From the IMG/VR virus record IMGVR_UViG_3300020176_000019, positions 1-55,754 of that record: 55,754 nucleotides of DNA; one strand, written 5' to 3'. The position numbers and the translations under genes were made by a program. The notes under the pieces are model-generated. The model was not told the DNA's origin and did not search any database. It was given only the letters and a program-made list of their open reading frames with translations. This stretch comes from a virus. Its lineage: Duplodnaviria; Caudoviricetes. Positions 1 through 55,754 of this stretch are shown piece by piece; position 1 is the first letter of the stretch, and every line of letters starts with the position of its first letter.

Positions 1-3000
1 GCGGACAAACCCAACTTCGATGGCTCGCATCTCGTTCACCATCTTGTTGAGGGCCGCACCACCCGCACCACCCAATGGCTCGCGGTTCGCGGCGAATCGA
101 CGCATGACACCAGCGAAGTAACGCTTGAGCATAGCGAGCAGGCTGGGATTCTTCTTCCAGAAGCGGACATCCTCTTCGGTGGTAAATCCTTTAGTGACTT
201 TCTGGAGGTGCATCCGAAGCTTCTCTTCAGCGAGCTGCCTTTTAGTTGCTAAGACAACGTCGGCATCTTCAGAAGCCAACTCAGCCCTCAATGCTGCTGC
301 GACAGAATCAGGGCTGTTCTGAGTATACTCAGTAATGATCTTCTGGTAGTCGCCGTCACTCAAAGACTCGACGTAGTTATCTACTTCCTCTTGAGTCAGG
401 GCGTTGAAGCCAGCGATGTGTGCGATTTCTTCATTAACTGAAACCCCAATGATGTTCTTAGCGGAGAGGCTGTCAAAGTCACGGCTTGCCAAGATGTTGG
501 CAAGAACTCCACGATTGATGAAGATCGCTGACTCGTCCTTGCTGGCGTAGGCCAGACTCCCACCTGTATCTATTTCCGCTACCTTAATTTGAATCGAAGG
601 CGGCAACAAAGACCTAATCAAGTTAATGCCTTGGCTCACCAGACCCTTTTGATCTTCTGGAACTCCCTCTAGAATGTTTGGATCTACCGTTGCTTCCATT
701 GAAGGCGCAGAGAAGAGGATACTGCTTTTCGTCTCATCGAACCGCTGGCTCAGTGGGATGACGTTGCCGTTTGCGTCGCGAGTGACAGGTTCGGCGGATT
801 TGATCTGGTTAGGGTTAGCCACTACAACTTCTTTGAAGTCCCTCTCACCGTATGATTTGCTATGATCCACAACTATCGCAGACACAACTCGGTCAAGTAG
901 GAAGTTTGCATCATTGCGTGTGTTTTGTGATTTGAATCCCGCCCCAACGCCTGTGCCAACATCTTCCAAATCTCGCTGGATGGTTCCTCCTCTAACCTCC
1001 TCCAATGATTCCGGTCTTTTACCCCCAACTGATTTGTAGGCGGTATTCACAGCATCTTGATAAGCTAACCATTTCTTGAACTGATCCTCCAATCCGTTCT
1101 CTCTGATGTATTTATTGATCCCGTCCGTCCCATCAAGAAATATGGGGTTATCTCCGAGGTCGATAGCCAAGTCATCCACGCGACTTTCCAATGATTTATC
1201 GTCGCGTTCTGGGCCAACAAGAGGGCCAGCAAACTGTCTTACATCCTCTTTTTTCCCATCTAAGATAGCGTAAAAACCAGACCCGAGTAATCCTCTCTCA
1301 CTAGGCATAAGGGGGACACCGTCACGGTAAACCCCTGCTCTCACGCCTTTTGCTTTGTAGTTTGAATTCTGTATCGCGGCATCCACCATCCGCTGTGCTG
1401 CCTCCATGTCGCCGGACTCGACGGCAGCAAGGTATTCAGCATCTTGGGCGGTAGTGGGAGAAGAGGAGATGGGCGCACTGAACAACACCTTATCCGCAGC
1501 CGAAGATCCAAGTGCTTTAGCGTCTGGTGCTGTCTGCTTACGACCGCGCTTACCGAGATCGAGGATGTCCCTGAAAGCGGAAACATATGAACGCTTCTCA
1601 GATGGACTCACCTTCGGGAAGATCGTCACAATGGAATCAATAATACTGTCGAACGAGTTAGGCCCAACAGTCTTCTTGATGTAGTTCTGGAACTCATCCA
1701 CCAAGAAGAACTTGGCAATGAATTCATCTAGGTTCTCCACACCATCCGCCACAACGGAGTTAGGGACTTCTCCAGACGTTACCTCAGCATCGTAGTTAGC
1801 CGCGATACCATTAAAGATCTTTTCAAGATTCTTACGCGCTGCTGCTTTGTTCTTGTTTGCCGCAAGGGCAGCTTCGGTTGCTGCGACCGTATCTGAAGTA
1901 AAGGCATGAATATATTCTTCCAGTAAGGTATTGACCAAACCACGTCCACTACCGGAAGTGCGGTTGATGAATACAATATGGTTTCCGTTGATCGACTTAA
2001 TGTATTTACCAGCGATATCGATATTACCCTCTCCGATTACGAAGCGGACATTGTTCTCGATGAAGTTGGTATCTTCCAGAAGGAGCTTGGCTGCAAGCTG
2101 CTCATTCTTGTTGCCCATACCTTTGGCAATGTTCTTGAGGGCCTTAACAACACTCTGAGCATCACCGCTCTTGAGTCCCAGCTTGGTTATGGTCGCGTTG
2201 TTGCGGGCAGTGATTTCTACCCTCATCTGCTCAGTTATCTGCGATCTCGACAGTCTAGTGCGTAAAGCTCCGTCGATAGCCAGCATCGTGTTGCGTGCTT
2301 GCTCGACCGTCAGAAGCTCACCAGTGAAGTCAGCAAACAAGGATTGGAACTCCCCCACTGCGGACTTGTTAGCGATCCCCAAACCATCAGGTCGAGTTGT
2401 GAAACGAGTCGCGATGAGGGCATCCCTAAGATCGATACCCCTAAACAGGGAGCCGGATTCAAGGCTGGTTACGAACTCACTAACTGAATTACGGATACGA
2501 CCATTACTGGTCACGACCCAAGACGAAAGGAACCCGAACAAATCTTTCGGGCTAAGGCTACGGACAACCTCTTGCATCTGAGGAGACCCATCGAAGACAT
2601 TGTTGGTGACGAAGTCTTCCACAGAAACACGCAGCTTCTGGTCAGAGTTGATCGCGTCGAGGGCATTGTCGATGGACGAGACCATCATTGCCGCGACATC
2701 TTCAGGAGATGCAGCACCACCGTCTGGCTTCCGCCCAAAGTTTTCAATGAAGTCACTACGCTTTCTCGCAATCTTAGTGATGTCCTTCTTATCCAGTGGG
2801 AAGGTAAGTGTCGCGTCGGTGTTGTGGCGACGGTCCATTGCTTCTTTCTGAACCGCAAAGTTTCTTGTCGAGTTGGATAACACCGAAGCAAACGAAGGGG
2901 GAGTGTTGCCGGAGAGGTCAGGGTTGTTGACTGCATACTGGTCAACGAAGGTCTCGATGATAGCATCGTTACTAAGATCACCTGCCTTATCGATTGATAC

Positions 3001-6000
3001 CAAAGGAAGAACTCTCTTGGCTGCGGCTTCTTTCTTCAGGTTGACCCGACTAAGGAACTTACCTACCTTGTCTGTCGGATCTTGCTGGAGAGCGTCCCGT
3101 AGTTCAAACATACGGGCATTGAAGACAAACTGCTCACGGGCATCGATGAATGCCTGTAGTTGGGCCTCAGTGTCTTCAGCGTTTGAGAGAGGCTCCATAC
3201 GTGAATGAGCCTCGATGTTTCTTTCGTCGCCTGTCTTCTGCAACTCATCCAAGAAAGAGTTCAAAGAGACCTTAATCTGGGCAACAGTGGTGAAGTCACC
3301 TTCTTGATCGGCTCCATTGGTGGTGTCGAAACGCCCGACACCAGCAGGAAGCTCCACACTCTTAAATGGGACTGCTGCGAGACGGCTGGCCTTTACGTTG
3401 TTAAAGTATAACTCTCGGTTCGCTTCAGCTCCGGTAACCTTGGATTCGAGAATGTTGCCGTCGGGAGACAGAGCAACAACATCAATCACGTTGTTATCGG
3501 GGTCCACAATGATCGACGGGTTGAGGCCGGACATCGCGAAATTATTTGGGACCGATACGGGAACATTTGATCGAAGCATTTCAGCAACCACGACCGGATC
3601 GTTGTCGAACACACCCGCGCCGTTCTCATCAATGAAACCTGCTACGGTATCTTTTTTACCAGTAACGGGATTGAAACGCTTCCGGTTGGAAGGACTTTGG
3701 AAAACAGATCCTCCGTAAGGTTCCTTAACTTTTACGGTTGGATAAATGGTGTAAGTCGAAGAGGCGACATAGTCAGAGAAGGTTGCCGCGTCAGCATCGC
3801 TATAAATTGGGAGACCAAAATCCTCTTTATAGGTGATCTCTTGAGGATATCCCATGCTAGCAAGATCAATCGCTTTACGCTGAATGATCGGTAGGTTCTC
3901 TGAGGTAGTGGGAGCAGATTCAAATTGGATCTTATCTCTGGATACCCTCCGAGCATAGCTCTTGGATTCAGGGACCTCACCCACGATCCCCGCCATATTC
4001 TTCTTACGGGTAAACCGCTCAACCTGATACTTGATTTCTTCTGGAGACGCCCCTTCAAGTTCCTTCAAGAGGTCTTGAACTTTAGCAGGCCCTTCATCAG
4101 CAGGGGTTCCCTCCTCAACCTCTATAGAATTGAGGGTATCAGTGAACCCAATAATATCGTTATCTTTCTCCGCGATTAAGGTATTGAGTTCGCCAAGGCG
4201 GTTTACTTGAGCCTCGTCAGGTTCTTCGATTGATTCAAGTTGCTCCAACTCTTGTTGGAACGCCGTGCGTTCCTGTTGGGCGAGATCCAGAGAGTTCTGA
4301 ACTTCAGTTCTCTTATCAGGAGTTTCTGGTTCTGGCTCTGGCTCTGCCTCGACTACGGGTGCAGCTACAGGCATGGTCCTCTTACTCTGGTCGATAACAT
4401 TTTTTACTACTTCAGCCGAAATGGGGCTTCCACTTTCTTGGAGGTTGGCGGCTACATCTTCGTAGTATTCCTCCCGAAGTCTGGCCGCTTGCTCGACTCG
4501 ATCCATTGGCGTCACACCAACACGGCTAGCTCCAGCTTGGACTGCGGGGACACCAGCACCCAAGACCCCACCGACCATGCCAGCATGGACGACTTGCTTC
4601 CAACGATCAATAAGAGGGGTAGTCTGATCAAGGGCCACGTCCTCGATGTATGAGTTCACCAACTGATCAATGCCCTCCTCCAGACCTTCATCAATCGCCC
4701 CTTTCGCAATCTTACCACTGGTTCTAAGGAACTGGTTACTATGCTTGGCGAGGGAATTTTTAAGGGCTTTACCCATCGCGCTCTTCAGGGCGTCGTTGGT
4801 AATCCCTCCGGTGTTGGCTAAAGCTCCTAAAACATTTTTCGCTTCTCTGAAGGTCATCCCCTTTAACAAGGCGTCTTCCACACCACCGCGACCTATCGTG
4901 CTGAAGGCTGACGTAATAAGACCCGTAGCAACACCAGCGGTCATTGCGAAGCCCATCGCTCTGTCATGAAGCTCGTCATCACTCATGTCAGGGTTGCTAG
5001 CCTTGAGCTGGTTATACATACTGCCGTAACTCATGGCGGAAGATCGAGAGGCAGCAGGAACGAATGTTCCAACGGCAAGTCCCATCTTCTGAGCCACTGC
5101 GTTGTTATATGCTTTGATGGCTTCTTTAACGGCACCTCCCTCGGCGGATTCACGGATCAGGTTACGGGCTAAAGCAGTCTTGGCAACGGCCTCCATAGTG
5201 TCATCACCAGCTCTAAGGACATTGCTGGTAATCGCTTTAACAAAGCCAGCCTTCGTTAGTCTGGCACCTGACCTCGCCGTAAGGTAAGCAGCCCCACCCA
5301 CTCCGGCAGTCGCTGTAGAAAGCAGGAAGGTCGCTCCAATATCTACAATCATGGGGGCGATGGCCTCCATGACATCTTGTCCTACGCCAAAATCTGCGCC
5401 AAACATCTGGGCAATCTGCCTGCGGTTGGCCTGATCTTTCGCGATGTCTTGTAGACCTTCCTTACCCCAATCAACTCCTAAAGCAGCCGGAGCAAGGTAG
5501 ACAAGGCTGGCGATAGAATCCCATACAGAAGCAGCAATCCCGCTCGTCCTCGCACCCAATTCACTGAATACTTCTTTGTCCGCAGTGAATTCTGTTAAGA
5601 TGTCCGCGTCTTTCTTGCCAGCCTGACGACCCAGAAGAAGGGCTTCGGACCATTCGTCAGAATAGCTGGACTCGTCAAGAACCTTGCTGTAGTTCTCGAA
5701 CTGATCTTCGAGGACCATCTCACGAGAATTTATAAAGAGCTTCTTGGTTTGGTCAGACAGTTCAGGGTGGGAAGCTATGGACTTCGCAAAAAGTTCATCG
5801 TTTACAAACACAGCAGGGTTAATCTGTGCGCCTAACTTAGTTGAGATAATGTTCTCACTAATCTCTTTGCCTTCCGAACGAAGGGTGAAGACACCTTTGC
5901 TGAAACCGTTCTGAACAACGAGTGCTTCATAGGCATCACGCACATCACTCGGCTTGTAGTTAGCACCACTCTCGTTAAGCTGATCCGTAATGTATTCGAC

Positions 6001-6945
6001 AGCATCGTCGATATTACGCATGCTGGCATACCTCACGTTCTCCCTCCGCTCATCCATAGCATCATCCGCTACACCAATAGCACCCAAGAACTCAGAAACG
6101 GTGCTGCCGACAGCACGAGAAACCGACTCAGCAGTAGTGTCCTTCTCACGAGCCATCTGCAAAGAATGACCATCCACAAACTCGGAAACAAAGTCATCAC
6201 TCTTAGCAAGCTCGACGATACCTTTGGAGATCTCCATCAGTTCCTTCGTCTTGTATACAGTGACTCCGGTATCGGGGATCACCTGAAGGTTATTCTGGAT
6301 AATGGCTATGTCTTCAGGGTTAAAGGATACACCGCCAAGCTGGGAGGACTTAACAGCTTTAAGCAAAGGCATTTCAGAAGCAAAGTCGCTGACTAACAAC
6401 TCGCGTCCTCCTTTTCCGTCTTGAACGAAAGCAAACGGTAGCTGGTTCGCTTTGACAAGTTCCTCCTTCGTCTGGTCCAAGCGGAGGCCAACTACTACTT
6501 CAGCCTGCTCGCGCATTGCATCTACCTTCAGGCGGAACTCTTCTGCGGCATCAGGCTGCTCTGAGAGAACTTCCAAACCAGATTGGTAATCCAAAAGAAC
6601 CTGACGGTCAGGGTCGTTTACACCCAGAGAAGAAAATACAACATTAAGTTTAGTATCGAAGTCAACGTCTTTAGGAGCGAGAGCCTGCTCGACAGACTCC
6701 TCGGTCATACCCTCAACTAAGCTAAGTCCTTGGCGCAGACCAACTTGAATGTCCTGTTCCGCACGAGCATCGTAGGCATCTCCTAGCTCATTACGCACGA
6801 AATCCGCATAGTTCAAAAAACTCTGCGGGTCATCGCTTGGGGCTACATTTTCTTCAGACCACTCAGCGAACGGCTTAATTGTCTTCGGGGCTTCAGAATC
6901 AGTAAAGATTCTCTTCTCGGATTCGGTGAGGTTCAGATCAGACAT
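1..6945 (-). CDS. Giant internal virion / polyvalent protein, >2315 aa, truncated by window edge; ART-PolyVal-like ADP-ribosyltransferase domain (~715-1450) and two zincin-like domains (EExxH)
   Basis: ATG at 6945 (MSDLNLTESEKRIF). Frame had no stop in the lines I translated and runs off position 1; the ORF track lists no ORF in this frame, as expected for a stop-less frame. Motifs: DAEYLAAVESGDMEAAQRMVD..GLLGSGFYA..EVVVANPNQIKSAEPVTRDANGNVIPLSQRFD; LLEEYIH; NEEIAH. Confidence 0.85.
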   Translation of the reverse strand, partial: MSDLNLTESEKRIFTDSEAPKTIKPFAEWSEENVAPSDDPQSFLNYADFVRNELGDAYDARAEQDIQVGLRQGLSLVEGMTEESVEQALAPKDVDFDTKLNVVFSSLGVNDPDRQVLLDYQSGLEVLSEQPDAAEEFRLKVDAMREQAEVVVGLRLDQTKEELVKANQLPFAFVQDGKGGRELLVSDFASEMPLLKAVKSSQLGGVSFNPEDIAIIQNNLQVIPDTGVTVYKTKELMEISKGIVELAKSDDFVSEFVDGHSLQMAREKDTTAESVSRAVGSTVSEFLGAIGVADDAMDERRENVRYASMRNIDDAVEYITDQLNESGANYKPSDVRDAYEALVVQNGFSKGVFTLRSEGKEISENIISTKLGAQINPAVFVNDELFAKSIASHPELSDQTKKLFINSREMVLEDQFENYSKVLDESSYSDEWSEALLLGRQAGKKDADILTEFTADKEVFSELGARTSGIAASVWDSIASLVYLAPAALGVDWGKEGLQDIAKDQANRRQIAQMFGADFGVGQDVMEAIAPMIVDIGATFLLSTATAGVGGAAYLTARSGARLTKAGFVKAITSNVLRAGDDTMEAVAKTALARNLIRESAEGGAVKEAIKAYNNAVAQKMGLAVGTFVPAASRSSAMSYGSMYNQLKASNPDMSDDELHDRAMGFAMTAGVATGLITSAFSTIGRGGVEDALLKGMTFREAKNVLGALANTGGITNDALKSAMGKALKNSLAKHSNQFLRTSGKIAKGAIDEGLEEGIDQLVNSYIEDVALDQTTPLIDRWKQVVHAGMVGGVLGAGVPAVQAGASRVGVTPMDRVEQAARLREEYYEDVAANLQESGSPISAEVVKNVIDQSKRTMPVAAPVVEAEPEPEPETPDKRTEVQNSLDLAQQERTAFQQELEQLESIEEPDEAQVNRLGELNTLIAEKDNDIIGFTDTLNSIEVEEGTPADEGPAKVQDLLKELEGASPEEIKYQVERFTRKKNMAGIVGEVPESKSYARRVSRDKIQFESAPTTSENLPIIQRKAIDLASMGYPQEITYKEDFGLPIYSDADAATFSDYVASSTYTIYPTVKVKEPYGGSVFQSPSNRKRFNPVTGKKDTVAGFIDENGAGVFDNDPVVVAEMLRSNVPVSVPNNFAMSGLNPSIIVDPDNNVIDVVALSPDGNILESKVTGAEANRELYFNNVKASRLAAVPFKSVELPAGVGRFDTTNGADQEGDFTTVAQIKVSLNSFLDELQKTGDERNIEAHSRMEPLSNAEDTEAQLQAFIDAREQFVFNARMFELRDALQQDPTDKVGKFLSRVNLKKEAAAKRVLPLVSIDKAGDLSNDAIIETFVDQYAVNNPDLSGNTPPSFASVLSNSTRNFAVQKEAMDRRHNTDATLTFPLDKKDITKIARKRSDFIENFGRKPDGGAASPEDVAAMMVSSIDNALDAINSDQKLRVSVEDFVTNNVFDGSPQMQEVVRSLSPKDLFGFLSSWVVTSNGRIRNSVSEFVTSLESGSLFRGIDLRDALIATRFTTRPDGLGIANKSAVGEFQSLFADFTGELLTVEQARNTMLAIDGALRTRLSRSQITEQMRVEITARNNATITKLGLKSGDAQSVVKALKNIAKGMGNKNEQLAAKLLLEDTNFIENNVRFVIGEGNIDIAGKYIKSINGNHIVFINRTSGSGRGLVNTLLEEYIHAFTSDTVAATEAALAANKNKAAARKNLEKIFNGIAANYDAEVTSGEVPNSVVADGVENLDEFIAKFFLVDEFQNYIKKTVGPNSFDSIIDSIVTIFPKVSPSEKRSYVSAFRDILDLGKRGRKQTAPDAKALGSSAADKVLFSAPISSSPTTAQDAEYLAAVESGDMEAAQRMVDAAIQNSNYKAKGVRAGVYRDGVPLMPSERGLLGSGFYAILDGKKEDVRQFAGPLVGPERDDKSLESRVDDLAIDLGDNPIFLDGTDGINKYIRENGLEDQFKKWLAYQDAVNTAYKSVGGKRPESLEEVRGGTIQRDLEDVGTGVGAGFKSQNTRNDANFLLDRVVSAIVVDHSKSYGERDFKEVVVANPNQIKSAEPVTRDANGNVIPLSQRFDETKSSILFSAPSMEATVDPNILEGVPEDQKGLVSQGINLIRSLLPPSIQIKVAEIDTGGSLAYASKDESAIFINRGVLANILASRDFDSLSAKNIIGVSVNEEIAHIAGFNALTQEEVDNYVESLSDGDYQKIITEYTQNSPDSVAAALRAELASEDADVVLATKRQLAEEKLRMHLQKVTKGFTTEEDVRFWKKNPSLLAMLKRYFAGVMRRFAANREPLGGAGGAALNKMVNEMRAIEVGFVR

Positions 6946-6989
6946 AGCTGAAAAGGTTTGGTCTGTAATTAGTAATGTAGTTTAAGTGA

Positions 6990-8024
6990 TCAAGGTTGCT
7001 TAGGTGTAAACAAACTAGAAATAATTGGAGGGCCTTCAGGCTTTTTATAAGCAGACTGCATGATGGCTCTGGTCTGCCTCAAGACTGCCCTGTAGAGATC
7101 TGCGTCAGAGAAGGACTCTTTACTGAGGGCAGAAGGATTCTTATCTAAAAAGAACTGCTTTTCAGGTGACGAATAGTCATAGTAGAGACGCTCCAACTGA
7201 AATCTTGGTGCGGCTTCAAAGGTAATGTCTTGCGTAGCCTTTGTAGCGATGGCTTCGAGTTTAGTTAAATCGACTTTTTCCCCCACTCCCTCTAAAAGAC
7301 CAGCCTCAATCTGTTCACCGATATCGACGGGAGACATTTTAATGACGTTGCCATAGTCGTCTTCAGCTCGTTTAATTAGGGCCGTAGTTCTTTGCTCCTC
7401 TTGCACCCTAGATAAATCGGCTTGGGCTTTCTGAACTTTATCGAGACCTTTTTTCTGAACAGCTTCAGAGATGTCAATCGCGATCTGCTCACGAGGAGTC
7501 ACGGTGCCGTCTCTCTCAGCTTGCGTCCTAACAGTATCAACGGGAACACCACTCACGGCAGCTTGATACAACATACCGGAAACTTCTTCCTGCTGCTTAT
7601 ACTGATTACTTAGTGAGTTGCTAGCTGACTTAAACAGATTGTTAATCAAAGGCGAGAACTGAGCAGTAGTCTGATACTGCATCTGTAGTTTGGCGAGATC
7701 CTTCTGCTGATCAAAGATATTCTGATCTTTTCGATCTATGATAGTATTGAGTTGATCCACGACTTCTGGAATACGCTCCATAGCCTCATTCTCCATACGG
7801 GCTGTTTTTCTAGCTTGGCGTAGACTAAACTTCTGTTGTTTGTAAGCGAGATCCTGCTGCCGCATACGCATTTGATGCTCCTGCATCTTCATGGTCTGCT
7901 CGCGCATAGGCATCAGGACTTCCTGACGATATTTCATCGCTTGATCAAAACCACGTTCGCCAACGAGCATCGGGAAATACTGCTGGCGGAGAGGCGCGAT
8001 GTCTTGGTTGAAGTCGATGGCCAT
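6990..8024 (-). CDS. Putative internal virion (ejection) protein
   Basis: 344-aa Q/E/A-rich helical ORF directly upstream of the giant virion protein; function inferred from position. Confidence 0.6.
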   Translation of the reverse strand: MAIDFNQDIAPLRQQYFPMLVGERGFDQAMKYRQEVLMPMREQTMKMQEHQMRMRQQDLAYKQQKFSLRQARKTARMENEAMERIPEVVDQLNTIIDRKDQNIFDQQKDLAKLQMQYQTTAQFSPLINNLFKSASNSLSNQYKQQEEVSGMLYQAAVSGVPVDTVRTQAERDGTVTPREQIAIDISEAVQKKGLDKVQKAQADLSRVQEEQRTTALIKRAEDDYGNVIKMSPVDIGEQIEAGLLEGVGEKVDLTKLEAIATKATQDITFEAAPRFQLERLYYDYSSPEKQFFLDKNPSALSKESFSDADLYRAVLRQTRAIMQSAYKKPEGPPIISSLFTPKQP

Positions 8025-8042
8025 ACTTATTTATTCTTTACG

Positions 8043-8936
8043 TTAGCGTAAACGCCTTAGCTGTTGCATATCACGAAGACGAGCATCAGACTCTGCCGCA
8101 CGTCTCATTGTCTCACTAAATACCTTATCTTGCAGTATCGCTTCTTCTCCGGCTGCAATTTCTGCATCCCTACGTCCTTTTTCAAGTGCAGGCGTGTCAA
8201 TCGAAGCCTCACCGACTCGCGCCTCCGCAGCCTTCGCACGAAGACCACTCGCTAAAGCCGTGTCTCCTTTTCTCTTCGCTCTCCTCGCCTCTCTCTCATA
8301 AGCAGAGCTTTTTCTTCCAGAGAGGGGGCGGGACTTGAAAAGGTTTTGGGAATAAGACCCTGTTACGTAGTCCTCACTTTGCATCGCTTTTTGCATACTT
8401 AATGGTTCCGTTCCGAACTCTCTTTCATACAAAACCTTTTGAGTTGCTCTAGTCGCTGCCTCGGGTGACGGAGCGGGTTGATCAAACAAACCAGTCCCAG
8501 ACTTCTGTCTCTTAAAAGAGAACGGGGAACCCCTTTCACGGATTCGGTTTTTCTCCATGAACGACTCGAACTGCTCTCCAGTAACACCAGCTTTCTCAGC
8601 TTTCTGTCGGGCCTCTTTGAGTAAGTCGCTAGTCAAAGCACCCCGCTTCGACAAGTCTTTAAGGTCGGAGGCGATGCCTCGACGATCTGCTTGCTCTTGA
8701 GAATCCATCTGTGCAAAAGCTGCATCTAACGCAATATCAGCTTTGTCCGGCGAAAGACCTTCGCGCTTTTCACGGATAGCGGGTGCAGGGCTTACCTTGC
8801 CTTCGAGTGATCCAGCGTCTATACTAGCCTGAGAATTCGGGTCATCACTCTCTTCTACTTTAGTAGTTTCAGCGGGTTTGGCGCGCGTCTTGCGGGCCTT
8901 TTTGATTAAGTCTTTTCTTATTTGACCTTCTGCCAT
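8043..8936 (-). CDS. Putative internal virion protein
   Basis: Charged helical ORF; likely start ATG 8936 (MAEGQIRK), just downstream of the previous stop codon. Confidence 0.55.
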   Translation of the reverse strand: MAEGQIRKDLIKKARKTRAKPAETTKVEESDDPNSQASIDAGSLEGKVSPAPAIREKREGLSPDKADIALDAAFAQMDSQEQADRRGIASDLKDLSKRGALTSDLLKEARQKAEKAGVTGEQFESFMEKNRIRERGSPFSFKRQKSGTGLFDQPAPSPEAATRATQKVLYEREFGTEPLSMQKAMQSEDYVTGSYSQNLFKSRPLSGRKSSAYEREARRAKRKGDTALASGLRAKAAEARVGEASIDTPALEKGRRDAEIAAGEEAILQDKVFSETMRRAAESDARLRDMQQLRRLR

Positions 8937-8938
8937 GG

Positions 8939-9232
8939 TTACCAGAGATGTTTGCAAGCCCAATAACGGGCCGTTGTTTTGTCCTTTGCTGTTTTGCAGT
9001 TGTGTCTGGCCCTGAAATTAGCCCGACGCTTTGGATTCTTGTGTTTCGTGAAATCGCTGTAATCACGATGCCCATACGAAACCTTCTTGATCTTGTCGCC
9101 CTCTTTCCCTAAGACCACGAACTTCTTCTTCGAGCCTTTGGGCGCACGCTTGGGTTTATTGAAACCCGCAAAAGTCTCGCCGTGGTATTGGATACGGCCA
9201 GACGGGAGCCTTTTGAAACGCTTATTCGCCAC
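8939..9232 (-). CDS. Small highly basic phage protein (RRANFRARHNC..ARYWAC..W type, DUF5754-like)
   Basis: 97 aa, K/R-rich, GTG start; motif resembles a family common in aquatic viruses. Confidence 0.7.
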   Translation of the reverse strand: MANKRFKRLPSGRIQYHGETFAGFNKPKRAPKGSKKKFVVLGKEGDKIKKVSYGHRDYSDFTKHKNPKRRANFRARHNCKTAKDKTTARYWACKHLW

Positions 9233-9238
9233 GGCGTA

Positions 9239-9267
9239 AAATTACCAGAATACGTTGCAACTGTCAA
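9239..9267 (-). promoter_or_regulatory. sigma70-type promoter, predicted leaderless transcript
   Basis: Minus strand TTGACA-N17-TAATTT with TG extension, then 6 nt to the GTG at 9232. Confidence 0.65.
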
Positions 9268-9280
9268 CGGAGGGCTTTCG

Positions 9281-9425
9281 TCTTTAGTATCTTATAGTTT
9301 TCCCGACCCCCACTCCGAAAACTTTCTCTCTAATATATTAGTATCTAATAGTAACTATAAGATACTAAAGGTAGTGGGGAAAAGTTTTTGAACCCCACCC
9401 CCTGAAAACTATTAGATACTAAAGA
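9281..9425. repeat. 145-bp quasi-palindromic element, copy A (inverted copy of 49546-49690)
   Basis: 22-bp terminal IR TCTTTAGTATCTTATAGTTTTC (1 mismatch); internal palindrome TTAGTATCTAATAGT-A-ACTATAAGATACTAA; paired AAAACTTT/AAAGTTTT boxes. Confidence 0.95.
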
Positions 9426-9428
9426 CCT

Positions 9429-11216
9429 TCAGGAGAGTAGCGAAGCGTCAGGATTGTTGAGCGCACCACTGAGGCTCTTAATTGTAACCTGTTTCCTGAA
9501 TCCTGTACCACTTTCCTCTTTTGGTGGATCCACTGCAACCAGACCCATTCGCTGTCTGGCACAGTCGAGAGCCAGAAACGCAGCGTCAGCCAAGTCAGGT
9601 GATCGACCGAACCGACTCTTGAACTCCTGCTTTGATTCGATCTTCACCTTCAGGGATCCGGTTTTCACCATATCGTAGTTTCGGGCGCACATCTCTTGAG
9701 CGAGGTCTGACGAGATCCCGTAGATTTGTTTTGTCCGAATCAACTCTTTGCCGACGAACCACAGCTCGCTGACACGGTTCGTGTAAAGCTCCTCTCCAGT
9801 CAGTTGGCTGTTCATGCTAACACGCTTGTCTGAGGGCTTGCCACCAAAGGTCACCCGCATGAAGGATGACTCCCATTCGCCAGCCAGCACGTCACAGAAC
9901 GGCGCACCTGCTCCGGTGGAGTCGAGTGCTACGTTATCTGCGGTGATTCCGCGCCTCTTGCAGTGGTCGATAATCTGGTGAACAATCTGGTAGGTTCGTG
10001 GAACCGCCTTGTTCGTCGCGTCATCGTTCAGGTGAATCGCCTCGCCAAGCTTACAGACATACTGACCGTTACGGGCGTAGCCTACCTCAGCGGTGAACAT
10101 AATCGTCCTGTCACCTCCGTTGGTGAAGGCCGGATCGACGCCAGCCACCATAGTCGGCTTCTCGGCCCAATCGACTTCCCCCATTGACCCGCTCTTCGCC
10201 AGCTCCGCTTCTGAGTAGATTCCGGTGGTCTCGTCACTGTCGAAGAACACAGCGCGAACCATTCGCATGTAACCTCTGGACTCCGCCCCCAAAAGCATCC
10301 GGTCCTCCTCCAGCTTGGCGGCGGTCGGGAGCCACGGATACTTCTCTTCGCCTAAAAGGATATTGGGACTCCGCTCGCCGTCGAGTCTGAGGTAATGCCC
10401 CTTCCACTTCGTCGGCCATTCGTCTGCGGTCTGCGGGTCGATGGAATCCCACCCGTTTTTCGGCTCCGACCAGACTCCGAAAGCGTCGAATCGACTATTC
10501 GGGTTGGACATCCCGATCATCTGGAAGGATGGGTTCTTCGACAAGTTCGTAAGTCCGGCATTTAGAATAGCTTCAGAAAGTTCTGAAAGTTCATCACCAA
10601 TCAGAATAACGCGCTTCTGCTTGATACCAATGAACTTACCGATAGCCTCGCGTGTCTTGGATTTCTCTGCCGCGATAAGTGATAAGCCAGCTCTTTCGAT
10701 AAGCGTGTCGTTCTCATCGACATACGCTGCGTTTCCGATTGAATCCCGAATCTTGATTGGCGCACCATCGATCACTGAGAGGAGTGACATGACTGAACCC
10801 CAAATCCTTTTTCGTGCTTCCCGTAGCGTCGTAGAGGTCATCAGGACCAATGTGTCGCGTGGTTGGCAGAGCCACTGGACAATGCCCCATGCGGCCATTG
10901 TGTGGGATTTACCGGACGAAGCAGAACCACCAATCGCCAGATACTTGTGTTTAATCGCAGCCCGAACCATCTGTTCGGCCCAAGGATGCCGGACCATCAT
11001 TGGTTCCGGTAGGTCTTCGCGGTTCCAGAGTTCGTCGCAGATCCGCCAGAAGTAAAACTCTTTCGCCTTACCGTTTGGGTGGTGGGCGAATCCGTATAGC
11101 AGAGCAGTGAGGAGACTGGTCGGTTGGATCATCAACCCGCCGACATCCATTTTCTTGGTGGTTGGGTCGATACGCGGCTCTAGAACGCGCTTGCGCTTGT
11201 CTGCTTCTGTAGGCAT
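9429..11216 (-). CDS. terL: Terminase large subunit
   Basis: Walker A GGSASSGKS, Walker B ILIGDE, motif III GMSNP, nuclease GVDPA and RSPDLADA. Confidence 0.9.
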   Translation of the reverse strand: MPTEADKRKRVLEPRIDPTTKKMDVGGLMIQPTSLLTALLYGFAHHPNGKAKEFYFWRICDELWNREDLPEPMMVRHPWAEQMVRAAIKHKYLAIGGSASSGKSHTMAAWGIVQWLCQPRDTLVLMTSTTLREARKRIWGSVMSLLSVIDGAPIKIRDSIGNAAYVDENDTLIERAGLSLIAAEKSKTREAIGKFIGIKQKRVILIGDELSELSEAILNAGLTNLSKNPSFQMIGMSNPNSRFDAFGVWSEPKNGWDSIDPQTADEWPTKWKGHYLRLDGERSPNILLGEEKYPWLPTAAKLEEDRMLLGAESRGYMRMVRAVFFDSDETTGIYSEAELAKSGSMGEVDWAEKPTMVAGVDPAFTNGGDRTIMFTAEVGYARNGQYVCKLGEAIHLNDDATNKAVPRTYQIVHQIIDHCKRRGITADNVALDSTGAGAPFCDVLAGEWESSFMRVTFGGKPSDKRVSMNSQLTGEELYTNRVSELWFVGKELIRTKQIYGISSDLAQEMCARNYDMVKTGSLKVKIESKQEFKSRFGRSPDLADAAFLALDCARQRMGLVAVDPPKEESGTGFRKQVTIKSLSGALNNPDASLLS

Positions 11217-11219
11217 AAT
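11191..11219 (+). promoter_or_regulatory. sigma70-type promoter for the TerS-like gene / replication operon, predicted leaderless
   Basis: TTGCGC-N17-CATAAT, then 7 nt to ATG 11227; the CAT is the antisense of the terL start codon. Confidence 0.55.
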
Positions 11220-11226
11220 TTAATAA

Positions 11227-11868
11227 ATGTCTGAAAAACCCATTAGAGAAGTCGAGGCCGAAGCCTTACGACTTAGCAAAGAAGGTTACAGTAATTCTGC
11301 TATCGGTCAACACATTGGAGTCCACCGCAACACTGTCCGTAACTGGCTGAGGAAGCATGGCGTTGCCCCGAAGATGAATGGGGACACAGCAGACGGGCGG
11401 GTTCTCGACAACCTGATTCACAATACCAAGATAAAAGAAGAACACCAAAAGCCTGATGCCGACACAGACCAGCTCAAAGAAGATATCGACGACCACTTTA
11501 ACGACACTATATCTTCTGCAATCGTTGAAGAAAGATTCAGGGCCTCGAAACAAGAAGACCTCGACCTCAACGAGATCGCAGAAGCCCAGAGTTCCCCCGC
11601 TGACAAATACCAGCACTACATAGCAGCAGCCGGAATTAAGTTGCTGAGGGACTCAATGAAAACGCTGCGTGGTCCGAAGACGATCCGCGAGATGTCAGAA
11701 CTCGACCAGCTCATTCGACGTAACTTAGGGCTAAACGCCAAGACTGGTGGTGGCAATAGTAAGATGCAAATCGACATCTCGATCCTGAATAACTCCAAAG
11801 CCGACAAAGGTGGGGGTGCGATCAGGCAGAAAAAAACGATTGACGGAGATACCGGAAAAGAGATTTAA
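11227..11868 (+). CDS. HTH protein, probable terminase small subunit
   Basis: N-terminal HTH (GYSNSAIGQHIGVHRNTVRNWL), helical middle, beta-rich C-terminal tail; adjacent and divergent to terL. Confidence 0.6.
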   Translation: MSEKPIREVEAEALRLSKEGYSNSAIGQHIGVHRNTVRNWLRKHGVAPKMNGDTADGRVLDNLIHNTKIKEEHQKPDADTDQLKEDIDDHFNDTISSAIVEERFRASKQEDLDLNEIAEAQSSPADKYQHYIAAAGIKLLRDSMKTLRGPKTIREMSELDQLIRRNLGLNAKTGGGNSKMQIDISILNNSKADKGGGAIRQKKTIDGDTGKEI

Positions 11869-11881
11869 TCAACCGCTCAAG

Positions 11882-12112
11882 ATGTTTACGAACCGACAGC
11901 CAGAAATGAACCCTCAATTCATCACGCGAGTGGATGACGGTGCAGACTTCCGTTTTCCGGTCGATAAGGCTGACGGCCTTTGGTATCGAGTGATCCCAGA
12001 AACCGCCAAAGAAGTTTTTTACTTGCAGGCGTTGCCAAAAGGGATCAGAGTTCTTGTCCCTGCTGAGGGCGATGGCCTTCTGGTTAGGGGAGACTCAATA
12101 CCAACGAAATAA
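11882..12112 (+). CDS. Hypothetical protein
   Basis: ATG 11882 (MFTNRQPEMNPQ); fills the operon gap. Confidence 0.55.
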   Translation: MFTNRQPEMNPQFITRVDDGADFRFPVDKADGLWYRVIPETAKEVFYLQALPKGIRVLVPAEGDGLLVRGDSIPTK

Positions 12113-12114
12113 TA

Positions 12115-12288
12115 ATGAATACAGAATTAGATTGGCAGAAGTTAGATATTATAAGACTGTTTCTCTTGAACCAAGAAGAAGAGTTCAGTAACCACATCGA
12201 AGAATTTGGATACGATTCTCCCGAAGCCGAACAACTGCAAGAGGAGATACTCCAGATCCTGTGGGATAAGATGGAAGAAGTATTATGA
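12115..12288 (+). CDS. Small acidic hypothetical protein (57 aa, not in track)
   Basis: MNTELDWQKLDIIRLFLL..; ATGA overlap with the next gene. Confidence 0.55.
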   Translation: MNTELDWQKLDIIRLFLLNQEEEFSNHIEEFGYDSPEAEQLQEEILQILWDKMEEVL

Positions 12289-12683
12289 AACCCGAAACCC
12301 TATTCCGTTTACACGAAGAGACGTGTAAGAAAACGCTCGAAATTATGCGGGCGAAGAACAGCGATTACTGCGGCGGCGAAAACACCGTCGATGCACTCGC
12401 GAACTTCAAGACCGCTCAATCTTTAGGTCTTCATCCGGTCACCGGATTACTGTTGCGGATGCAGGATAAGCTCATGCGGATTAAGTCATTCGTCAACGAC
12501 GGCGAGTTGAAGGTTGCTGGCGAGTCCGTCAATGATGCCTGTGAGGATCTCGTCAACTATGCGATTCTTGCGAAAGCCCTCTTCCTTGAAGAACGAGAAG
12601 ATCTTTGCGAACACTGCGGAGGTGACGTAGAGATTGAAGATAAATGCCAAAACATTCTCTGCCCGAGGTTAGGGTCTGAGTAG
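12285..12683 (+). CDS. DUF1599-like / nucleotide-modification-associated helical protein with C-terminal Cys cluster
   Basis: KNSDY..ANF..LLRMQDKLMRI..DACEDLVNYAIL; CEHC..C..C tail. Confidence 0.65.
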   Translation: MKPETLFRLHEETCKKTLEIMRAKNSDYCGGENTVDALANFKTAQSLGLHPVTGLLLRMQDKLMRIKSFVNDGELKVAGESVNDACEDLVNYAILAKALFLEEREDLCEHCGGDVEIEDKCQNILCPRLGSE

Positions 12684-12755
12684 TTATATAGGGAATAGAG
12701 TCGGAGGAGATCTCCGGACGATGGCTTCTGTTTCTCCATTCATTGAACACCCTAT

Positions 12756-13250
12756 ATGACAGATCTAATCATCGGAATTGACAACGGACTCGATGGCGGA
12801 CTTTGTGCAATATCTACATTTGACGGTGTTGTTATTGCGAAGACTCGCATGCCGACCATCCAGCTATCCAAGAAAAAGGAGGTGGATATCCGTAAGGTCA
12901 ATCAGTGGATATTAGATCTACACTCCTCCTTTGAATTAGCGATTGAAGAACCGCTCGCACACGCAAAAAGCAGCCAAGCCGTCCGGTCGATGGCGATCTC
13001 ATTTGGCAAACTTTTAGGTATGGCTGAAAGCCACCGTTATCTGGTCAAGCGTGTAAGCGTCCATAAGTGGCAGAAGCATATGCTTGGCCGGATTCCCAAA
13101 GGAAAGACCAAAGAAGCCGCCCTAGAACTGGCGGAACAACTCGCGCCTGAAGAGAACTGGCTCGCGAACAAACGGTGCCGGAAGCCCCATGACGGCATGA
13201 TCGATGCCTACCTAATTGCCACCTACATCTGGTCTGGAAAAAAAAGTTGA
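12756..13250 (+). CDS. RuvC-like Holliday junction resolvase
   Basis: IIGIDNGLDGG, IEE, FGKLLG, W..HML, HDGMIDAYLIA motifs. Confidence 0.8.
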   Translation: MTDLIIGIDNGLDGGLCAISTFDGVVIAKTRMPTIQLSKKKEVDIRKVNQWILDLHSSFELAIEEPLAHAKSSQAVRSMAISFGKLLGMAESHRYLVKRVSVHKWQKHMLGRIPKGKTKEAALELAEQLAPEENWLANKRCRKPHDGMIDAYLIATYIWSGKKS

Positions 13251-13305
13251 GAATTTTCTGGACGGATTATTGATCGTCATTTATTTGTCTGTGCATAGAC
13301 AATAA

Positions 13306-14598
13306 ATGAAGACACTATACGAAAAGCAACAAGAAGCCTTCGACTTCTTTATCGCTAAACAAAGAGCTGGCTCGAACACCCTAGACACGAGCCACGTCGG
13401 AACTGGTAAGACCATCGTCGCTTGCCACCTTGCGAAAGTATTAAACAGGCCAGTTGCGGTTATTTGTCCGAAAGCGGTGATCCCATCATGGCAACGCGAA
13501 CTCGCCGAGTGCGGCATCGAACCGTTGTTCGTCCTGAACTACGAGAAGATCAGGACTGGCCGGACAGACTTTATGTCTAAGCGCGGCAAGAAGATCATGA
13601 GGTGGGACTTGCCGGAAAACACACTTATGCTCGTGGATGAGGTCCACAAATGCAAAGGGCCATATACCCAGAATGCTCAACTGCTGGTTTCGCTCGTAGC
13701 TCAAGGCTACTCCGTCCACGCAATGTCCGCGACTGCCGCCGAAGACCCGACAGAGATGCGGCCAATCGGGTTCGCGTTGGGTCTTCACAACCTGAACAAG
13801 TCTGAAGACGGCCTCAAGAGTTGGTATGGCTGGATGATGCAGTATGGTTGTAGCCAGAATGAATGGGGCGCGTGGGAGATACTCCGTAAGTCAAAGCTCA
13901 GTGACCTCAATAAGGTCATGTATAGCAAGAACGTCAAACGCCTGACGGTCGATGACTTCCCTGATTCCTTTAAAGCGAATCGTGTATTCGTGGAGCCTGT
14001 AGCCTTTACCTCTGCGTCAAAAATCGCGAAGGCGTATGAGAAACTCGGCATCACGCCGGAGATCATCGAGGATTACCTACTCACCGGATCGGTGGACGAC
14101 AGCGAGTGGGTCCTTGTAAATCTGCTACGTGCAAGACAGCTCGCTGAATCGCTGAAAGCGAAAGACATGGCGGACATGGCTAAGGACTATATCGAACAAG
14201 GCAACAGCGTCGTCATGTTCGTGAACTTCTCCGATACCGCTGAGGTCTTATCGGGTCTGCTCGATTGCCCTGCTATTGTCGGTGGACAGACGGCAGAGGA
14301 GCGTCAGCAGATCATTGACGATTTTCAGGCAGACAAGCAGAACGTCATTGTCGTCAACATCGCGGCTGGCGGAACCGGAATCTCGCTGCATGACATCAAC
14401 GGTAACCGCCAACGGATCTCGTTGATCTCACCGACCTTTAACGTGAAAGATCATTTACAGGCGTTAGGCCGTATCCACCGTAACGGTGCGAAGAGCGACG
14501 CTATCCAGAAGATCTTAGTCGCTGACGGCTCTATCGAAGAGCATGTCATGCGCGTAATCGAAGAGAAAACTTCAAACCTCAACACCTTACACCAATGA
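13306..14598 (+). CDS. Superfamily 2 (SNF2-like) DNA helicase
   Basis: Q motif, GTGKT, DEVH, SAT, GGTGISL, QALGRIHR. Confidence 0.9.
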   Translation: MKTLYEKQQEAFDFFIAKQRAGSNTLDTSHVGTGKTIVACHLAKVLNRPVAVICPKAVIPSWQRELAECGIEPLFVLNYEKIRTGRTDFMSKRGKKIMRWDLPENTLMLVDEVHKCKGPYTQNAQLLVSLVAQGYSVHAMSATAAEDPTEMRPIGFALGLHNLNKSEDGLKSWYGWMMQYGCSQNEWGAWEILRKSKLSDLNKVMYSKNVKRLTVDDFPDSFKANRVFVEPVAFTSASKIAKAYEKLGITPEIIEDYLLTGSVDDSEWVLVNLLRARQLAESLKAKDMADMAKDYIEQGNSVVMFVNFSDTAEVLSGLLDCPAIVGGQTAEERQQIIDDFQADKQNVIVVNIAAGGTGISLHDINGNRQRISLISPTFNVKDHLQALGRIHRNGAKSDAIQKILVADGSIEEHVMRVIEEKTSNLNTLHQ

Positions 14599-14927
14599 AC
14601 AAAATAGCCGGACTAACTAATTATAAGCAGACCATTATTGATAAAGTAGTCTCACTCGTGGCGGGAGAATTTTCCGTTGAAGAGGGAGACCTATTTAAGA
14701 AGTCTAGGGCATCACGATATTCAATTCCGAGATCGATAGCGGTCGGTATCCTTAGAAAATTCTACGGGATACAGCAACAGATCCTAGCTGACTACTTCGG
14801 ATACGTATCCCACAGCAGCGTAGCTCACGCAGTTCAATCAGTTGAGAAAAAGATCAACATTGAGCCAGAGATAAAGAAGATTGTTGAGAACATCCTCTAC
14901 AATATTAAGCAGCTAGAAATCAAATAA
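14595..14927 (+). CDS. Stand-alone DnaA C-terminal (domain IV)-like HTH protein
   Basis: V..EFSV..DL.KKSR....PRSIA..ILADYFG..SHSSVAHAV pattern matches DnaA domain IV. Confidence 0.7.
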   Translation: MNKIAGLTNYKQTIIDKVVSLVAGEFSVEEGDLFKKSRASRYSIPRSIAVGILRKFYGIQQQILADYFGYVSHSSVAHAVQSVEKKINIEPEIKKIVENILYNIKQLEIK

Positions 14928-14929
14928 TC

Positions 14930-15253
14930 ATGGAAAACATAGAGATAAAAGAGAACTCGAAAATGATGCAGGAAGCGATTGTCATTGATGCGACAAGGCT
15001 TATCAAAAAATATTCAGAGCAGTATGGCCTACCACCTAAATGGATAATGAGCCGTTTTGATGAGGGCGGCCCAAAAGGTAGGACCATCCAAACCAGAATG
15101 CAATCCTCTCACATTAGGCATCGTGTAATCACTGAGCTAGCCGATTTGGGATATTCGAGAGATTTGATAGCGCGTTCGTTCAACCTTGGCCGTGACGCGA
15201 TAAACAGCATTATTAGTAAATTCAGAAAACAACAAAATGAACACCAACACTAA
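14930..15253 (+). CDS. Putative HTH protein, possibly a divergent DnaA domain-IV-like paralog
   Basis: SHIRHRVITELADLGYSRDLIARSFNLGRDAINSII. Confidence 0.5.
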   Translation: MENIEIKENSKMMQEAIVIDATRLIKKYSEQYGLPPKWIMSRFDEGGPKGRTIQTRMQSSHIRHRVITELADLGYSRDLIARSFNLGRDAINSIISKFRKQQNEHQH

Positions 15254-15410
15254 ATACTTATCAGAGGCAGAGAAGGTCAGACTCAAGCTACTTGAGGATG
15301 AGATCTTCATGTTGAACAACAAAGTTGAGCGCACACTCAAGAAACGCGACCGCCTCCAACGTGAGGTGAAGCGGATAAACGGAATGACCGCCAAATCCAA
15401 TGGCTCTTAA
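15237..15410 (+). CDS. Small coiled-coil protein (57 aa, not in track)
   Basis: MNTNTKYLSEAEKVRLKLLEDEIFML..; overlaps both neighbours. Confidence 0.5.
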   Translation: MNTNTKYLSEAEKVRLKLLEDEIFMLNNKVERTLKKRDRLQREVKRINGMTAKSNGS

Positions 15411-15939
15411 ATATAAACCAGTTATAGGTCCGGCTCTAAAAATAGTATTAGAGCCGGACGAGATAACCGTCTGCGAAACATTAGGGAGATTACGGTCCTT
15501 GATCGCTAGAAGTTCTCGTGTAAAAGACGCGAAAATAGGAAACCAAGATGGTGCAGACGCTGACGTGATGGGCATGAAAGCTGAGTATGCCTTTGCGAAA
15601 GCATTCAATACCTTTCCAGATTTAGGTCTGAAGCCGAGAAGCGGTAGCGCAGACGGTAACTTCAACGGATTAAATTACGATGTTAAATCGACGCGACACT
15701 CAGACGGCATGCTGCTATCTACTCGCAAAGTCAACCCAGACATCGATGTCTATGTTCTCGCTATTGTCAAAAACCGTTGCGTGAAATTTGTCGGCTGGGC
15801 ATACAAAGAAGAATTGATTAAGGAAGAGAACCTTATTGATTTAGGTTACGGCAAAGGATACGGACTTGATCAAGACCAACTAAACGACTTACATCCTGAA
15901 TTAGCTTTTGAAAATAATGAACGAACAACCCAACCATAG
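15400..15939 (+). CDS. PD-(D/E)XK restriction-endonuclease-like protein
   Basis: G.KAE...AD......YDVKS motif order; DVYVLA..VGWA. Confidence 0.6.
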   Translation: MALKYKPVIGPALKIVLEPDEITVCETLGRLRSLIARSSRVKDAKIGNQDGADADVMGMKAEYAFAKAFNTFPDLGLKPRSGSADGNFNGLNYDVKSTRHSDGMLLSTRKVNPDIDVYVLAIVKNRCVKFVGWAYKEELIKEENLIDLGYGKGYGLDQDQLNDLHPELAFENNERTTQP

Positions 15940-17014
15940 CGATAGAGGCCACGCGGAGTTTTCTCCATCTAGCCTAAAGTATGTAGCCGCTTGCGCTGCT
16001 TATCAGGGCCGTGATGGAACATCCGCAGCAGCCGAAATGGGGACTCGAATCCACGAGGCTCTTGAAGTCTTCGATCCTTCTGCCCTCCATACTGAGGAGG
16101 AGCATGAGATCTACGAGCAGATCGTTAAGATGGAGCAGGACTTCATGACGAACTTCGACGAGATCGAGGAAGAGCTTAACGAGATCCAAGTTGAGGTCGC
16201 TTTAGATGGCACTGAGACATGGGGAACCTGTGACCGATTCCTGATTCTCAAAGGCGGAGATCGCGCCGTCATGGCCGATTACAAAACAGGCATCTCGATC
16301 ATTGATCCGCCGGAGAAGAACTGGCAGGCCAAAGCTTACACGACCGGAGCATTCCAGAAGTATCCTGACATCGAAGAGATCGTCTTTGCGTTCTACGTGC
16401 CGCAGCACAACGCGACCCTATCTCACGTTTTCAAACGCGAAGACCTGCCGACGCTTGTCGAAGACCTCAGTCGAGTGATCAAAGCTGGTGAAGAGATCCG
16501 CCCGAAATGGCAGGACGGCACACCCGAACTTAATGAATGCACCCCGACTCAGTATTGCCGATTCTGCAAACACGAAGAGGTGTGTCCTGCGTTGGGTGGT
16601 CTCGTTATCAACGTAGCCAAGAAACTGGATACTACGTTACCGGACATCGATCCTACCGACGTTGACGATCCGGCCCGACTCTCGGAGCTTTTCAACATCG
16701 CGAAGATCGTTGAGAACTGGGCAGCGTCGATCAAACGTAAAACGCTTGATGCCCTGAAGGATGGGGAGAAGCTTGACGGCCTGAAGTTACGGTCGATGGG
16801 GCGGACCCGAAAGATCTCCGATAACGCGGCTTTTGTAAAAATCGCAGAAAATTACGGAATTGATCTGGACACTTTGCTGGATCAAGTTAATTTCCCCCTC
16901 GCCAAGGTCTCCAAAAAGGTAGACCGGAGCAAACAACAAGACTTCTATGACGACTGCGAGAACGCGGGAATCATCGAAACATCAGACGAGCGGCACAGTG
17001 TCGCGAGTCAGTAA
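15917..17014 (+). CDS. Cas4-like / DUF2800 PD-(D/E)XK exonuclease
   Basis: HAEFSPSS..C, GTRIH, GTCD, DYKTG, WQ..Y, CRFC....C. Confidence 0.8.
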   Translation: MNEQPNHSDRGHAEFSPSSLKYVAACAAYQGRDGTSAAAEMGTRIHEALEVFDPSALHTEEEHEIYEQIVKMEQDFMTNFDEIEEELNEIQVEVALDGTETWGTCDRFLILKGGDRAVMADYKTGISIIDPPEKNWQAKAYTTGAFQKYPDIEEIVFAFYVPQHNATLSHVFKREDLPTLVEDLSRVIKAGEEIRPKWQDGTPELNECTPTQYCRFCKHEEVCPALGGLVINVAKKLDTTLPDIDPTDVDDPARLSELFNIAKIVENWAASIKRKTLDALKDGEKLDGLKLRSMGRTRKISDNAAFVKIAENYGIDLDTLLDQVNFPLAKVSKKVDRSKQQDFYDDCENAGIIETSDERHSVASQ

Positions 17015-17035
17015 ACCAAAAACAGAATAGAAAAT

Positions 17036-17686
17036 ATGGCTAATACCAAAACCGAAATCGCAGAGACCGAAGCTAACACTGGTCTCTCCACTAACGTAAC
17101 TGGAATCGAACTTGATATCGAAGATATTGAGATTCCACGAATCAACATCTGTCAGAAGATGTCTGAGTCGGAAGCCCCCGTTGGGTCTATCTTGTTCGAT
17201 AAGACCTACGAACTCGCCCCACCGAACCAACCCCTTAAGGTGATTCCTGTCGTAGCTCAAAAGGGCTGGCGGGAGAACATCCCCTTCGATGAGGAGGACA
17301 TCCCACGCATCGCTTGGTCTAAAGAGCAAGCTAACGCAATCGGAGAGGAATCTGATTGGGAGATGACCGAGTTCGCTGAGTTGACCTTGTTGATCCAGCA
17401 GCCCGAAGAGTCATCTGATGTTGACGCATACCAGTTGCCTATTGGTGACCACACCTATGCGTTGGGTAAGATCAATGTAGGGAAGAACGCCTATCGTTCG
17501 ACCTACAAGCGTTTGGCAACGAATGCTGCTCTTACCGGACAGGCGATCCACAACAAGATCTGGAACTTTACTTCGGAGGAACTGACCAAAGGTAAATACA
17601 CTTGGTTTAACCCAACTCTGACCGCTACCGTAGAAACGGTGGATGACAGTGTTGCCTCTTTTGTAAACAACTTTCTGAGCGCGTAG
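17036..17686 (+). CDS. Putative ssDNA-binding / annealing protein
   Basis: Acidic beta-rich protein (DIEIPRINICQ..KGKYTWF) between the exonuclease and polA; function by position. Confidence 0.5.
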   Translation: MANTKTEIAETEANTGLSTNVTGIELDIEDIEIPRINICQKMSESEAPVGSILFDKTYELAPPNQPLKVIPVVAQKGWRENIPFDEEDIPRIAWSKEQANAIGEESDWEMTEFAELTLLIQQPEESSDVDAYQLPIGDHTYALGKINVGKNAYRSTYKRLATNAALTGQAIHNKIWNFTSEELTKGKYTWFNPTLTATVETVDDSVASFVNNFLSA

Positions 17687-17688
17687 TC

Positions 17689-17880
17689 ATGTCTGAAGAA
17701 TTGAAGATTGACGCTCTGAAAGACGAAGTTGAAATGCTCGACAATATGGTTGCCGACGTTGAAGGGCAGTTCGACCAAATTAGCCAAAACCTCGAAAAGC
17801 TTCGGGCTGTCAGGGCAGCCCTAAAGCACGTAATCGATACTCACGATCCGCTTGAGTTCGATTTCGGCGAAGAGGAATAA
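17689..17880 (+). CDS. Small acidic coiled-coil protein
   Basis: 63 aa with heptad pattern; in operon. Confidence 0.6.
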   Translation: MSEELKIDALKDEVEMLDNMVADVEGQFDQISQNLEKLRAVRAALKHVIDTHDPLEFDFGEEE

Positions 17881-17889
17881 GCATAGCAC

Positions 17890-17933
17890 AGGCCCACTCC
17901 GGTTTATGTCTCTGCCGGAGTGGGTCTTTCTTT
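17890..17933 (+). terminator. Rho-independent terminator
   Basis: AGGCCCACTCCGG..CCGGAGTGGGTCT stem followed by TTCTTT. Confidence 0.75.
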
Positions 17934-17951
17934 GCCTAGAGACCAAATAAT

Positions 17952-19709
17952 ATGATAATATACGCATTAGATTTTGAGACCTACTATGACCGCGATTGCA
18001 GCATCAAGAAGTTAGGTCCGTTGGGATACTTCTCCCACCACTCCTTCGACGCATACATGGTTAGCGTTGTAGGGGACGACGGTTTAGAGTGGGTCGGCCA
18101 CCCTAAAGATTTTGACTGGCAACTACTGGAAGGGCAAACGGTCCTGAGCCATAACGCCAGTTTTGACGAAACGCTTTATCTTTACGGCGTGACTAAAGGC
18201 TGGTGGCCGAAGGTAGAGCCTGCCGAGTGGCACTGCACCGCCGACATGGCGGCTGCTTGCGGGTTGCCTAGATCATTGAAGAACTCCACTGCGGTAGCCT
18301 TCGATCTGGAGATCTCCAAATCCACTCGTGACAACATGTCCGGCAAGACGTGGGACGGTATGAGCGAAGATTTTAAAAGAGAGGTAGAAGAGTATGCCAT
18401 CAAGGACTCCGTTCTCTGTCTTCGTCTTTGGAAAGCCTACGAGTCCAAGTGGTCCCAGTTCGAGCGGGACATCAGTGTCCTGAATCGCCGTATTGTGCAA
18501 CGGGGAATCCCGATTGATACTGACGCTCTCCGCAAGAGTAAGGAGACCATCAACGCCCTCCTTTTCGAGACGGAGAAAGCGATTCCGTGGGGAGACGAAA
18601 AGCCTCTCCTAAGTCGAAAGGCTTTCGACGAGGAGTGTATCAAGATGGGGATTGAGCCACCTGCCTCGCTGGCTAAGACTGATGTAGATGCCCAGCGGTG
18701 GATCAAGGCCAATGGGCATAAATACAAATGGATTGAGTCAGTCACAAACTGGCGTCGCGTGAATGCGATTAAGAAGAAGCTCGATAGCTTCGAGTATGCG
18801 ACGATGCCGGACAACCGATACTATGGTGGTATCATGTATTTCGGAGGACACACCGGACGCTTTAGCGGTAGTGGTGGCAACCTGAACCTCCAGAACTTGC
18901 CCAGAGACGAGATGTTCGGCGTGAACATGCGTAACCTGATTACTGCCCCCAAAGGCAGGAAACTGGTTGTAGTCGATCTCTCGCAGATTGAGGTCCGCAC
19001 CCTTTGCTGGCTGTCGAAAGACAGGGCAACAATGGACGCGATCCAAGCGTCTGACGATATCTACGAAGCGTTTGCAATCCAGTTTGGCTTGTGGACAAAG
19101 GAACAAGGAGTTCTGAAAAAGGAGGACGCGAAGCTCCGGCACAAAGTCAAGGCCCTCGTTCTTGGCTGCGGATACGGTGCGGGTGCGAAGCGTTTTGCTG
19201 AGTTGTATGGCATGCCTCTCGAAGAGGCGGAAGAAGCCGTCGATCTGTATCGTGAGCGTCTCCATAAAGTTCCTAGATTCTGGAATAACTTGGATCATAG
19301 GGTCAAAGGGGCGATGGACAAAAGAGTTCTCAAACTCAAACTCCCCTCTGGCCGGACCCTGACCTACTCGAAACTTGAAAAGATACTGAACAGGGGCCGC
19401 TCTAACTACCTATGCCGAATCAATAGAAACGGACAACTGAGGAAAATGAATCTTTGGGGTGGCGTTTTAGCGGAGAATATGTCACAAGCTCTGGCCCGTG
19501 ACATCTTTAGCCACATGATGCTAGAGATCGACAAGGCAGGCATAGATATTATCTTCCACGTTCACGATGAAGTCATCTGCGAATGTGATGAGGATAAAGC
19601 CGAAGAAATCCTTCAAAAAATAATCAAAATCATGTCTACTCCGCCGGAGTGGATTCCCGACATTCCTCTGGATGCAGAGGGTGAAATCTTAACCAAATAC
19701 CAAAAATAA
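17952..19709 (+). CDS. polA: Family A DNA polymerase (3'-5' exonuclease + polymerase, Leu762 type)
   Basis: ExoI DFET, HNASFD, TGRFSG, NLQN, motif A DLSQIEVR, motif B RHKVKALVLGCGYG, motif C HVHDE. Confidence 0.95.
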   Translation: MIIYALDFETYYDRDCSIKKLGPLGYFSHHSFDAYMVSVVGDDGLEWVGHPKDFDWQLLEGQTVLSHNASFDETLYLYGVTKGWWPKVEPAEWHCTADMAAACGLPRSLKNSTAVAFDLEISKSTRDNMSGKTWDGMSEDFKREVEEYAIKDSVLCLRLWKAYESKWSQFERDISVLNRRIVQRGIPIDTDALRKSKETINALLFETEKAIPWGDEKPLLSRKAFDEECIKMGIEPPASLAKTDVDAQRWIKANGHKYKWIESVTNWRRVNAIKKKLDSFEYATMPDNRYYGGIMYFGGHTGRFSGSGGNLNLQNLPRDEMFGVNMRNLITAPKGRKLVVVDLSQIEVRTLCWLSKDRATMDAIQASDDIYEAFAIQFGLWTKEQGVLKKEDAKLRHKVKALVLGCGYGAGAKRFAELYGMPLEEAEEAVDLYRERLHKVPRFWNNLDHRVKGAMDKRVLKLKLPSGRTLTYSKLEKILNRGRSNYLCRINRNGQLRKMNLWGGVLAENMSQALARDIFSHMMLEIDKAGIDIIFHVHDEVICECDEDKAEEILQKIIKIMSTPPEWIPDIPLDAEGEILTKYQK

Positions 19710-21904
19710 TGACCTACAGATATTTGCGTAACCTGCGCGATACTAAGACGACGAAGACAGAAGACCTGAGTAAGCTCCCTACAAAGAAACCCTCATTTAA
19801 ATCGAAAGCGGACTACAGGGAATGGTGTAGTAACCCAAACACCAATCACGTCTTCTATTCCACCTTTGAGGGCCGTGCGCCGTCGAAGAGAATCAGCAAC
19901 GACAACCCTGTCCATAAGGTCTACGGAGTTGTCGCAGACTACGATGCCCCTATAGATTGGGGTTCATTCGACAATGATCTTGAGGTAAGTTGCAAGGCTA
20001 CCATAAAACCAACATGGGCCTCTAAGACCTACAGCGGTTATTTACGGTTGGTTTGGGAGTTTGATGAGGCAGTCCCAATCGACCCTTCGATGTTTGACTC
20101 GTTTATCCATAACCTCAACCGGACACTTAGGATAGACAAGTTGTTCGCCGGATTCGATTCGACTTCACTGAGACCCAATCAGTATTTTGAGTTGGGTGAA
20201 GAATGGCAGCAAACTAACGGCAAAGTTTCAACGGACATTGTCCATACTGCTCTGACAAAGGCTGTTACCTCCAAACCACCTGAATCTTCTGAGGTCAACA
20301 TCCCTATCGATGTCATTGCATCTGAAGTTGAATCCCGATTCCCTAATCGCTGGTTCGGTGATTTTGAAGTCGGGGCCAGAGGACCATTGTTCTGGATTGA
20401 CGACGGCATCGACCGTGATGGTTGTCAGGTCGTAGAGGACGGTATTGTCTGTTACAGTGATCGAGCTGGTAAAGGGTTCATGAGCTGGTCGGACATCTTC
20501 GGGAGTTCCTTCGTCAAGGACTACGAAACAAAGAAGCTCTCCGGCCTACTCGATGAATACTGGTTCAATGGTAGAAGCTTCTTCAAACTTCAGCACGATA
20601 AAGCGGTTTCGATCCCGAAGGATCAACTTCTTCTGGAGCTTAGGCAGGCAGGCTTCTCGACCAGAGTCAAAAAGGGTAAAGGGATTAGCGAAGTAGAGTC
20701 CGCAGTTCTCGTGATTAGTAACAACAACCGGATTGACGAGATCGCGCCTGTTGTGTTCTCACCGGATCGTATCGTCACCTACAACTCTACCCGTATCCTC
20801 AACTGCGCTACACTAGAGGCAGTCGAGCCGGATTCTGATGGAGACCCGTCTAAGTGGCCTTTCCTACATAAATGGTTGAATCAGTTGTTCGTAAATAGCT
20901 CTGAGTATTCAGCCTTAGACTACTTTTATGCATGGATGCAGAGGTTCTACTCTGCGGTCTTGAATAAAGTCCCATTGCAGGGACAAGCTTTGCTGCTGGT
21001 CGGGCCGACAGGTCGCGGCAAGTCGTTGTTGAGTAATAAAGTCATTAGCGACCTTGTAGGGGGTTTTGCTGATGCGTCTGACTACTTGTCTGGTCAGACC
21101 AAGTTCAACAAAGACTTAGGTAAGGTAGCGTCTTGGGTCATTGACGATACTACCTCAGCAGCTAGCTTTCAGGATCAGAGACGCGCCACCGAACTACTCA
21201 AGAGAGCGGTAGCTAATCCGCGAGTCGAGTATATGGCCAAATACGCTGACGCTTTGTCGATCCCTTGGACGGGTCGAGTCACGATGTCATTGAACATGGA
21301 CGCGAACTCTTTGTCAGTCATCCCTTCGCTCGATACCAGCAACCGTGATAAGCTCATGGCCCTGCTCATCAGCGAGAAGTCTACCAAGAAGTTCCCACCA
21401 AACGCAGAGGTAGAGGCTATCCTCCGAGACGAGCTTCCGTTCTTTGGTCGGTTCCTGTTGGATTGGCAAATGCCGGAAGGCGTGCGTGATGTCGGTCGAT
21501 TCGGTGTAGCTTCTTACATCGATCCCACCATTGCGGATGCAGCCTACGACAACAGTAGCCGTAGTTCGATTGCCGAACTGGTTGAGTTCTTCTCCAAGCG
21601 GTGCCGTGAAGTCTATCCTGAAATGGAGATGTGGAGCGGAACACTGACTGAGTTTCAGGTTATGATTCACGACCTTAACAACGGTCGTGATGTTGGGTCA
21701 TCACGTAATCTGGAGTTCTGCCGACGTGGCATGGTCACGCTGGAGGAAGCGAGTCGGGTCAATAAGAAGATCCGCCCGATCACCTCAGAAGGTCAAGGTG
21801 GTGGTAAGTTATGGAGCATTGACCTCGGCGAGAAATACGATATAGGTTACAGACCGGATGACCAACCAAGATCTGAAGATCAGGAGACAGGAACTCTGCG
21901 GTGA
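19709..21904 (+). CDS. Primase-helicase (AEP/PrimPol-like N-terminus, SF3/DUF5906-like NTPase)
   Basis: VVADYD..TYSG..RLVW N-terminus; Walker A GPTGRGKS; FN, VIDD. Confidence 0.75.
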   Translation: MTYRYLRNLRDTKTTKTEDLSKLPTKKPSFKSKADYREWCSNPNTNHVFYSTFEGRAPSKRISNDNPVHKVYGVVADYDAPIDWGSFDNDLEVSCKATIKPTWASKTYSGYLRLVWEFDEAVPIDPSMFDSFIHNLNRTLRIDKLFAGFDSTSLRPNQYFELGEEWQQTNGKVSTDIVHTALTKAVTSKPPESSEVNIPIDVIASEVESRFPNRWFGDFEVGARGPLFWIDDGIDRDGCQVVEDGIVCYSDRAGKGFMSWSDIFGSSFVKDYETKKLSGLLDEYWFNGRSFFKLQHDKAVSIPKDQLLLELRQAGFSTRVKKGKGISEVESAVLVISNNNRIDEIAPVVFSPDRIVTYNSTRILNCATLEAVEPDSDGDPSKWPFLHKWLNQLFVNSSEYSALDYFYAWMQRFYSAVLNKVPLQGQALLLVGPTGRGKSLLSNKVISDLVGGFADASDYLSGQTKFNKDLGKVASWVIDDTTSAASFQDQRRATELLKRAVANPRVEYMAKYADALSIPWTGRVTMSLNMDANSLSVIPSLDTSNRDKLMALLISEKSTKKFPPNAEVEAILRDELPFFGRFLLDWQMPEGVRDVGRFGVASYIDPTIADAAYDNSSRSSIAELVEFFSKRCREVYPEMEMWSGTLTEFQVMIHDLNNGRDVGSSRNLEFCRRGMVTLEEASRVNKKIRPITSEGQGGGKLWSIDLGEKYDIGYRPDDQPRSEDQETGTLR

Positions 21905-22115
21905 GTTCTGGATAGCTCTCCGCGAAGCTATTGAGAGCATTGGGGGTGATCCGTCCATTATAGACATATACATGGACGCACCCCTGTGCGAATTCGTGGA
22001 GCTAGTTGCTCCTAACGGGATAAGGCCAGTCTTCGATAAGACTGGTCATATCCATTACTTCAAGCCGCAGAAACCGGATGAAGAGCTACCGCCTGACAAC
22101 GAACGGTTGAAATGA
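21858..22115 (+). CDS. Hypothetical protein
   Basis: 85-aa ORF ending the plus-strand operon. Confidence 0.5.
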   Translation: MTNQDLKIRRQELCGEFWIALREAIESIGGDPSIIDIYMDAPLCEFVELVAPNGIRPVFDKTGHIHYFKPQKPDEELPPDNERLK

Positions 22116-22604
22116 ATCTGGCCGACGGGTCTTCTTAATCTCGATGTTGTATCCATCAGCCTTGAACCGGAATCCGTCAGCATCTACGTCGCCCTTCTTC
22201 GCGAATCTATTCTTGTGGATGATGGTCTTCTTGGGACACCAACCGCAGAGCCAAACCTTTTGCAAGTTCTCGTGGACGCGCATGAAGAAGTAAACGTCAG
22301 CCTGAAACTTGCTGAACTTTGTTTCGACGACCGAAGCATTATAATTCAACATCGGTCTCGATGTGCAACGCTTCGCTTTGACGTCAACCGTCAGACCGTC
22401 GAGTTCGTAGTCGTGAGTAAATGAATTACCGCCTACATAATCAAACTGAGGGTAAGTTTTCTCGAATGCGACCTCACCTAAGAAGCCCGTCATGTTACCT
22501 CTACCTTTAGTAAATGAGGTAGTAAGACGCCCGAGTTTTTCAGATCTTCGGTATGCTTCGGCGACGTCTTCCGGCGTTGGTTTGTAAAGTATGAATCGAC
22601 TCAT
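22086..22604 (-). CDS. PD-(D/E)XK restriction-endonuclease-like protein
   Basis: GFLGEVAF..HDY......VDVKA, DVYFF..WLCGW; same motif order as 15400-15939. Confidence 0.6.
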   Translation of the reverse strand: MSRFILYKPTPEDVAEAYRRSEKLGRLTTSFTKGRGNMTGFLGEVAFEKTYPQFDYVGGNSFTHDYELDGLTVDVKAKRCTSRPMLNYNASVVETKFSKFQADVYFFMRVHENLQKVWLCGWCPKKTIIHKNRFAKKGDVDADGFRFKADGYNIEIKKTRRPDSFQPFVVRR

Positions 22605-23065
22605 GATTTGCGCTTACGCGCTGATTTTAGAAGACGCTTCTTAGACCGATACTTAGCGGTCTTCTCTGCAATCTTCTTTGGCTGCTTGACGAATTGTTTG
22701 CCAGCACGCATGCCTTTGCGCTTCTTGCGGCTGGTGCGTGCGTATTCTTCGTCAGTCAAAGCTTCACGCGCAGCCTTCGGCAAATACCGCTCGCCTGTCT
22801 TCAAAGACGGCTTACCGGACTTGGTCCCCCACTTTTCGCGAGTCCATTTATTGAGGGATCTCTGTGGGGCTTTCTTACCCCTCCTATACCCTCCTCCAGC
22901 TTTCTTGTAGCGTGCCGCAAGTAGCTGCGCCTTGCGTGCTGACCATTGGCCAGCTCTACCACCTTTGGTTCCAGCCTTGATCTCTTTGAACAAACGCTTA
23001 CGAAGAGCTGGCTTCGTGTAGGTTCCAGCTTCGTTGACGCGAGACTTAGACTTTTTCTTTGGCAT
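22601..23065 (-). CDS. Very basic phage protein (DUF5872-like)
   Basis: YTKPALR..GG.AGQWSARKAQ..Y..AGGGY..WT.EKW..ERYLP. Confidence 0.75.
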   Translation of the reverse strand: MPKKKSKSRVNEAGTYTKPALRKRLFKEIKAGTKGGRAGQWSARKAQLLAARYKKAGGGYRRGKKAPQRSLNKWTREKWGTKSGKPSLKTGERYLPKAAREALTDEEYARTSRKKRKGMRAGKQFVKQPKKIAEKTAKYRSKKRLLKSARKRKS

Positions 23066-23229
23066 TAATATTTAGATTTTTTGCGGGTAATCTTATTAAC
23101 CCGCTTATTGGTTGTTGGCTTCATATGGCTGTAGCCTTTCTTTTTCATGGCAAGATGCTGCTCGTAGGTGTTAGCCTTGTAGCCTTTACCTGTCTTGTCA
23201 TACATTGTGTGTGGTTTAAAATCTTTCAT
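23065..23229 (-). CDS. Small basic protein (54 aa, not in track)
   Basis: MKDFKPHTMYDKTGKGYKANTYEQHLAMKKKGYSH..; overlaps both neighbours. Confidence 0.65.
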   Translation of the reverse strand: MKDFKPHTMYDKTGKGYKANTYEQHLAMKKKGYSHMKPTTNKRVNKITRKKSKY

Positions 23230-23513
23230 TTTAAGCGTTTAAGGATCCGTTCGTAGGCTGGAAAGAAGACTTCATCAATGCAACGAACACACGCTTCTTC
23301 CTCGAAGTTCTCGCAGAAAGATATTCCGGCGATGTGGAAGGAGGCGTGCAGCATTTCATGTCTGAGTGTGGGCAGTATTTCTTTTTCCGGTAGGTTTATG
23401 TTTAGGTAAATAGTCCGTCTGTCGTGAACGTATTGTCCGTAAGAATCATCAAGTTCAGTCGTTTTAATTTTGATTCGCTGACCAGCGACCATGACCGACT
23501 TTAGTGCTTTCAC
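23226..23513 (-). CDS. Small zincin-like metallopeptidase (HExxH)
   Basis: YG......TIYLN..TLRHEMLHA..EEE. Confidence 0.7.
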   Translation of the reverse strand: MKALKSVMVAGQRIKIKTTELDDSYGQYVHDRRTIYLNINLPEKEILPTLRHEMLHASFHIAGISFCENFEEEACVRCIDEVFFPAYERILKRLK

Positions 23514-23728
23514 TTCTTCGATCTGTTTGCTCTCTTGCTTAGGACTCGTAGGTTTTTTCTGGAGTTGTTCTTTGGGTTACCGTCCTTGTGGTCAATGTCT
23601 TTGCCATCGATGGCCTTCTTACCTAAGATCTTCCGCATGCGGCGACGCGCACCATTCCGACTAGCCCGATTCTTTTTCTGCTCCGGCTTCTTGTGGTAGT
23701 CGTCGTATTCTTTGCGGTAGTTTCTCAT
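23510..23728 (-). CDS. HNH endonuclease
   Basis: DIDHKDGNPKNN...NLRVL...ANR. Confidence 0.8.
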   Translation of the reverse strand: MRNYRKEYDDYHKKPEQKKNRASRNGARRRMRKILGKKAIDGKDIDHKDGNPKNNSRKNLRVLSKRANRSKK

Positions 23729-24369
23729 TATTTAAAGTAATTGAAGATTCCAGTCGCGTAGATATCCGCGACAACTGCGGGTTTCTGACCGAGCAATACC
23801 CACTCTTTCGGGCTGCTGCCGAAGAAAGGTTCGCAGATAACAGCGGGTGGTTTTACCATAGTCACAAAATGTCCGCCGCGATCTTTACGCTCAATTGGTT
23901 TCACCCCGCGATCTTTCTGAGCAACGGACTTAGATTGGTGCGCCTTATGGATGCAAAGGGCCAGTCTCTTACCTTCCGCGCTGTGTGCGTAGTAAAGGTA
24001 TTCGTAGCCTTCCGCCGAAGACGATGAGAAACTGTTAAAGTGTAGCTCGATGGCTACGTCTGCGTTGATTTTGTCAACCTCTTTGGACAACCAGCTCATC
24101 GCGCCGCTGTAGGACTCACATGGATAGTCGTCGATAATGGCGGAAGCAATGCCACGTTGCTTGAGCTGTTTCGCAAGTAGAGTAGCGACCTCTGAGTTGT
24201 AGATCCACTCGCTGATACCACCAACAGACCGTGCGCCTTTGTCACCGATACGGCTGTGTCCAATGCAGATAGCGACCTTCCCGATCTTCTTCGGTTTACG
24301 TTTTGCGGCCTTTCGCGATGCTTTGAAGGTAGCGATTAGCTCAAGTATCTTATCTAGTAATCTACTCAT
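23728..24369 (-). CDS. Endolysin, N-acetylmuramoyl-L-alanine amidase (Amidase_3)
   Basis: IGHS..GA..E..N, IELHFNS, GYE, RGVK, PAVICEPFF. Confidence 0.9.
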   Translation of the reverse strand: MSRLLDKILELIATFKASRKAAKRKPKKIGKVAICIGHSRIGDKGARSVGGISEWIYNSEVATLLAKQLKQRGIASAIIDDYPCESYSGAMSWLSKEVDKINADVAIELHFNSFSSSSAEGYEYLYYAHSAEGKRLALCIHKAHQSKSVAQKDRGVKPIERKDRGGHFVTMVKPPAVICEPFFGSSPKEWVLLGQKPAVVADIYATGIFNYFK

Positions 24370-24602
24370 TTCCCTATGATGATTGCGCGACGGTAGCTGT
24401 AGTCACTGTGGAATTTCTGGCCTCTGCCTCCCAACTGGCCTTCCTTAAAATGGTAGACCTGCCCGTCAACCAGAGTTATTGTCGGAGGATCGTAGAGCGA
24501 GCTTCTGTTCAAATCGGAGTCGTTTTGAAAGACGCTCGATCCGCAGCTTGGCAGTAGGAGAACCGTCAGCAGCGAGATCGTCGATTTGGTCTTCCAGTTC
24601 AT
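24366..24602 (-). CDS. Lipoprotein, probable o-spanin (Rz1-like)
   Basis: MNWKTKSTISLLTVLLLPSC lipobox; overlaps the upstream gene in another frame. Confidence 0.6.
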   Translation of the reverse strand: MNWKTKSTISLLTVLLLPSCGSSVFQNDSDLNRSSLYDPPTITLVDGQVYHFKEGQLGGRGQKFHSDYSYRRAIIIGK

Positions 24603-24675
24603 AAATGTAGCGTCTTCTTTTCCAGTTAAGCATAGCAACGTATGCTTTGATCAGCTCGGTGAGCAGCTTGATCAC
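24466..24675 (-). CDS. Probable i-spanin (Rz-like)
   Basis: Amphipathic N-terminus plus coiled coil; overlaps the lipoprotein gene; lysis cassette position. Confidence 0.5.
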   Translation of the reverse strand: MIKLLTELIKAYVAMLNWKRRRYIYELEDQIDDLAADGSPTAKLRIERLSKRLRFEQKLALRSSDNNSG

Positions 24676-24848
24676 TTCTTCGCGTTGAACACGTTGAGAG
24701 CGAGCCAGTCGATCACCTTATAAGCCTTACCGATAATGGTATCATCCTTCGGTGTGGGGGTAAGGGCGGCAATAGCTGACGCGGCTGCAATGATGGCGGT
24801 GACAACTCCGAAAAGTTCTTCTTTGTTTTCTAGGATGTAGTTAATCAT
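24672..24848 (-). CDS. Holin-like membrane protein (58 aa, not in track)
   Basis: MINYILENKEELFGVVTAIIAAASAIAALTPTPKDD..WLALN. Confidence 0.7.
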   Translation of the reverse strand: MINYILENKEELFGVVTAIIAAASAIAALTPTPKDDTIIGKAYKVIDWLALNVFNAKK

Positions 24849-25024
24849 TTCTTTCGATTACGGAAGTTTTCAATAGCGGTAATAGCAGACAGGACGGCAA
24901 TAATCAAGCCGAGAAAAGTCGAGATGAGTTTGATGCCCATGTCGAGATCCTCTGGCAAAGTTGACATGAACGCGATTGCGGATCCAACGATACCGGATAC
25001 AGGGTGCGTGAGGTGTTGAAACAT
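24845..25024 (-). CDS. Small two-TM protein, holin/antiholin candidate (59 aa, not in track)
   Basis: MFQHLTHPVSGIVGSAIAFMS..LISTFLGLIIAVLSAITAIENFRNRKK. Confidence 0.6.
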   Translation of the reverse strand: MFQHLTHPVSGIVGSAIAFMSTLPEDLDMGIKLISTFLGLIIAVLSAITAIENFRNRKK

Positions 25025-25365
25025 TACAGTTCTTCGGTAGGTTGAGGTTTTATAGATAAGAAGGTCTGATGAGTGAGTTCTTCAACTGATCCAGCATTAA
25101 TCGGGCCTTCCAGCATCTGGTCATCGGATTCAGTGAACCGCCAGCAATCAATCGCGATGAGCTTACCGGAACCGTCGGTAGCGTCAGCGAGCTGCTCAAC
25201 CGGAGGCAATCCGGTTAAAGTCGTGCCTTGCTTGTTTGGGTAACCACGAGTCTGGTCCACTCCAGCTACGAGAGCGGTATAGATGTCCGGTTGCACGACA
25301 TAATACCGAAAGCCGGTATCGGCTCTCGACTGCTCTATTTCTGTGAGTGGTTGTTCTTCGTCCAT
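25024..25365 (-). CDS. Small acidic tail-fibre-associated protein (paralog 3)
   Basis: Acidic 113 aa; RYYVV..GYP..GTT motif. Confidence 0.6.
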   Translation of the reverse strand: MDEEQPLTEIEQSRADTGFRYYVVQPDIYTALVAGVDQTRGYPNKQGTTLTGLPPVEQLADATDGSGKLIAIDCWRFTESDDQMLEGPINAGSVEELTHQTFLSIKPQPTEEL

Positions 25366-25367
25366 TA

Positions 25368-25709
25368 TTAAGGTTCTACAAATTCAAGTATGCCATCAAG
25401 TTCGTCGGACATCTCAAGGTCTTCTTCGACAGGTGGCTCCCAGTGTAACCGCTCAAGGTAACTCTCAAGGGTCAGCTCTTCGATGCCATCGCGGTCAAAG
25501 TCGTCAGTGTCGAGAATCAACGAACGCTTGATGCAGTAGAGTTTGTCCGTTGATGTCTCTGGGTCCAAGAAAAGGTCAGACCACAAGGCCAACCACCGTG
25601 TCGTCCCGTTGTCGTCTGGGAGTGACCGCGCAGTGTTACCAGCAGTCGTTAGTTGGTCATACGATTGCTCGTTGCTAAACCGGAAGAAGCGATGGGTTTC
25701 GTCTGTCAT
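25368..25709 (-). CDS. Small acidic tail-fibre-associated protein (paralog 2)
   Basis: Acidic 113 aa; RFFRF..SLP..GTTRW motif. Confidence 0.6.
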   Translation of the reverse strand: MTDETHRFFRFSNEQSYDQLTTAGNTARSLPDDNGTTRWLALWSDLFLDPETSTDKLYCIKRSLILDTDDFDRDGIEELTLESYLERLHWEPPVEEDLEMSDELDGILEFVEP

Positions 25710-25963
25710 TAGTTGAGTGATTCAAGTGGTGGAAAGAAGTCAGCGATAGAGTCAACGGTAGGGGCATCAAGTGGCTCGTCGTTGTCGTCGAAGCCTTCGA
25801 TAAGTGCATAGGATGGATGTTTAATCATAGCAAACTGGCCGCCTTCGTGGTGTTCAATAACATCAGCCCAGCGAACAGTCGTGGTTCCGTCGTAGTTTTC
25901 ACCAGCGACTACTTTATCGTTGTAAGCGTCGAGTGTGTCTCGGTCTGTAGATGTGTAATACAT
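25709..25963 (-). CDS. Small acidic tail-fibre-associated protein (paralog 1)
   Basis: 84 aa; YYT..NY.GTTTVRW motif; coupled to the fibre gene. Confidence 0.6.
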   Translation of the reverse strand: MYYTSTDRDTLDAYNDKVVAGENYDGTTTVRWADVIEHHEGGQFAMIKHPSYALIEGFDDNDEPLDAPTVDSIADFFPPLESLN

Positions 25964-28900
25964 TAGTAGATGGTGTAGGTGTCGTTGATGTTATTCTCGA
26001 TGCCTGTGCGGTTAGCAACTTGGTTATCTCCAAATACGACAACTTCCATTAAAGGGCCGTCTGAGAAAGCTGAACCACCTTGCATTACATGAAACATATT
26101 TTGACCAATATCAACCTGAGTTTCAGTTGCTGTGCCTAAACTTGTTCCGTTGGAAAAAACTTCTTGTGTATTGCCTGACACTTGAGCGGATAAAACTTTT
26201 CTTCCGGTCTGGTTAGTGTAGTCCACAGTGCCTAAAGTGTTGTATGAAAACCCTCCATTTTGAATATAAAGCCTAGGGATAGCGCCTTCAATACCCATAG
26301 CCAAATCATCTTCATAAGCAGCAGTAACCAAAAAGTCCGAACTGTCTAGCTCATTAGTCAGCGTTGGGTGGAACAAAGTGTCATCGACTCCGTCACCAAT
26401 GATTGCTGGGTTGTTCGCTGAGTCAGTCACCAACGTGCCACCATCGACGATTTTTGGTTGTGCGCTTGCGGTTGACTGTGAGCTATCCCGTCCGTTTGAA
26501 CTCTGGTCATACCATGTGGTGACGTGGCCGTCGAATCCTTGACCGCTGAAGAGTGCTGGTGTGCCGTAGACTGTAGCATCGTTAGAGCCAACTTGGTCAG
26601 TCCAATCTGCGTTTGTGTTGCCGTAGCCTTGGTAGGAGGCTTGTCCATTGAAGTTAATGTCTGAAATTACCCCATTAAAGAAATCACTTGAACCAGCACG
26701 GCTACCTATTGACTCCAACGAAAAGTCTGCTGTTGAAACAGAATTGATCGTTTCGGATTGCACAGAAAAACCATCATCTAGCTCTAATGTTAAGTCGCTT
26801 CCAGAGCGAGTTAGCGTGGTAGTATAAATTGTATTTTGGTTATAAGTAAGCCCAGTGAATTCATATAATACCGACGCAATTCTTACACTCGGCATTCCAG
26901 CCGCAATAAATAAGCGATTTGTGCCAGCATTTCCATATACTGTATTTTGTCCAGCTAACCCTGTCGATAAGACTTCGGCTGTTATTGCAAAATCACCAGA
27001 AATAGTCAGAGTGCTTGCGAGATCAATGTGGTCATCCACCCCATCAAAATACATACGTTGACCATCAAGTGCTAGCGTGTCACCTAACGTCCAGTCACGA
27101 AGAGTCCCATCGCTAACCTCGGATGCCGTGAAGTCGCTTGTCGCACCATCGCTTGAGCGTCTCACATTGACCACATTCGGGTCAGCGTCAGCGTCGAACG
27201 AGCGGAGACTGTAAGCGGCTGCGGGTTCTAACGTCAGGATGTTCGGGATAATCTGCTCACCGTTGATGTAAACCTGCCAGCCTTTGCCGGAGAGACTGTC
27301 GATTGCAGCAGTCGTAGCAGCACTGAGTGAACCAGTGGCTACATTGTAGTCGATGTCGATTCCAGCGTCAGCCAAAGCAGAACCACCAGATGCTCCGGTA
27401 GCCGTTGCGTATTTGCCGGATGCGTCGATGGAGACAAGGATGTTCTCTACGCTCTGTGATGTGAGTGACGTGCAGCCGTCCCATGCTATGTTAAACACTC
27501 CGCTTAAGATGCTTGATGGATTCCAGTTAGCGAAGACATCTGCGGAGAAGTCGGTGAGTGAAGTGCATTGATACCAAGCGAAACGCGTGCTAGTCGCTAA
27601 AGGAAGCTCTGTGCTAAAACTTTCAAGTGAAGCGCATCGATACCAAGCGGCATAAGCGTTAATCACTAAGGGAAGCTCTTCGCTAAAACTTTCAAGTGAC
27701 GAGCAGTCTTGCCATGCGTTACTCAAATCAGTCACGGAAGGAAGCGCGGAGCTAAAACTTTCAAGTGATGAGCAGCCACGCCATGCGTTACTCACGGAGG
27801 TCGCTAAGGGAAGCTCTGCGCTAAAACTTGTAAGTGATGAGCAGTCTCTCCATGCGTTACTCGCGGTAGTCGCTGTAGGAAGCGGAGTGCTAAACGAAGT
27901 GAGTCCACTGTCTCTCCATGCGCTCGTAAAGTCCACGTTACTCGCCTCCGTGCCTAGCTTTGCGTCCGCCGGAAATGACGTAAGTGACGAGCAGTTTTGC
28001 CATGATTCAACAAAGCTAGAGCTGTTAGTAGCTTGAATAGCCGAAAACGATACAAGATTACTATTGCCTTTCCAGCTTCTGTATAAATTATTGGCTCCTT
28101 GAAACTCAGTTTGCTTAAACTCAACAATATCAGTTCTATTTAACCACGCGGAGCCGAATCCACCAGTATAAGCAGCATCAGACGCACCTCGGTCGATAAG
28201 CAACTTACGGGCTTCCTCGATGTCACGACCAGTTGCGCTCTCTGGTAACAAAATGATTCCATACAAATCCCCGAATGCCCGATAAGTCCCAGCGTTGCCA
28301 AGCATTGTTAGTTCAGTGACCGCAGTATTGTTCACCTTGTAGGCAAACGTGCCTTTTGAGGTTCCGCAGATTTGCCAGCCAGCCTGAGTTGTCGATGGGA
28401 TGTCTAGGTGGTCGCTGGTGTCCGCAAAGGTAACAACATATCCATCACCCACTGGTTGGTCGTTGGCGGTGGCCTGTGTCGCATACTTGTCGGTGTCCCC
28501 ATTGTCTGAGCCTACGATTCTTCCGTTCCACGATGCGCTGCCTGATGAGATGTTACCGACTGGTGCTTTCTGGGCGTCGTAGAAGTAGTAGCCATCAGTG
28601 TCATGGCGCAAGAACACGGTGTTCCTGTTGTTAATGAAGTTCCGCACAGCGTCCGCTTGGGCATCGGTGATGCTTGATGCGTCGAACAGGGCGAGATACT
28701 CTAGGTCGATTGGCATATTGAAATCACCCGCTTTCCGTGCGGCTAAAACAAAATCATCGACTCCAACAGTTCCGCTTAAAGTTTTATTCTCTTCGTCAGC
28801 GTTGTTAATAAAACTGTTCTGCTCACCGTTTGTTATTTTTACATCAAGCAGCATGTCCCCACGCGCGGAATCATACATTCCATCGTGTATAATCGAACCA

Positions 28901-29985
28901 GCACTGTCATATCGGACTCTAAAAGCATCTTCAGTAGAGTTGCGTCTAATCATCATCGAACCAGACGCGTCATCTCCCCCTGTTGGATTAGTGCTGAACA
29001 ATCGTTGCCAACTTCCTCCTCCATCCCCAAGAACACTAAATGCAGCAAATAGATGGCCGCTTGATAAAGTCTGTCCAAACACTCCGTCCATGAAGTCGTT
29101 AACACCATCGAACCGAAGCACAGGCTTCTTGATGACCGTCGCCACATCGTTAGATGAGCTAGAGTCTTGGTTGATTGTCACCGTCTGACCAGTCGCGCAT
29201 TTGAACTTGGTGTCGTTATGTCTGACATTGGTGGACGTGAAGTCGCAGTTGAATCTGAGTGAGCTTGAAGATGGCGTTACGCTGTCGTAAAACTTGACGC
29301 TGTGAATCGCGGCGTTTGGTAGTAATTCACCAGTTTGGCTATACGAACCCACATAAACGTCAGCGGTTCCTCCGTAAATAGCAAACTTACCTGTTGACCT
29401 ATCTGGGCCTAACTGTGTCCACGTTGCACCCTTATCAATCGATGTGAAAAACTGAGCGATGCCAGTTGAGCTATCAAAAGACACTCGAACCTGTCCCCGT
29501 TGTCCGTCTGCAAATGGAAGCTCGGTTGAAAAAGCAGTTCCAGTTAGCCCTGCGCCTGTTCCATCATCACTAAACTGCAACTGAACCCTTTTATCAGGTC
29601 GCAGTAAAAATCTAAAACTCCGTTGGTCACCATTTGGTTGGTATTTCCCACAAAACGAAGAGTTAGATGTTGGCGTCCAGCTCTTCATGGTGACATCGAC
29701 ATCAATCACTAGGTCACCTGTTATGTCTAGCGATGAGTCATCAGGAGTATTTGCGTTATTACCGTTGATTCCAGAGCAATACAAATACCCATCACCATCA
29801 ATCAACGGTAACGCCTTGGGCTGATTTAACGCGACATCTTGTTCCGCATCGCCGCCTTTGTTGCTCCCTCTGGCGAGATTGCGAAGCACAGGACAGCTCT
29901 CCAAGAAATCGGCTGTCGTCAGGGCTTCGGCGAGAACATCACCAGATGTCGCTGGGCTGGTCAGGGTGGATAGATTGAGTGCCAT
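25963..29985 (-). CDS. Receptor-binding / tail fibre protein, 1340 aa, with several LamG/ConA-like modules and DUF285/BspA-like repeats
   Basis: Repeated FDGVND/FDGVDD/GDGVDD motifs; AAAYSLR..VRRSSD..WYDQS; 23-aa W..C.SL.SF repeats. Confidence 0.8.
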   Translation of the reverse strand: MALNLSTLTSPATSGDVLAEALTTADFLESCPVLRNLARGSNKGGDAEQDVALNQPKALPLIDGDGYLYCSGINGNNANTPDDSSLDITGDLVIDVDVTMKSWTPTSNSSFCGKYQPNGDQRSFRFLLRPDKRVQLQFSDDGTGAGLTGTAFSTELPFADGQRGQVRVSFDSSTGIAQFFTSIDKGATWTQLGPDRSTGKFAIYGGTADVYVGSYSQTGELLPNAAIHSVKFYDSVTPSSSSLRFNCDFTSTNVRHNDTKFKCATGQTVTINQDSSSSNDVATVIKKPVLRFDGVNDFMDGVFGQTLSSGHLFAAFSVLGDGGGSWQRLFSTNPTGGDDASGSMMIRRNSTEDAFRVRYDSAGSIIHDGMYDSARGDMLLDVKITNGEQNSFINNADEENKTLSGTVGVDDFVLAARKAGDFNMPIDLEYLALFDASSITDAQADAVRNFINNRNTVFLRHDTDGYYFYDAQKAPVGNISSGSASWNGRIVGSDNGDTDKYATQATANDQPVGDGYVVTFADTSDHLDIPSTTQAGWQICGTSKGTFAYKVNNTAVTELTMLGNAGTYRAFGDLYGIILLPESATGRDIEEARKLLIDRGASDAAYTGGFGSAWLNRTDIVEFKQTEFQGANNLYRSWKGNSNLVSFSAIQATNSSSFVESWQNCSSLTSFPADAKLGTEASNVDFTSAWRDSGLTSFSTPLPTATTASNAWRDCSSLTSFSAELPLATSVSNAWRGCSSLESFSSALPSVTDLSNAWQDCSSLESFSEELPLVINAYAAWYRCASLESFSTELPLATSTRFAWYQCTSLTDFSADVFANWNPSSILSGVFNIAWDGCTSLTSQSVENILVSIDASGKYATATGASGGSALADAGIDIDYNVATGSLSAATTAAIDSLSGKGWQVYINGEQIIPNILTLEPAAAYSLRSFDADADPNVVNVRRSSDGATSDFTASEVSDGTLRDWTLGDTLALDGQRMYFDGVDDHIDLASTLTISGDFAITAEVLSTGLAGQNTVYGNAGTNRLFIAAGMPSVRIASVLYEFTGLTYNQNTIYTTTLTRSGSDLTLELDDGFSVQSETINSVSTADFSLESIGSRAGSSDFFNGVISDINFNGQASYQGYGNTNADWTDQVGSNDATVYGTPALFSGQGFDGHVTTWYDQSSNGRDSSQSTASAQPKIVDGGTLVTDSANNPAIIGDGVDDTLFHPTLTNELDSSDFLVTAAYEDDLAMGIEGAIPRLYIQNGGFSYNTLGTVDYTNQTGRKVLSAQVSGNTQEVFSNGTSLGTATETQVDIGQNMFHVMQGGSAFSDGPLMEVVVFGDNQVANRTGIENNINDTYTIY
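27545..27925 (-). repeat. 69-bp (23-aa) coding tandem repeats, DUF285/BspA-like
   Basis: GCTAAAACTTTCAAGTGA-like core recurring every 69 bp; FS.ELP.AT..SNAW..C.SL.S, about 5 copies. Confidence 0.85.
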
Positions 29986-29988
29986 TGG

Positions 29989-32295
29989 TTATAGAGAGTC
30001 TGAGTGATAAGGCCAGTAGATGACGCGTTTGATGTGACCGTTGAGTTGATTTCCGCCAGTTTGGGCCGCCCCAATGTAAAGCCTATCAATACCGACAGGC
30101 ATGTTGCCTGAAGTGTCAGGTGTTGCCGAAATGCCGTCGCGGGATGAAAGGAAATTATTAGCCTTAAATGAATGAGCTGAACGTGATAGGACATTGTTTG
30201 CCACAACTGTTAAACCACCCATAGATGCGGAAGTAGACCCCCCACTAAAAACAGCCAATCCACCAGAATTGCTAGTTGACCGAGCATAGATTCGATTTGA
30301 TGCTGAATTGTCTGAAAATGCAAAGGTGGTATTAAAATCAAAATATCCGCGACCAGTTGATTCAGTATAAATCGTCCCCTCGCTCTGGTTGTAGAAGTCA
30401 CTAAACGTGGTCCGCGATGCCGCTGCGCCTGATGTTGGGATGAGGCTTGTTGCATCTCCTGCTTCTAGTTGCGCACCCCACACTAAGACGCTTGATGTGT
30501 CTGTTCCATAAGAGCTATTTCTTTCTACATCAACCTCAAAGTCTGAATTTGTCCCGTCTGCAATAAACGAGAATCCAATGCGATACCAGCCGTTTCCGAC
30601 TTCTTGCACAAAACGGTCACTGGTTGTTCCATTGTTATTGAAAACTGTATTTGCAGACCAATTAATTTGAATCCTAAATAAAGTCCCACCCGTTACCCTT
30701 ACACCTAAAGTTGTTTGGCCTTGGACATCAATATTTTTAAGGTAAACGCTGGCTGAGTATTCCGTCCCATTAACCAAAGCAATGTCATTAAATTTTGTTC
30801 TATCGTTTCCATCGTTTCCCACTTTAGTTATCTTCGTGGCGGTCTGACTACCATCTGGTGAAATCGCAAAGTCTTCAATTCTGGTTACCCCATTCAAAGG
30901 CCAATTTGTGTCTGGTGTGCTGTATTCCACCAAGTTCGTCGAGTCCCGCTCAATTTGTAGGTCATCCGCTTGTCTCGTCACGGTGCTTCCGCTGGTCGGG
31001 ATGTAGGACGTGGCGACACTTCCGGTCTCGATTTGTGCGCCCCACACGTCAATAACATCGGCTGTATCGCTCGTGCTATTATTATTGGTTACAAAAATCT
31101 TGACCCCTGTGTTGTCAGCCAAGGTAGTAAGGGTGAGGTCTTTCACCCGTTGCCATTCTCCAGTGAGAAGAACTTGCACGAACTGAGAACCCACGTAAGT
31201 TCCGCCCTGCCGTTTAGCGTAAACACTGATTGTCTCGCCAGCGGTTCCGCGAACATACAGGCTTCCAGTATATTCGGTAGAAGGAGATATACTTGCGGTT
31301 TGGGAAGCGGCTCTATCTCCTGCCGCTAGTTGAATACCTGACACCCGATATGCATTATTACTTCCATCGGGGGCATCAATTCCCGAAACGACTGAAGCCG
31401 TTCCTTGAGAAAAGAACACAGTTGAAGGTATGAGATTCGTCGCTGACGGCTCCACCAGTATCATCGGCACACGCGGCCCGTAGGTTGCACCCGTGATGAA
31501 CTTCGGGCTGCCCGTTGTGTTGGACACGAAGTCGCTCGCGGTTGTGCCTTCTTCGAGCTGTGGTCCGTAAATGTAAATACCACCACTGTCAGTAACGACT
31601 GAAGAGTTGTCAGTGTCGCCTACGTAAATCGCTTTTACTGTGCCTGATGATGCTGTGAATGTGACTGAACATCTAAACCAACCGTTGCCAGCGTCTTCTA
31701 TGTTAGCCGTGTTTCCTGCTGCTATTGTCCCGACTGTTCCAGTATCCAGATTAAAATAAGTCCGACCAGTGTTCGTGTCATAAAGAACAACAAAGTCTTT
31801 CTCTTTTTTCTTCGCGTAAACACTAAAAGTGAAGACTCCTGTAATGCTTGAATCAAACCTGTATATTGAACCCGCATTGGTTTGTCCTGAGTTTTGCTCC
31901 AAGTAAGTAGCGTTATTCTCTCCGTCAGGACTTATTGCAGCGTTGGCCGTATCTGATGTCCGAGCATGAAGCCAATTGCTGAAATCAGTGTTTTCAATCC
32001 GCTGAAACTTCGTCGGGGTCAGCTCTTCGCCTTGCGTGTAGTCCACCCGCACCGTGTCGGCACTAGCCGATTGGATCAGACCATCCGCATCAGTATACGT
32101 AGCAACACCTGATCGCGTTGCCGTAATCACGTCCAACGTATCAGGGTCAGAGGGATCAAGGTCCAGCGTAGGGTTCTCAAATGTCCCGATCATGGATGAA
32201 CGGGTATCGAACAAGAGATACGGGTCCAAGGATAAGGGGTTGAAGGGGACTCCCCCACCTCTGGTGAGACCTAAGCCGAGACCGAGCTGAGACAT
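29989..32295 (-). CDS. Tail fibre / head-spike protein with three carbohydrate-binding-like modules
   Basis: TRSGVATYTDADG..; three (S/A)PDG..(W/Y)G.Q(L/I)E.G..AT/S modules; C-terminal LamG-like segment. Confidence 0.75.
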   Translation of the reverse strand: MSQLGLGLGLTRGGGVPFNPLSLDPYLLFDTRSSMIGTFENPTLDLDPSDPDTLDVITATRSGVATYTDADGLIQSASADTVRVDYTQGEELTPTKFQRIENTDFSNWLHARTSDTANAAISPDGENNATYLEQNSGQTNAGSIYRFDSSITGVFTFSVYAKKKEKDFVVLYDTNTGRTYFNLDTGTVGTIAAGNTANIEDAGNGWFRCSVTFTASSGTVKAIYVGDTDNSSVVTDSGGIYIYGPQLEEGTTASDFVSNTTGSPKFITGATYGPRVPMILVEPSATNLIPSTVFFSQGTASVVSGIDAPDGSNNAYRVSGIQLAAGDRAASQTASISPSTEYTGSLYVRGTAGETISVYAKRQGGTYVGSQFVQVLLTGEWQRVKDLTLTTLADNTGVKIFVTNNNSTSDTADVIDVWGAQIETGSVATSYIPTSGSTVTRQADDLQIERDSTNLVEYSTPDTNWPLNGVTRIEDFAISPDGSQTATKITKVGNDGNDRTKFNDIALVNGTEYSASVYLKNIDVQGQTTLGVRVTGGTLFRIQINWSANTVFNNNGTTSDRFVQEVGNGWYRIGFSFIADGTNSDFEVDVERNSSYGTDTSSVLVWGAQLEAGDATSLIPTSGAAASRTTFSDFYNQSEGTIYTESTGRGYFDFNTTFAFSDNSASNRIYARSTSNSGGLAVFSGGSTSASMGGLTVVANNVLSRSAHSFKANNFLSSRDGISATPDTSGNMPVGIDRLYIGAAQTGGNQLNGHIKRVIYWPYHSDSL

Positions 32296-32301
32296 AGCTG
32301 A

Positions 32302-32550
32302 TTAAACTTGTTTGTATGCAAGAACAGACCCGAAATCTACCGTGAAGGCAGTGATCTGACCGTAGATCACAGTTCCAGCAGCGATGGTCACCGTAGGGAA
32401 TGTTCCAGTCAACTCAGGCCACGTCACAGAAGTAAACGCCGTGTCAGTAAGACACTGCAAAGCGCAGAAGTCACCAGTAGCAGATCCGCTGTCGGTGACG
32501 TAGGTCGCGCCCTTCTGTCCGAAGGTTTGTTTGTCGATGTTGTTAGTCAT
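32302..32550 (-). CDS. Small virion structural protein
   Basis: 82 aa beta-rich, AGTVIYGQITAFTV..G.VLAY; in the late operon. Confidence 0.6.
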   Translation of the reverse strand: MTNNIDKQTFGQKGATYVTDSGSATGDFCALQCLTDTAFTSVTWPELTGTFPTVTIAAGTVIYGQITAFTVDFGSVLAYKQV

Positions 32551-33507
32551 TTAGATAATGTTTGGGATGTTAATTTGATTGCCAACTGGCTTGAGAATCG
32601 GTTTGGGCTTGGCGGCTCCTCTGGCTGCGTCGAGTTCTTCATCCAAGAGCTGGCGGCAGATCGTCCAGTGGTATTGGGCGCGTTCGAGGTCCGCGTTGTC
32701 CTCAGCGAGCATACCCAAAAGGCCGTGCTTAATTGCGTTCAGGTTTCCTAAGTAAATGATGTCGTCCTGCGTCAGGACTGTCTGCCACGCCCGTTTGAGC
32801 AGCAATTTGACGTTCTTGGTCTGTCCGCTGCTGTTCGCGAACCGGAATCTACGGTATCGGGCTACGCCGTCGCCCCTGACGACTGCCATAAGAGTCATCT
32901 CATCGAGCGTGCCTGTCCCGTAATACACCCCCACTTCTTCAGGGACATCACTAAAGCTGATGGACTTGATGTCCATGATGTCGCTATGGGGCGATGTAGA
33001 TGTAGCCCCTCCGGCTAAATCGAACGTGTATTCAGAAATTGTGTCTTCACCCAGACTAGAATCCGTATTCCTCCCATAAACGACGGTAATCGATCCTTCT
33101 GACGGTAATGTAGTGTTCGGTAGAACAGGAAGAATCGTTATGGCGTCAACATCACTAGGCTCTTTGTGGACAATTTCCTCCTTAGCCTCGTGGAAACCGT
33201 CATCGATCACACCGAAAATAGGTGCTGGTCCTTCGCTGGCGTAGCCGGAAATCCGGTAATCGTGCCACTGAGACTGCATTTCGACCGGAGAATTCTCCAG
33301 CATCGCCCCGATCAGGCTCTCAGAATGCTCCGGTAGCGCGAAATAGTCGTTCGCGGTCTCAATGGACCAGTCATACAGCAAATCACGCCACATCCCCATC
33401 GCATACAGGCGGGGCATGACCATATTTAACTTCGCCACGATATCCTCATCAGGGCGAACGTAGTCAGAAAGGGCTTTAGTTACCGCCTTGACAGTCAACG
33501 CTGGCAT
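32551..33507 (-). CDS. Putative head-tail adaptor / tail tubular protein
   Basis: Helical N- and C-termini around a beta core, as in podoviral adaptors; position. Confidence 0.5.
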   Translation of the reverse strand: MPALTVKAVTKALSDYVRPDEDIVAKLNMVMPRLYAMGMWRDLLYDWSIETANDYFALPEHSESLIGAMLENSPVEMQSQWHDYRISGYASEGPAPIFGVIDDGFHEAKEEIVHKEPSDVDAITILPVLPNTTLPSEGSITVVYGRNTDSSLGEDTISEYTFDLAGGATSTSPHSDIMDIKSISFSDVPEEVGVYYGTGTLDEMTLMAVVRGDGVARYRRFRFANSSGQTKNVKLLLKRAWQTVLTQDDIIYLGNLNAIKHGLLGMLAEDNADLERAQYHWTICRQLLDEELDAARGAAKPKPILKPVGNQINIPNII

Positions 33508-33513
33508 AGGCCG

Positions 33514-33542
33514 AATATAATAGGATTAGGTAGCCAAGTCAA
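33514..33542 (-). promoter_or_regulatory. sigma70-type promoter, predicted leaderless transcript
   Basis: TTGACT-N17-TATATT, then 6 nt to ATG 33507. Confidence 0.7.
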
Positions 33543-33558
33543 TCACTGAGAGTTCGGG

Positions 33559-33687
33559 CTATTTCTTACGAATCTTAGCCTTTTTGCCGCGAAGCTCGCG
33601 GAGGAATTTGGCCTTTTGGGCCTCCGTCAAGGGGCTGCCTTTCGACAATAAATAAGCTGTTTGCTTCTTTGTAGGGTTTTTGGGCAT
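33559..33687 (-). CDS. Small basic protein (42 aa, not in track)
   Basis: MPKNPTKKQTAYLLSKGSPLTEAQKAKFLRELRGKKAKIRKK. Confidence 0.55.
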   Translation of the reverse strand: MPKNPTKKQTAYLLSKGSPLTEAQKAKFLRELRGKKAKIRKK

Positions 33688-33706
33688 TTAATTAGCGGTT
33701 ATTACC

Positions 33707-34999
33707 TTATACGTAGGCGATCCAACTTGATCTTGATATAGGTCTCCAGTTAAGGTTGCTTCTTTCTAAAGCTCTGCGGACTCCTGCATGCCTCCTATGG
33801 TCAAGGTCATGGCCAGCTAGAATACCTCCTTTTGATATTTTGGGGATCCAAGCTTCAATATCTGCGGTGACTTGCTCTTCTACATGCCCTCCATCTATAA
33901 AACAAAAGAAAACTGATGAATCCTCGTGGTTCTGTGCAGCCTCTACAGAATTGGATCTTACGATTTCTGGACGGTTGTGGGGGCATAATTCTTCAAGATC
34001 CCGCCGTAGTCGATCCAACCACCCCTCTACGGTGGATACATCTTTATAAGGTGTCCCTAGATAATAGGTCGGATCAATCTGATCATATCCGACAATATTG
34101 AGGCTCTTACCAATCGCAGTCGCATACGAACTCATGTAACCGATTGATCTACCCGCCCAAACACCAATTTCCACCATTGTAGCCCCTTCTGGAGCTTCTT
34201 CCACGACTTTTCGGTAAACGTCGCTATAGTCAAACCAGCCCGCCAACACGTTAGTTTGGGGCCTTAGTTTTTCCCTGAACAACTTCTGGAAACGGCCAGA
34301 TTTCCTACTGATTTCCCTATCTCTACGTTCTTGATGCCTCCTAATCCCTGAAGAGTGTTGTTTTCCTCTAACTACTCGTCTTTCATCTAAGTCATACGTC
34401 CAACGGTAATGCTCCAGTAGCATCCCCTTTTTATCTTTTCTCCACCCCTTCTTATGGTCGTGTAAATGGATATGGGGTTTTCTAGTTAAATAGCATTTTA
34501 AGTCTGGAGTCTGGAATGACCTTATGATTTGAGTCTGGACAGGAGCTGCTCGTCGAAACTCTTGAAGAGATTTATAGTGAGACTCATACAGGTCCCCTCC
34601 TACAGCAAATCGATCAATCATACGGCCTTCCGCAAAATCAGATTCTCCATTCTCTATCCTACCGACAATACCGGATATAGCACTGAGATCAGATACAAAC
34701 TCGTCTTTGTCGAGGTGCATAATCCATTGGCATTCTGGTTCGCTCCCCATTTCACTTTCTAATTTTTTTATGGTTCTGCCATTGTGGAAAATATCCTCTG
34801 GGAAGTCAACAAGTCGAACACGGCCATTGAATTTATCCACAATATCTTTCACGGTATCGGGAGATTCTTCATGTCTGCGGCATAACAAAACCACACCGCG
34901 TTCGCATATTTGCATATGCCAAGACAAGAAGGCTTCTAAAAATTCGGCCTTCGCGTTACTTCTAGTTGCAAGGAACAACCCTTTAATTGTATCTCTCAT
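33707..34999 (-). CDS. Fusion of GT-A (GT2-like) glycosyltransferase and class I SAM methyltransferase (Methyltransf_24-like)
   Basis: N-terminal WIMHLDKDEF (DxD); C-terminal VEIGVWAGRS, FIDGGH, GGILAGHD. Confidence 0.75.
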   Translation of the reverse strand: MRDTIKGLFLATRSNAKAEFLEAFLSWHMQICERGVVLLCRRHEESPDTVKDIVDKFNGRVRLVDFPEDIFHNGRTIKKLESEMGSEPECQWIMHLDKDEFVSDLSAISGIVGRIENGESDFAEGRMIDRFAVGGDLYESHYKSLQEFRRAAPVQTQIIRSFQTPDLKCYLTRKPHIHLHDHKKGWRKDKKGMLLEHYRWTYDLDERRVVRGKQHSSGIRRHQERRDREISRKSGRFQKLFREKLRPQTNVLAGWFDYSDVYRKVVEEAPEGATMVEIGVWAGRSIGYMSSYATAIGKSLNIVGYDQIDPTYYLGTPYKDVSTVEGWLDRLRRDLEELCPHNRPEIVRSNSVEAAQNHEDSSVFFCFIDGGHVEEQVTADIEAWIPKISKGGILAGHDLDHRRHAGVRRALERSNLNWRPISRSSWIAYV

Positions 35000-35005
35000 A
35001 AATCT

Positions 35006-35677
35006 CTACCAAAATTTTGTTTCGTTAGTCTTGCCGCTGATATTCGATGAACCAGCTCTCTGGCCGACAATCCACTCTTTTGGGCAGTAAACTGGCCAAT
35101 CTTTACGGCGGTGAGCGAGTTCTAGCTGGTGGTCAATATGCTTGGCCGAACCTCTGTAGTCCGTCGCATATGAGATGTGGCGGTAGAGAGCGGTAAGAGT
35201 TGGTTGGTTGACAGCATAAGCGTGCGTCCGGTTGATGGAGCCGCCAATAACCACATTAGGGTCTTCGGTTACCTTCGTAGGTCTGCGGTGCTGACCCCCT
35301 AAGTAAATTTGACCCCAGTCTTCTGGAACGGCCTCCATGAAGTTATTTAACCTTTCCAAAGGATTATCTTTGAAAATAATGTCATCCTCCATGATCAGGA
35401 CGTTATTGCAGTTCATGCGCCCACGCTCGTCGCGGTCGTGGATTACATCTTCTAAGATGCGTTGGTGCGAACGTAGGCAACCCCACGCCCCTCTACCGGA
35501 ACCCCAATCAGCCGGACAGGTCGTCCAGTCGCCAATAATAGCCGGATAATAGATGACCCAGTCGTTATTTGCCATGCCTGTTTCCTCCAGATGCCTCTTC
35601 GTTTCCTCTAGTCTGTCTGGCCTGTGCGCGCAGTTGATCACGTAAACGCGGTCAAACCAGTCGGTTAGGTTCTTCAT
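35006..35677 (-). CDS. GT25-family glycosyltransferase
   Basis: FDRVYVINC..RPDR, GAWGCLRSH, LIMEDD, WGQIYLGG, THAYAV. Confidence 0.85.
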   Translation of the reverse strand: MKNLTDWFDRVYVINCAHRPDRLEETKRHLEETGMANNDWVIYYPAIIGDWTTCPADWGSGRGAWGCLRSHQRILEDVIHDRDERGRMNCNNVLIMEDDIIFKDNPLERLNNFMEAVPEDWGQIYLGGQHRRPTKVTEDPNVVIGGSINRTHAYAVNQPTLTALYRHISYATDYRGSAKHIDHQLELAHRRKDWPVYCPKEWIVGQRAGSSNISGKTNETKFW

Positions 35678-37329
35678 GGTTGTGATTGAGATTCTGATAC
35701 TGATGAGTAACTTTTAGCTGATCCACTAGAATCTGATGAAGAGTCCGAAGCAGAAGACGAAGCAGAAGACGAAGCAGAAGACGGATAGACCACACCCCCA
35801 CCAGAATCTGAAGAAGAATCTGATGAATGTGAAGCAGAATCTGAAGCAGAATCTGAAGAAGAATCTGGATAAGATTCAGCAGGAAAACTTATTTTGAATG
35901 TGTAGTTGGCTTTCTGGGGAGCCATGTAAATGGCGTCACCATACGTAATACCGTAAGAATACCATGAGTCATTAGCAGAGTTAGTGGTGGAGCCTGAACC
36001 TGCAAGTTCAGTCGATATGTCCTGATAACCAATTTCGTCTGTTGCTGGGTCTATCCAGAATAGATAAGGTATTTCATACGGAACTGAGTAGATAAAACCA
36101 TCTGGGCCTAACACAGATGAATAAGACTTATTCTTATAAGTGTCTACCTCACTGCTAGTCCCACTGTTATGCGTCGTTTCAAACACCCGCAAAGCAGACG
36201 GTAGAGAGATTTCAGTAGCCGAGTCATCCGAGGTATCGATCTTTAGGATCGCATTGCCATGCCTCGGGAAACAGTAAATGCACCCGTTCGACGGGACGTA
36301 AGTTCCTCCAGAATACTTATTCCAATAGGCGTGGTTCAAAACCACATTGAAACTCCACGTCCCACTGTAAAGAGGTTCGTTACCTGTGAGCTGGTCCGAA
36401 CCTAAAGTGATGCTGTCATCTGACGGGTCTACGATAGCAATACGGTCAGCCCCGTAAGGAGTCAAATACACCTTCCCGTTACCTGCTGTAGTCGCTCCGA
36501 AGTAAGCATCATACATCCATGTGAATGCCGTGCTTTCTGTATTCCAGTTAGGTCGGACTGAGTATATCCCCCCAGTCCGTGCTGGTGTGAACGATATTAA
36601 CGACTGAGTAAAATCAGACAGATTAAACTTAGATACGACAGGGTTAGAGAGCGTGGATGTATTACGGTAGTAGATACTCCCGTAAATTTTGCCGGACGCC
36701 AACGCGCCTCCACGAATGCTGTTCTTCGTAAGACCAGATTTGTAATTGATGTCGGGGTCGTCAGTCCCTGCCGGATCTACTTGAAGGTAAGACGTATTAC
36801 CACTTGGGTTGGCGTATATTTTACCATCACTAGCCGTTAAAGAATCAACATATTTCTGAGTGGAGCTACCAGCCACCGTCCCCGATCCCGTTTTACGGGT
36901 TGTGTCATTTGACGGATCGATGATTAGAACTTCATCTTCTTGGTAGGGGGTGCAGTATAATTTGCCGCCGCTTTCTGCGATACCGCGCCATTTAAGATTA
37001 GTTGCCTCTCCTAAGTCGCTTCCAATCAGCTCGAAAGTAAGGTTAGGGCCTCCACTACCACTAGACCCACTGCCCGAAGAACTGGAAAAACTTTCAGATA
37101 CGCTACTTGAGGACCTCGTAGAAGCACTACCAGAGGCGGAAGCACTTGCAGAGGCGGAAGCACTTTCAGAGGCGGAAGCACTTGCAGAGGCGGAAGCACT
37201 TGCAGAGGCGGAAGCACTTTCAGAGGCGGAAGCACTTGCAGAGGCGGAAGCACTTGCAGAGGCGGAAGCACTTTCAGAGGCGGAAGCACTTTCAGAGGCT
37301 AGAGACTCGGACGAACTCGATTCTGACAT
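35674..37329 (-). CDS. Serine-rich-repeat virion protein with central beta-propeller-like domain
   Basis: N-terminal (SA/SE)n tract; C-terminal S/D/A tract; central G..A.nGKiY..Py....il.iDp..D repeats. Confidence 0.75.
   Translation of the reverse strand: MSESSSSESLASESASASESASASASASASASASASESASASASASASASASASESASASASASASGSASTRSSSSVSESFSSSSGSGSSGSGGPNLTFELIGSDLGEATNLKWRGIAESGGKLYCTPYQEDEVLIIDPSNDTTRKTGSGTVAGSSTQKYVDSLTASDGKIYANPSGNTSYLQVDPAGTDDPDINYKSGLTKNSIRGGALASGKIYGSIYYRNTSTLSNPVVSKFNLSDFTQSLISFTPARTGGIYSVRPNWNTESTAFTWMYDAYFGATTAGNGKVYLTPYGADRIAIVDPSDDSITLGSDQLTGNEPLYSGTWSFNVVLNHAYWNKYSGGTYVPSNGCIYCFPRHGNAILKIDTSDDSATEISLPSALRVFETTHNSGTSSEVDTYKNKSYSSVLGPDGFIYSVPYEIPYLFWIDPATDEIGYQDISTELAGSGSTTNSANDSWYSYGITYGDAIYMAPQKANYTFKISFPAESYPDSSSDSASDSASHSSDSSSDSGGGVVYPSSASSSASSSASDSSSDSSGSAKSYSSVSESQSQP
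37131..37298 (-). repeat. 18-bp coding tandem repeat x9 (SASASA/SESASA)
   Basis: CAGAGGCGGAAGCACTT(G/T) nine times, variant order G,T,G,G,T,G,G,T,T. Confidence 0.95.
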
Positions 37330-38363
37330 TACGACCTCGGATATGCTGAGTTAATGAACTTCTCGTTAGCGATGAACTGCTCTTTGCTACGCTCCGGCAT
37401 ATCCAAATGTTTAAAGCCTTTACGTATTCCAGTCAGTTTCAAAGTAACCTTTGTCGGCCTCAAGAATGGTATAGGCCACGCCGAAAGGACGACGTTATTT
37501 TTCTCGACCACCGCGCCGACTGGTCCAGCTCTGTCGCCGGAGATACCTGTAATAGTCATCGAGTCAGGCTCACATACGGCTAGAAACCTGTCGTCGATTC
37601 TAGCCACTGTCTTAGCTCCTTCCAACGGAACGTCCCTCATCACGAACTCAAAAAGAACCTCGTTGGATTCCATCGTGAATAACGCACCGTATCCTTTTTC
37701 GTGCCAGTCCATAGGCACAATAGCAGTAGATTTGTCTGAGCCGGAGTCAGAAACTGACGATGATGAGTCTGAAACACTACTTTCTTCCTGAATGCCGAAA
37801 GCCGTGAGCCAGTAAACATCGGACGAGATGTTCTGGTCTAAGCTAGAAATCGGGGTCCCACCATCTGGAACATTACCGATCTTCAGGTAGAACTGACCGC
37901 CCAGATCATTTGGGAGACCGCGAGAAGGTGGCACGCCATCCTTTCCCGTAATCTCGCATTGTGTTACGTTGCCAGCGGAGTCCGTCGTCCAAGCTAGATA
38001 AACATCTCCCCTCCAATCAAGATCATAGAAATCATAGCGGTTTTCACTAACCGCCATCGGTGAAGGGATTATACTTTGAGGATTACCTACACCAGTCTGA
38101 GTCACCAGACCGTCTTTGTTGAAGGTCATCCGGTTGATCTGGTGGACCAGAACACCGAAATAGATCTGCATCCCGTCTTCGCCGTCTATCGTCGTAGGGC
38201 GTAGCGCAAACGGAAACGGCTTATAGGCCGGATCTTCGGGGCTGACGTCGCCCGTTGCGGTATCGTAATCGTCAGTGTAGGCAGTTGTGTAATCCCGCAT
38301 CCCCTCGGGTGGGGAATCTAACGGGATAGGTAACGGGATGTCAGAATTATACTTCGGATTCAT
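37329..38363 (-). CDS. Virion structural protein with Ser-rich linker
   Basis: Likely start ATG 38363 (MNPKYNSD); EESSVSDSSSSVSDSGSDKSTAIVP linker. Confidence 0.6.
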   Translation of the reverse strand: MNPKYNSDIPLPIPLDSPPEGMRDYTTAYTDDYDTATGDVSPEDPAYKPFPFALRPTTIDGEDGMQIYFGVLVHQINRMTFNKDGLVTQTGVGNPQSIIPSPMAVSENRYDFYDLDWRGDVYLAWTTDSAGNVTQCEITGKDGVPPSRGLPNDLGGQFYLKIGNVPDGGTPISSLDQNISSDVYWLTAFGIQEESSVSDSSSSVSDSGSDKSTAIVPMDWHEKGYGALFTMESNEVLFEFVMRDVPLEGAKTVARIDDRFLAVCEPDSMTITGISGDRAGPVGAVVEKNNVVLSAWPIPFLRPTKVTLKLTGIRKGFKHLDMPERSKEQFIANEKFINSAYPRS

Positions 38364-40576
38364 GACGGTGGGTAAACAGTAACCGTTTCCATGAGCCACC
38401 CGCCCCTAAAGGGCCTAACCTCCGAAGAAGTAACGTGGGGCTTCCACGATACCACGTTGGTAGCGTTCTTAGTATACACAGCTCCCGTATCCTCCCAAGT
38501 TTCGTCGCCATTCACACTGACTCTAAAGTTTACTGCGCCATGTAACGTCGGTGGGATACTTAAATCAAACAACGGGTTCTTAATCTGAATCACCTCCGGC
38601 TCTGGCTTCTCTCCGGCGGGAATACCAACTGGTTGCTCTGTGGACCAGCTAATATCGACAACAGCTCTGCACGGTCCACTGAACGCCCCTTTTGTGTATA
38701 TGACTCTCGGATAGGTTTTAGACGCTCCGGTGCGTTGGTTCCAAACATCGAACTCTACTCCACTCAAAATAGGTGGGAATGCGTAGGTCACTACAGTCTC
38801 ATAGCGAAGTCTGGCGCATGCGTTCGGGACAAAAGTTTCTCCCACCCCTTCTTCAGGTCGGTAGCTATTGTAACCCATACTCAGATCGATAGGCTTCAGT
38901 TGGTAGCCTACACTGGTGTAATCTGTAAGGGTGGATTGCGCCGCTGTAAGGGCAGCGTATTCTACATCTACTGATGTTATTAAATCATTGAGAGCTTTGA
39001 AGTTATTCGGTGCGCCGAAGAAGGCTCCTTTAGGTTCTGATGGAGTTGCGTAATTAGATAATAGGCCAAGTAAGACGCATTCCCCGTCTACGACCATGCA
39101 CGCAAGGCTTCCAGAATCTCCTCCAACAACATTTTCTTGCCAAGCAGTGTAACCAGTCGCGGGGCTAAGGGTAAACTGACGGTAACTCGAATCAGCATCA
39201 GGGTTGTCGTAATCGAAATTACCGAACTGTAAGTTTTTGATCTTACGGATGTGCGCGTTCTCGTCTTGGTCGGTCGTTAAAACCAATACTTCCTCTGCCG
39301 CCGTAGTAGGAGTAGACCATTCTTCATTGGTATTAAACTCGTCTGTTTGGAAATACTGGTAGCCATCCTTCGGCAGAACTTTTACTACTTCAATGGCAGG
39401 TGGTAAGTCATAGTCAAGTAACGCAACAGAGTAATCCCAATTTGATCCTGCTGCGTTGGGGTGCGATTGGGCGCATACAATACGGCGAGAGTAGACTTCT
39501 CCAGTCCTAGAACAGAAATAAACCGTATCTCCTGTCTCGAAGTCGGGCGGGATGTCGTCCCATTGAAGACGCCCATCGTAATACTGCGCGTGGCTAGTGT
39601 ATAAGATATGGCGCGGTGTGATCGCAACGCCGCCTATTTGTTTCTGTTGGCCTTGCGTAACTCGGCTGTTCCACGCAACGAATCCAGTAATCCCTTTTAT
39701 GTTATGCGCCCAGCAGTCCGTATTACGAACTAGGTTAGGGGTAACCCCAGAACCCGCTTGATAAGTGCTGAACAAGTTTAAGTCTGAGGTTGTCTTCCCC
39801 TCTATAGAATCAAGTATGGATTTCCGAGCCTCTCCTTGCAGGTCATCTCCAAATTCGCTGGATTCGCATTTAACGACCTCCTGCTCAGTAACGGCGAACC
39901 AGTTATCTGACAACTGCTGGACAGTCCGAACTGTCCCAGAGTCCATGCCCCAGTAATCATCGTCAGAATCTAAGCCCTCAATCGCACTTGATGCGCCATC
40001 GGGAACCTCACCGCGATAGTAAAGAATCTGCTTCGTTTCGTTCGTGGTCCTAAAGTACTCATCAAAGTCGAAACGAGTTAACGGAACCTTCTTTACGTAG
40101 GTCCGCTGCTCGATGACATAGAGGCCGTTCAGAATCTTGTCGTTGATCGGGATCTGCTTACGTTCTGCCAGAACGTGCGTGCCTGTGAACTTGCCGGATG
40201 GAACGTCAGGCATATCCGCCCCCATCTCTGGTGTCTCTGGATTAAATTCACTACGGCGGATTACGTAATCGCGAGCCACGGCGTCGAACTTCGTGCCGCC
40301 AATGTCCGCTTCCGTATAAGACCAGTTGTCGTCGTCTTGCTCGATCTGATCCGCAACGTAGTAGTAACGGTAATAGCGGTTCTGGTCATCCGCAGCCTCG
40401 ACATGGACCAGTCGGTGGTCTGGCCACTTTTTGTAGTCGGGGTGCTTCGTGCCGTATTCTGGCACTTCCGTTCCGATCCTGTCCGCGTCTACGGTCTCAA
40501 AGAATAAGATGTCGTTGATGTTCGGCGTAGGGAACGTAACGACTGCTTGTCTCTGTGGAGAAGGATTCAGGGCCAT
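38360..40576 (-). CDS. Virion structural protein with inserted trypsin-like serine protease domain
   Basis: AITPRHILYTSHA (His), WDYSVALLD (Asp), GGDSGS (Ser) in chymotrypsin-clan order. Confidence 0.7.
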   Translation of the reverse strand: MALNPSPQRQAVVTFPTPNINDILFFETVDADRIGTEVPEYGTKHPDYKKWPDHRLVHVEAADDQNRYYRYYYVADQIEQDDDNWSYTEADIGGTKFDAVARDYVIRRSEFNPETPEMGADMPDVPSGKFTGTHVLAERKQIPINDKILNGLYVIEQRTYVKKVPLTRFDFDEYFRTTNETKQILYYRGEVPDGASSAIEGLDSDDDYWGMDSGTVRTVQQLSDNWFAVTEQEVVKCESSEFGDDLQGEARKSILDSIEGKTTSDLNLFSTYQAGSGVTPNLVRNTDCWAHNIKGITGFVAWNSRVTQGQQKQIGGVAITPRHILYTSHAQYYDGRLQWDDIPPDFETGDTVYFCSRTGEVYSRRIVCAQSHPNAAGSNWDYSVALLDYDLPPAIEVVKVLPKDGYQYFQTDEFNTNEEWSTPTTAAEEVLVLTTDQDENAHIRKIKNLQFGNFDYDNPDADSSYRQFTLSPATGYTAWQENVVGGDSGSLACMVVDGECVLLGLLSNYATPSEPKGAFFGAPNNFKALNDLITSVDVEYAALTAAQSTLTDYTSVGYQLKPIDLSMGYNSYRPEEGVGETFVPNACARLRYETVVTYAFPPILSGVEFDVWNQRTGASKTYPRVIYTKGAFSGPCRAVVDISWSTEQPVGIPAGEKPEPEVIQIKNPLFDLSIPPTLHGAVNFRVSVNGDETWEDTGAVYTKNATNVVSWKPHVTSSEVRPFRGGWLMETVTVYPPS

Positions 40577-40578
40577 GG

Positions 40579-41385
40579 TTAGAAGAGATTATTCCAAGAA
40601 GTGCCGTCGTAACAGCGTAACTTACTCAAGGTGCTGTCGAAGTAAACTTGTCCGGTGACTGCTGGTGAAGGTGCTGAAGCTTGAGGTAAGAACCTCGCGG
40701 CTCCTGTTACCGATAAGGAATCGGAAGAAGTTAATACACTATCTGACCCTACCTGCAACGCACCTCCTCCGGCAGACAAGTCGCTGGTTACTGTTACGTT
40801 GCTGAAGCTGACCGTAGAGTTTGTATTGAGGTCTTGGTTAGGGGCAACTTCTTTAGCGGTTATGACAAACGAGCCGTTATTCTGCTGGTCCCTATCGCAG
40901 ATACCAACCTGTTGCGGGTTGGTTGATGGTTTAGTAGCGGTGAACCCACCAGTTGGTCCGACGTAAATCGGGTTGTTGATGCCAAAGCCTTGAGTATCAA
41001 TGTCCTCAATAATACCGGAAATAATGCAGTTTGCGCCCTGATGTCCGGCAGTGTAAGTGGCGTCAATCACCCCAATAGCTGGCATCTTCGCATTGTCATT
41101 CGCCTGTGCGCGCCTTACCTTCGGCTCACTCGTGCCGCTGTTGTAGCCAGAAACGTAAACCGGATCTCCTTTCGTCAAGTTCTCTTGGGCCTCGACATGG
41201 ATATACAACTGACCAGCAATGTTGCCGTGGATGTGGTTCGCAGTAAGTAAGTTACTGACCGTTAAGTTACTGAAGGTCGCGCTCTCCGGTAAGTCAACGA
41301 CACCAGTTGTCGATAGCTTCAGTTGCCAGTTCTGCTCTGATACCGTCAGCGTGTGCCGAGGCGTTTCTGTGATCTCTACAGCCAT
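40579..41385 (-). CDS. Virion fibre/cement-like protein
   Basis: ENLTKGDPVYVSG..PAIGV..IYVGPTGGFTATKP; C-terminal GQVYFDST..YDGTSW. Confidence 0.6.
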   Translation of the reverse strand: MAVEITETPRHTLTVSEQNWQLKLSTTGVVDLPESATFSNLTVSNLLTANHIHGNIAGQLYIHVEAQENLTKGDPVYVSGYNSGTSEPKVRRAQANDNAKMPAIGVIDATYTAGHQGANCIISGIIEDIDTQGFGINNPIYVGPTGGFTATKPSTNPQQVGICDRDQQNNGSFVITAKEVAPNQDLNTNSTVSFSNVTVTSDLSAGGGALQVGSDSVLTSSDSLSVTGAARFLPQASAPSPAVTGQVYFDSTLSKLRCYDGTSWNNLF

Positions 41386-41729
41386 TAGATGTCAGTAATG
41401 TTGTTATCGACCTTTACGTCACCGTAAATCAAACGGGTCGTCGTGCTTTCAGTATTCTCGAAACGGAACATATCCCACTTGTAGTTGACGTTCCCGTCAA
41501 GTTTCAAGGTCTCCGACTTACTCAAATCAGCGGTCAGGATACCATTTCCAGCATCCGTAATAGCGCAACTAAAAGACGCGACAAGAGGTTTCCCTCCGTC
41601 GCGCCTGATCTCAGCCGTAAAGGTGTCTCCAGCAATGTCTACTGGACCGCCTCCGCTATCTTGAACAGTCAATGTGAACGAGAAATCCTCGCCACGGCTT
41701 ACAATAATATTATGTTTTGCTGCTGCCAT
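41385..41729 (-). CDS. Small Ig-like virion protein (BppU-N-like)
   Basis: RGEDFSFTL..PVDI.G.TFTAEIR..GILT..L..SET..L..YKWD. Confidence 0.6.
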   Translation of the reverse strand: MAAAKHNIIVSRGEDFSFTLTVQDSGGGPVDIAGDTFTAEIRRDGGKPLVASFSCAITDAGNGILTADLSKSETLKLDGNVNYKWDMFRFENTESTTTRLIYGDVKVDNNITDI

Positions 41730-42030
41730 CAGTCATAGCCTTCTCCACGGCAATGACGAAGCCTACATTATCTGACTTGTCTTGTCCAGCGTCCTGTTTC
41801 ATGGGACCGCCGTTTACAACGTAGGAATGAACCGTGTCCAGATAATCGTTGGCCAACGTGACTTTGGACTGAACCCAAGCCTCGCTCATGCGCGGAGAAC
41901 CACAACCACATTGCTGTAGGAGCTGCTCAACATTAGCTTGCACGTTGGAAAGCTGCTGCTGGATCATCTCCAGATCCTTCTCAGCATTTTCATGCTGAGG
42001 AGAATCATCAGATTGGTAAACGTCGTTCAT
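41710..42030 (-). CDS. Hypothetical protein
   Basis: 106 aa; EAWVQSKVTLANDYLDTV helix; coupled in operon. Confidence 0.6.
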   Translation of the reverse strand: MNDVYQSDDSPQHENAEKDLEMIQQQLSNVQANVEQLLQQCGCGSPRMSEAWVQSKVTLANDYLDTVHSYVVNGGPMKQDAGQDKSDNVGFVIAVEKAMTDGSSKT

Positions 42031-43526
42031 TAGGAATTACGGTAGACTTGAAGGGCGAATTGATTAGCGGACATTTCACCTAAGCCGCCTTGTTTCGCAA
42101 GCATACCCTTCATTTTCTCAAGCTTTTCCCTGTCCATTTTAGAATTAGGGTCAAACTCGGTTCCATGGGTATTCTTGAACAACCCGACGGCTTCGTTGGT
42201 GTAATCGACTTCTGGTTCATCAGTAGCTTCTTCGACAGCCCCTAACGCTGCCTCAGTGGCTGCGGTTGCGGCGGGACTCATCGCCTCAGCTTTAGGTGCG
42301 GCTGGTGCGGCTGGTGCGGCTGGTGCGGCTGGTGCGGCTGGTGCGGCTGGTGCGGCTGGTTCTTCGGCATCAACATCAGCTAACCTTTGATCGACAACGT
42401 CGTCTACGGTGGGTTCTGGCTCACTAAAAGCGGAATCATATAACGCTCTAGCTTGCTCAGGGCTTTGGATTGCTCCGTATTCTTTTAGAAGTTGGGGGTT
42501 ACGGACGGCAGCTTTCTCAAGAGCCTCCATTTCCACACCAGATAAAGCACCTTCTAAAGCAGCCTCTCGTGCCTCACCTTTAGCTTGGTTCGCCGCACGT
42601 TGAGGCGCGAGACGTTCCCTCATTTCTCCTGCTTCATATAAGGCTTGTTGCCCCGCGTCCATACTAGATAGGGCGGAACCTGCACCATATATGTAGTTCA
42701 CTGGATTCATGACGGCTTCCGCCGCACCTTCAAAGGCTTGTGCTGCGGTACTATTGCCGCCCATTTGCTTGAAATTAGTTTGAACTCTTTTTCTTTCTTC
42801 TTCATCGGTAGCGAGGTCAAAAACGTCTTTTGCTGCTAATGCGACCTCTAGAGGCAAGGCTGCTTTACCAAGAACTTTACCAACCGTTTCGCCAACTACT
42901 TTCCCCACCCCCTTAGTCTTGCCAGCCTTTTCGGCTACATCGATAGCGGCCTCTTTTGCTTCTTTCTTTACCTGTTTCGCAGTCTTATCTACTGTATCCT
43001 TTGCTTTTTTCGTAGCCCTATCTACGGCTTCTTGTGCTTTCTTTTCTGATTTACTAGATGCCTCCTCAAAAGTCTGTTTAATCCCAGCCTTGGATTTAGG
43101 CTTGGTCGCTTTCTTCTTAGCTGGTTCCTTCTTAGCTGGTTCCTCTGCGGTTGCTTTGGACTTCGTTTCCTTAGAAATTTTTTCTGTCTCTTCTTTGAAA
43201 GTTTTATCAGTCCAAGACTTCCTTTCAGCGTCGGTCATTTTATCCCATTCCCCCGAATCGATGAGGTCCATCATCTTGTTATAAGTCCTCGTATTCGCTC
43301 TTGAATTAGGGGCGACTTTGATTGGCCTCTGTCCATCCGCTCTTACCTCAACCCTCGATAAAAAATCTTCAGGTTCGGCGGATAACAGTTTGTTTACCAC
43401 TTCGCGATTTTTTTGAAGTAACTCTTGCTGTCCGCGAGTCAACGGGCGTCCCTCTAAAGCTAATTCAAGGGCGGTTTTTAAAGGTGAGTTTGAAGCTAAC
43501 TCGGCTGCGGTATATAATTTTGCCAT
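42030..43526 (-). CDS. Putative internal virion protein with K/A-rich and APA repeat segments
   Basis: 498-aa ORF downstream of the capsid genes. Confidence 0.6.
   Translation of the reverse strand: MAKLYTAAELASNSPLKTALELALEGRPLTRGQQELLQKNREVVNKLLSAEPEDFLSRVEVRADGQRPIKVAPNSRANTRTYNKMMDLIDSGEWDKMTDAERKSWTDKTFKEETEKISKETKSKATAEEPAKKEPAKKKATKPKSKAGIKQTFEEASSKSEKKAQEAVDRATKKAKDTVDKTAKQVKKEAKEAAIDVAEKAGKTKGVGKVVGETVGKVLGKAALPLEVALAAKDVFDLATDEEERKRVQTNFKQMGGNSTAAQAFEGAAEAVMNPVNYIYGAGSALSSMDAGQQALYEAGEMRERLAPQRAANQAKGEAREAALEGALSGVEMEALEKAAVRNPQLLKEYGAIQSPEQARALYDSAFSEPEPTVDDVVDQRLADVDAEEPAAPAAPAAPAAPAAPAAPAAPKAEAMSPAATAATEAALGAVEEATDEPEVDYTNEAVGLFKNTHGTEFDPNSKMDREKLEKMKGMLAKQGGLGEMSANQFALQVYRNS
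42295..42360 (-). repeat. 9-bp coding tandem repeat x7 (Ala-Ala-Pro)
   Basis: GGTGCGGCT seven times. Confidence 0.95.
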
Positions 43527-43541
43527 GGTAATTTTTTCTGT

Positions 43542-43586
43542 AAAAAAGAACCCCGCTACCCGTTTTGGAGACAGGTAACGGGGTTC
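43542..43586 (-). terminator. Rho-independent terminator after the capsid genes
   Basis: Minus strand GAACCCCGTTACC..GGTAGCGGGGTTC followed by a T run. Confidence 0.85.
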
Positions 43587-43609
43587 ATGTTAAGTGATAC
43601 GTGATTAGC

Positions 43610-43807
43610 TTAAGAAGCTAAAGGACTCATTCCCAAGGCTTGCGCTAACTCATCGACGGTAATGGTCTTAGCTTTTTGCTCGGAGATATCGTAAACCTGA
43701 AGAACATCATCTTTATTAAGCTGATCTTTTGCAGCAGAATTGACAGCGGTCAGATCAGTAGTCCCCAGCAGCTTCGCGATAGTCGGTGCGTCATCTAGTG
43801 TTGGCAT
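43610..43807 (-). CDS. Small capsid-associated protein
   Basis: 65 aa between the major capsid gene and the terminator. Confidence 0.6.
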   Translation of the reverse strand: MPTLDDAPTIAKLLGTTDLTAVNSAAKDQLNKDDVLQVYDISEQKAKTITVDELAQALGMSPLAS

Positions 43808-43829
43808 AATTCTATAAAAGTTACGCTAA

Positions 43830-43863
43830 GTAATGTTCCCGAAACAGATTTCAGGAACATTAC
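43830..43863 (-). promoter_or_regulatory. Hairpin after the major capsid gene (processing/stability or partial terminator)
   Basis: GTAATGTTCC-C-GAAA-CAGA-TTTC-A-GGAACATTAC inverted repeat. Confidence 0.55.
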
Positions 43864-43876
43864 CTAACTAGATTAA

Positions 43877-45154
43877 TTAAGCAGCAGGAGTGCTGGAGTC
43901 ACGCTTGAAGAGGAGAACATAACCAAACTCAGTCTTGATGGGCTTGGTTGCGCTGGCAAGAACACCACGGAAGAATCCGATGGTTCCGTCAGGGTTGGTA
44001 ATCTCATTAGCGATGTTCTTCCAGTCAAACTTACCACGGTAGTTGACAGGATCGAAGCTGATTCCGTTACCGCCAGTCATGGGGTTCGGGATGAGGGCTT
44101 CGCAAACTTCAGGGTGGAGAACGTAAGCTGCTTCAAACGGAGCTGCCTCGTATGCGGGGTTAGGAGTAGCAATTCCTCCAGCGGATACACTGTAAGGCTC
44201 AACAAGTGAGTAGTTAGCTGCGTAGCGTGGAGCAAGATCGTCAACGAGGTGGTAGAATCCTCGGAAGGACTTCTCGATGCCGAGAGGGGCGATGAGATCA
44301 CTGACCTTAGCGTTGTTGTAACGAACGTCATCGCGGAAGCCTGCTTCAGTCTGGAGCTGGTAGGAAGCCTCAGAGGAGAGGACGAGCGAGAACACTGGGC
44401 GACCGTTTTCACGACCGTAAGCGTTAGAGCCTGCGCCAGCACGGATGAGGCTGTAGTAGATCTTGTCGAGAACAGCGTTAGATACGTTAGCAGTAACGGC
44501 TGCCGTTGGCACTTTAGCAAGAGACTCCTGCGCGGTAGTAATTACAGTTCCAGAAGTTGCACAAAGAACTTTGTTGTCAGCGATGGAGTGGAACTCATCA
44601 CGGTAGCGGTTCTCCCAAGTGTTGCGGGTGACCTGAGTCATGATGTCCATGATGGCGCGAAGCTGCTCTTGACGGTGTGCAGCGAAGCGGAGGTCTTCCA
44701 AAGAAATCTTTGGGGACTCAATCACAGCACGCTGCAAAGAGTAAGGCTTGAGCTTCTTGTTGAACTGGACATACGAGCGTCGGTCGGTTCCGGCGGGGTT
44801 GTTGTCAGAGGGATCTTGCCCGTCACCGCGTCCGCCTTGGACATCCTGAGCAGCGTCGTCGATCTGACCAATAGTAAGGTCGGTCGAGGTGAACTGACCG
44901 CCTACGTTAGACCATGCGCCAGATCCAGCAACAGTGGTTCCGGCAGCGTCAGAAGTTGCAACAGCACGATCATAAACGAGCGTGGTCTGCTGGTATCCCA
45001 TCCCATCAGGGAATGCGGACTGCTTAGTGAGGTCCAACCAAGGAGAGGTGTGGAGCGTGCGTGAGTAGATGTCGCTGCCGATGCGGTTAGCTTCTTCAGC
45101 GAGAATGGTGTTAATTGAAGCGAGGCCAGTAGACCCCAAATTAAAGGTAGACAT
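43877..45154 (-). CDS. Major capsid protein
   Basis: ~425 aa from ATG 45154 (MSTFNLGS); follows portal and scaffold; own promoter and downstream terminator; codon usage looks highly biased. Confidence 0.75.
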   Translation of the reverse strand: MSTFNLGSTGLASINTILAEEANRIGSDIYSRTLHTSPWLDLTKQSAFPDGMGYQQTTLVYDRAVATSDAAGTTVAGSGAWSNVGGQFTSTDLTIGQIDDAAQDVQGGRGDGQDPSDNNPAGTDRRSYVQFNKKLKPYSLQRAVIESPKISLEDLRFAAHRQEQLRAIMDIMTQVTRNTWENRYRDEFHSIADNKVLCATSGTVITTAQESLAKVPTAAVTANVSNAVLDKIYYSLIRAGAGSNAYGRENGRPVFSLVLSSEASYQLQTEAGFRDDVRYNNAKVSDLIAPLGIEKSFRGFYHLVDDLAPRYAANYSLVEPYSVSAGGIATPNPAYEAAPFEAAYVLHPEVCEALIPNPMTGGNGISFDPVNYRGKFDWKNIANEITNPDGTIGFFRGVLASATKPIKTEFGYVLLFKRDSSTPAA

Positions 45155-45228
45155 TGTTCTAAATAAATAAGGGTTTGCGCTTCCGGCCAACGTGGTCGGA
45201 AACTAAAAAGTTTAGGGCGAACCTCAAT

Positions 45229-45311
45229 TAGAACTATTTACTGGCTAGAGCAACCACGAGTTTCTATGTGCTTTACCAGTTGTAATAGAACTAATTTAGG
45301 CTAGAGCAACC
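45229..45311 (-). repeat. Tandem duplicated motif in the capsid gene leader
   Basis: TAGAACTA-N5/6-GGCTAGAGCAACC at 45229-45255 and 45286-45311. Confidence 0.85.
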
Positions 45312-45325
45312 CAACTGATACGCGC

Positions 45326-45353
45326 ATATTACCACCGACTAGAAATCTGTCAA
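45326..45353 (-). promoter_or_regulatory. sigma70-type promoter for the major capsid gene
   Basis: TTGACA-N16-TAATAT with TG extension. Confidence 0.65.
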
Positions 45354-45358
45354 TGGGG

Positions 45359-46558
45359 TCACACAGCCCCCAGAGCCGCGTTCACACGCTGCTCGAATGA
45401 CATATCGTCGCTTAGGCCGGAGCCTGTTACCGAAGAAGCTTTCGTCTGACCAGACATCGCTGGCTCTGCGTCCTCATACTCCGCAAGGCGGTCAGTCAAT
45501 GACTCAACCTCTTTTCTCATCTCAAGATACTGTCGAACAACCGTCGGGAAGACTTGGGCTGAGACCGCATTGTAGGCGTGGTCAACAGGATGGAGAACAG
45601 ATGGGTCGGTTTCAGCGGCCTTCTGCTGGATGGCTTGCATATCAAGTCCTTCGATTCCTTTGAGGAAGGGCAACTTCTGCTGGACTCTTTCGACGACGTT
45701 TTTGGTGACATTCTGCCTAAGTTGGGCTTGTTCTGCTGCATTTGCGGCTAGTTGCTGCTCTTCGAGTTGTTTTGCTTCAGCAAGGGCTTCATCAGCGTTC
45801 TGGTAAAGCTGCTCACGACGCTGGATGATCGGGTCAACTTCTTCCATGATACGGAAGATCCGAGCCTTATCTCGGTCACTAGCATTTGGCAAAAGCTCTG
45901 CTAACTGCTCCTCCTGCTCTTGCGGGTCGTCCAACGAGATAATATCGACCAAAGCGTCTGGATCGACTTCATACTTGTCAGCAATCTGGTCAGCCTGCTC
46001 TACCAAAGCCGCTAGTGGCTCCGATACCGCTGTTTGATACGCTTGAGTCTGCTCAAGGTTCGAGAGTGCTTGCTGCTGCTCATATTCCGCCAGTTTCGAC
46101 TGTAGCTGCTCGACGTCTTTGTTTTCGACAAGTCCGGTGAGTTCCTGTATTTTCGACTCATATTCCTTTGACTGCTGACGCAACTGCTCCAACTCTGAAC
46201 GGTTTGTCTTCAATTCCGTCTTGAGTTCCTTAAAGCGATGAGCCGCTTTAGGTGTCCAGTCGTCGCCAATGTCCTCCGACAAGTCTTCGATTGGATCTGA
46301 TTCCTGATCCCCTGTATCCTGTTCCACTGATTCCTCAGCCACTGGTTCGGGTTCAGGCTCTGCGGCTGGTTCAGGTTCCGGTTCAGGCTCTGCGGCTGGT
46401 TCAGGCTCAGGCTCTGCGGGTGCTTGGTCAAGGCTGGCAAACGCTGCTTCCAACGAGGCTTCAAAGGAAGAGGGTTCGGTGGCGTCCGGCAGGGCATCCA
46501 CATTAGTTGGTGCTTCTACGGCTTCAGCGGCTTCTACAGCTTCTACAGGTGCGTCCAT
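45359..46558 (-). CDS. Capsid scaffolding protein
   Basis: Very acidic, EPEP repeats, long coiled coil; between portal and capsid. Confidence 0.75.
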   Translation of the reverse strand: MDAPVEAVEAAEAVEAPTNVDALPDATEPSSFEASLEAAFASLDQAPAEPEPEPAAEPEPEPEPAAEPEPEPVAEESVEQDTGDQESDPIEDLSEDIGDDWTPKAAHRFKELKTELKTNRSELEQLRQQSKEYESKIQELTGLVENKDVEQLQSKLAEYEQQQALSNLEQTQAYQTAVSEPLAALVEQADQIADKYEVDPDALVDIISLDDPQEQEEQLAELLPNASDRDKARIFRIMEEVDPIIQRREQLYQNADEALAEAKQLEEQQLAANAAEQAQLRQNVTKNVVERVQQKLPFLKGIEGLDMQAIQQKAAETDPSVLHPVDHAYNAVSAQVFPTVVRQYLEMRKEVESLTDRLAEYEDAEPAMSGQTKASSVTGSGLSDDMSFEQRVNAALGAV

Positions 46559-46860
46559 TCGTCAGGTTGGTTTGGTTTGTGGGTGGAGGGCCGATGTGTC
46601 AGCTTCTCCAAATCATTGAAAGCGTCTCGGTAGCCAGCATACCACGCCAGCTTGTGGCTGTTGGCCTGCGGGTCAGGATCTAAAGCAGTAACGGTAGGGC
46701 CAGAGGCTTCCTTCAGGATGGCCACAGCCTGCTGGAATACCGGATCTTCGATGAGATCATGTAGGTGGGTCACAGCCTTAACGTCATTAAACCACCGCTC
46801 CAGTTTAATTGGAACGGCGATCTTCTTCGCTGCTTTCTTTGCGGCCTTTTTAGCTGGCAT
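46543..46860 (-). CDS. Small head-assembly-region protein
   Basis: 105 aa between portal and scaffold; PAKKAAKKAAKK N-terminus. Confidence 0.6.
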   Translation of the reverse strand: MPAKKAAKKAAKKIAVPIKLERWFNDVKAVTHLHDLIEDPVFQQAVAILKEASGPTVTALDPDPQANSHKLAWYAGYRDAFNDLEKLTHRPSTHKPNQPDEWTHL

Positions 46861-49082
46861 TATTCTTGTTCACGAAACCTTAAGGCGGCTTCGGCATCAC
46901 GGATCGCTTGCTCTTGGTCGAACTTTCTTTGCTTGATAGCCATGTCCAGTTCTGCCTTTTGCTGCGCGATCTGCATATCGACTTGCGCCTTCTGTAGTTT
47001 CATATCTATCTCAGACGCTTGGGGTTGTCCAGCCCCTTCTTGCATATTTTCTGCCTGCTCGCGTTGGATCTTTTCCAACGCCTTCATCGTGTTGTTGATG
47101 GCCTCCTCGGCATACTGGAGGACTTGCTTCGTCTGAGCCACTGTAGCCTGCAACGCTGGATCGCCCGCAGCAAATTGGGCGGTCTCGCTGATGTGCTGGT
47201 AGAGGGCCTGCAAAGCCGGAAGGACTCTCTGTGGATCTGCCTGACCGCCGTCGATGGCTTCGATGATCTGCTGGAGCAACGGAACGTGCAACTGCAAGTG
47301 CTGGCCGTGTAACTCGCTCGATACAACCGGAACTGGCTGTCCTTGCTGCAACTGCTGGTTCTCCAGATAGGCAATCTTGGTATCTACCGTCGGCCTCTCC
47401 GAGTCTTGCGCCGGAACGTAGCGATCCGCGAGGTCGTGACCGACACGAGTGCTAACGATGTCACGAGTAAGGTTGCGGCGGCCCACGTCATCGAACTGTC
47501 CGCTGATTCCTTGCAGCTCCCGCAGTGCGACGAGTCGATTAGCGTGTGAGCCGTTTCCGATAGAGCGGACTGCTTTGGTTTGTTCGACATCAAGTTTCTT
47601 AATAAAGTCTGCGTCTACGCCGCGCTTCTCGCACCGTGCGAAGAAGTCTTTAATGGCAGCGTCAGGACGTTTGGTCTGGACTACTCGGCGAACCATCTCG
47701 CGCATCAGGCGGGTCCAGCTCGCGTAGAACAAGTTAAGGGTAGAACCAGAAATACGGGTAGCGACATCCATGTCGGCTACCACCTGCATCTGATTCTTGT
47801 ATGGTGAACCCTGATTCGGTCCATAGGTGGATATCGTATCGGTATTCAGTGCGAGCTGCTGCGATAAGTCCTGCAACGCTGGTTGGACCGCTGTGCCTAA
47901 GTTGGGGATCGCCTTCTCGACAATCCGCACGTTGGGCGACATCACGGCATACGCGCCGTAGAAAGTGAACTGTAGCTCGTCCAGCGAGCGTTGGTTCTCC
48001 GGTTGAATCATCACGGCAGAGCCGAGCATCGCGCCGTCAATCTGCTGGCAACGTAAACGGTTACTCGTCTGGACATGCGAGAAGATCCGCTGGCCCAAGC
48101 CCCGAACAGAATGGTAGGTGCCGTTGCTGCCAACGCCATACGAGAAGAAGATATACGCCTGCTCCGGTGAAGCATAGCGACTAACCTTCTTGTAGAGGAA
48201 GTCCTTCGGGCTGGTTTCAGCCGATATATAGTGGCTTACGCTCCCATCCATCTCGCGGACCCAGTAATGAAGCACGTCTACAGTTGGGTTTTGAATTCCG
48301 GTGTAGAGGTCGTTGTTCTTAATCTCCGCTTGAAGAGCTTCATAGTCGGAGTAAGTCGTGCCAGATTGATAGGAGCGACCCGAAGTTTTCACGTTGTCAA
48401 GCATCACCCGCTTGACCTCATCGACGTTCCAACCAACTGATTTAGCGGCCTTCTCGTTCTTGATGAAATGATATAGCTCGTGCAGATGGTATTGGCGTCG
48501 GCCAATAGCGATGTCGATCCCGTTCTCAGAGGCAGGTGATTGTCTCGGAATCAGGATATCTGCAAAACCGCCGACTCGAAACTTCCAGTCGTCGGGCGAG
48601 TCGAAGTAGGCAATACCTACGCCGTGCTTAATGAATTGAGTGCAAAGTCGAAGGTAGCTGGAGTGAAACTCTGGCCAACGGCGGAACAAGTTTGTCAGCT
48701 CTTCCGCTACAACGTCCTCTTTTGGCCCCTGCTCGCTTTTCTCGCCCGTTGTGGATTTCACCTCCACAAGACGCTCCAAAGAGCTGTAGAGGTCAACGTA
48801 GGCCGAAAGAGAGATATCCAGCAAACGCTGCGCTTCTCCAAAGTTCAAGTTGGTCTTGAGTCCCTGACCACTAGCCGCCAACTGCGATTGGCTGTAAGGC
48901 GCAGCACCGTCAAACATACTGTCGATCCGCGCACGGTTGACAGCGGACTTCTCATCAGCCTTGAGCAAGGTAGCAAATAGGCCGACAGCAGACTTCACGT
49001 CCTTCAGGCGTGTCTCGACTGGTTTCCCTTTTTCATCGAGACTCCCCAAGTCGAGTCCGTCCAAGTCAATTAGGTTTGACAT
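46860..49082 (-). CDS. Portal protein
   Basis: ~740 aa from ATG 49082 (MSNLIDLDG); first large head gene; RGLG motif and Q-rich helical C-terminus typical of podoviral portals. Confidence 0.75.
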   Translation of the reverse strand: MSNLIDLDGLDLGSLDEKGKPVETRLKDVKSAVGLFATLLKADEKSAVNRARIDSMFDGAAPYSQSQLAASGQGLKTNLNFGEAQRLLDISLSAYVDLYSSLERLVEVKSTTGEKSEQGPKEDVVAEELTNLFRRWPEFHSSYLRLCTQFIKHGVGIAYFDSPDDWKFRVGGFADILIPRQSPASENGIDIAIGRRQYHLHELYHFIKNEKAAKSVGWNVDEVKRVMLDNVKTSGRSYQSGTTYSDYEALQAEIKNNDLYTGIQNPTVDVLHYWVREMDGSVSHYISAETSPKDFLYKKVSRYASPEQAYIFFSYGVGSNGTYHSVRGLGQRIFSHVQTSNRLRCQQIDGAMLGSAVMIQPENQRSLDELQFTFYGAYAVMSPNVRIVEKAIPNLGTAVQPALQDLSQQLALNTDTISTYGPNQGSPYKNQMQVVADMDVATRISGSTLNLFYASWTRLMREMVRRVVQTKRPDAAIKDFFARCEKRGVDADFIKKLDVEQTKAVRSIGNGSHANRLVALRELQGISGQFDDVGRRNLTRDIVSTRVGHDLADRYVPAQDSERPTVDTKIAYLENQQLQQGQPVPVVSSELHGQHLQLHVPLLQQIIEAIDGGQADPQRVLPALQALYQHISETAQFAAGDPALQATVAQTKQVLQYAEEAINNTMKALEKIQREQAENMQEGAGQPQASEIDMKLQKAQVDMQIAQQKAELDMAIKQRKFDQEQAIRDAEAALRFREQE

Positions 49083-49090
49083 ACTTTGCG

Positions 49091-49118
49091 AGTATATGGA
49101 TTTCGTCGTCAATGTCAA
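49091..49118 (-). promoter_or_regulatory. sigma70-type promoter, near-leaderless portal transcript
   Basis: TTGACA-N16-TATACT, then 8 nt to ATG 49082. Confidence 0.65.
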
Positions 49119-49546
49119 TGTTCAGGGTAGGCGTCCTCCACGATCTTCTCCATGCGGACCCAATGGGCGCGACCGTCTTCTGTCTTGAGGCGGACATACT
49201 CTTTCTCTCCGATGTCCTTAGTATGGACTAGAAACGGGTTACCTCGATACTTCCTACCAGTATTCCGGAATTTCCAGACAGCTCCGTAAGGTGTGACCTT
49301 GTAATCAGGATAATCATCGACGACTCGCATCTCTACGTTTGGTAGCGTGTGTTGATGCACACTCAAGTCGTCATGGTAAACTCTCCGTTGCGTTCCCTCG
49401 ACGTCTACGACGTAAGAGTATGACCGTGTATTAAGCTTATAGCGTTTTACCCTTTTCGCGAGCTTCATGTTATACACATGGTCGTTAGGCGACAGCGCGT
49501 ATTGTGGCGCGCCTTTGATTTCTTTCCAGTTTTCAGGTATTCTCAT
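49115..49546 (-). CDS. Tandem NUMOD4-like protein without a recognisable nuclease domain
   Basis: WKEIKGAPQYALSP..HVYN and MRVVDDYPDYKVTPYGAVW..YVRL; no HNH motif. Confidence 0.65.
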   Translation of the reverse strand: MRIPENWKEIKGAPQYALSPNDHVYNMKLAKRVKRYKLNTRSYSYVVDVEGTQRRVYHDDLSVHQHTLPNVEMRVVDDYPDYKVTPYGAVWKFRNTGRKYRGNPFLVHTKDIGEKEYVRLKTEDGRAHWVRMEKIVEDAYPEH

Positions 49547-49690
49547 CTTTAGTATCTTATAGTTTTCAGGACCCCCACTTCAAAAACTTTTCCCCACTAC
49601 CCTTAGTATCTTATAGTTACTATTAGATACTAATATATTAGAGAGAAAGTTTTTGAGGTGGGGGGGTAGAAAACTATAAGATACTAAAGA
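49546..49690. repeat. 145-bp quasi-palindromic element, copy B (inverted copy of 9281-9425)
   Basis: Perfect 22-bp terminal IR extending imperfectly to ~45 bp; central 15-bp IR; reverse complement aligns without gaps to copy A. Confidence 0.95.
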
Positions 49691-49944
49691 TGTCCAGAAA
49701 AAAGTTTCCGCGCCCTTCTTTTCGCCAGAATCTTGTCCTTATTTTTCTTGTAATAAGCTTTGTTGTAGTCACTTAGCTTCTTTTTGGCCTCTTCTAGTTT
49801 TTCCGGTTCGAGCAGCTCTTGGATCTCTTTCCGCCTCTCGAAGCGCGGTTTCGATTCTCGGTAATACTGGTTTTGATACGCCAAACGCTCCTTCCGGTTC
49901 GCCAAATAGTATTCCCGTTTCTTTTTTGGGTCGTATTCCGCCAT
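49684..49944 (-). CDS. Basic helical protein with (K/R)xYY repeats, putative DNA-binding
   Basis: ATG 49944; KKKREYYLANRKERLAYQNQYY..YNKAYYKKNKDKI; stop codon lies inside element B. Confidence 0.6.
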   Translation of the reverse strand: MAEYDPKKKREYYLANRKERLAYQNQYYRESKPRFERRKEIQELLEPEKLEEAKKKLSDYNKAYYKKNKDKILAKRRARKLFSGHL

Positions 49945-49949
49945 GCCCC

Positions 49950-49978
49950 TCAATACCAAAAACCAGCATATTGGTCAA
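49950..49978 (-). promoter_or_regulatory. Possible sigma70-type promoter, leaderless
   Basis: A-tract, TTGACC-N17-TATTGA, 5 nt to ATG; weak -10. Confidence 0.4.
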
Positions 49979-50100
49979 TTTTTTTCTAAATAGGGATATG
50001 TATATACACGGCTCCGCAGAAAAAGCCGACCCCCCACCCGTGGCGTGTTGCGCGATCGCGCCTCAAAAGGTCTATCACTCGCTCGCGTCCGATACACGAA

Positions 50101-50317
50101 TTCTGTTTCATGTATCCCGATTCATGCATCCTGAATCGTGCGTCCTGTTTCGTGCGTCCTGTTTCGTGCAACAGGAATCAGGAAACAAGATGCAGGAATC
50201 AGGAGACAGGAAACAGGAGACAGGAAACAAGAGACAGGAAACAGGAGACAGGAATCAGGAGACAGGAAACAAGAGTCAGGAAACAAGAGACAGGAATCGG
50301 GATTCAGGAATCATGAT
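50101..50317. repeat. Array of ~31 degenerate heptamers in one register, with a polarity switch at ~50170
   Basis: Ten TCCTGTT/TCGTGCG-type units, then ~21 ACAGGAA/ACAGGAG/ACAAGAG-type units; C at position 2 and G at position 5 in nearly all. Confidence 0.9.
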
Positions 50318-50633
50318 ACGTTGATGCATTGCCCGTTCACTCTCCGGAAGAATGGCGAGGAATGGCGATGGTCATCGACATCAGCTTGAATCCCTGAATC
50401 CCTTATCCCTTTTCCTGAATAATTGTCTTGTGGAATCGCAGAATGTCTGAAACTCGCGTAATGGCCCCAGAATGCGTTCTGATGCGCTTTTGTCATTTTA
50501 TGGACATGGTATCGAAAGAATCCTGAAACGCGATCCTGCGCGATTCGCTGTTAGTCTGAACAGTAGAATAGGTGTTCGTTGGTCGTGCGTATATAGTGCA
50601 GCCATTTTATTGTCATTTTATTCAAAAAACTAC

Positions 50634-50662
50634 TTGTCAGGATAAAGGGCGCGTGATTGTCT
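50634..50662 (+). promoter_or_regulatory. Possible early promoter
   Basis: AT-rich UP-like tract, then TTGTCA-N17-TTGTCT; weak -10. Confidence 0.35.
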
Positions 50663-50664
50663 TG

Positions 50665-51080
50665 CGTTGTCGCCGCGAGGTGACGCCCGATCGGTCTCAA
50701 GCCCAGTTTGCAGTGGCCATCGGATGAGGAGGGGCAAGTGATCATGGATCGCCCCGTCACCTCCTCTCTCCACCTTCACCGAGTGAGACCGAGCCGCTAC
50801 CAAGCCGCCATGATTAAGGGTCAACCGGAAAGGACGAGAGAGGAGTCACCGAACGTAAAGAGGGCCGGACCCATAACGCGAGAGCGATGGGCCACCCTAC
50901 TACGGCCAGCGGCGCGGATGCCCCGTTGGGAACCATACAGCCGGAGCAGCTCTTGAGAGGGTCCGGTCGAGATCACAAGTGAGGGTCCGCCATTACCCTG
51001 AAACTATTCCCGCCGCTCCTTCCGGCAGGTTGAGTAGTCCGCCCCGAATCGGGCAGGTGAGCGGTTACCACCATGCGACT
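50665..51080 (+). ncRNA. Candidate structured non-coding RNA / long early leader
   Basis: No convincing ORF; many GC hairpins; CTCCTCTCTC (50761-50770) complementary to GAGAGAGGAG (~50835-50844). Confidence 0.35.
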
Positions 51081-51084
51081 CACA

Positions 51085-51148
51085 AGCTAGCCGCCTTCGG
51101 GCGGCCATAGCTCACAGCCTCCGGCCATGTCGGAAGTTGTGAGCTATG
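51085..51148 (+). promoter_or_regulatory. AUG-sequestering double-hairpin RNA motif, copy 1
   Basis: AGCTA-GCCGCC-TTCG-GGCGGC-CATAGCTCACAGC..GTTGTGAGCTATG. Confidence 0.75.
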
Positions 51149-51361
51149 AAAGCAAAAAAAGAAAAACACATTGTCTGGTGTCAAGTAGGCGGATCGGGAG
51201 AAATCGTGAAACTTTTTGAGAGTGATGATCTCGGCAAGGCGATCAAATTCGCAGATAAATGCGAAAAAAACCCGCGCCGATATTTATCAATCCATTCCCG
51301 TGATTACCTCCGAGGCTGGGGCATCGGAGTCGATGGCCCCTTCATAAAAAGTGAATCCTAA
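51146..51361 (+). CDS. Early hypothetical protein
   Basis: 71-aa ORF starting at the base of the stem. Confidence 0.6.
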   Translation: MKAKKEKHIVWCQVGGSGEIVKLFESDDLGKAIKFADKCEKNPRRYLSIHSRDYLRGWGIGVDGPFIKSES

Positions 51362-51362
51362 C

Positions 51363-51455
51363 AGCTACTCCCGCTCCGGCGGGACATAGCTATCAGTCAC
51401 CAGCTCGAAAATGACCCGCCCTCTTGCGGCGATGAGCTGGTGATTGATAGCTATG
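51363..51455 (+). promoter_or_regulatory. AUG-sequestering double-hairpin RNA motif, copy 2
   Basis: AGCTA-C-TCCCGC-TCCG-GCGGGA-CATAGCTATCAGTCACCAGCTC..GAGCTGGTGATTGATAGCTATG (22-bp stem). Confidence 0.75.
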
Positions 51456-52559
51456 AATGCAAAAACCAATACACCGACAGCCTCGACTGTCGATCAGATA
51501 GAAGCGGTTGCCAAGGCCGCCCTTTTCGCAGACAACTACCTCCGGATTCTTGGCCGATCCGGAGGCGGAAAAACTACGCTGGCCGCCAAGCTGGCCAAAT
51601 CAATCGGCATTGACTCCGAGCGGGTCAAGCTGGTCAACTTCTCCGGCAGCTTGCCGAGCCAAGTAATCGGCCAGCTCATGCCTGATGCCGCCAGCCGTGA
51701 AAGCTGGAGGACCAAGCCCATCGACTTGCCGTTGAGGGATAAGGTCGGCGACGACCCCTACCTCATCATCCTCGACGAGTTTGAGTCATGGGAGCAAAGC
51801 ATTCAGTGCCTGTTCCACGGCCTCAAATCTCCGGACGGCGTGCCGCGAGTCGGCAGCCATGAATTGCCGAAAGGCACGTTCGTTGTCCTGACGGGCAACC
51901 GGAGAGAGGATGCCGCCGCCAGTAATACTGGCAAGGCTCCGATCGTCGGTCGGTCCTCCTCAATCGAATGGCTCCCGACTGTCAAAAGCTGGGCCGCTCA
52001 CGAGGGTGAACGTGCCGCCGCAAGTCCAATCGCCGCCTTTTTAGGCTACGCGGCTAAGGCCGGATCGGAGGTCGCCGACTTCTTTTGTCCGGCCCCGCCG
52101 AAGCCATGGCGCGGCGAGCCTTACCCTCAACCGCGAGAATGGTCCGCCGCTCTTGCGGTGGAGGCTAGTCCGGCATGGCCCGCCGATCCGGCATTGCAGA
52201 ATCTAATTCTGGCAAGTAAGGTCGGACAGACTGCCGCCGATGCTTGCTGCGCCTTCCTTTCACTGGCCCGCAAGATCTTGCCATTGATGGAGTCAATCCT
52301 GAAAGGCGAGGCCCCGCTTCCGAACGGCCCGCAAGATCGCTACGCCATCGCCCACTGCGCAATCAGGAGAGCGATTGACCTTGCCGGAAAGGATCCGGAG
52401 GCCGCTGTCGCGGGCGGCAAGCTCGATCCAATCATCGATCGGATCTTGCTCCCATTAGACCCCGAAATGAGGGTCTGGTCCTTCAATGCCGCCAAGGCAG
52501 CGGGCATCCCTCTCGAACTGCATAGAGCGCAAGCCCAGCTGCAAAACCTCAACCTCTAA
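51453..52559 (+). CDS. MoxR/CbbQ-like AAA+ ATPase
   Basis: Walker A GRSGGGKT, Walker B IILDEF, sensor TGN, arginine finger VGR, PREW. Confidence 0.85.
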   Translation: MNAKTNTPTASTVDQIEAVAKAALFADNYLRILGRSGGGKTTLAAKLAKSIGIDSERVKLVNFSGSLPSQVIGQLMPDAASRESWRTKPIDLPLRDKVGDDPYLIILDEFESWEQSIQCLFHGLKSPDGVPRVGSHELPKGTFVVLTGNRREDAAASNTGKAPIVGRSSSIEWLPTVKSWAAHEGERAAASPIAAFLGYAAKAGSEVADFFCPAPPKPWRGEPYPQPREWSAALAVEASPAWPADPALQNLILASKVGQTAADACCAFLSLARKILPLMESILKGEAPLPNGPQDRYAIAHCAIRRAIDLAGKDPEAAVAGGKLDPIIDRILLPLDPEMRVWSFNAAKAAGIPLELHRAQAQLQNLNL

Positions 52560-52591
52560 CCCTTAACCCCAAACCTAGAAAAACCAATACC

Positions 52592-53479
52592 ATGAAAGAA
52601 CTGAATAGTATCTTAATAGCAAAGGTTTCCACCGCGAAACCATCACTGACTCGAAGCTTGCCCAAGCAACTCACCGACCTCTGCCGCCGTGCCGGAGTCG
52701 ATGAGAAGGAGGTGAATGCCCCTTCTGTCAAAGTTGTCAAATCAGATCTGGTGAAGGAGGCATTCAAGTTGATCAATGGCATGACGCCATTCTTGCGGAA
52801 AGGAAAGGAAGGCGTGACCGGAGAGAAGCTGAAAAAAGGTCTGGCCGTCGATGAGATCGCCGGAGCGACCTATATCAAAGCCGCTGACGTAGAATCAATT
52901 CAAAAGGAATTCGACGCCCGCCGCAGCCAACTCGATCGCCTTCTCGATCAGATCGGGAATCAATACGACAGCCTGATTCGAGAGCGGCTGGCGGAGATCG
53001 GCAACCTCGCCTTCGAGGTTGAGGTCCCCACTCGATCGGAATTCCTCGCCGACTTTGGGTTCGACTTGGAATTCCGGTCAGTCGATTCCGGCGTCAGCAA
53101 CGCCGTCCTCGATCAAGTGAGCGGCGAGGTTGCCGCTCGCCTCCGCGCTAACAACGCGAAGGTGCAAAACGAGTTTAAGACGGCCCATGCCCAGCCGATC
53201 CGAACTTGCATCGCGGAGCTGACCGAAACCATCGACCAGCTTGTCGATGGCAAGCGGCTTCGACAGGAGCGGCTCGACAAGGTCGTGGCCGTGGCCGCCG
53301 ACATGCGCGAGCAGAACTGGCTCGGATTGCCGGACCTCTCCAGTCTGGCGACCAAACTGGAAGGGCTTGCAGCAAAGAAGGAAGCATTACCGGACGCCGC
53401 CGCTCGCGAGTCGCACGCCGCGAAGGCCGAGGCCGTGAAGGCGGAGGCCGAAAGCCTGCTTGCCGGATTTGGAATCTAA
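52592..53479 (+). CDS. DUF3150-like helical protein
   Basis: All-helical protein between the AAA and vWA genes; G.TYI..F..R..L..F/Y..P...F...F pattern. Confidence 0.55.
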   Translation: MKELNSILIAKVSTAKPSLTRSLPKQLTDLCRRAGVDEKEVNAPSVKVVKSDLVKEAFKLINGMTPFLRKGKEGVTGEKLKKGLAVDEIAGATYIKAADVESIQKEFDARRSQLDRLLDQIGNQYDSLIRERLAEIGNLAFEVEVPTRSEFLADFGFDLEFRSVDSGVSNAVLDQVSGEVAARLRANNAKVQNEFKTAHAQPIRTCIAELTETIDQLVDGKRLRQERLDKVVAVAADMREQNWLGLPDLSSLATKLEGLAAKKEALPDAAARESHAAKAEAVKAEAESLLAGFGI

Positions 53480-53496
53480 AACGTAGAACTGATAAA

Positions 53497-54819
53497 ATGA
53501 ATAAAGAACTCCTTGAGAAAGCCGCACGCCGCCTCCGGCAATATGGCGGCCTCGGCTACCAATCCTATCTCTCGATGCCAATCGAGGAGACGAGCGAAAC
53601 GCCCTACGGCGCGACTGATGGTCGTTCCCTCTACTTGAATCGGGAAGGGATCGACAAGCTAGCCCGCTCCGCCGATCCGGTCGGCTTCACGGCCTTCCTG
53701 TTCCTGCATGAAGCATTGCACGCAATGCTCCGCCATCCGATCCGATGCCGCGACATGGCCGACCGTGAGACTGCCAACATCGCCGTCGATTATCTGGTCA
53801 ACGGCCTGATCGATCAGATCAATCAGGAGACGGTCGGCCTTGTGCCGTTCCCGATCATTGAAGGGGCCTATCTTGACCGCGCTTTGAGCGATGGCCATGA
53901 TGCACTCTCGCTATACAACCTCCTTCTGGCCGACAAGCCGGAGGAGAGCGATGAGTCCGGCGATGAGTCTGGCGAGTCCGGCGAGTCCGGCGATGAGTCT
54001 GGCGAGTCCGGCGATGAGTCTGGCGATGAGTCCGGCGATGAGTCTGGCAATGAGTCTGGCAGCGGCAGCAAGCCATCCGATCCCGACGATCTCTCCGACA
54101 TTCACTCCGGCGATTTCTTCGAGCCGTCTCTCGAAGACGGTGAGACGGTCGAGGACTTCGACCGATCGGTCAATGAGACGATCGAGCAAAACGCCGCGCA
54201 AAACGAGATGGATAAGATTGCCGGAATCGGCGGCAGTGATGCCCTCTCGAAAGCTGTGGCCGATGCTCGCAATCAGTTCCAGAAGGTAGACTGGCGAGAT
54301 CACCTCTCGCAATGGCTTTCGTCTTCGATCGCCGGAGGCGAGTACGATGGCATCGATGCCTCATTCTACTCCGGAACCGGACTAGTGGAGGATGAGAGAT
54401 CCTGCCGCAATGTCGGCGAGCTTGTCGTGATCATCGACACGTCCGGATCGGTTGTAAATGACAACCCTTTCGTCACCTCCGCTCTCGACCAGATCGAGAC
54501 GTTGTCATCCGATGTCGCGCCGAAAACGATTCACGTTGTCCATGTCGATTACATCGTCCGGCACCATGAGGAGTTAAATGCTGGCGACCCCGTTGGCCGT
54601 GAGCTTCACGGCGGATGGGGAACGAAGTTCAAACCGGCCTTCGACTGGGTTGAGGAAAACGCGCCCGAGGCCAAGGGAATCGTTTACATCACCGATGGAC
54701 TAGCGAGCGACTGGTCAGAGGTAGACGAACCGCCGCTTCCTGTCTTGTGGCTTGACTACGGCTACCATACCCGCATCTACAAATTTGGCGAAGTCGCTTC
54801 GATCTATCGGGAGAGCTAA
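53497..54819 (+). CDS. DUF2201-like metallopeptidase (HExxH) + vWA-like domain protein
   Basis: Start ATG 53497 (MNKELLEK); ATDG..LY.N, FLHEALH, NIAVD..VN; MIDAS-like DTSGS, GGWGT.F, YITDG. Confidence 0.85.
   Translation: MNKELLEKAARRLRQYGGLGYQSYLSMPIEETSETPYGATDGRSLYLNREGIDKLARSADPVGFTAFLFLHEALHAMLRHPIRCRDMADRETANIAVDYLVNGLIDQINQETVGLVPFPIIEGAYLDRALSDGHDALSLYNLLLADKPEESDESGDESGESGESGDESGESGDESGDESGDESGNESGSGSKPSDPDDLSDIHSGDFFEPSLEDGETVEDFDRSVNETIEQNAAQNEMDKIAGIGGSDALSKAVADARNQFQKVDWRDHLSQWLSSSIAGGEYDGIDASFYSGTGLVEDERSCRNVGELVVIIDTSGSVVNDNPFVTSALDQIETLSSDVAPKTIHVVHVDYIVRHHEELNAGDPVGRELHGGWGTKFKPAFDWVEENAPEAKGIVYITDGLASDWSEVDEPPLPVLWLDYGYHTRIYKFGEVASIYRES
53950..54060 (+). repeat. 9/12-bp coding repeats (ESG/ESGD acidic linker)
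   Basis: GAGTCYGGC(GAT) units in tandem. Confidence 0.9.
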
Positions 54820-54832
54820 TCGTTTCACCGTT

Positions 54833-54879
54833 GCTCCCGCCTTCGGGCGGGGGTATAGGTGGATTGATCAGATCAATCC
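54833..54879 (+). promoter_or_regulatory. Intergenic double hairpin (UUCG stem + GGATTGATC-A-GATCAATCC)
   Basis: Two adjacent inverted repeats after the vWA gene; no U-tract. Confidence 0.6.
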
Positions 54880-54912
54880 TGCTTAACAATAAAACCAAGA
54901 AACCAATTAAAA

Positions 54913-55038
54913 ATGATTCCACGCAAACATTTAATAATCGTGTCGGTCCTTTACATTCCGGCTCTCGCGCTCATCTCATGGATCGGGCTAGATACTATCA
55001 CTCGTAAGATCCTTGAAATCCTCTTCTTCACATTCTAA
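54913..55038 (+). CDS. Small hydrophobic membrane peptide (41 aa, not in track)
   Basis: MIPRKHLIIVSVLYIPALALISWIGL..; A-rich leader like its neighbours. Confidence 0.5.
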   Translation: MIPRKHLIIVSVLYIPALALISWIGLDTITRKILEILFFTF

Positions 55039-55055
55039 ACCAAAAACCAAAAACC

Positions 55056-55310
55056 ATGAAAATAATAATTGAATCAATCGATTACGCAGATCCCGACATC
55101 TCGACCGATGTCGTGGATCAGGTCCACCTCTCGAACGGGACGACATTGCTCTTAGATTCGGGTAAACCAACCTACAACGTCTATGATCAATCGCTCGGCC
55201 CCGTCGAAGTCGGCGCGGAGTTAGTGCAGACAATAGTAGAAGGCGGAGAAGGAGACTACCGAACCCACATTTTCAAAAATGAATCTGTCTCGATAGATAT
55301 CCTTCACTGA
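55056..55310 (+). CDS. Early hypothetical protein
   Basis: 84 aa, preceded by AAACCAAAAACCAAAAACC. Confidence 0.6.
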   Translation: MKIIIESIDYADPDISTDVVDQVHLSNGTTLLLDSGKPTYNVYDQSLGPVEVGAELVQTIVEGGEGDYRTHIFKNESVSIDILH

Positions 55311-55320
55311 ACCCTGACCC

Positions 55321-55350
55321 CCGCACCTTGATTCCTGTATCAGGGTGCGG
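55321..55350 (+). promoter_or_regulatory. Intergenic hairpin
   Basis: CCGCACCTTGAT-TCCTGT-ATCAGGGTGCGG. Confidence 0.55.
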
Positions 55351-55397
55351 CAATCAGGAATCAGCCTGAGCTAAATAAACTAATAAGAGAAAAACCA

Positions 55398-55679
55398 ATG
55401 AAAGTATTAAGTAATAGCAAGATGGATATCACCATCGAAGTAACTCCATCCCCACCGTTTGAGGGGATAATCCGCTACACGGCAACCGCATGGGTGGGTG
55501 ATCAGTATACCTCGCATCTCTACCTACAGCGGGAGAGCTTTTGCCAAGAGTGGTCTGCGAATGAAGCGGCAAAAGAACTTAGCTCTTTTATGTCGAAGCA
55601 GTATCCGAAAGCTACGTTTAAAACTAAGCTGACCGAAAAGGTCGAGACTAAGTTCTCATCAATGAAATCAGTGATATGA
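55398..55679 (+). CDS. Early hypothetical protein
   Basis: 93 aa, A-rich leader. Confidence 0.6.
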   Translation: MKVLSNSKMDITIEVTPSPPFEGIIRYTATAWVGDQYTSHLYLQRESFCQEWSANEAAKELSSFMSKQYPKATFKTKLTEKVETKFSSMKSVI

Positions 55680-55754
55680 AATACGAAAAACAACCCAATA
55701 AGCCGGATTGGTATCGTTCCAACGATACTAAACTTTATTCCTCAGCCACGTCAG
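55676..55754 (+). CDS. Early hypothetical protein, truncated at window end
   Basis: ATGA overlap; MKYEKQPNKPDWYRSND open to the edge. Confidence 0.4.
   Translation, partial: MKYEKQPNKPDWYRSNDTKLYSSATS

Follow-up and report, generated by a model that had tools for sequence, protein, structure and literature searches.

Bidirectional intrinsic terminators lie between genes, consist of an A-tract, a hairpin and a T-tract, and work in either orientation. The lambda sib retroregulator and the RNase III sites of phage T7 are also found between genes, and are built of an upper stem, an internal loop and a lower stem. In SPP1 (oriL and oriR) and P4 (ori and crr), two distant regions contain the same boxes, which are direct, are bound by the initiator and lie in or near the initiator gene. 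REP and BIME palindromes occur just past stop codons as many scattered GC-rich copies that have variable orientation and change together (PMC3184786). Very stable hairpins precede the homing-endonuclease ORFs of T-even phages and hide the ribosome site, and the operator that I-TevI binds ahead of its own ORF is similar to another site elsewhere (PMC2988022). The preliminary description of the locus analyzed here knew of no described phage element with this design. Our literature search did not contradict this, but the T-even homing-endonuclease regulatory regions provide an analogue (PMC2988022).

The window, by which we mean the whole stretch of 55,754 nucleotides that was analyzed, contains two palindromic elements, A and B, with the following parts:

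9280-9426, no strand: element A, a 147-nt nested palindrome
9280-9302 and 9404-9426: outer arms of A
9303-9317 and 9389-9403: spacers of A, not mutually complementary
9318-9325 and 9381-9388: AAAACTTT and AAAGTTTT of A, respectively
9326-9337 and 9369-9380: asymmetric 12-mers of A
9338-9352 and 9354-9368: inner half-sites of A, with the centre at 9353
49545-49691, no strand: element B, same architecture as A, inverted
49545-49567 and 49669-49691: outer arms of B
49568-49582 and 49654-49668: spacers of B, complementary, unlike those of A
49583-49590 and 49646-49653: AAAGTTTT and AAAACTTT of B, respectively
49603-49617 and 49619-49633: inner half-sites of B

As first described, the elements are of the same length, inverted and alignable without gaps. 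When A (9280-9426) is compared with B (49545-49691) read in reverse complement, 128 of 147 positions agree, and the mismatches are concentrated in two spacers (9303-9306, 9314-9317 and 9393-9400), with others at 9369, at 9413 and at both ends, where A has G..C and B has A..T. Each element is 147 bp rather than 145 bp long and the arms of the outer inverted repeat are 23 nt rather than 22, whereas the inner inverted repeat (15 + 1 + 15 nt) and the symmetric pair of boxes, AAAACTTT/AAAGTTTT, which in the window is confined to A and B, are as reported. The four motif copies per element are also real: in a search that tolerated up to 2 mismatches, the 15-mer TTAGTATCTWATAGT was found eight times in the window, always with 0 mismatches, four times in each element and nowhere else. 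In shuffled sequence 0.07 occurrences are expected, and 0 of 100 shuffles had eight. Pairing in B reaches 49544 and 49692 (CAT and ATG on the sense strand). Both elements are AT-rich, with a GC content of 0.35 in A and 0.33 in B against 0.50 in the window. The DNA around A and B and the TerL protein had no match in the phage records searched, Rfam gave no family and ARAGORN no tRNA, and the 27-nt inner palindrome had no match in IMG/VR, where TTAGTATCTWATAGT alone gave single scattered, chance-like matches.

The genes and promoters around the two elements are all on the minus strand:

8939-9232, minus: DUF5754 gene, heading a block whose last ORF is at least 2314 aa
9239-9267, minus: sigma-70-like promoter TTGACA-N17-TAATTT, 6 nt before the DUF5754 GTG
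9429-11216, minus: terL, the large terminase gene, with its stop 2 nt from A
46860-49082, minus: putative portal gene, starting a long minus-strand virion block
49091-49118, minus: sigma-70-like promoter TTGACA-N16-TATACT, 8 nt upstream of the ATG (49082) of the portal gene
49115-49546, minus: P0002, a 143-aa NUMOD4-like ORF whose ATG is the last base pair of the B outer stem
49554-49583, minus: weak promoter-like TTGAAG-N18-TAAGAT in the 3' half of B, 7 nt before the P0002 ATG
49684-49944, minus: very basic 86-aa ORF with its stop TAG inside the B outer arm

The preliminary description placed both elements directly upstream of late operons. More precisely, A is 13 nt upstream of the DUF5754 promoter (9267-9239), a promoter kept downstream of the element in relatives, and B is placed between the stop of the 86-aa ORF and the ATG of P0002; the portal gene, which matched neither Pfam nor PHROG families, has a promoter of its own (49118-49091) 430 nt beyond B. 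The promoter-like sequence inside B agrees with the consensus at 8 of 12 positions, is under the threshold of the promoter scanner and was read by eye. The 86-aa ORF evolves fast and is missing from some relatives.

A and B look like this genome's copies of a control module that is kept lineage-wide at two fixed intergenic places. The preliminary description depended on the element being conserved in relatives, and it is: palindromic modules built alike recur at both places in relatives with 99% to 67% TerL identity, namely after terL and before the promoter of the DUF5754 operon, and directly upstream of the small NUMOD4-like gene that precedes the portal gene. Arms with A-tracts and T-tracts come right after terL at 44 of the 45 terL loci inspected by eye (45 of the 80 retrieved). 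The central palindrome is degenerate at two of these 44 (L150 and L151), and at the 45th (L188) the module is beyond an extra ORF and still before the promoter. In four relatives' records, three of which are at least 90% complete by CheckV, the module is present at these two loci only.

The two copies in one genome have a median identity of 0.944 (17 comparisons), and copies from different genomes a median identity of 0.755 (78 pairs). The likeness within a genome is also seen in 3 of 4 distant genomes (TerL 67-78%), where the sequence is wholly different, and the divergence among genomes occurs via paired changes in the stem. Orientation is free. The part that flips is the ~50-nt asymmetric core inside each element, and it flips between genomes that are 95% identical. 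Among 13 genomes, including the window, the two cores are direct in 6 and inverted in 7; the inverted arrangement of the window is one of two equally common states.

These observations bear on the proposal that crossing-over between A and B inverts the intervening 40-kb segment in a flip-flop manner, which we now find scarcely credible. The copies are inverted in the window and both breakpoints are intergenic. However, terL and the portal gene share a strand in the window and in all 15 relatives' contigs, so that no 40-kb inversion is seen in any of the 16 genomes and only the core flips. In addition, the comparison of both cores in 12 relatives showed direct copies in 6, and no recombinase family matched any ORF scanned, in agreement with the first reading of the sequence, in which no recombinase was visible.

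Twin iteron-type replication origins, also suggested initially, are highly improbable. The motif is repeated, the elements are AT-rich, and the window encodes a DnaA-domain-IV protein (14595-14927) and a primase-helicase, but the half-sites are in nested inverted pairs and not in direct repeats, and the sites adjoin terL and the portal gene, far from the replication genes. Moreover, the cumulative GC skew is flat at B and has no extremum there, its minimum near 11 kb coincides with a coding-strand switch, and a stronger candidate is the iteron-like tandem 7/14-nt array at 50140-50320. A and B look like regulatory sites rather than replication origins or a flip switch. As a caution, a pair of identical inverted repeats separated by 40 kb is not necessarily either.

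We tentatively propose, with a probability of roughly 0.4 and from sequence comparisons, that A and B are paired operator-type sites of the adjacent NUMOD4-like protein that would also fold as long RNA hairpins. The proposal is supported by the conserved position of the module, the likeness of the copies, the reuse of the half-site, the adjacency of the NUMOD4-like gene and the co-divergence of protein and site. It is also favored by a similar module near a NUMOD4 gene in an unrelated phage (see below), by the contrast with the GC-rich terminator-type hairpins used elsewhere in the window, and by the T-even precedent. Of the ideas in the preliminary description, protein-binding sites forming a late-gene platform is thus the one that gains support: the elements head two virion blocks in all relatives, always adjacent to a gene for a DNA-binding protein, and the half-site is reused. 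This motif recurs in the outer arms in the clade of the window and in the TTTGGTGCTGT clade. One relative (L220) has six exact 10-mer matches in both orientations, the element's own included, and another (G005) is missing the terL-side palindrome and has a lone 10-nt half-site over the promoter.

P0002 contains two tandem NUMOD4-like beta modules. Its match to Pfam PF07463 (NUMOD4) has an E of 0.022 and 15.4 bits, below the cut-off (23.4), and 2 of 15 homologues matched this family at E <=0.1, the best at 4e-4. A PHROG HNH-endonuclease family spans residues 72-142 of P0002, and an HNH family search of P0002 and 14 homologues found none. The fold search gave no match at E 0.001 or better, and the fold match to I-HmuI is weak (rank 15, E 0.058, TM 0.34). 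P0002 looks as though it is derived from a homing endonuclease, with the nuclease domain not detected. A NUMOD4-like ORF is upstream of the portal gene at all 52 loci examined, and a long AT-rich single hairpin is at its 5' end in 31 of the 52 versus 12 of 463 control windows. (The count uses this hairpin criterion; a count of perfect palindromes was too strict.) The NUMOD4-like protein is fast-evolving: its median identity is 62%, that of the portal protein 89.5% and that of TerL 90%. Divergence of the NUMOD4-like protein tracks that of the palindrome with a partial r of 0.73 when the portal protein is the control, a value confounded by physical linkage, as the neighboring 86-aa ORF also gives 0.54.

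We infer both protein binding at the A and B sites and an effect of that binding, which might work as follows. P0002 is the candidate binder of both A and B. Each 15-bp half-site would be one binding unit and the inner pair of half-sites the core operator, to which, in the window, a second pair would have been added outside. The sites could then couple control of the P0002 gene itself with that of both virion-gene blocks. When transcribed, the element may form a long hairpin that closes the short transcription unit upstream, and in the window this hairpin would also bury the start codon of the NUMOD4-like gene.

The sub-cut-off NUMOD4 match, the weak I-HmuI fold match and the linkage confounding count against the operator reading, as do the variable distance between the element and the promoter downstream of it (about 16 to 130 nt) and the presence of a single copy in an unrelated phage (see below). 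Also, the stem top differs between relatives whose compared flanks are near-identical, a difference that fits poorly with base-specific reading of all 15 bp.

The main rival, which we regard as somewhat less likely, is that A and B act only at the level of RNA, as boundary hairpins at which the short transcripts from upstream (terL and the 86-aa gene) are ended or processed and which shield the virion operons. The hairpins could be bidirectional terminators or RNase III-type sites, the copies would be alike through gene conversion only, and with their outer arms the hairpins would resemble lambda sib, where read-through lengthens the stem. Each element folds into one long hairpin on either strand. 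The folding energy as RNA is -79.8 kcal/mol for B (z -14.5) and -54 to -55 kcal/mol for A (z -6.7 and -9.5), and the stem comprises 33 core pairs, or as many as ~70 when the outer arms are counted. This three-tier fold is conserved (85% of cells pair versus 75.5% in shuffles, 0 of 500 shuffles being as high), 22 of the 33 stem pairs vary on both sides and are compensatory, and the core is 71 nt long in 32 of 47 distinct cores. In several lineages (L144, L164 and L193) the stem is lengthened by unrelated yet complementary sequence, and the lower arms pair across the internal loop; together these features suggest single-strand pairing rather than a duplex operator. In relatives, A-tracts and T-tracts of 5-8 nt border the stem, and the element often begins at a stop codon. 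The B stem includes both the stop codon of the preceding ORF and the start codon of the following one; the P0002 AUG is paired in the window and is 10-25 nt beyond the stem in most relatives. The structure, as modeled, would be compatible with an RNase III site (at least 20 bp of dsRNA and an internal loop).

However, these hairpins have no polarity. The tracts are equally long (means of 6.1-6.4 for the A-tract and 6.6-6.7 for the T-tract), and sense and antisense folding energies favor no consistent strand, the better strand differing between the two sites of one genome. In the window, the core is followed by T4 (A) or T5 (B) and then the outer arm, there is no T-run past the outer stem, and the terminator scan reported neither A nor B. 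An intrinsic terminator has a short GC-rich stem with a 3-8 nt loop, but here the stem is long and the GC content 0.33-0.35. Ordinary GC-rich hairpins of the intrinsic-terminator type are used elsewhere in the window, and this makes the AT-rich, sequence-conserved design of A and B special. Some relatives have no ORF upstream of the element, and reuse of the half-site outside any hairpin is left unexplained by the RNA reading. The RNA data consisted of assembled contigs only; 20 of 21 listed runs contain the stretch or part of it, and the contigs of four RNA-library runs were compared with 6500-13000. One contig (8900-10652) runs through A, possibly through DNA carry-over, which is a possibility in these libraries because depth is even on both strands. 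Another contig ends at 9398 and continues with adapter letters, and a further two abut at 9380/9384. The A/B repeat is itself a cause of assembly breaks.

A hairpin promoter for a virion polymerase was also considered, and was dropped because a simple pattern search found no RNA-polymerase motifs in the giant ORF.

An unrelated phage, so counted because it has no portal match, contains a NUMOD4 gene that is preceded, at a distance of ~100 nt, by a module with the same arms. There is only one copy of this module, and the gene has HNH_3 matches (E 0.0081 and 0.00026) that are under Pfam's cut-off. Relatives of this gene were found at 7 loci, of which 3 are close and 4 are distant and without the module. 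This arrangement also favors a reading that is nonetheless rather unlikely, in which the palindrome, brought in with a homing-endonuclease cassette, is a functionless passenger that owes its maintenance and spread to template switching and gene conversion and is at most a recombination hot spot. The tandem duplications of the element in relatives and the flips of the core between closely related genomes would fit, as would the symmetry of the stem, which is mostly Watson-Crick with few wobble pairs (non-standard cells are about equally many). Such a passenger would not explain two fixed positions and a fixed geometry in relatives with TerL identities as low as 67%, or the lack of scattered copies in the window and the four relatives' records. 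The varied positions and target-site duplications of a MITE were not found, A and B both being free of flanking duplications.

A and B are adjacent to terL and the portal gene and no small terminase was identified among the ORFs scanned, as might be expected if they were packaging recognition sites and the NUMOD4-like protein the DNA-recognition partner of the terminase. We consider this very unlikely. Two identical sites 18 and 40 kb apart misfit one packaging start, contig ends never coincide with the sites, and a more conventional candidate for the small terminase is the 213-aa HTH protein encoded next to terL, whose Terminase_5 match is sub-threshold.

If the operator reading holds, the DNA-binding part of a selfish endonuclease has become a regulator whose two distant targets evolve jointly and head the virion-gene blocks. 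The lineage is common and uncultured, is found in marine and salt-marsh samples, and offers a testable protein-site pair with natural variants. A stronger version, which we think unlikely, is that a nuclease-less homing-endonuclease DNA-binding module was recruited as a virion-gene switch whose two operators change along with it, fast enough for close relatives to have different protein-site pairs. If so, a lytic phage would have a specificity system akin to immunity groups, and repeated break repair at the sites would have produced the flipping core and the likeness of the copies as by-products.

The elements share features with each of the systems introduced above. Like bidirectional terminators, they have an A-tract, a hairpin and a T-tract between genes, but their stem is long and AT-rich with an internal loop, their sequence is partly conserved, and in the window there is no T-run after the full stem. 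They resemble lambda sib and the T7 RNase III sites in having a stem-loop-stem between genes whose outer arms could pair only after read-through, and differ in having no strand preference and only two sites with the same sequence at both. Like SPP1 oriL/oriR and P4 ori/crr, A and B are two distant regions with shared repeated boxes, but direct boxes and proximity to an initiator gene were not found. A and B are similar to REP and BIME palindromes in being located after stop codons, in having variable orientation and in changing together, but are two fixed AT-rich copies.

The likeness to T-even homing-endonuclease regions is in the stable hairpin of B immediately upstream of an endonuclease-type ORF (31 of 52 relatives) and, in the window, in the paired start codon and the weak promoter-like site (8 of 12 positions) inside the 3' half of B. 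As with I-TevI, the site before the protein's own gene resembles a distant second site. In contrast to the T-even enzymes, P0002 has two NUMOD4-like modules and no detected nuclease domain, and gives no sign of being an active endonuclease. The start codon is outside the stem in most relatives, and the second site is a full copy before another operon, in a pair whose members change together and flip.

The two nested-palindrome elements of the window, A and B, are real, conserved and unusual. The window record is linear class, 55,754 nt long, with an estimated completeness of 92% (IMG/VR), and the two elements have the following setting.

9280-9426: element A, which begins 2 nt past the terL stop
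9429-11216, minus strand: large terminase gene (terL; PHROG 2)
9267-9239, minus strand: promoter TTGACA-N17-TAATTT, 13 nt downstream of A, abutting the GTG of the DUF5754 gene
49545-49691: element B, flanked by the stop of a basic 86-aa ORF and the ATG of P0002, a 143-aa NUMOD4-like ORF

A aligns without gaps to the reverse complement of B, with identity at 128/147 positions. Mismatches are mostly within the two spacers, and the end positions show a paired difference (G..C in A, A..T in B). In a search tolerating up to two mismatches, the 15-mer half-site that makes up the inner and outer pairs of each element has eight matches, all exact, four in A and four in B and none elsewhere in the window (0.07 expected by chance, from shuffles). 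The arm pair AAAACTTT/AAAGTTTT likewise occurs only at these two places. Both elements are AT-rich (GC 0.35 in A and 0.33 in B vs 0.50 for the window) and form a single long hairpin on either strand; as RNA, B folds at -79.8 kcal/mol (z -14.5). The preliminary description of the two elements is therefore correct.

The DUF5754 gene is the first of a block whose last ORF (1-6945, minus strand) has at least 2314 aa and runs past the record end; for this ORF, Pfam and PHROG gave no match, and a simple pattern search for RNA-polymerase motifs was negative. On the other side, portal lies 430 nt beyond the P0002 start region and has its own promoter, TTGACA-N16-TATACT. In the RNA fold of B, the outer stem includes both the P0002 ATG, which is paired, and the TAG of the 86-aa ORF. 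Near-consensus minus-strand promoters, TTGAC(A/C)-N16/17-TAnnnN, at 9239-9267, 49091-49118 and 49950-49978 stand 5-8 nt ahead of the DUF5754, portal and 86-aa start codons, a distance that suggests that these mRNAs may be leaderless. Similar intergenic hexamer pairs at 33514-33542 and 45326-45353 are farther from the next start codon. Upstream of a 437-aa ORF, the stretch 45191-45358 (minus strand) holds a promoter-like TTGACA-N17-TAATAT and then a leader of ~130 nt that contains two direct repeats (GGTTGCTCTAGCC...AGTTCTA). There is no obvious Shine-Dalgarno-like sequence ahead of terL or P0002.

A and B had been proposed as twin origins of replication. There is no GC-skew feature at B, and the minimum near 11 kb falls at the change of coding strand; this reading is not supported. 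As an origin or control array, the region 50140-50340 is a better candidate than either element: ~14 units of 14 nt, each composed of two 7-mers (CAGGAAA / CAGGAGA), stand in tandem there between divergent genes, in a 1.2-kb non-coding stretch without ORFs (49945-51145). Distant relatives have CAGGAT-type repeats at the equivalent place. Other tandem repeats are coding: five 69-nt units in a 1340-aa ORF (27557-27901) and eleven 18-nt units in a 551-aa ORF (37067-37335). A 110-aa protein (14595-14927, plus strand) consists only of the helix-turn-helix of DnaA domain IV (Pfam E 1e-11) and evolves very fast (median 46% identity in close relatives, n = 12).

The module is widespread in relatives. 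A terL search of IMG/VR gave 170 relatives, of which 80 loci (83-99% identity) were kept, and 41 of the 80 contain the module by a strict arm pattern and folding threshold. Inspection by eye of the sequence 3' of terL in 45 loci revealed an A-tract, hairpin and T-tract directly after terL in 44, after which come the same promoter and gene start; two of these loci (L150, L151) have a degenerate central palindrome. L188, the 45th, has an additional ORF between terL and the module, which is still ahead of the promoter. A portal search gave 54 loci, where the same kind of module is ~560 nt upstream of portal, immediately before the P0002 homologue, and is a tandem double in seven. In four relatives' records, three of them at least 90% complete (CheckV), the module was found at the terL and portal loci only.

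The two copies within a genome change jointly. We compared the asymmetric central part of the module (the core) between sites in 12 relatives and the window (15 contig pairs examined, three without a core by the pattern used). Median identity was 0.944 within genomes (17 comparisons) and 0.755 between genomes (78 pairs). Several paired stem positions differ between relatives that have near-identical flanks in the sequence inspected. Among the four distant genomes with terL found (67-78% identity), the module sequence is entirely different, yet common to both sites in three; in the fourth, the region 3' of terL lacks a palindrome, and a 10-nt half-site overlies the promoter there.

The relative orientation of the two cores is direct in six genomes and inverted in six and the window. 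L126 shares 95% identity with the window across a 3-kb stretch, yet has its terL-side core in the opposite orientation. In all 15 contigs with both terL and portal, and in the window, the two genes are on the same strand. The flipping unit is the core and not the 40-kb segment, and the suggestion of 40-kb inversion is not supported. No recombinase family was matched among the ORFs scanned. Within a genome, the better-folding strand is sense at one site and antisense at the other.

The core, from AAAACTTT to AAAGTTT, is exactly 71 nt in 32 of 47 distinct cores (range 68-73), and the tracts are equal in length (means 6.1-6.4 for the A-tract and 6.6-6.7 for the T-tract). When 39 cores are aligned, the paired share of cells is 85.0% vs 75.5% in shuffles (0/500 as high), both sides have changed in 22/33 pairs, the lower stem is invariant, columns 12-20 in the middle form an internal loop, and the upper stem is highly variable with pairing kept. 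Several features point to a hairpin that acts as single strand: the variable stem top stays paired; the lower arms form pairs on the far side of the loop and, in distant lineages, are different yet complementary; several lineages (L144, L164, L193) have lengthened the stem with unrelated complementary sequence. The main alternative to protein recognition is a purely RNA boundary hairpin, with copies kept alike by gene conversion, which we consider somewhat less likely than our best reading. A plain terminator fits poorly: in the window the core is followed by only 4-5 T and the outer stem by no T-run, neither element was reported by a terminator scan, some relatives have no ORF preceding the element, and GC-rich hairpins with T-runs exist elsewhere in the window (43527-43609, minus strand; 17881-17951, plus strand). 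No transcript boundary could be read from the RNA-library contigs. In one of them (run X5), 47 nt of a 306-aa ORF (8691-8896) are replaced by 14 other letters and 124 nt are skipped; this is probably a population variant, because the ORF is highly variable in relatives (median identity 33%).

Our best reading, to which we give a probability of about 0.4, is that A and B are a pair of putative operator-type sites for the adjacent NUMOD4-like protein that may also form RNA hairpins. In two clades, the outer arms carry further copies of the half-site found in that lineage's inner pair: the window clade (window, L126, L127) and the TTTGGTGCTGT clade (L185, L195, L218, L220); L220 has six exact copies of a 10-mer in both orientations, including the element's own. 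A NUMOD4-like ORF is upstream of portal in 52/52 loci examined (the 54 minus two cut at the 5' end), and a long AT-rich single hairpin is at its 5' end in 31/52 vs 12/463 control windows. P0002 is predicted to consist of two tandem beta modules (AlphaFold2 pLDDT 91), and its fold matches I-HmuI only weakly. Its NUMOD4 match (E 0.022) is below the cut-off, 2/15 homologues reach E 0.1 or better, and no HNH family was found in P0002 or its homologues. P0002 evolves fast (median identity 62% vs 89.5% for portal and 90% for terL). Its divergence correlates with palindrome divergence (r 0.84; partial r 0.73 with portal as control), and the corresponding partial r is 0.54 for the 86-aa neighbour and 0.06 for the HTH protein beside terL, a test confounded by physical linkage.

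One module of this kind was found in the genome of an unrelated phage that has no portal match. Its arms are the same, its palindrome is TTGGTATC, and it precedes a NUMOD4 gene by ~100 nt (NUMOD4 above the Pfam cut-off, HNH_3 below). Downstream of this gene, that lineage encodes a ~900-aa protein (L291:1941-4640, L365:414-3119) that matches PHROG 4291 (1325 bits), labeled RNA-dependent RNA polymerase, and carries HTH_23 and HTH_7 motifs at its N-terminus. A hairpin with these arms also occurs in a third lineage (AAAACTTTTCTCTC...GAGAGAAAAGTTTT; L264:7295-7366, L355:2560-2900, L373:5804-5875), where it lies in non-coding sequence ahead of terS and terL; in L355 the same stretch holds three more direct copies of TTTTGAGAGAAAAGTTTTT.

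We found no description of such an element in the literature searched, in line with the preliminary description, and our claim goes no further. Among described arrangements, the control regions of T-even homing-endonuclease genes come closest (PMC2988022): very stable hairpins precede these ORFs, and the operator that I-TevI binds ahead of its own gene is similar to the enzyme's homing site. Unlike the T-even case, the tandem-NUMOD4-like protein of the window is without a detected nuclease domain, a second, outer half-site pair is present in the window, a full second copy heads another operon, and the two copies change jointly and flip.

Follow-up and report, generated by a model that had tools for sequence, protein, structure and literature searches.

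A double-hairpin RNA element that buries the start codons of variable early genes in an uncultured phage and its relatives

Consecutive early genes of an uncultured marine or salt-marsh phage begin inside a composite double hairpin, an RNA structure in the mRNA sense in which pairing is held by compensatory changes. The element buries the start codon of the ORF that follows it, leaves no room for a promoter and stands before cassettes that vary from genome to genome. We propose, with a probability of roughly 0.45, that it is an intercistronic site for an RNase III-type double-stranded RNA nuclease. Phage early regions are where unannotated genes for host takeover and anti-defence gather, and the acquisition and expression of such genes are poorly understood outside the T4-type phages. 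The element described here is a compact, covariation-supported RNA motif, not present in Rfam, that couples a start-codon lock and a probable processing site to cassette exchange in a lineage without Shine-Dalgarno sequences. If cleavage does take place, it would represent a natural operon insulator, like the artificial ones of synthetic biology, and could be used to track down early-gene cassettes in phage genomes from metagenomes.

The two elements and their genomic setting

The window (the whole stretch of 55,754 nucleotides that was analysed) is a linear 55.7-kb IMG/VR virus record with an estimated completeness of 92%. It encodes a terminase, a family A DNA polymerase, a helicase, a primase and an endolysin, and ARAGORN identified no tRNA or tmRNA in it. 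A block of large, structural-looking genes occupies the minus strand, and a noncoding region of 1.6 kb (49547-51145) leads into a plus-strand gene block that includes a 71-aa ORF, a MoxR-like AAA+ ATPase, a 295-aa protein and a DUF2201 VWA/metallopeptidase protein. This last protein contains an acidic Asp/Glu-Ser-Gly repeat at 53940-54060, where RNA-library contigs break. The phage appears to have no close cultured relative; blastn of 50000-55754 against a phage collection and tblastn with the portal-sized 752-aa protein returned no match, and tblastn with the ATPase returned just eight records at 24-27% identity. Leads to the host are weak and mutually conflicting, with a Bacteroides-phage-like polymerase (the best matches of the DNA polymerase are Bacteroides phages, at 28% identity) set against a near-identical phage contig binned in a metagenome-assembled genome (MAG) labelled Opitutae. 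A complete relative of 58.5 kb, here termed G001, shares about 75-80% nucleotide identity with the window. A giant ORF at 1-6945 on the minus strand, truncated there at 2314 aa, converges on the early genes and attains its full size of 4300 aa in G001, in which it crosses the record ends; searches with it against Pfam, PHROG and PDB gave no match.

The features of the early region are as follows.

50556..50598, plus strand: promoter-like motif, CTGAACAG ... TATATAGTG, conserved in relatives
50722..51080, plus strand: conserved noncoding leader module between the promoter-like motif and element 1, with 72.7% identity to G001
51085..51089, plus strand: upstream AGCTA word, an optional part of element 1, read in the sequence
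51090..51105, plus strand: hairpin 1 of element 1, GCCGCC-TTCG-GGCGGC, a 6-bp GC stem with a UUCG loop, from the fold
51106..51148, plus strand: hairpin 2 of element 1, CATAGCT...AGCTATG, 13+6 bp with one mismatch, ending in ATG, from the fold
51146..51361, plus strand: 71-aa cassette ORF (family 3), ATG at 51146-51148, no Pfam or PHROG match
51364-51368, plus strand: upstream AGCTA of element 2, followed by one spacer base, read in the sequence
51369..51384, plus strand: hairpin 1 of element 2, TCCCGC-TCCG-GCGGGA, a 6-bp stem with a UCCG loop, from sequence and fold
51385..51455, plus strand: hairpin 2 of element 2 (long form), CATAGCT...AGCTATG, a 23-bp stem with an inner branch, ending in ATG
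51453..52559, plus strand: MoxR-like AAA+ ATPase, 368 aa, ATG at 51453-51455, phrog_1297 (E 4e-25)
54828..54899, plus strand: degenerate third element, 18.7 bits with the covariance model (E 0.016, filters off)

Ahead of the elements, the promoter-like motif has a counterpart (TTGAACAGTG, about 28 nt, TATATAG[T/G]G) in all related loci with a long enough upstream flank, and also in a clade without double hairpins. Its spacing does not fit sigma-70. Transcription of the early RNA with the elements probably starts in this region, and TATATAGGG has a second intergenic copy at 12685. The idea that the TATATAG-type motif is a multi-copy phage promoter was rejected: it is intergenic and gene-oriented only at 50590 and 12685, and two such copies do not make a repeated phage-polymerase promoter. 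Downstream of it, the leader module is common to G001/L001, L023 and L009, gives way to unrelated sequence in L012 and L013 and is missing from L034; among viral contigs, an exact 27-mer from it was found in G001 only. RNAalifold on four sequences predicts 91 pairs in the module, among them a long-range closing helix, and 14 pairs show changes on both sides; no Rfam match was obtained for it (whole window; E<=5 over 49500-51600). The module may be a new structured RNA, a suggestion that rests on four sequences, too few to decide.

Further upstream, in the noncoding region between late and early genes, there is a near-perfect inverted repeat of 139 nt at 49549-49687, and short tandem and inverted repeats (with units such as CAGGAAAC and CAGGAGA) lie at 50100-50320. 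G001 has other simple repeats in these places, and loose contig ends at 49579 and/or 49690 in three RNA-library runs suggest an alternative arrangement there. This repeat region may serve as genome end, packaging site or origin.

Both leaders read as an earlier, sequence-only reading of the window had described them, with a GC stem, a UUCG or UCCG loop and CATAGCT...AGCTATG ending in the ATG start; the last three bases of the stem, in the mRNA sense, are the start codon, which is buried as that reading had claimed. The whole elements span 51090-51148 and 51369-51455 on the plus strand, without a spacer between hairpins 1 and 2, and hairpin 1 of element 2 begins 8 nt past the stop codon at 51359-51361. 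The stem described earlier for element 1 (13+6 bp) was confirmed, but that of element 2 comprises 23 bp instead of 22; its long form of hairpin 2 is also seen in L010, L012 and L020. As RNA, element 1 folds at -45.0 kcal/mol (z -7.6) and element 2 at -56.8 kcal/mol (z -9.1), and none of 200 shuffles folds as well. CATAGCT and AGCTATG separated by up to 80 bases occur in exactly two places in the record, which are the two elements, and the chance expectation for CATAGCT-N(10-40)-AGCTATG is 0.00 (100 shuffles). When the covariance model was run over the whole window with filters off, it returned only three matches on the plus strand: element 1 (51082-51160, 87.3 bits), element 2 (58.1 bits, and 70.2 in another run) and the degenerate site. 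Apart from these three, the window has no GC-rich UNCG hairpins.

The degenerate site consists of a 10-bp UUCG hairpin (54832-54855), TATAG and a 9-bp hairpin (54861-54879) that lacks an ATG, the next one being at 54913; counterparts in L010, L008 and L023 score about 18 bits each. Two looser double hairpins had been pointed out in the window: the one at 54833-54879 is this degenerate member of the family, but the hairpin at 55321-55350, though real, is of a different type. It belongs to another intergenic unit (55321-55375) made up of a GC hairpin, AATCAGGAAT[C/G]AGCCTGA and an A-rich leader, and units of the same AATCAGGAAT type are found at 7557-7610 and 7800-7850 in L034 and at 2855-2905 in L033, the unit recurring in relatives between genes further along the same operon. 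AGCTATG without hairpins also lies ahead of two genes, at 6945 and 32295.

Structure, strand and distribution among relatives

Persistence of the motif in relatives had been set as a test, and the family was found to total 32 instances in 13 related phage loci, with one to five per genome (the maximum, five, in L032) and all in gene sense. These are 29 instances in 12 loci plus three in a MAG contig, and most counts below use the 29. In 22 distinct short-form instances, pairing is retained in 94.9% of 550 cells, versus 35-46% when the partners are slid; changes on both sides affect 9 of 25 pairs, and none of 500 shuffles reaches the real values for pairing or covariation. Between instances, hairpin 2 differs wholly in sequence over its distal half and still pairs there, and two instances carry a compensatory change of the AGCT/AGCT box itself, to AGCC/GGCT. 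Covariation, first remarked upon between the two copies in the window, extends across genomes in the 22-instance alignment.

Folding is better in gene sense for 21 of 25 instances (means of -43.1 versus -38.4 kcal/mol), G.U pairs account for 42 cells and the loop of hairpin 1 is UNCG in 25/29 instances, the special stability of UNCG loops being a property of RNA. Full-length matches to the covariance model occur in gene sense only, and those on the reverse strand cover hairpin 2 alone with about half the score. Some cells fit the opposite strand instead: C.A in 11 cells of one pair, and A.C in a second pair, would there be wobbles, and hence the coding-strand bias is clear but not absolute. 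The G.U pairs and the RNA-specific UNCG loops indicate RNA and speak against the suggestion that the element acts as a single-stranded DNA hairpin during entry, an idea that nothing here favours. Among the scanned ORFs, neither a homologue of a virion RNA polymerase nor any other RNA polymerase family was identified.

Several features of the element are constant. The main helix measures 17-23 bp in all 29 instances (two were first scored at 13 bp, only since a 2x2 internal loop stopped the counter), no spacer separates the hairpins in any of the 22 aligned instances and the stem base is nearly invariant (YRUAGCY / RGCUAUG). Variation is seen in the loop of hairpin 2, in the sequence of its helix and in total length (41-109 nt). 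Some classes of regulatory RNA were rejected on these grounds: the element is all helix, without the conserved unpaired core of a riboswitch or the conserved unpaired nucleotides of a self-cleaving ribozyme, and hairpin 2 (-26 to -51 kcal/mol) is far too stable for an RNA thermometer.

Exact-pattern scans of 2.9 million viral contigs located the element in six contigs besides the window, and a scan of species-representative genomes gave one occurrence, in the phage-like contig of the Opitutae-labelled MAG, which is 87.7% identical to the window's structural genes and holds the three instances mentioned above. Homologues of the ATPase led to 18 metagenome loci, eight with one to three elements upstream of the ATPase and ten with a 130-nt leader but no element, which shows that the ATPase gene can do without it. 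Rfam produced no match at gathering score over the whole window, and relaxing the limit to E<=5 over 49500-51600 added nothing but generic hairpin and miRNA-precursor matches far below threshold. Word searches of the main text of open-access literature returned no description of the element.

Besides the ATPase, a conserved gene after the last element that is annotated as MoxR-like in cyanophage matches, the elements precede members of at least 12 further ORF families (60-133 aa); searches of the cassette ORFs against Pfam and PHROGs gave no significant annotation. Cassette order is [family 3][ATPase] in the window, [family 4][ATPase] in G001 and [family 4][family 3][ATPase] in L020, with family 3 also following an element in L020 and L023, and one ORF family can occupy differing positions, with differing neighbours, across genomes. 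G001 carries two identical elements in the equivalent place but a different small ORF between them: similarity to the window ends at the ATG of element 1 (~51150) and returns from 51323, about 40 nt ahead of the cassette ORF stop, with unrelated ORFs between. At position 741 of L032, a 5' arm with CAC faces a 3' arm with GAG, and the stem looks chimeric. At the DNA level, the element bounds swapped ORF cassettes; every cassette is flanked by the same unit of about 60-90 nt, and this would therefore be the place where recombination swaps, adds and removes small early ORFs.

Start codons, processing of the early transcript and rival readings

The possibility that the true starts lie elsewhere had been raised as a test of the buried start codon. 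Residue M1 of the ATPase is invariant in an alignment of 18 homologues (57-100% identity), and relatives without the element begin the gene at the same ATG; on these comparisons, the start codons are sound. Families 2, 4 and 5, which follow elements, are real ORFs, as many of their codon differences are synonymous only (e.g. 26 versus 18 amino-acid changes, and 8 versus 2); the three copies of the window's 71-aa ORF are too alike to judge synonymous excess. No Shine-Dalgarno sequence was found by eye at 37 gene starts of the window, the leaders of which are A/C-rich (e.g. AAACCAAAAACC ahead of ATG). Hence, initiation must need an accessible start region, and the intact element provides none.

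From this architecture we infer cleavage by an RNase III-type enzyme, with effects on translation and stability. The element would be a structured RNA within the polycistronic early transcript, with a very stable UNCG hairpin just past the upstream stop codon or leader RNA that abuts, without spacer, a double-stranded helix of about two turns, the 3' strand of which ends in the next AUG. In the intact transcript, this AUG would be inaccessible. An RNase III-type endonuclease, most simply the host's own, would cut the long helix within about 8 bp of its base, a distance taken from an E. coli rule that may not hold for this host. The downstream ORF would thereby end up on an mRNA whose leader is only a few nucleotides long and whose coding region opens with A-rich, unstructured sequence, and the upstream RNA, after trimming back, would be left ending in the protective UNCG hairpin, so that every inserted ORF would be given the same expression context. 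After a double-strand cut, the AUG could stay trapped in the remaining lower stem of about 8 bp as long as the upstream fragment has neither dissociated nor been trimmed.

Among the functions put forward in the sequence-only reading, an RNase III-type site would best fit this geometry of a 17-23 bp helix stacked on a UNCG hairpin. In one account of E. coli RNase III, helix length is a primary determinant and typically amounts to two helical turns, coaxially stacked short helices can provide the needed length and the minimum distance between cut and loop is 11 bp (PMC1540722). A length of about two turns, in one helix or stacked, is found in 29/29 instances. The helix of 17-23 bp, the direct abutment and the UNCG cap are what is always kept, the rest being variable, and this favours the RNase III reading. 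Stop codons lie 7-32 nt ahead of hairpin 1, which means that the hairpins fill the intercistronic space, and a consensus promoter scan of 51000-51500 gave no promoter-like site. The near-invariant stem base is not required by a sensor of helix length and hints at sequence-specific recognition or at homogenisation by recombination.

Metatranscriptome data from four runs over 49000-55754, which are assembled contigs instead of reads and come from libraries that may contain DNA, give contig ends that disagree between runs. One contig ends at 51146 in run X15 and breaks occur at 51448/51451 in run X9, these being contigs only, and other contigs bridge both places; we read from them neither processing nor a transcription start nor expression. 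A contig of X9 (49970-51448) spans element 1 intact and one of X15 (51394-52472) passes through the AUG of element 2; either may be DNA.

A translational lock or kinetic switch that operates without cleavage seems improbable to us. On this reading, the AUG of the nascent RNA would be open for a short time only, with AGCUA holding the 5' arm, or else a helicase or other factor would open the stem; the element would throttle or time the expression of the cassette ORFs. It had been suggested that the upstream AGCUA competes for UAGCU and frees the AUG, and the pairing itself holds up, since it forms in the best fold of both window elements when the AUG is forced open, and 'AGC' lies upstream of hairpin 1 in 21/29 instances. 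The open form is, however, less stable by 5-14 kcal/mol (mean 9.2, for freeing AGCUAUG as a single strand), and only 15 of the 29 instances have an AGCUA-like word (NGYTA) within 14 nt upstream of hairpin 1. Clearing a ribosome-sized window from -15 to +12 takes 16-30 kcal/mol, and its mean of 23.6, or about 24, makes a spontaneous, self-acting switch unlikely. Moreover, 7-10 bp would be enough to hide an AUG, and the constant 17-23 bp, the zero spacer and the UNCG cap would be left unexplained. We assign little probability, too, to the element being mainly a DNA recombination site, like the PeSLs (promoter-early stem-loops) of T4-type phages or integron attC sites, with the RNA fold as a by-product. 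Differing cassette content between genomes that are 75-88% identical elsewhere, the crossover boundary at the ATG of one element, the conserved inverted core words on either side of a centre that ranges from 41 to 109 nt and the chimeric stem all agree with such a site, and the invariant AGCTATG(AAAGCA) resembles the ATPase start of element-less relatives, which fits spread by recombination. Yet compensatory and G.U changes favour one strand, UNCG loops are a stability motif of RNA, simple homology needs no start codon in the stem, and in the subset of ORFs scanned no integrase or recombinase was detected save a RuvC-like resolvase. A combination of both levels, in which the element would be a 'cassette adaptor' (a DNA crossover site for ORF arrays and a cut RNA insulator), is conceivable but rather unlikely; it would amount to an integron-like array without integrase that yields standard, nearly leaderless mRNAs in a host without Shine-Dalgarno pairing, and a cut at element 1 would free the leader of about 450-500 nt as a hairpin-capped noncoding RNA.

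Two further readings can be set beside these. The base of hairpin 2 might be cut, in the manner of Cas6/Csy4, by an endoribonuclease that recognises both sequence and structure and is either encoded by the phage or a host nuclease different from RNase III; leaderless mRNAs would result, and this would account for the near-invariance, even in the degenerate third site, of YRUAG right after hairpin 1 and of its complement ahead of the AUG. The conserved bases are nevertheless all paired, two instances alter them in a compensatory way and no candidate nuclease is found among the early genes, which leaves this reading a slim chance. Slimmer still is that of a transcription signal, be it an N4-type hairpin or single-stranded DNA promoter, a terminator or attenuator, or a put-like antiterminator RNA. 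The elements do stand at the start of the early region, with a GC hairpin followed by a conserved YATAG, and the put RNA of HK022 consists of two stem-loops without a spacer, which the spacer-less double stem-loop recalls. As a terminator, however, the element lacks a U-tract after either hairpin, which led us to reject an intrinsic terminator, and the scan for plus-strand terminator-like sites detected none at the elements; as an antiterminator, one per operon would do, not one per cassette; and as an N4-type promoter, its loop has 4 nt, its template strand would hold C.A mismatches and the scanned ORFs include no RNA polymerase homologue, a very divergent one being possible.

Comparison with known systems

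The closest analogues of the element are the early RNase III sites of T7 and the PeSL cassettes of T4-type phages; it belongs to neither and lies outside every family tested. In T7, the early transcript carries RNase III sites R0.3-R1.3, and unmasking of a start site by RNase III occurs in the lambda N leader and in T7 gene 1.2. The element resembles the T7 early sites in being a hairpin of about two turns that probably lies between cistrons of a polycistronic early phage RNA, and in that the upstream product would end in a hairpin and a cut would expose the downstream start. It differs from them in having no sequence similarity, in placing the AUG as the last triplet of the helix with a UNCG hairpin stacked upon it and in being tied to swappable ORF cassettes. 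Furthermore, an internal loop interrupting the helix is typical of T7 RNase III sites, whereas the helix of the element is nearly perfect.

Integron attC sites, which combine conserved inverted core words with a variable centre and bound promoterless ORF cassettes in arrays, offer a parallel at the DNA level: inverted core words around a variable centre likewise bound arrayed ORF cassettes here. Unlike attC, the element shows a strand bias and UNCG loops that indicate RNA and includes the start codon as part of itself, and no IntI-type integrase was found among the scanned ORFs, which cover part of the small ORFs. The promoters of phage N4 are described as template-strand hairpins with a 5-7 bp stem and a 3-nt loop, for which the virion RNA polymerase is needed (PMC4496689); the element has a 4-nt UNCG loop in 25/29 instances and its G.U pairs would become C.A on the template.

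Cluster K mycobacteriophages carry start-associated sequences (SAS, or ESAS in their extended form), described as an asymmetric 13-bp word that contains a Shine-Dalgarno sequence and lies 3-7 bp upstream of the start, with 17-bp inverted repeats upstream of the word in about half of the copies and a variable spacer; their function is given there as still unknown (PMC3203893). As with SAS/ESAS in that description, the element is a one-orientation repeat in non-structural genes and lies beside the ATGs of different gene families (PMC3203893). Unlike SAS, it lacks a Shine-Dalgarno sequence, holds the start codon inside a stem and is unrelated in sequence, and inspection by eye of the printed element instances did not reveal the SAS consensus as given in that source (PMC3203893).

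According to the description available for T4-type phages, PeSLs combine a stem-loop, a sigma-70-type -35/-10 promoter and a Shine-Dalgarno sequence (PMC4122927). The element shares with them, as they are portrayed there, the character of a short composite repeat that stands before small, variable early ORFs, ends at the start codon and is tied to ORF insertion, deletion and replacement between close relatives (PMC4122927). In contrast to PeSLs, neither promoter nor Shine-Dalgarno sequence is found in it, and a second long hairpin fills the space and sequesters the AUG; what it retains is the start-codon-ending repeat with ORF turnover. We rate the element as a variation on phage intercistronic processing hairpins and mobile regulatory cassettes.
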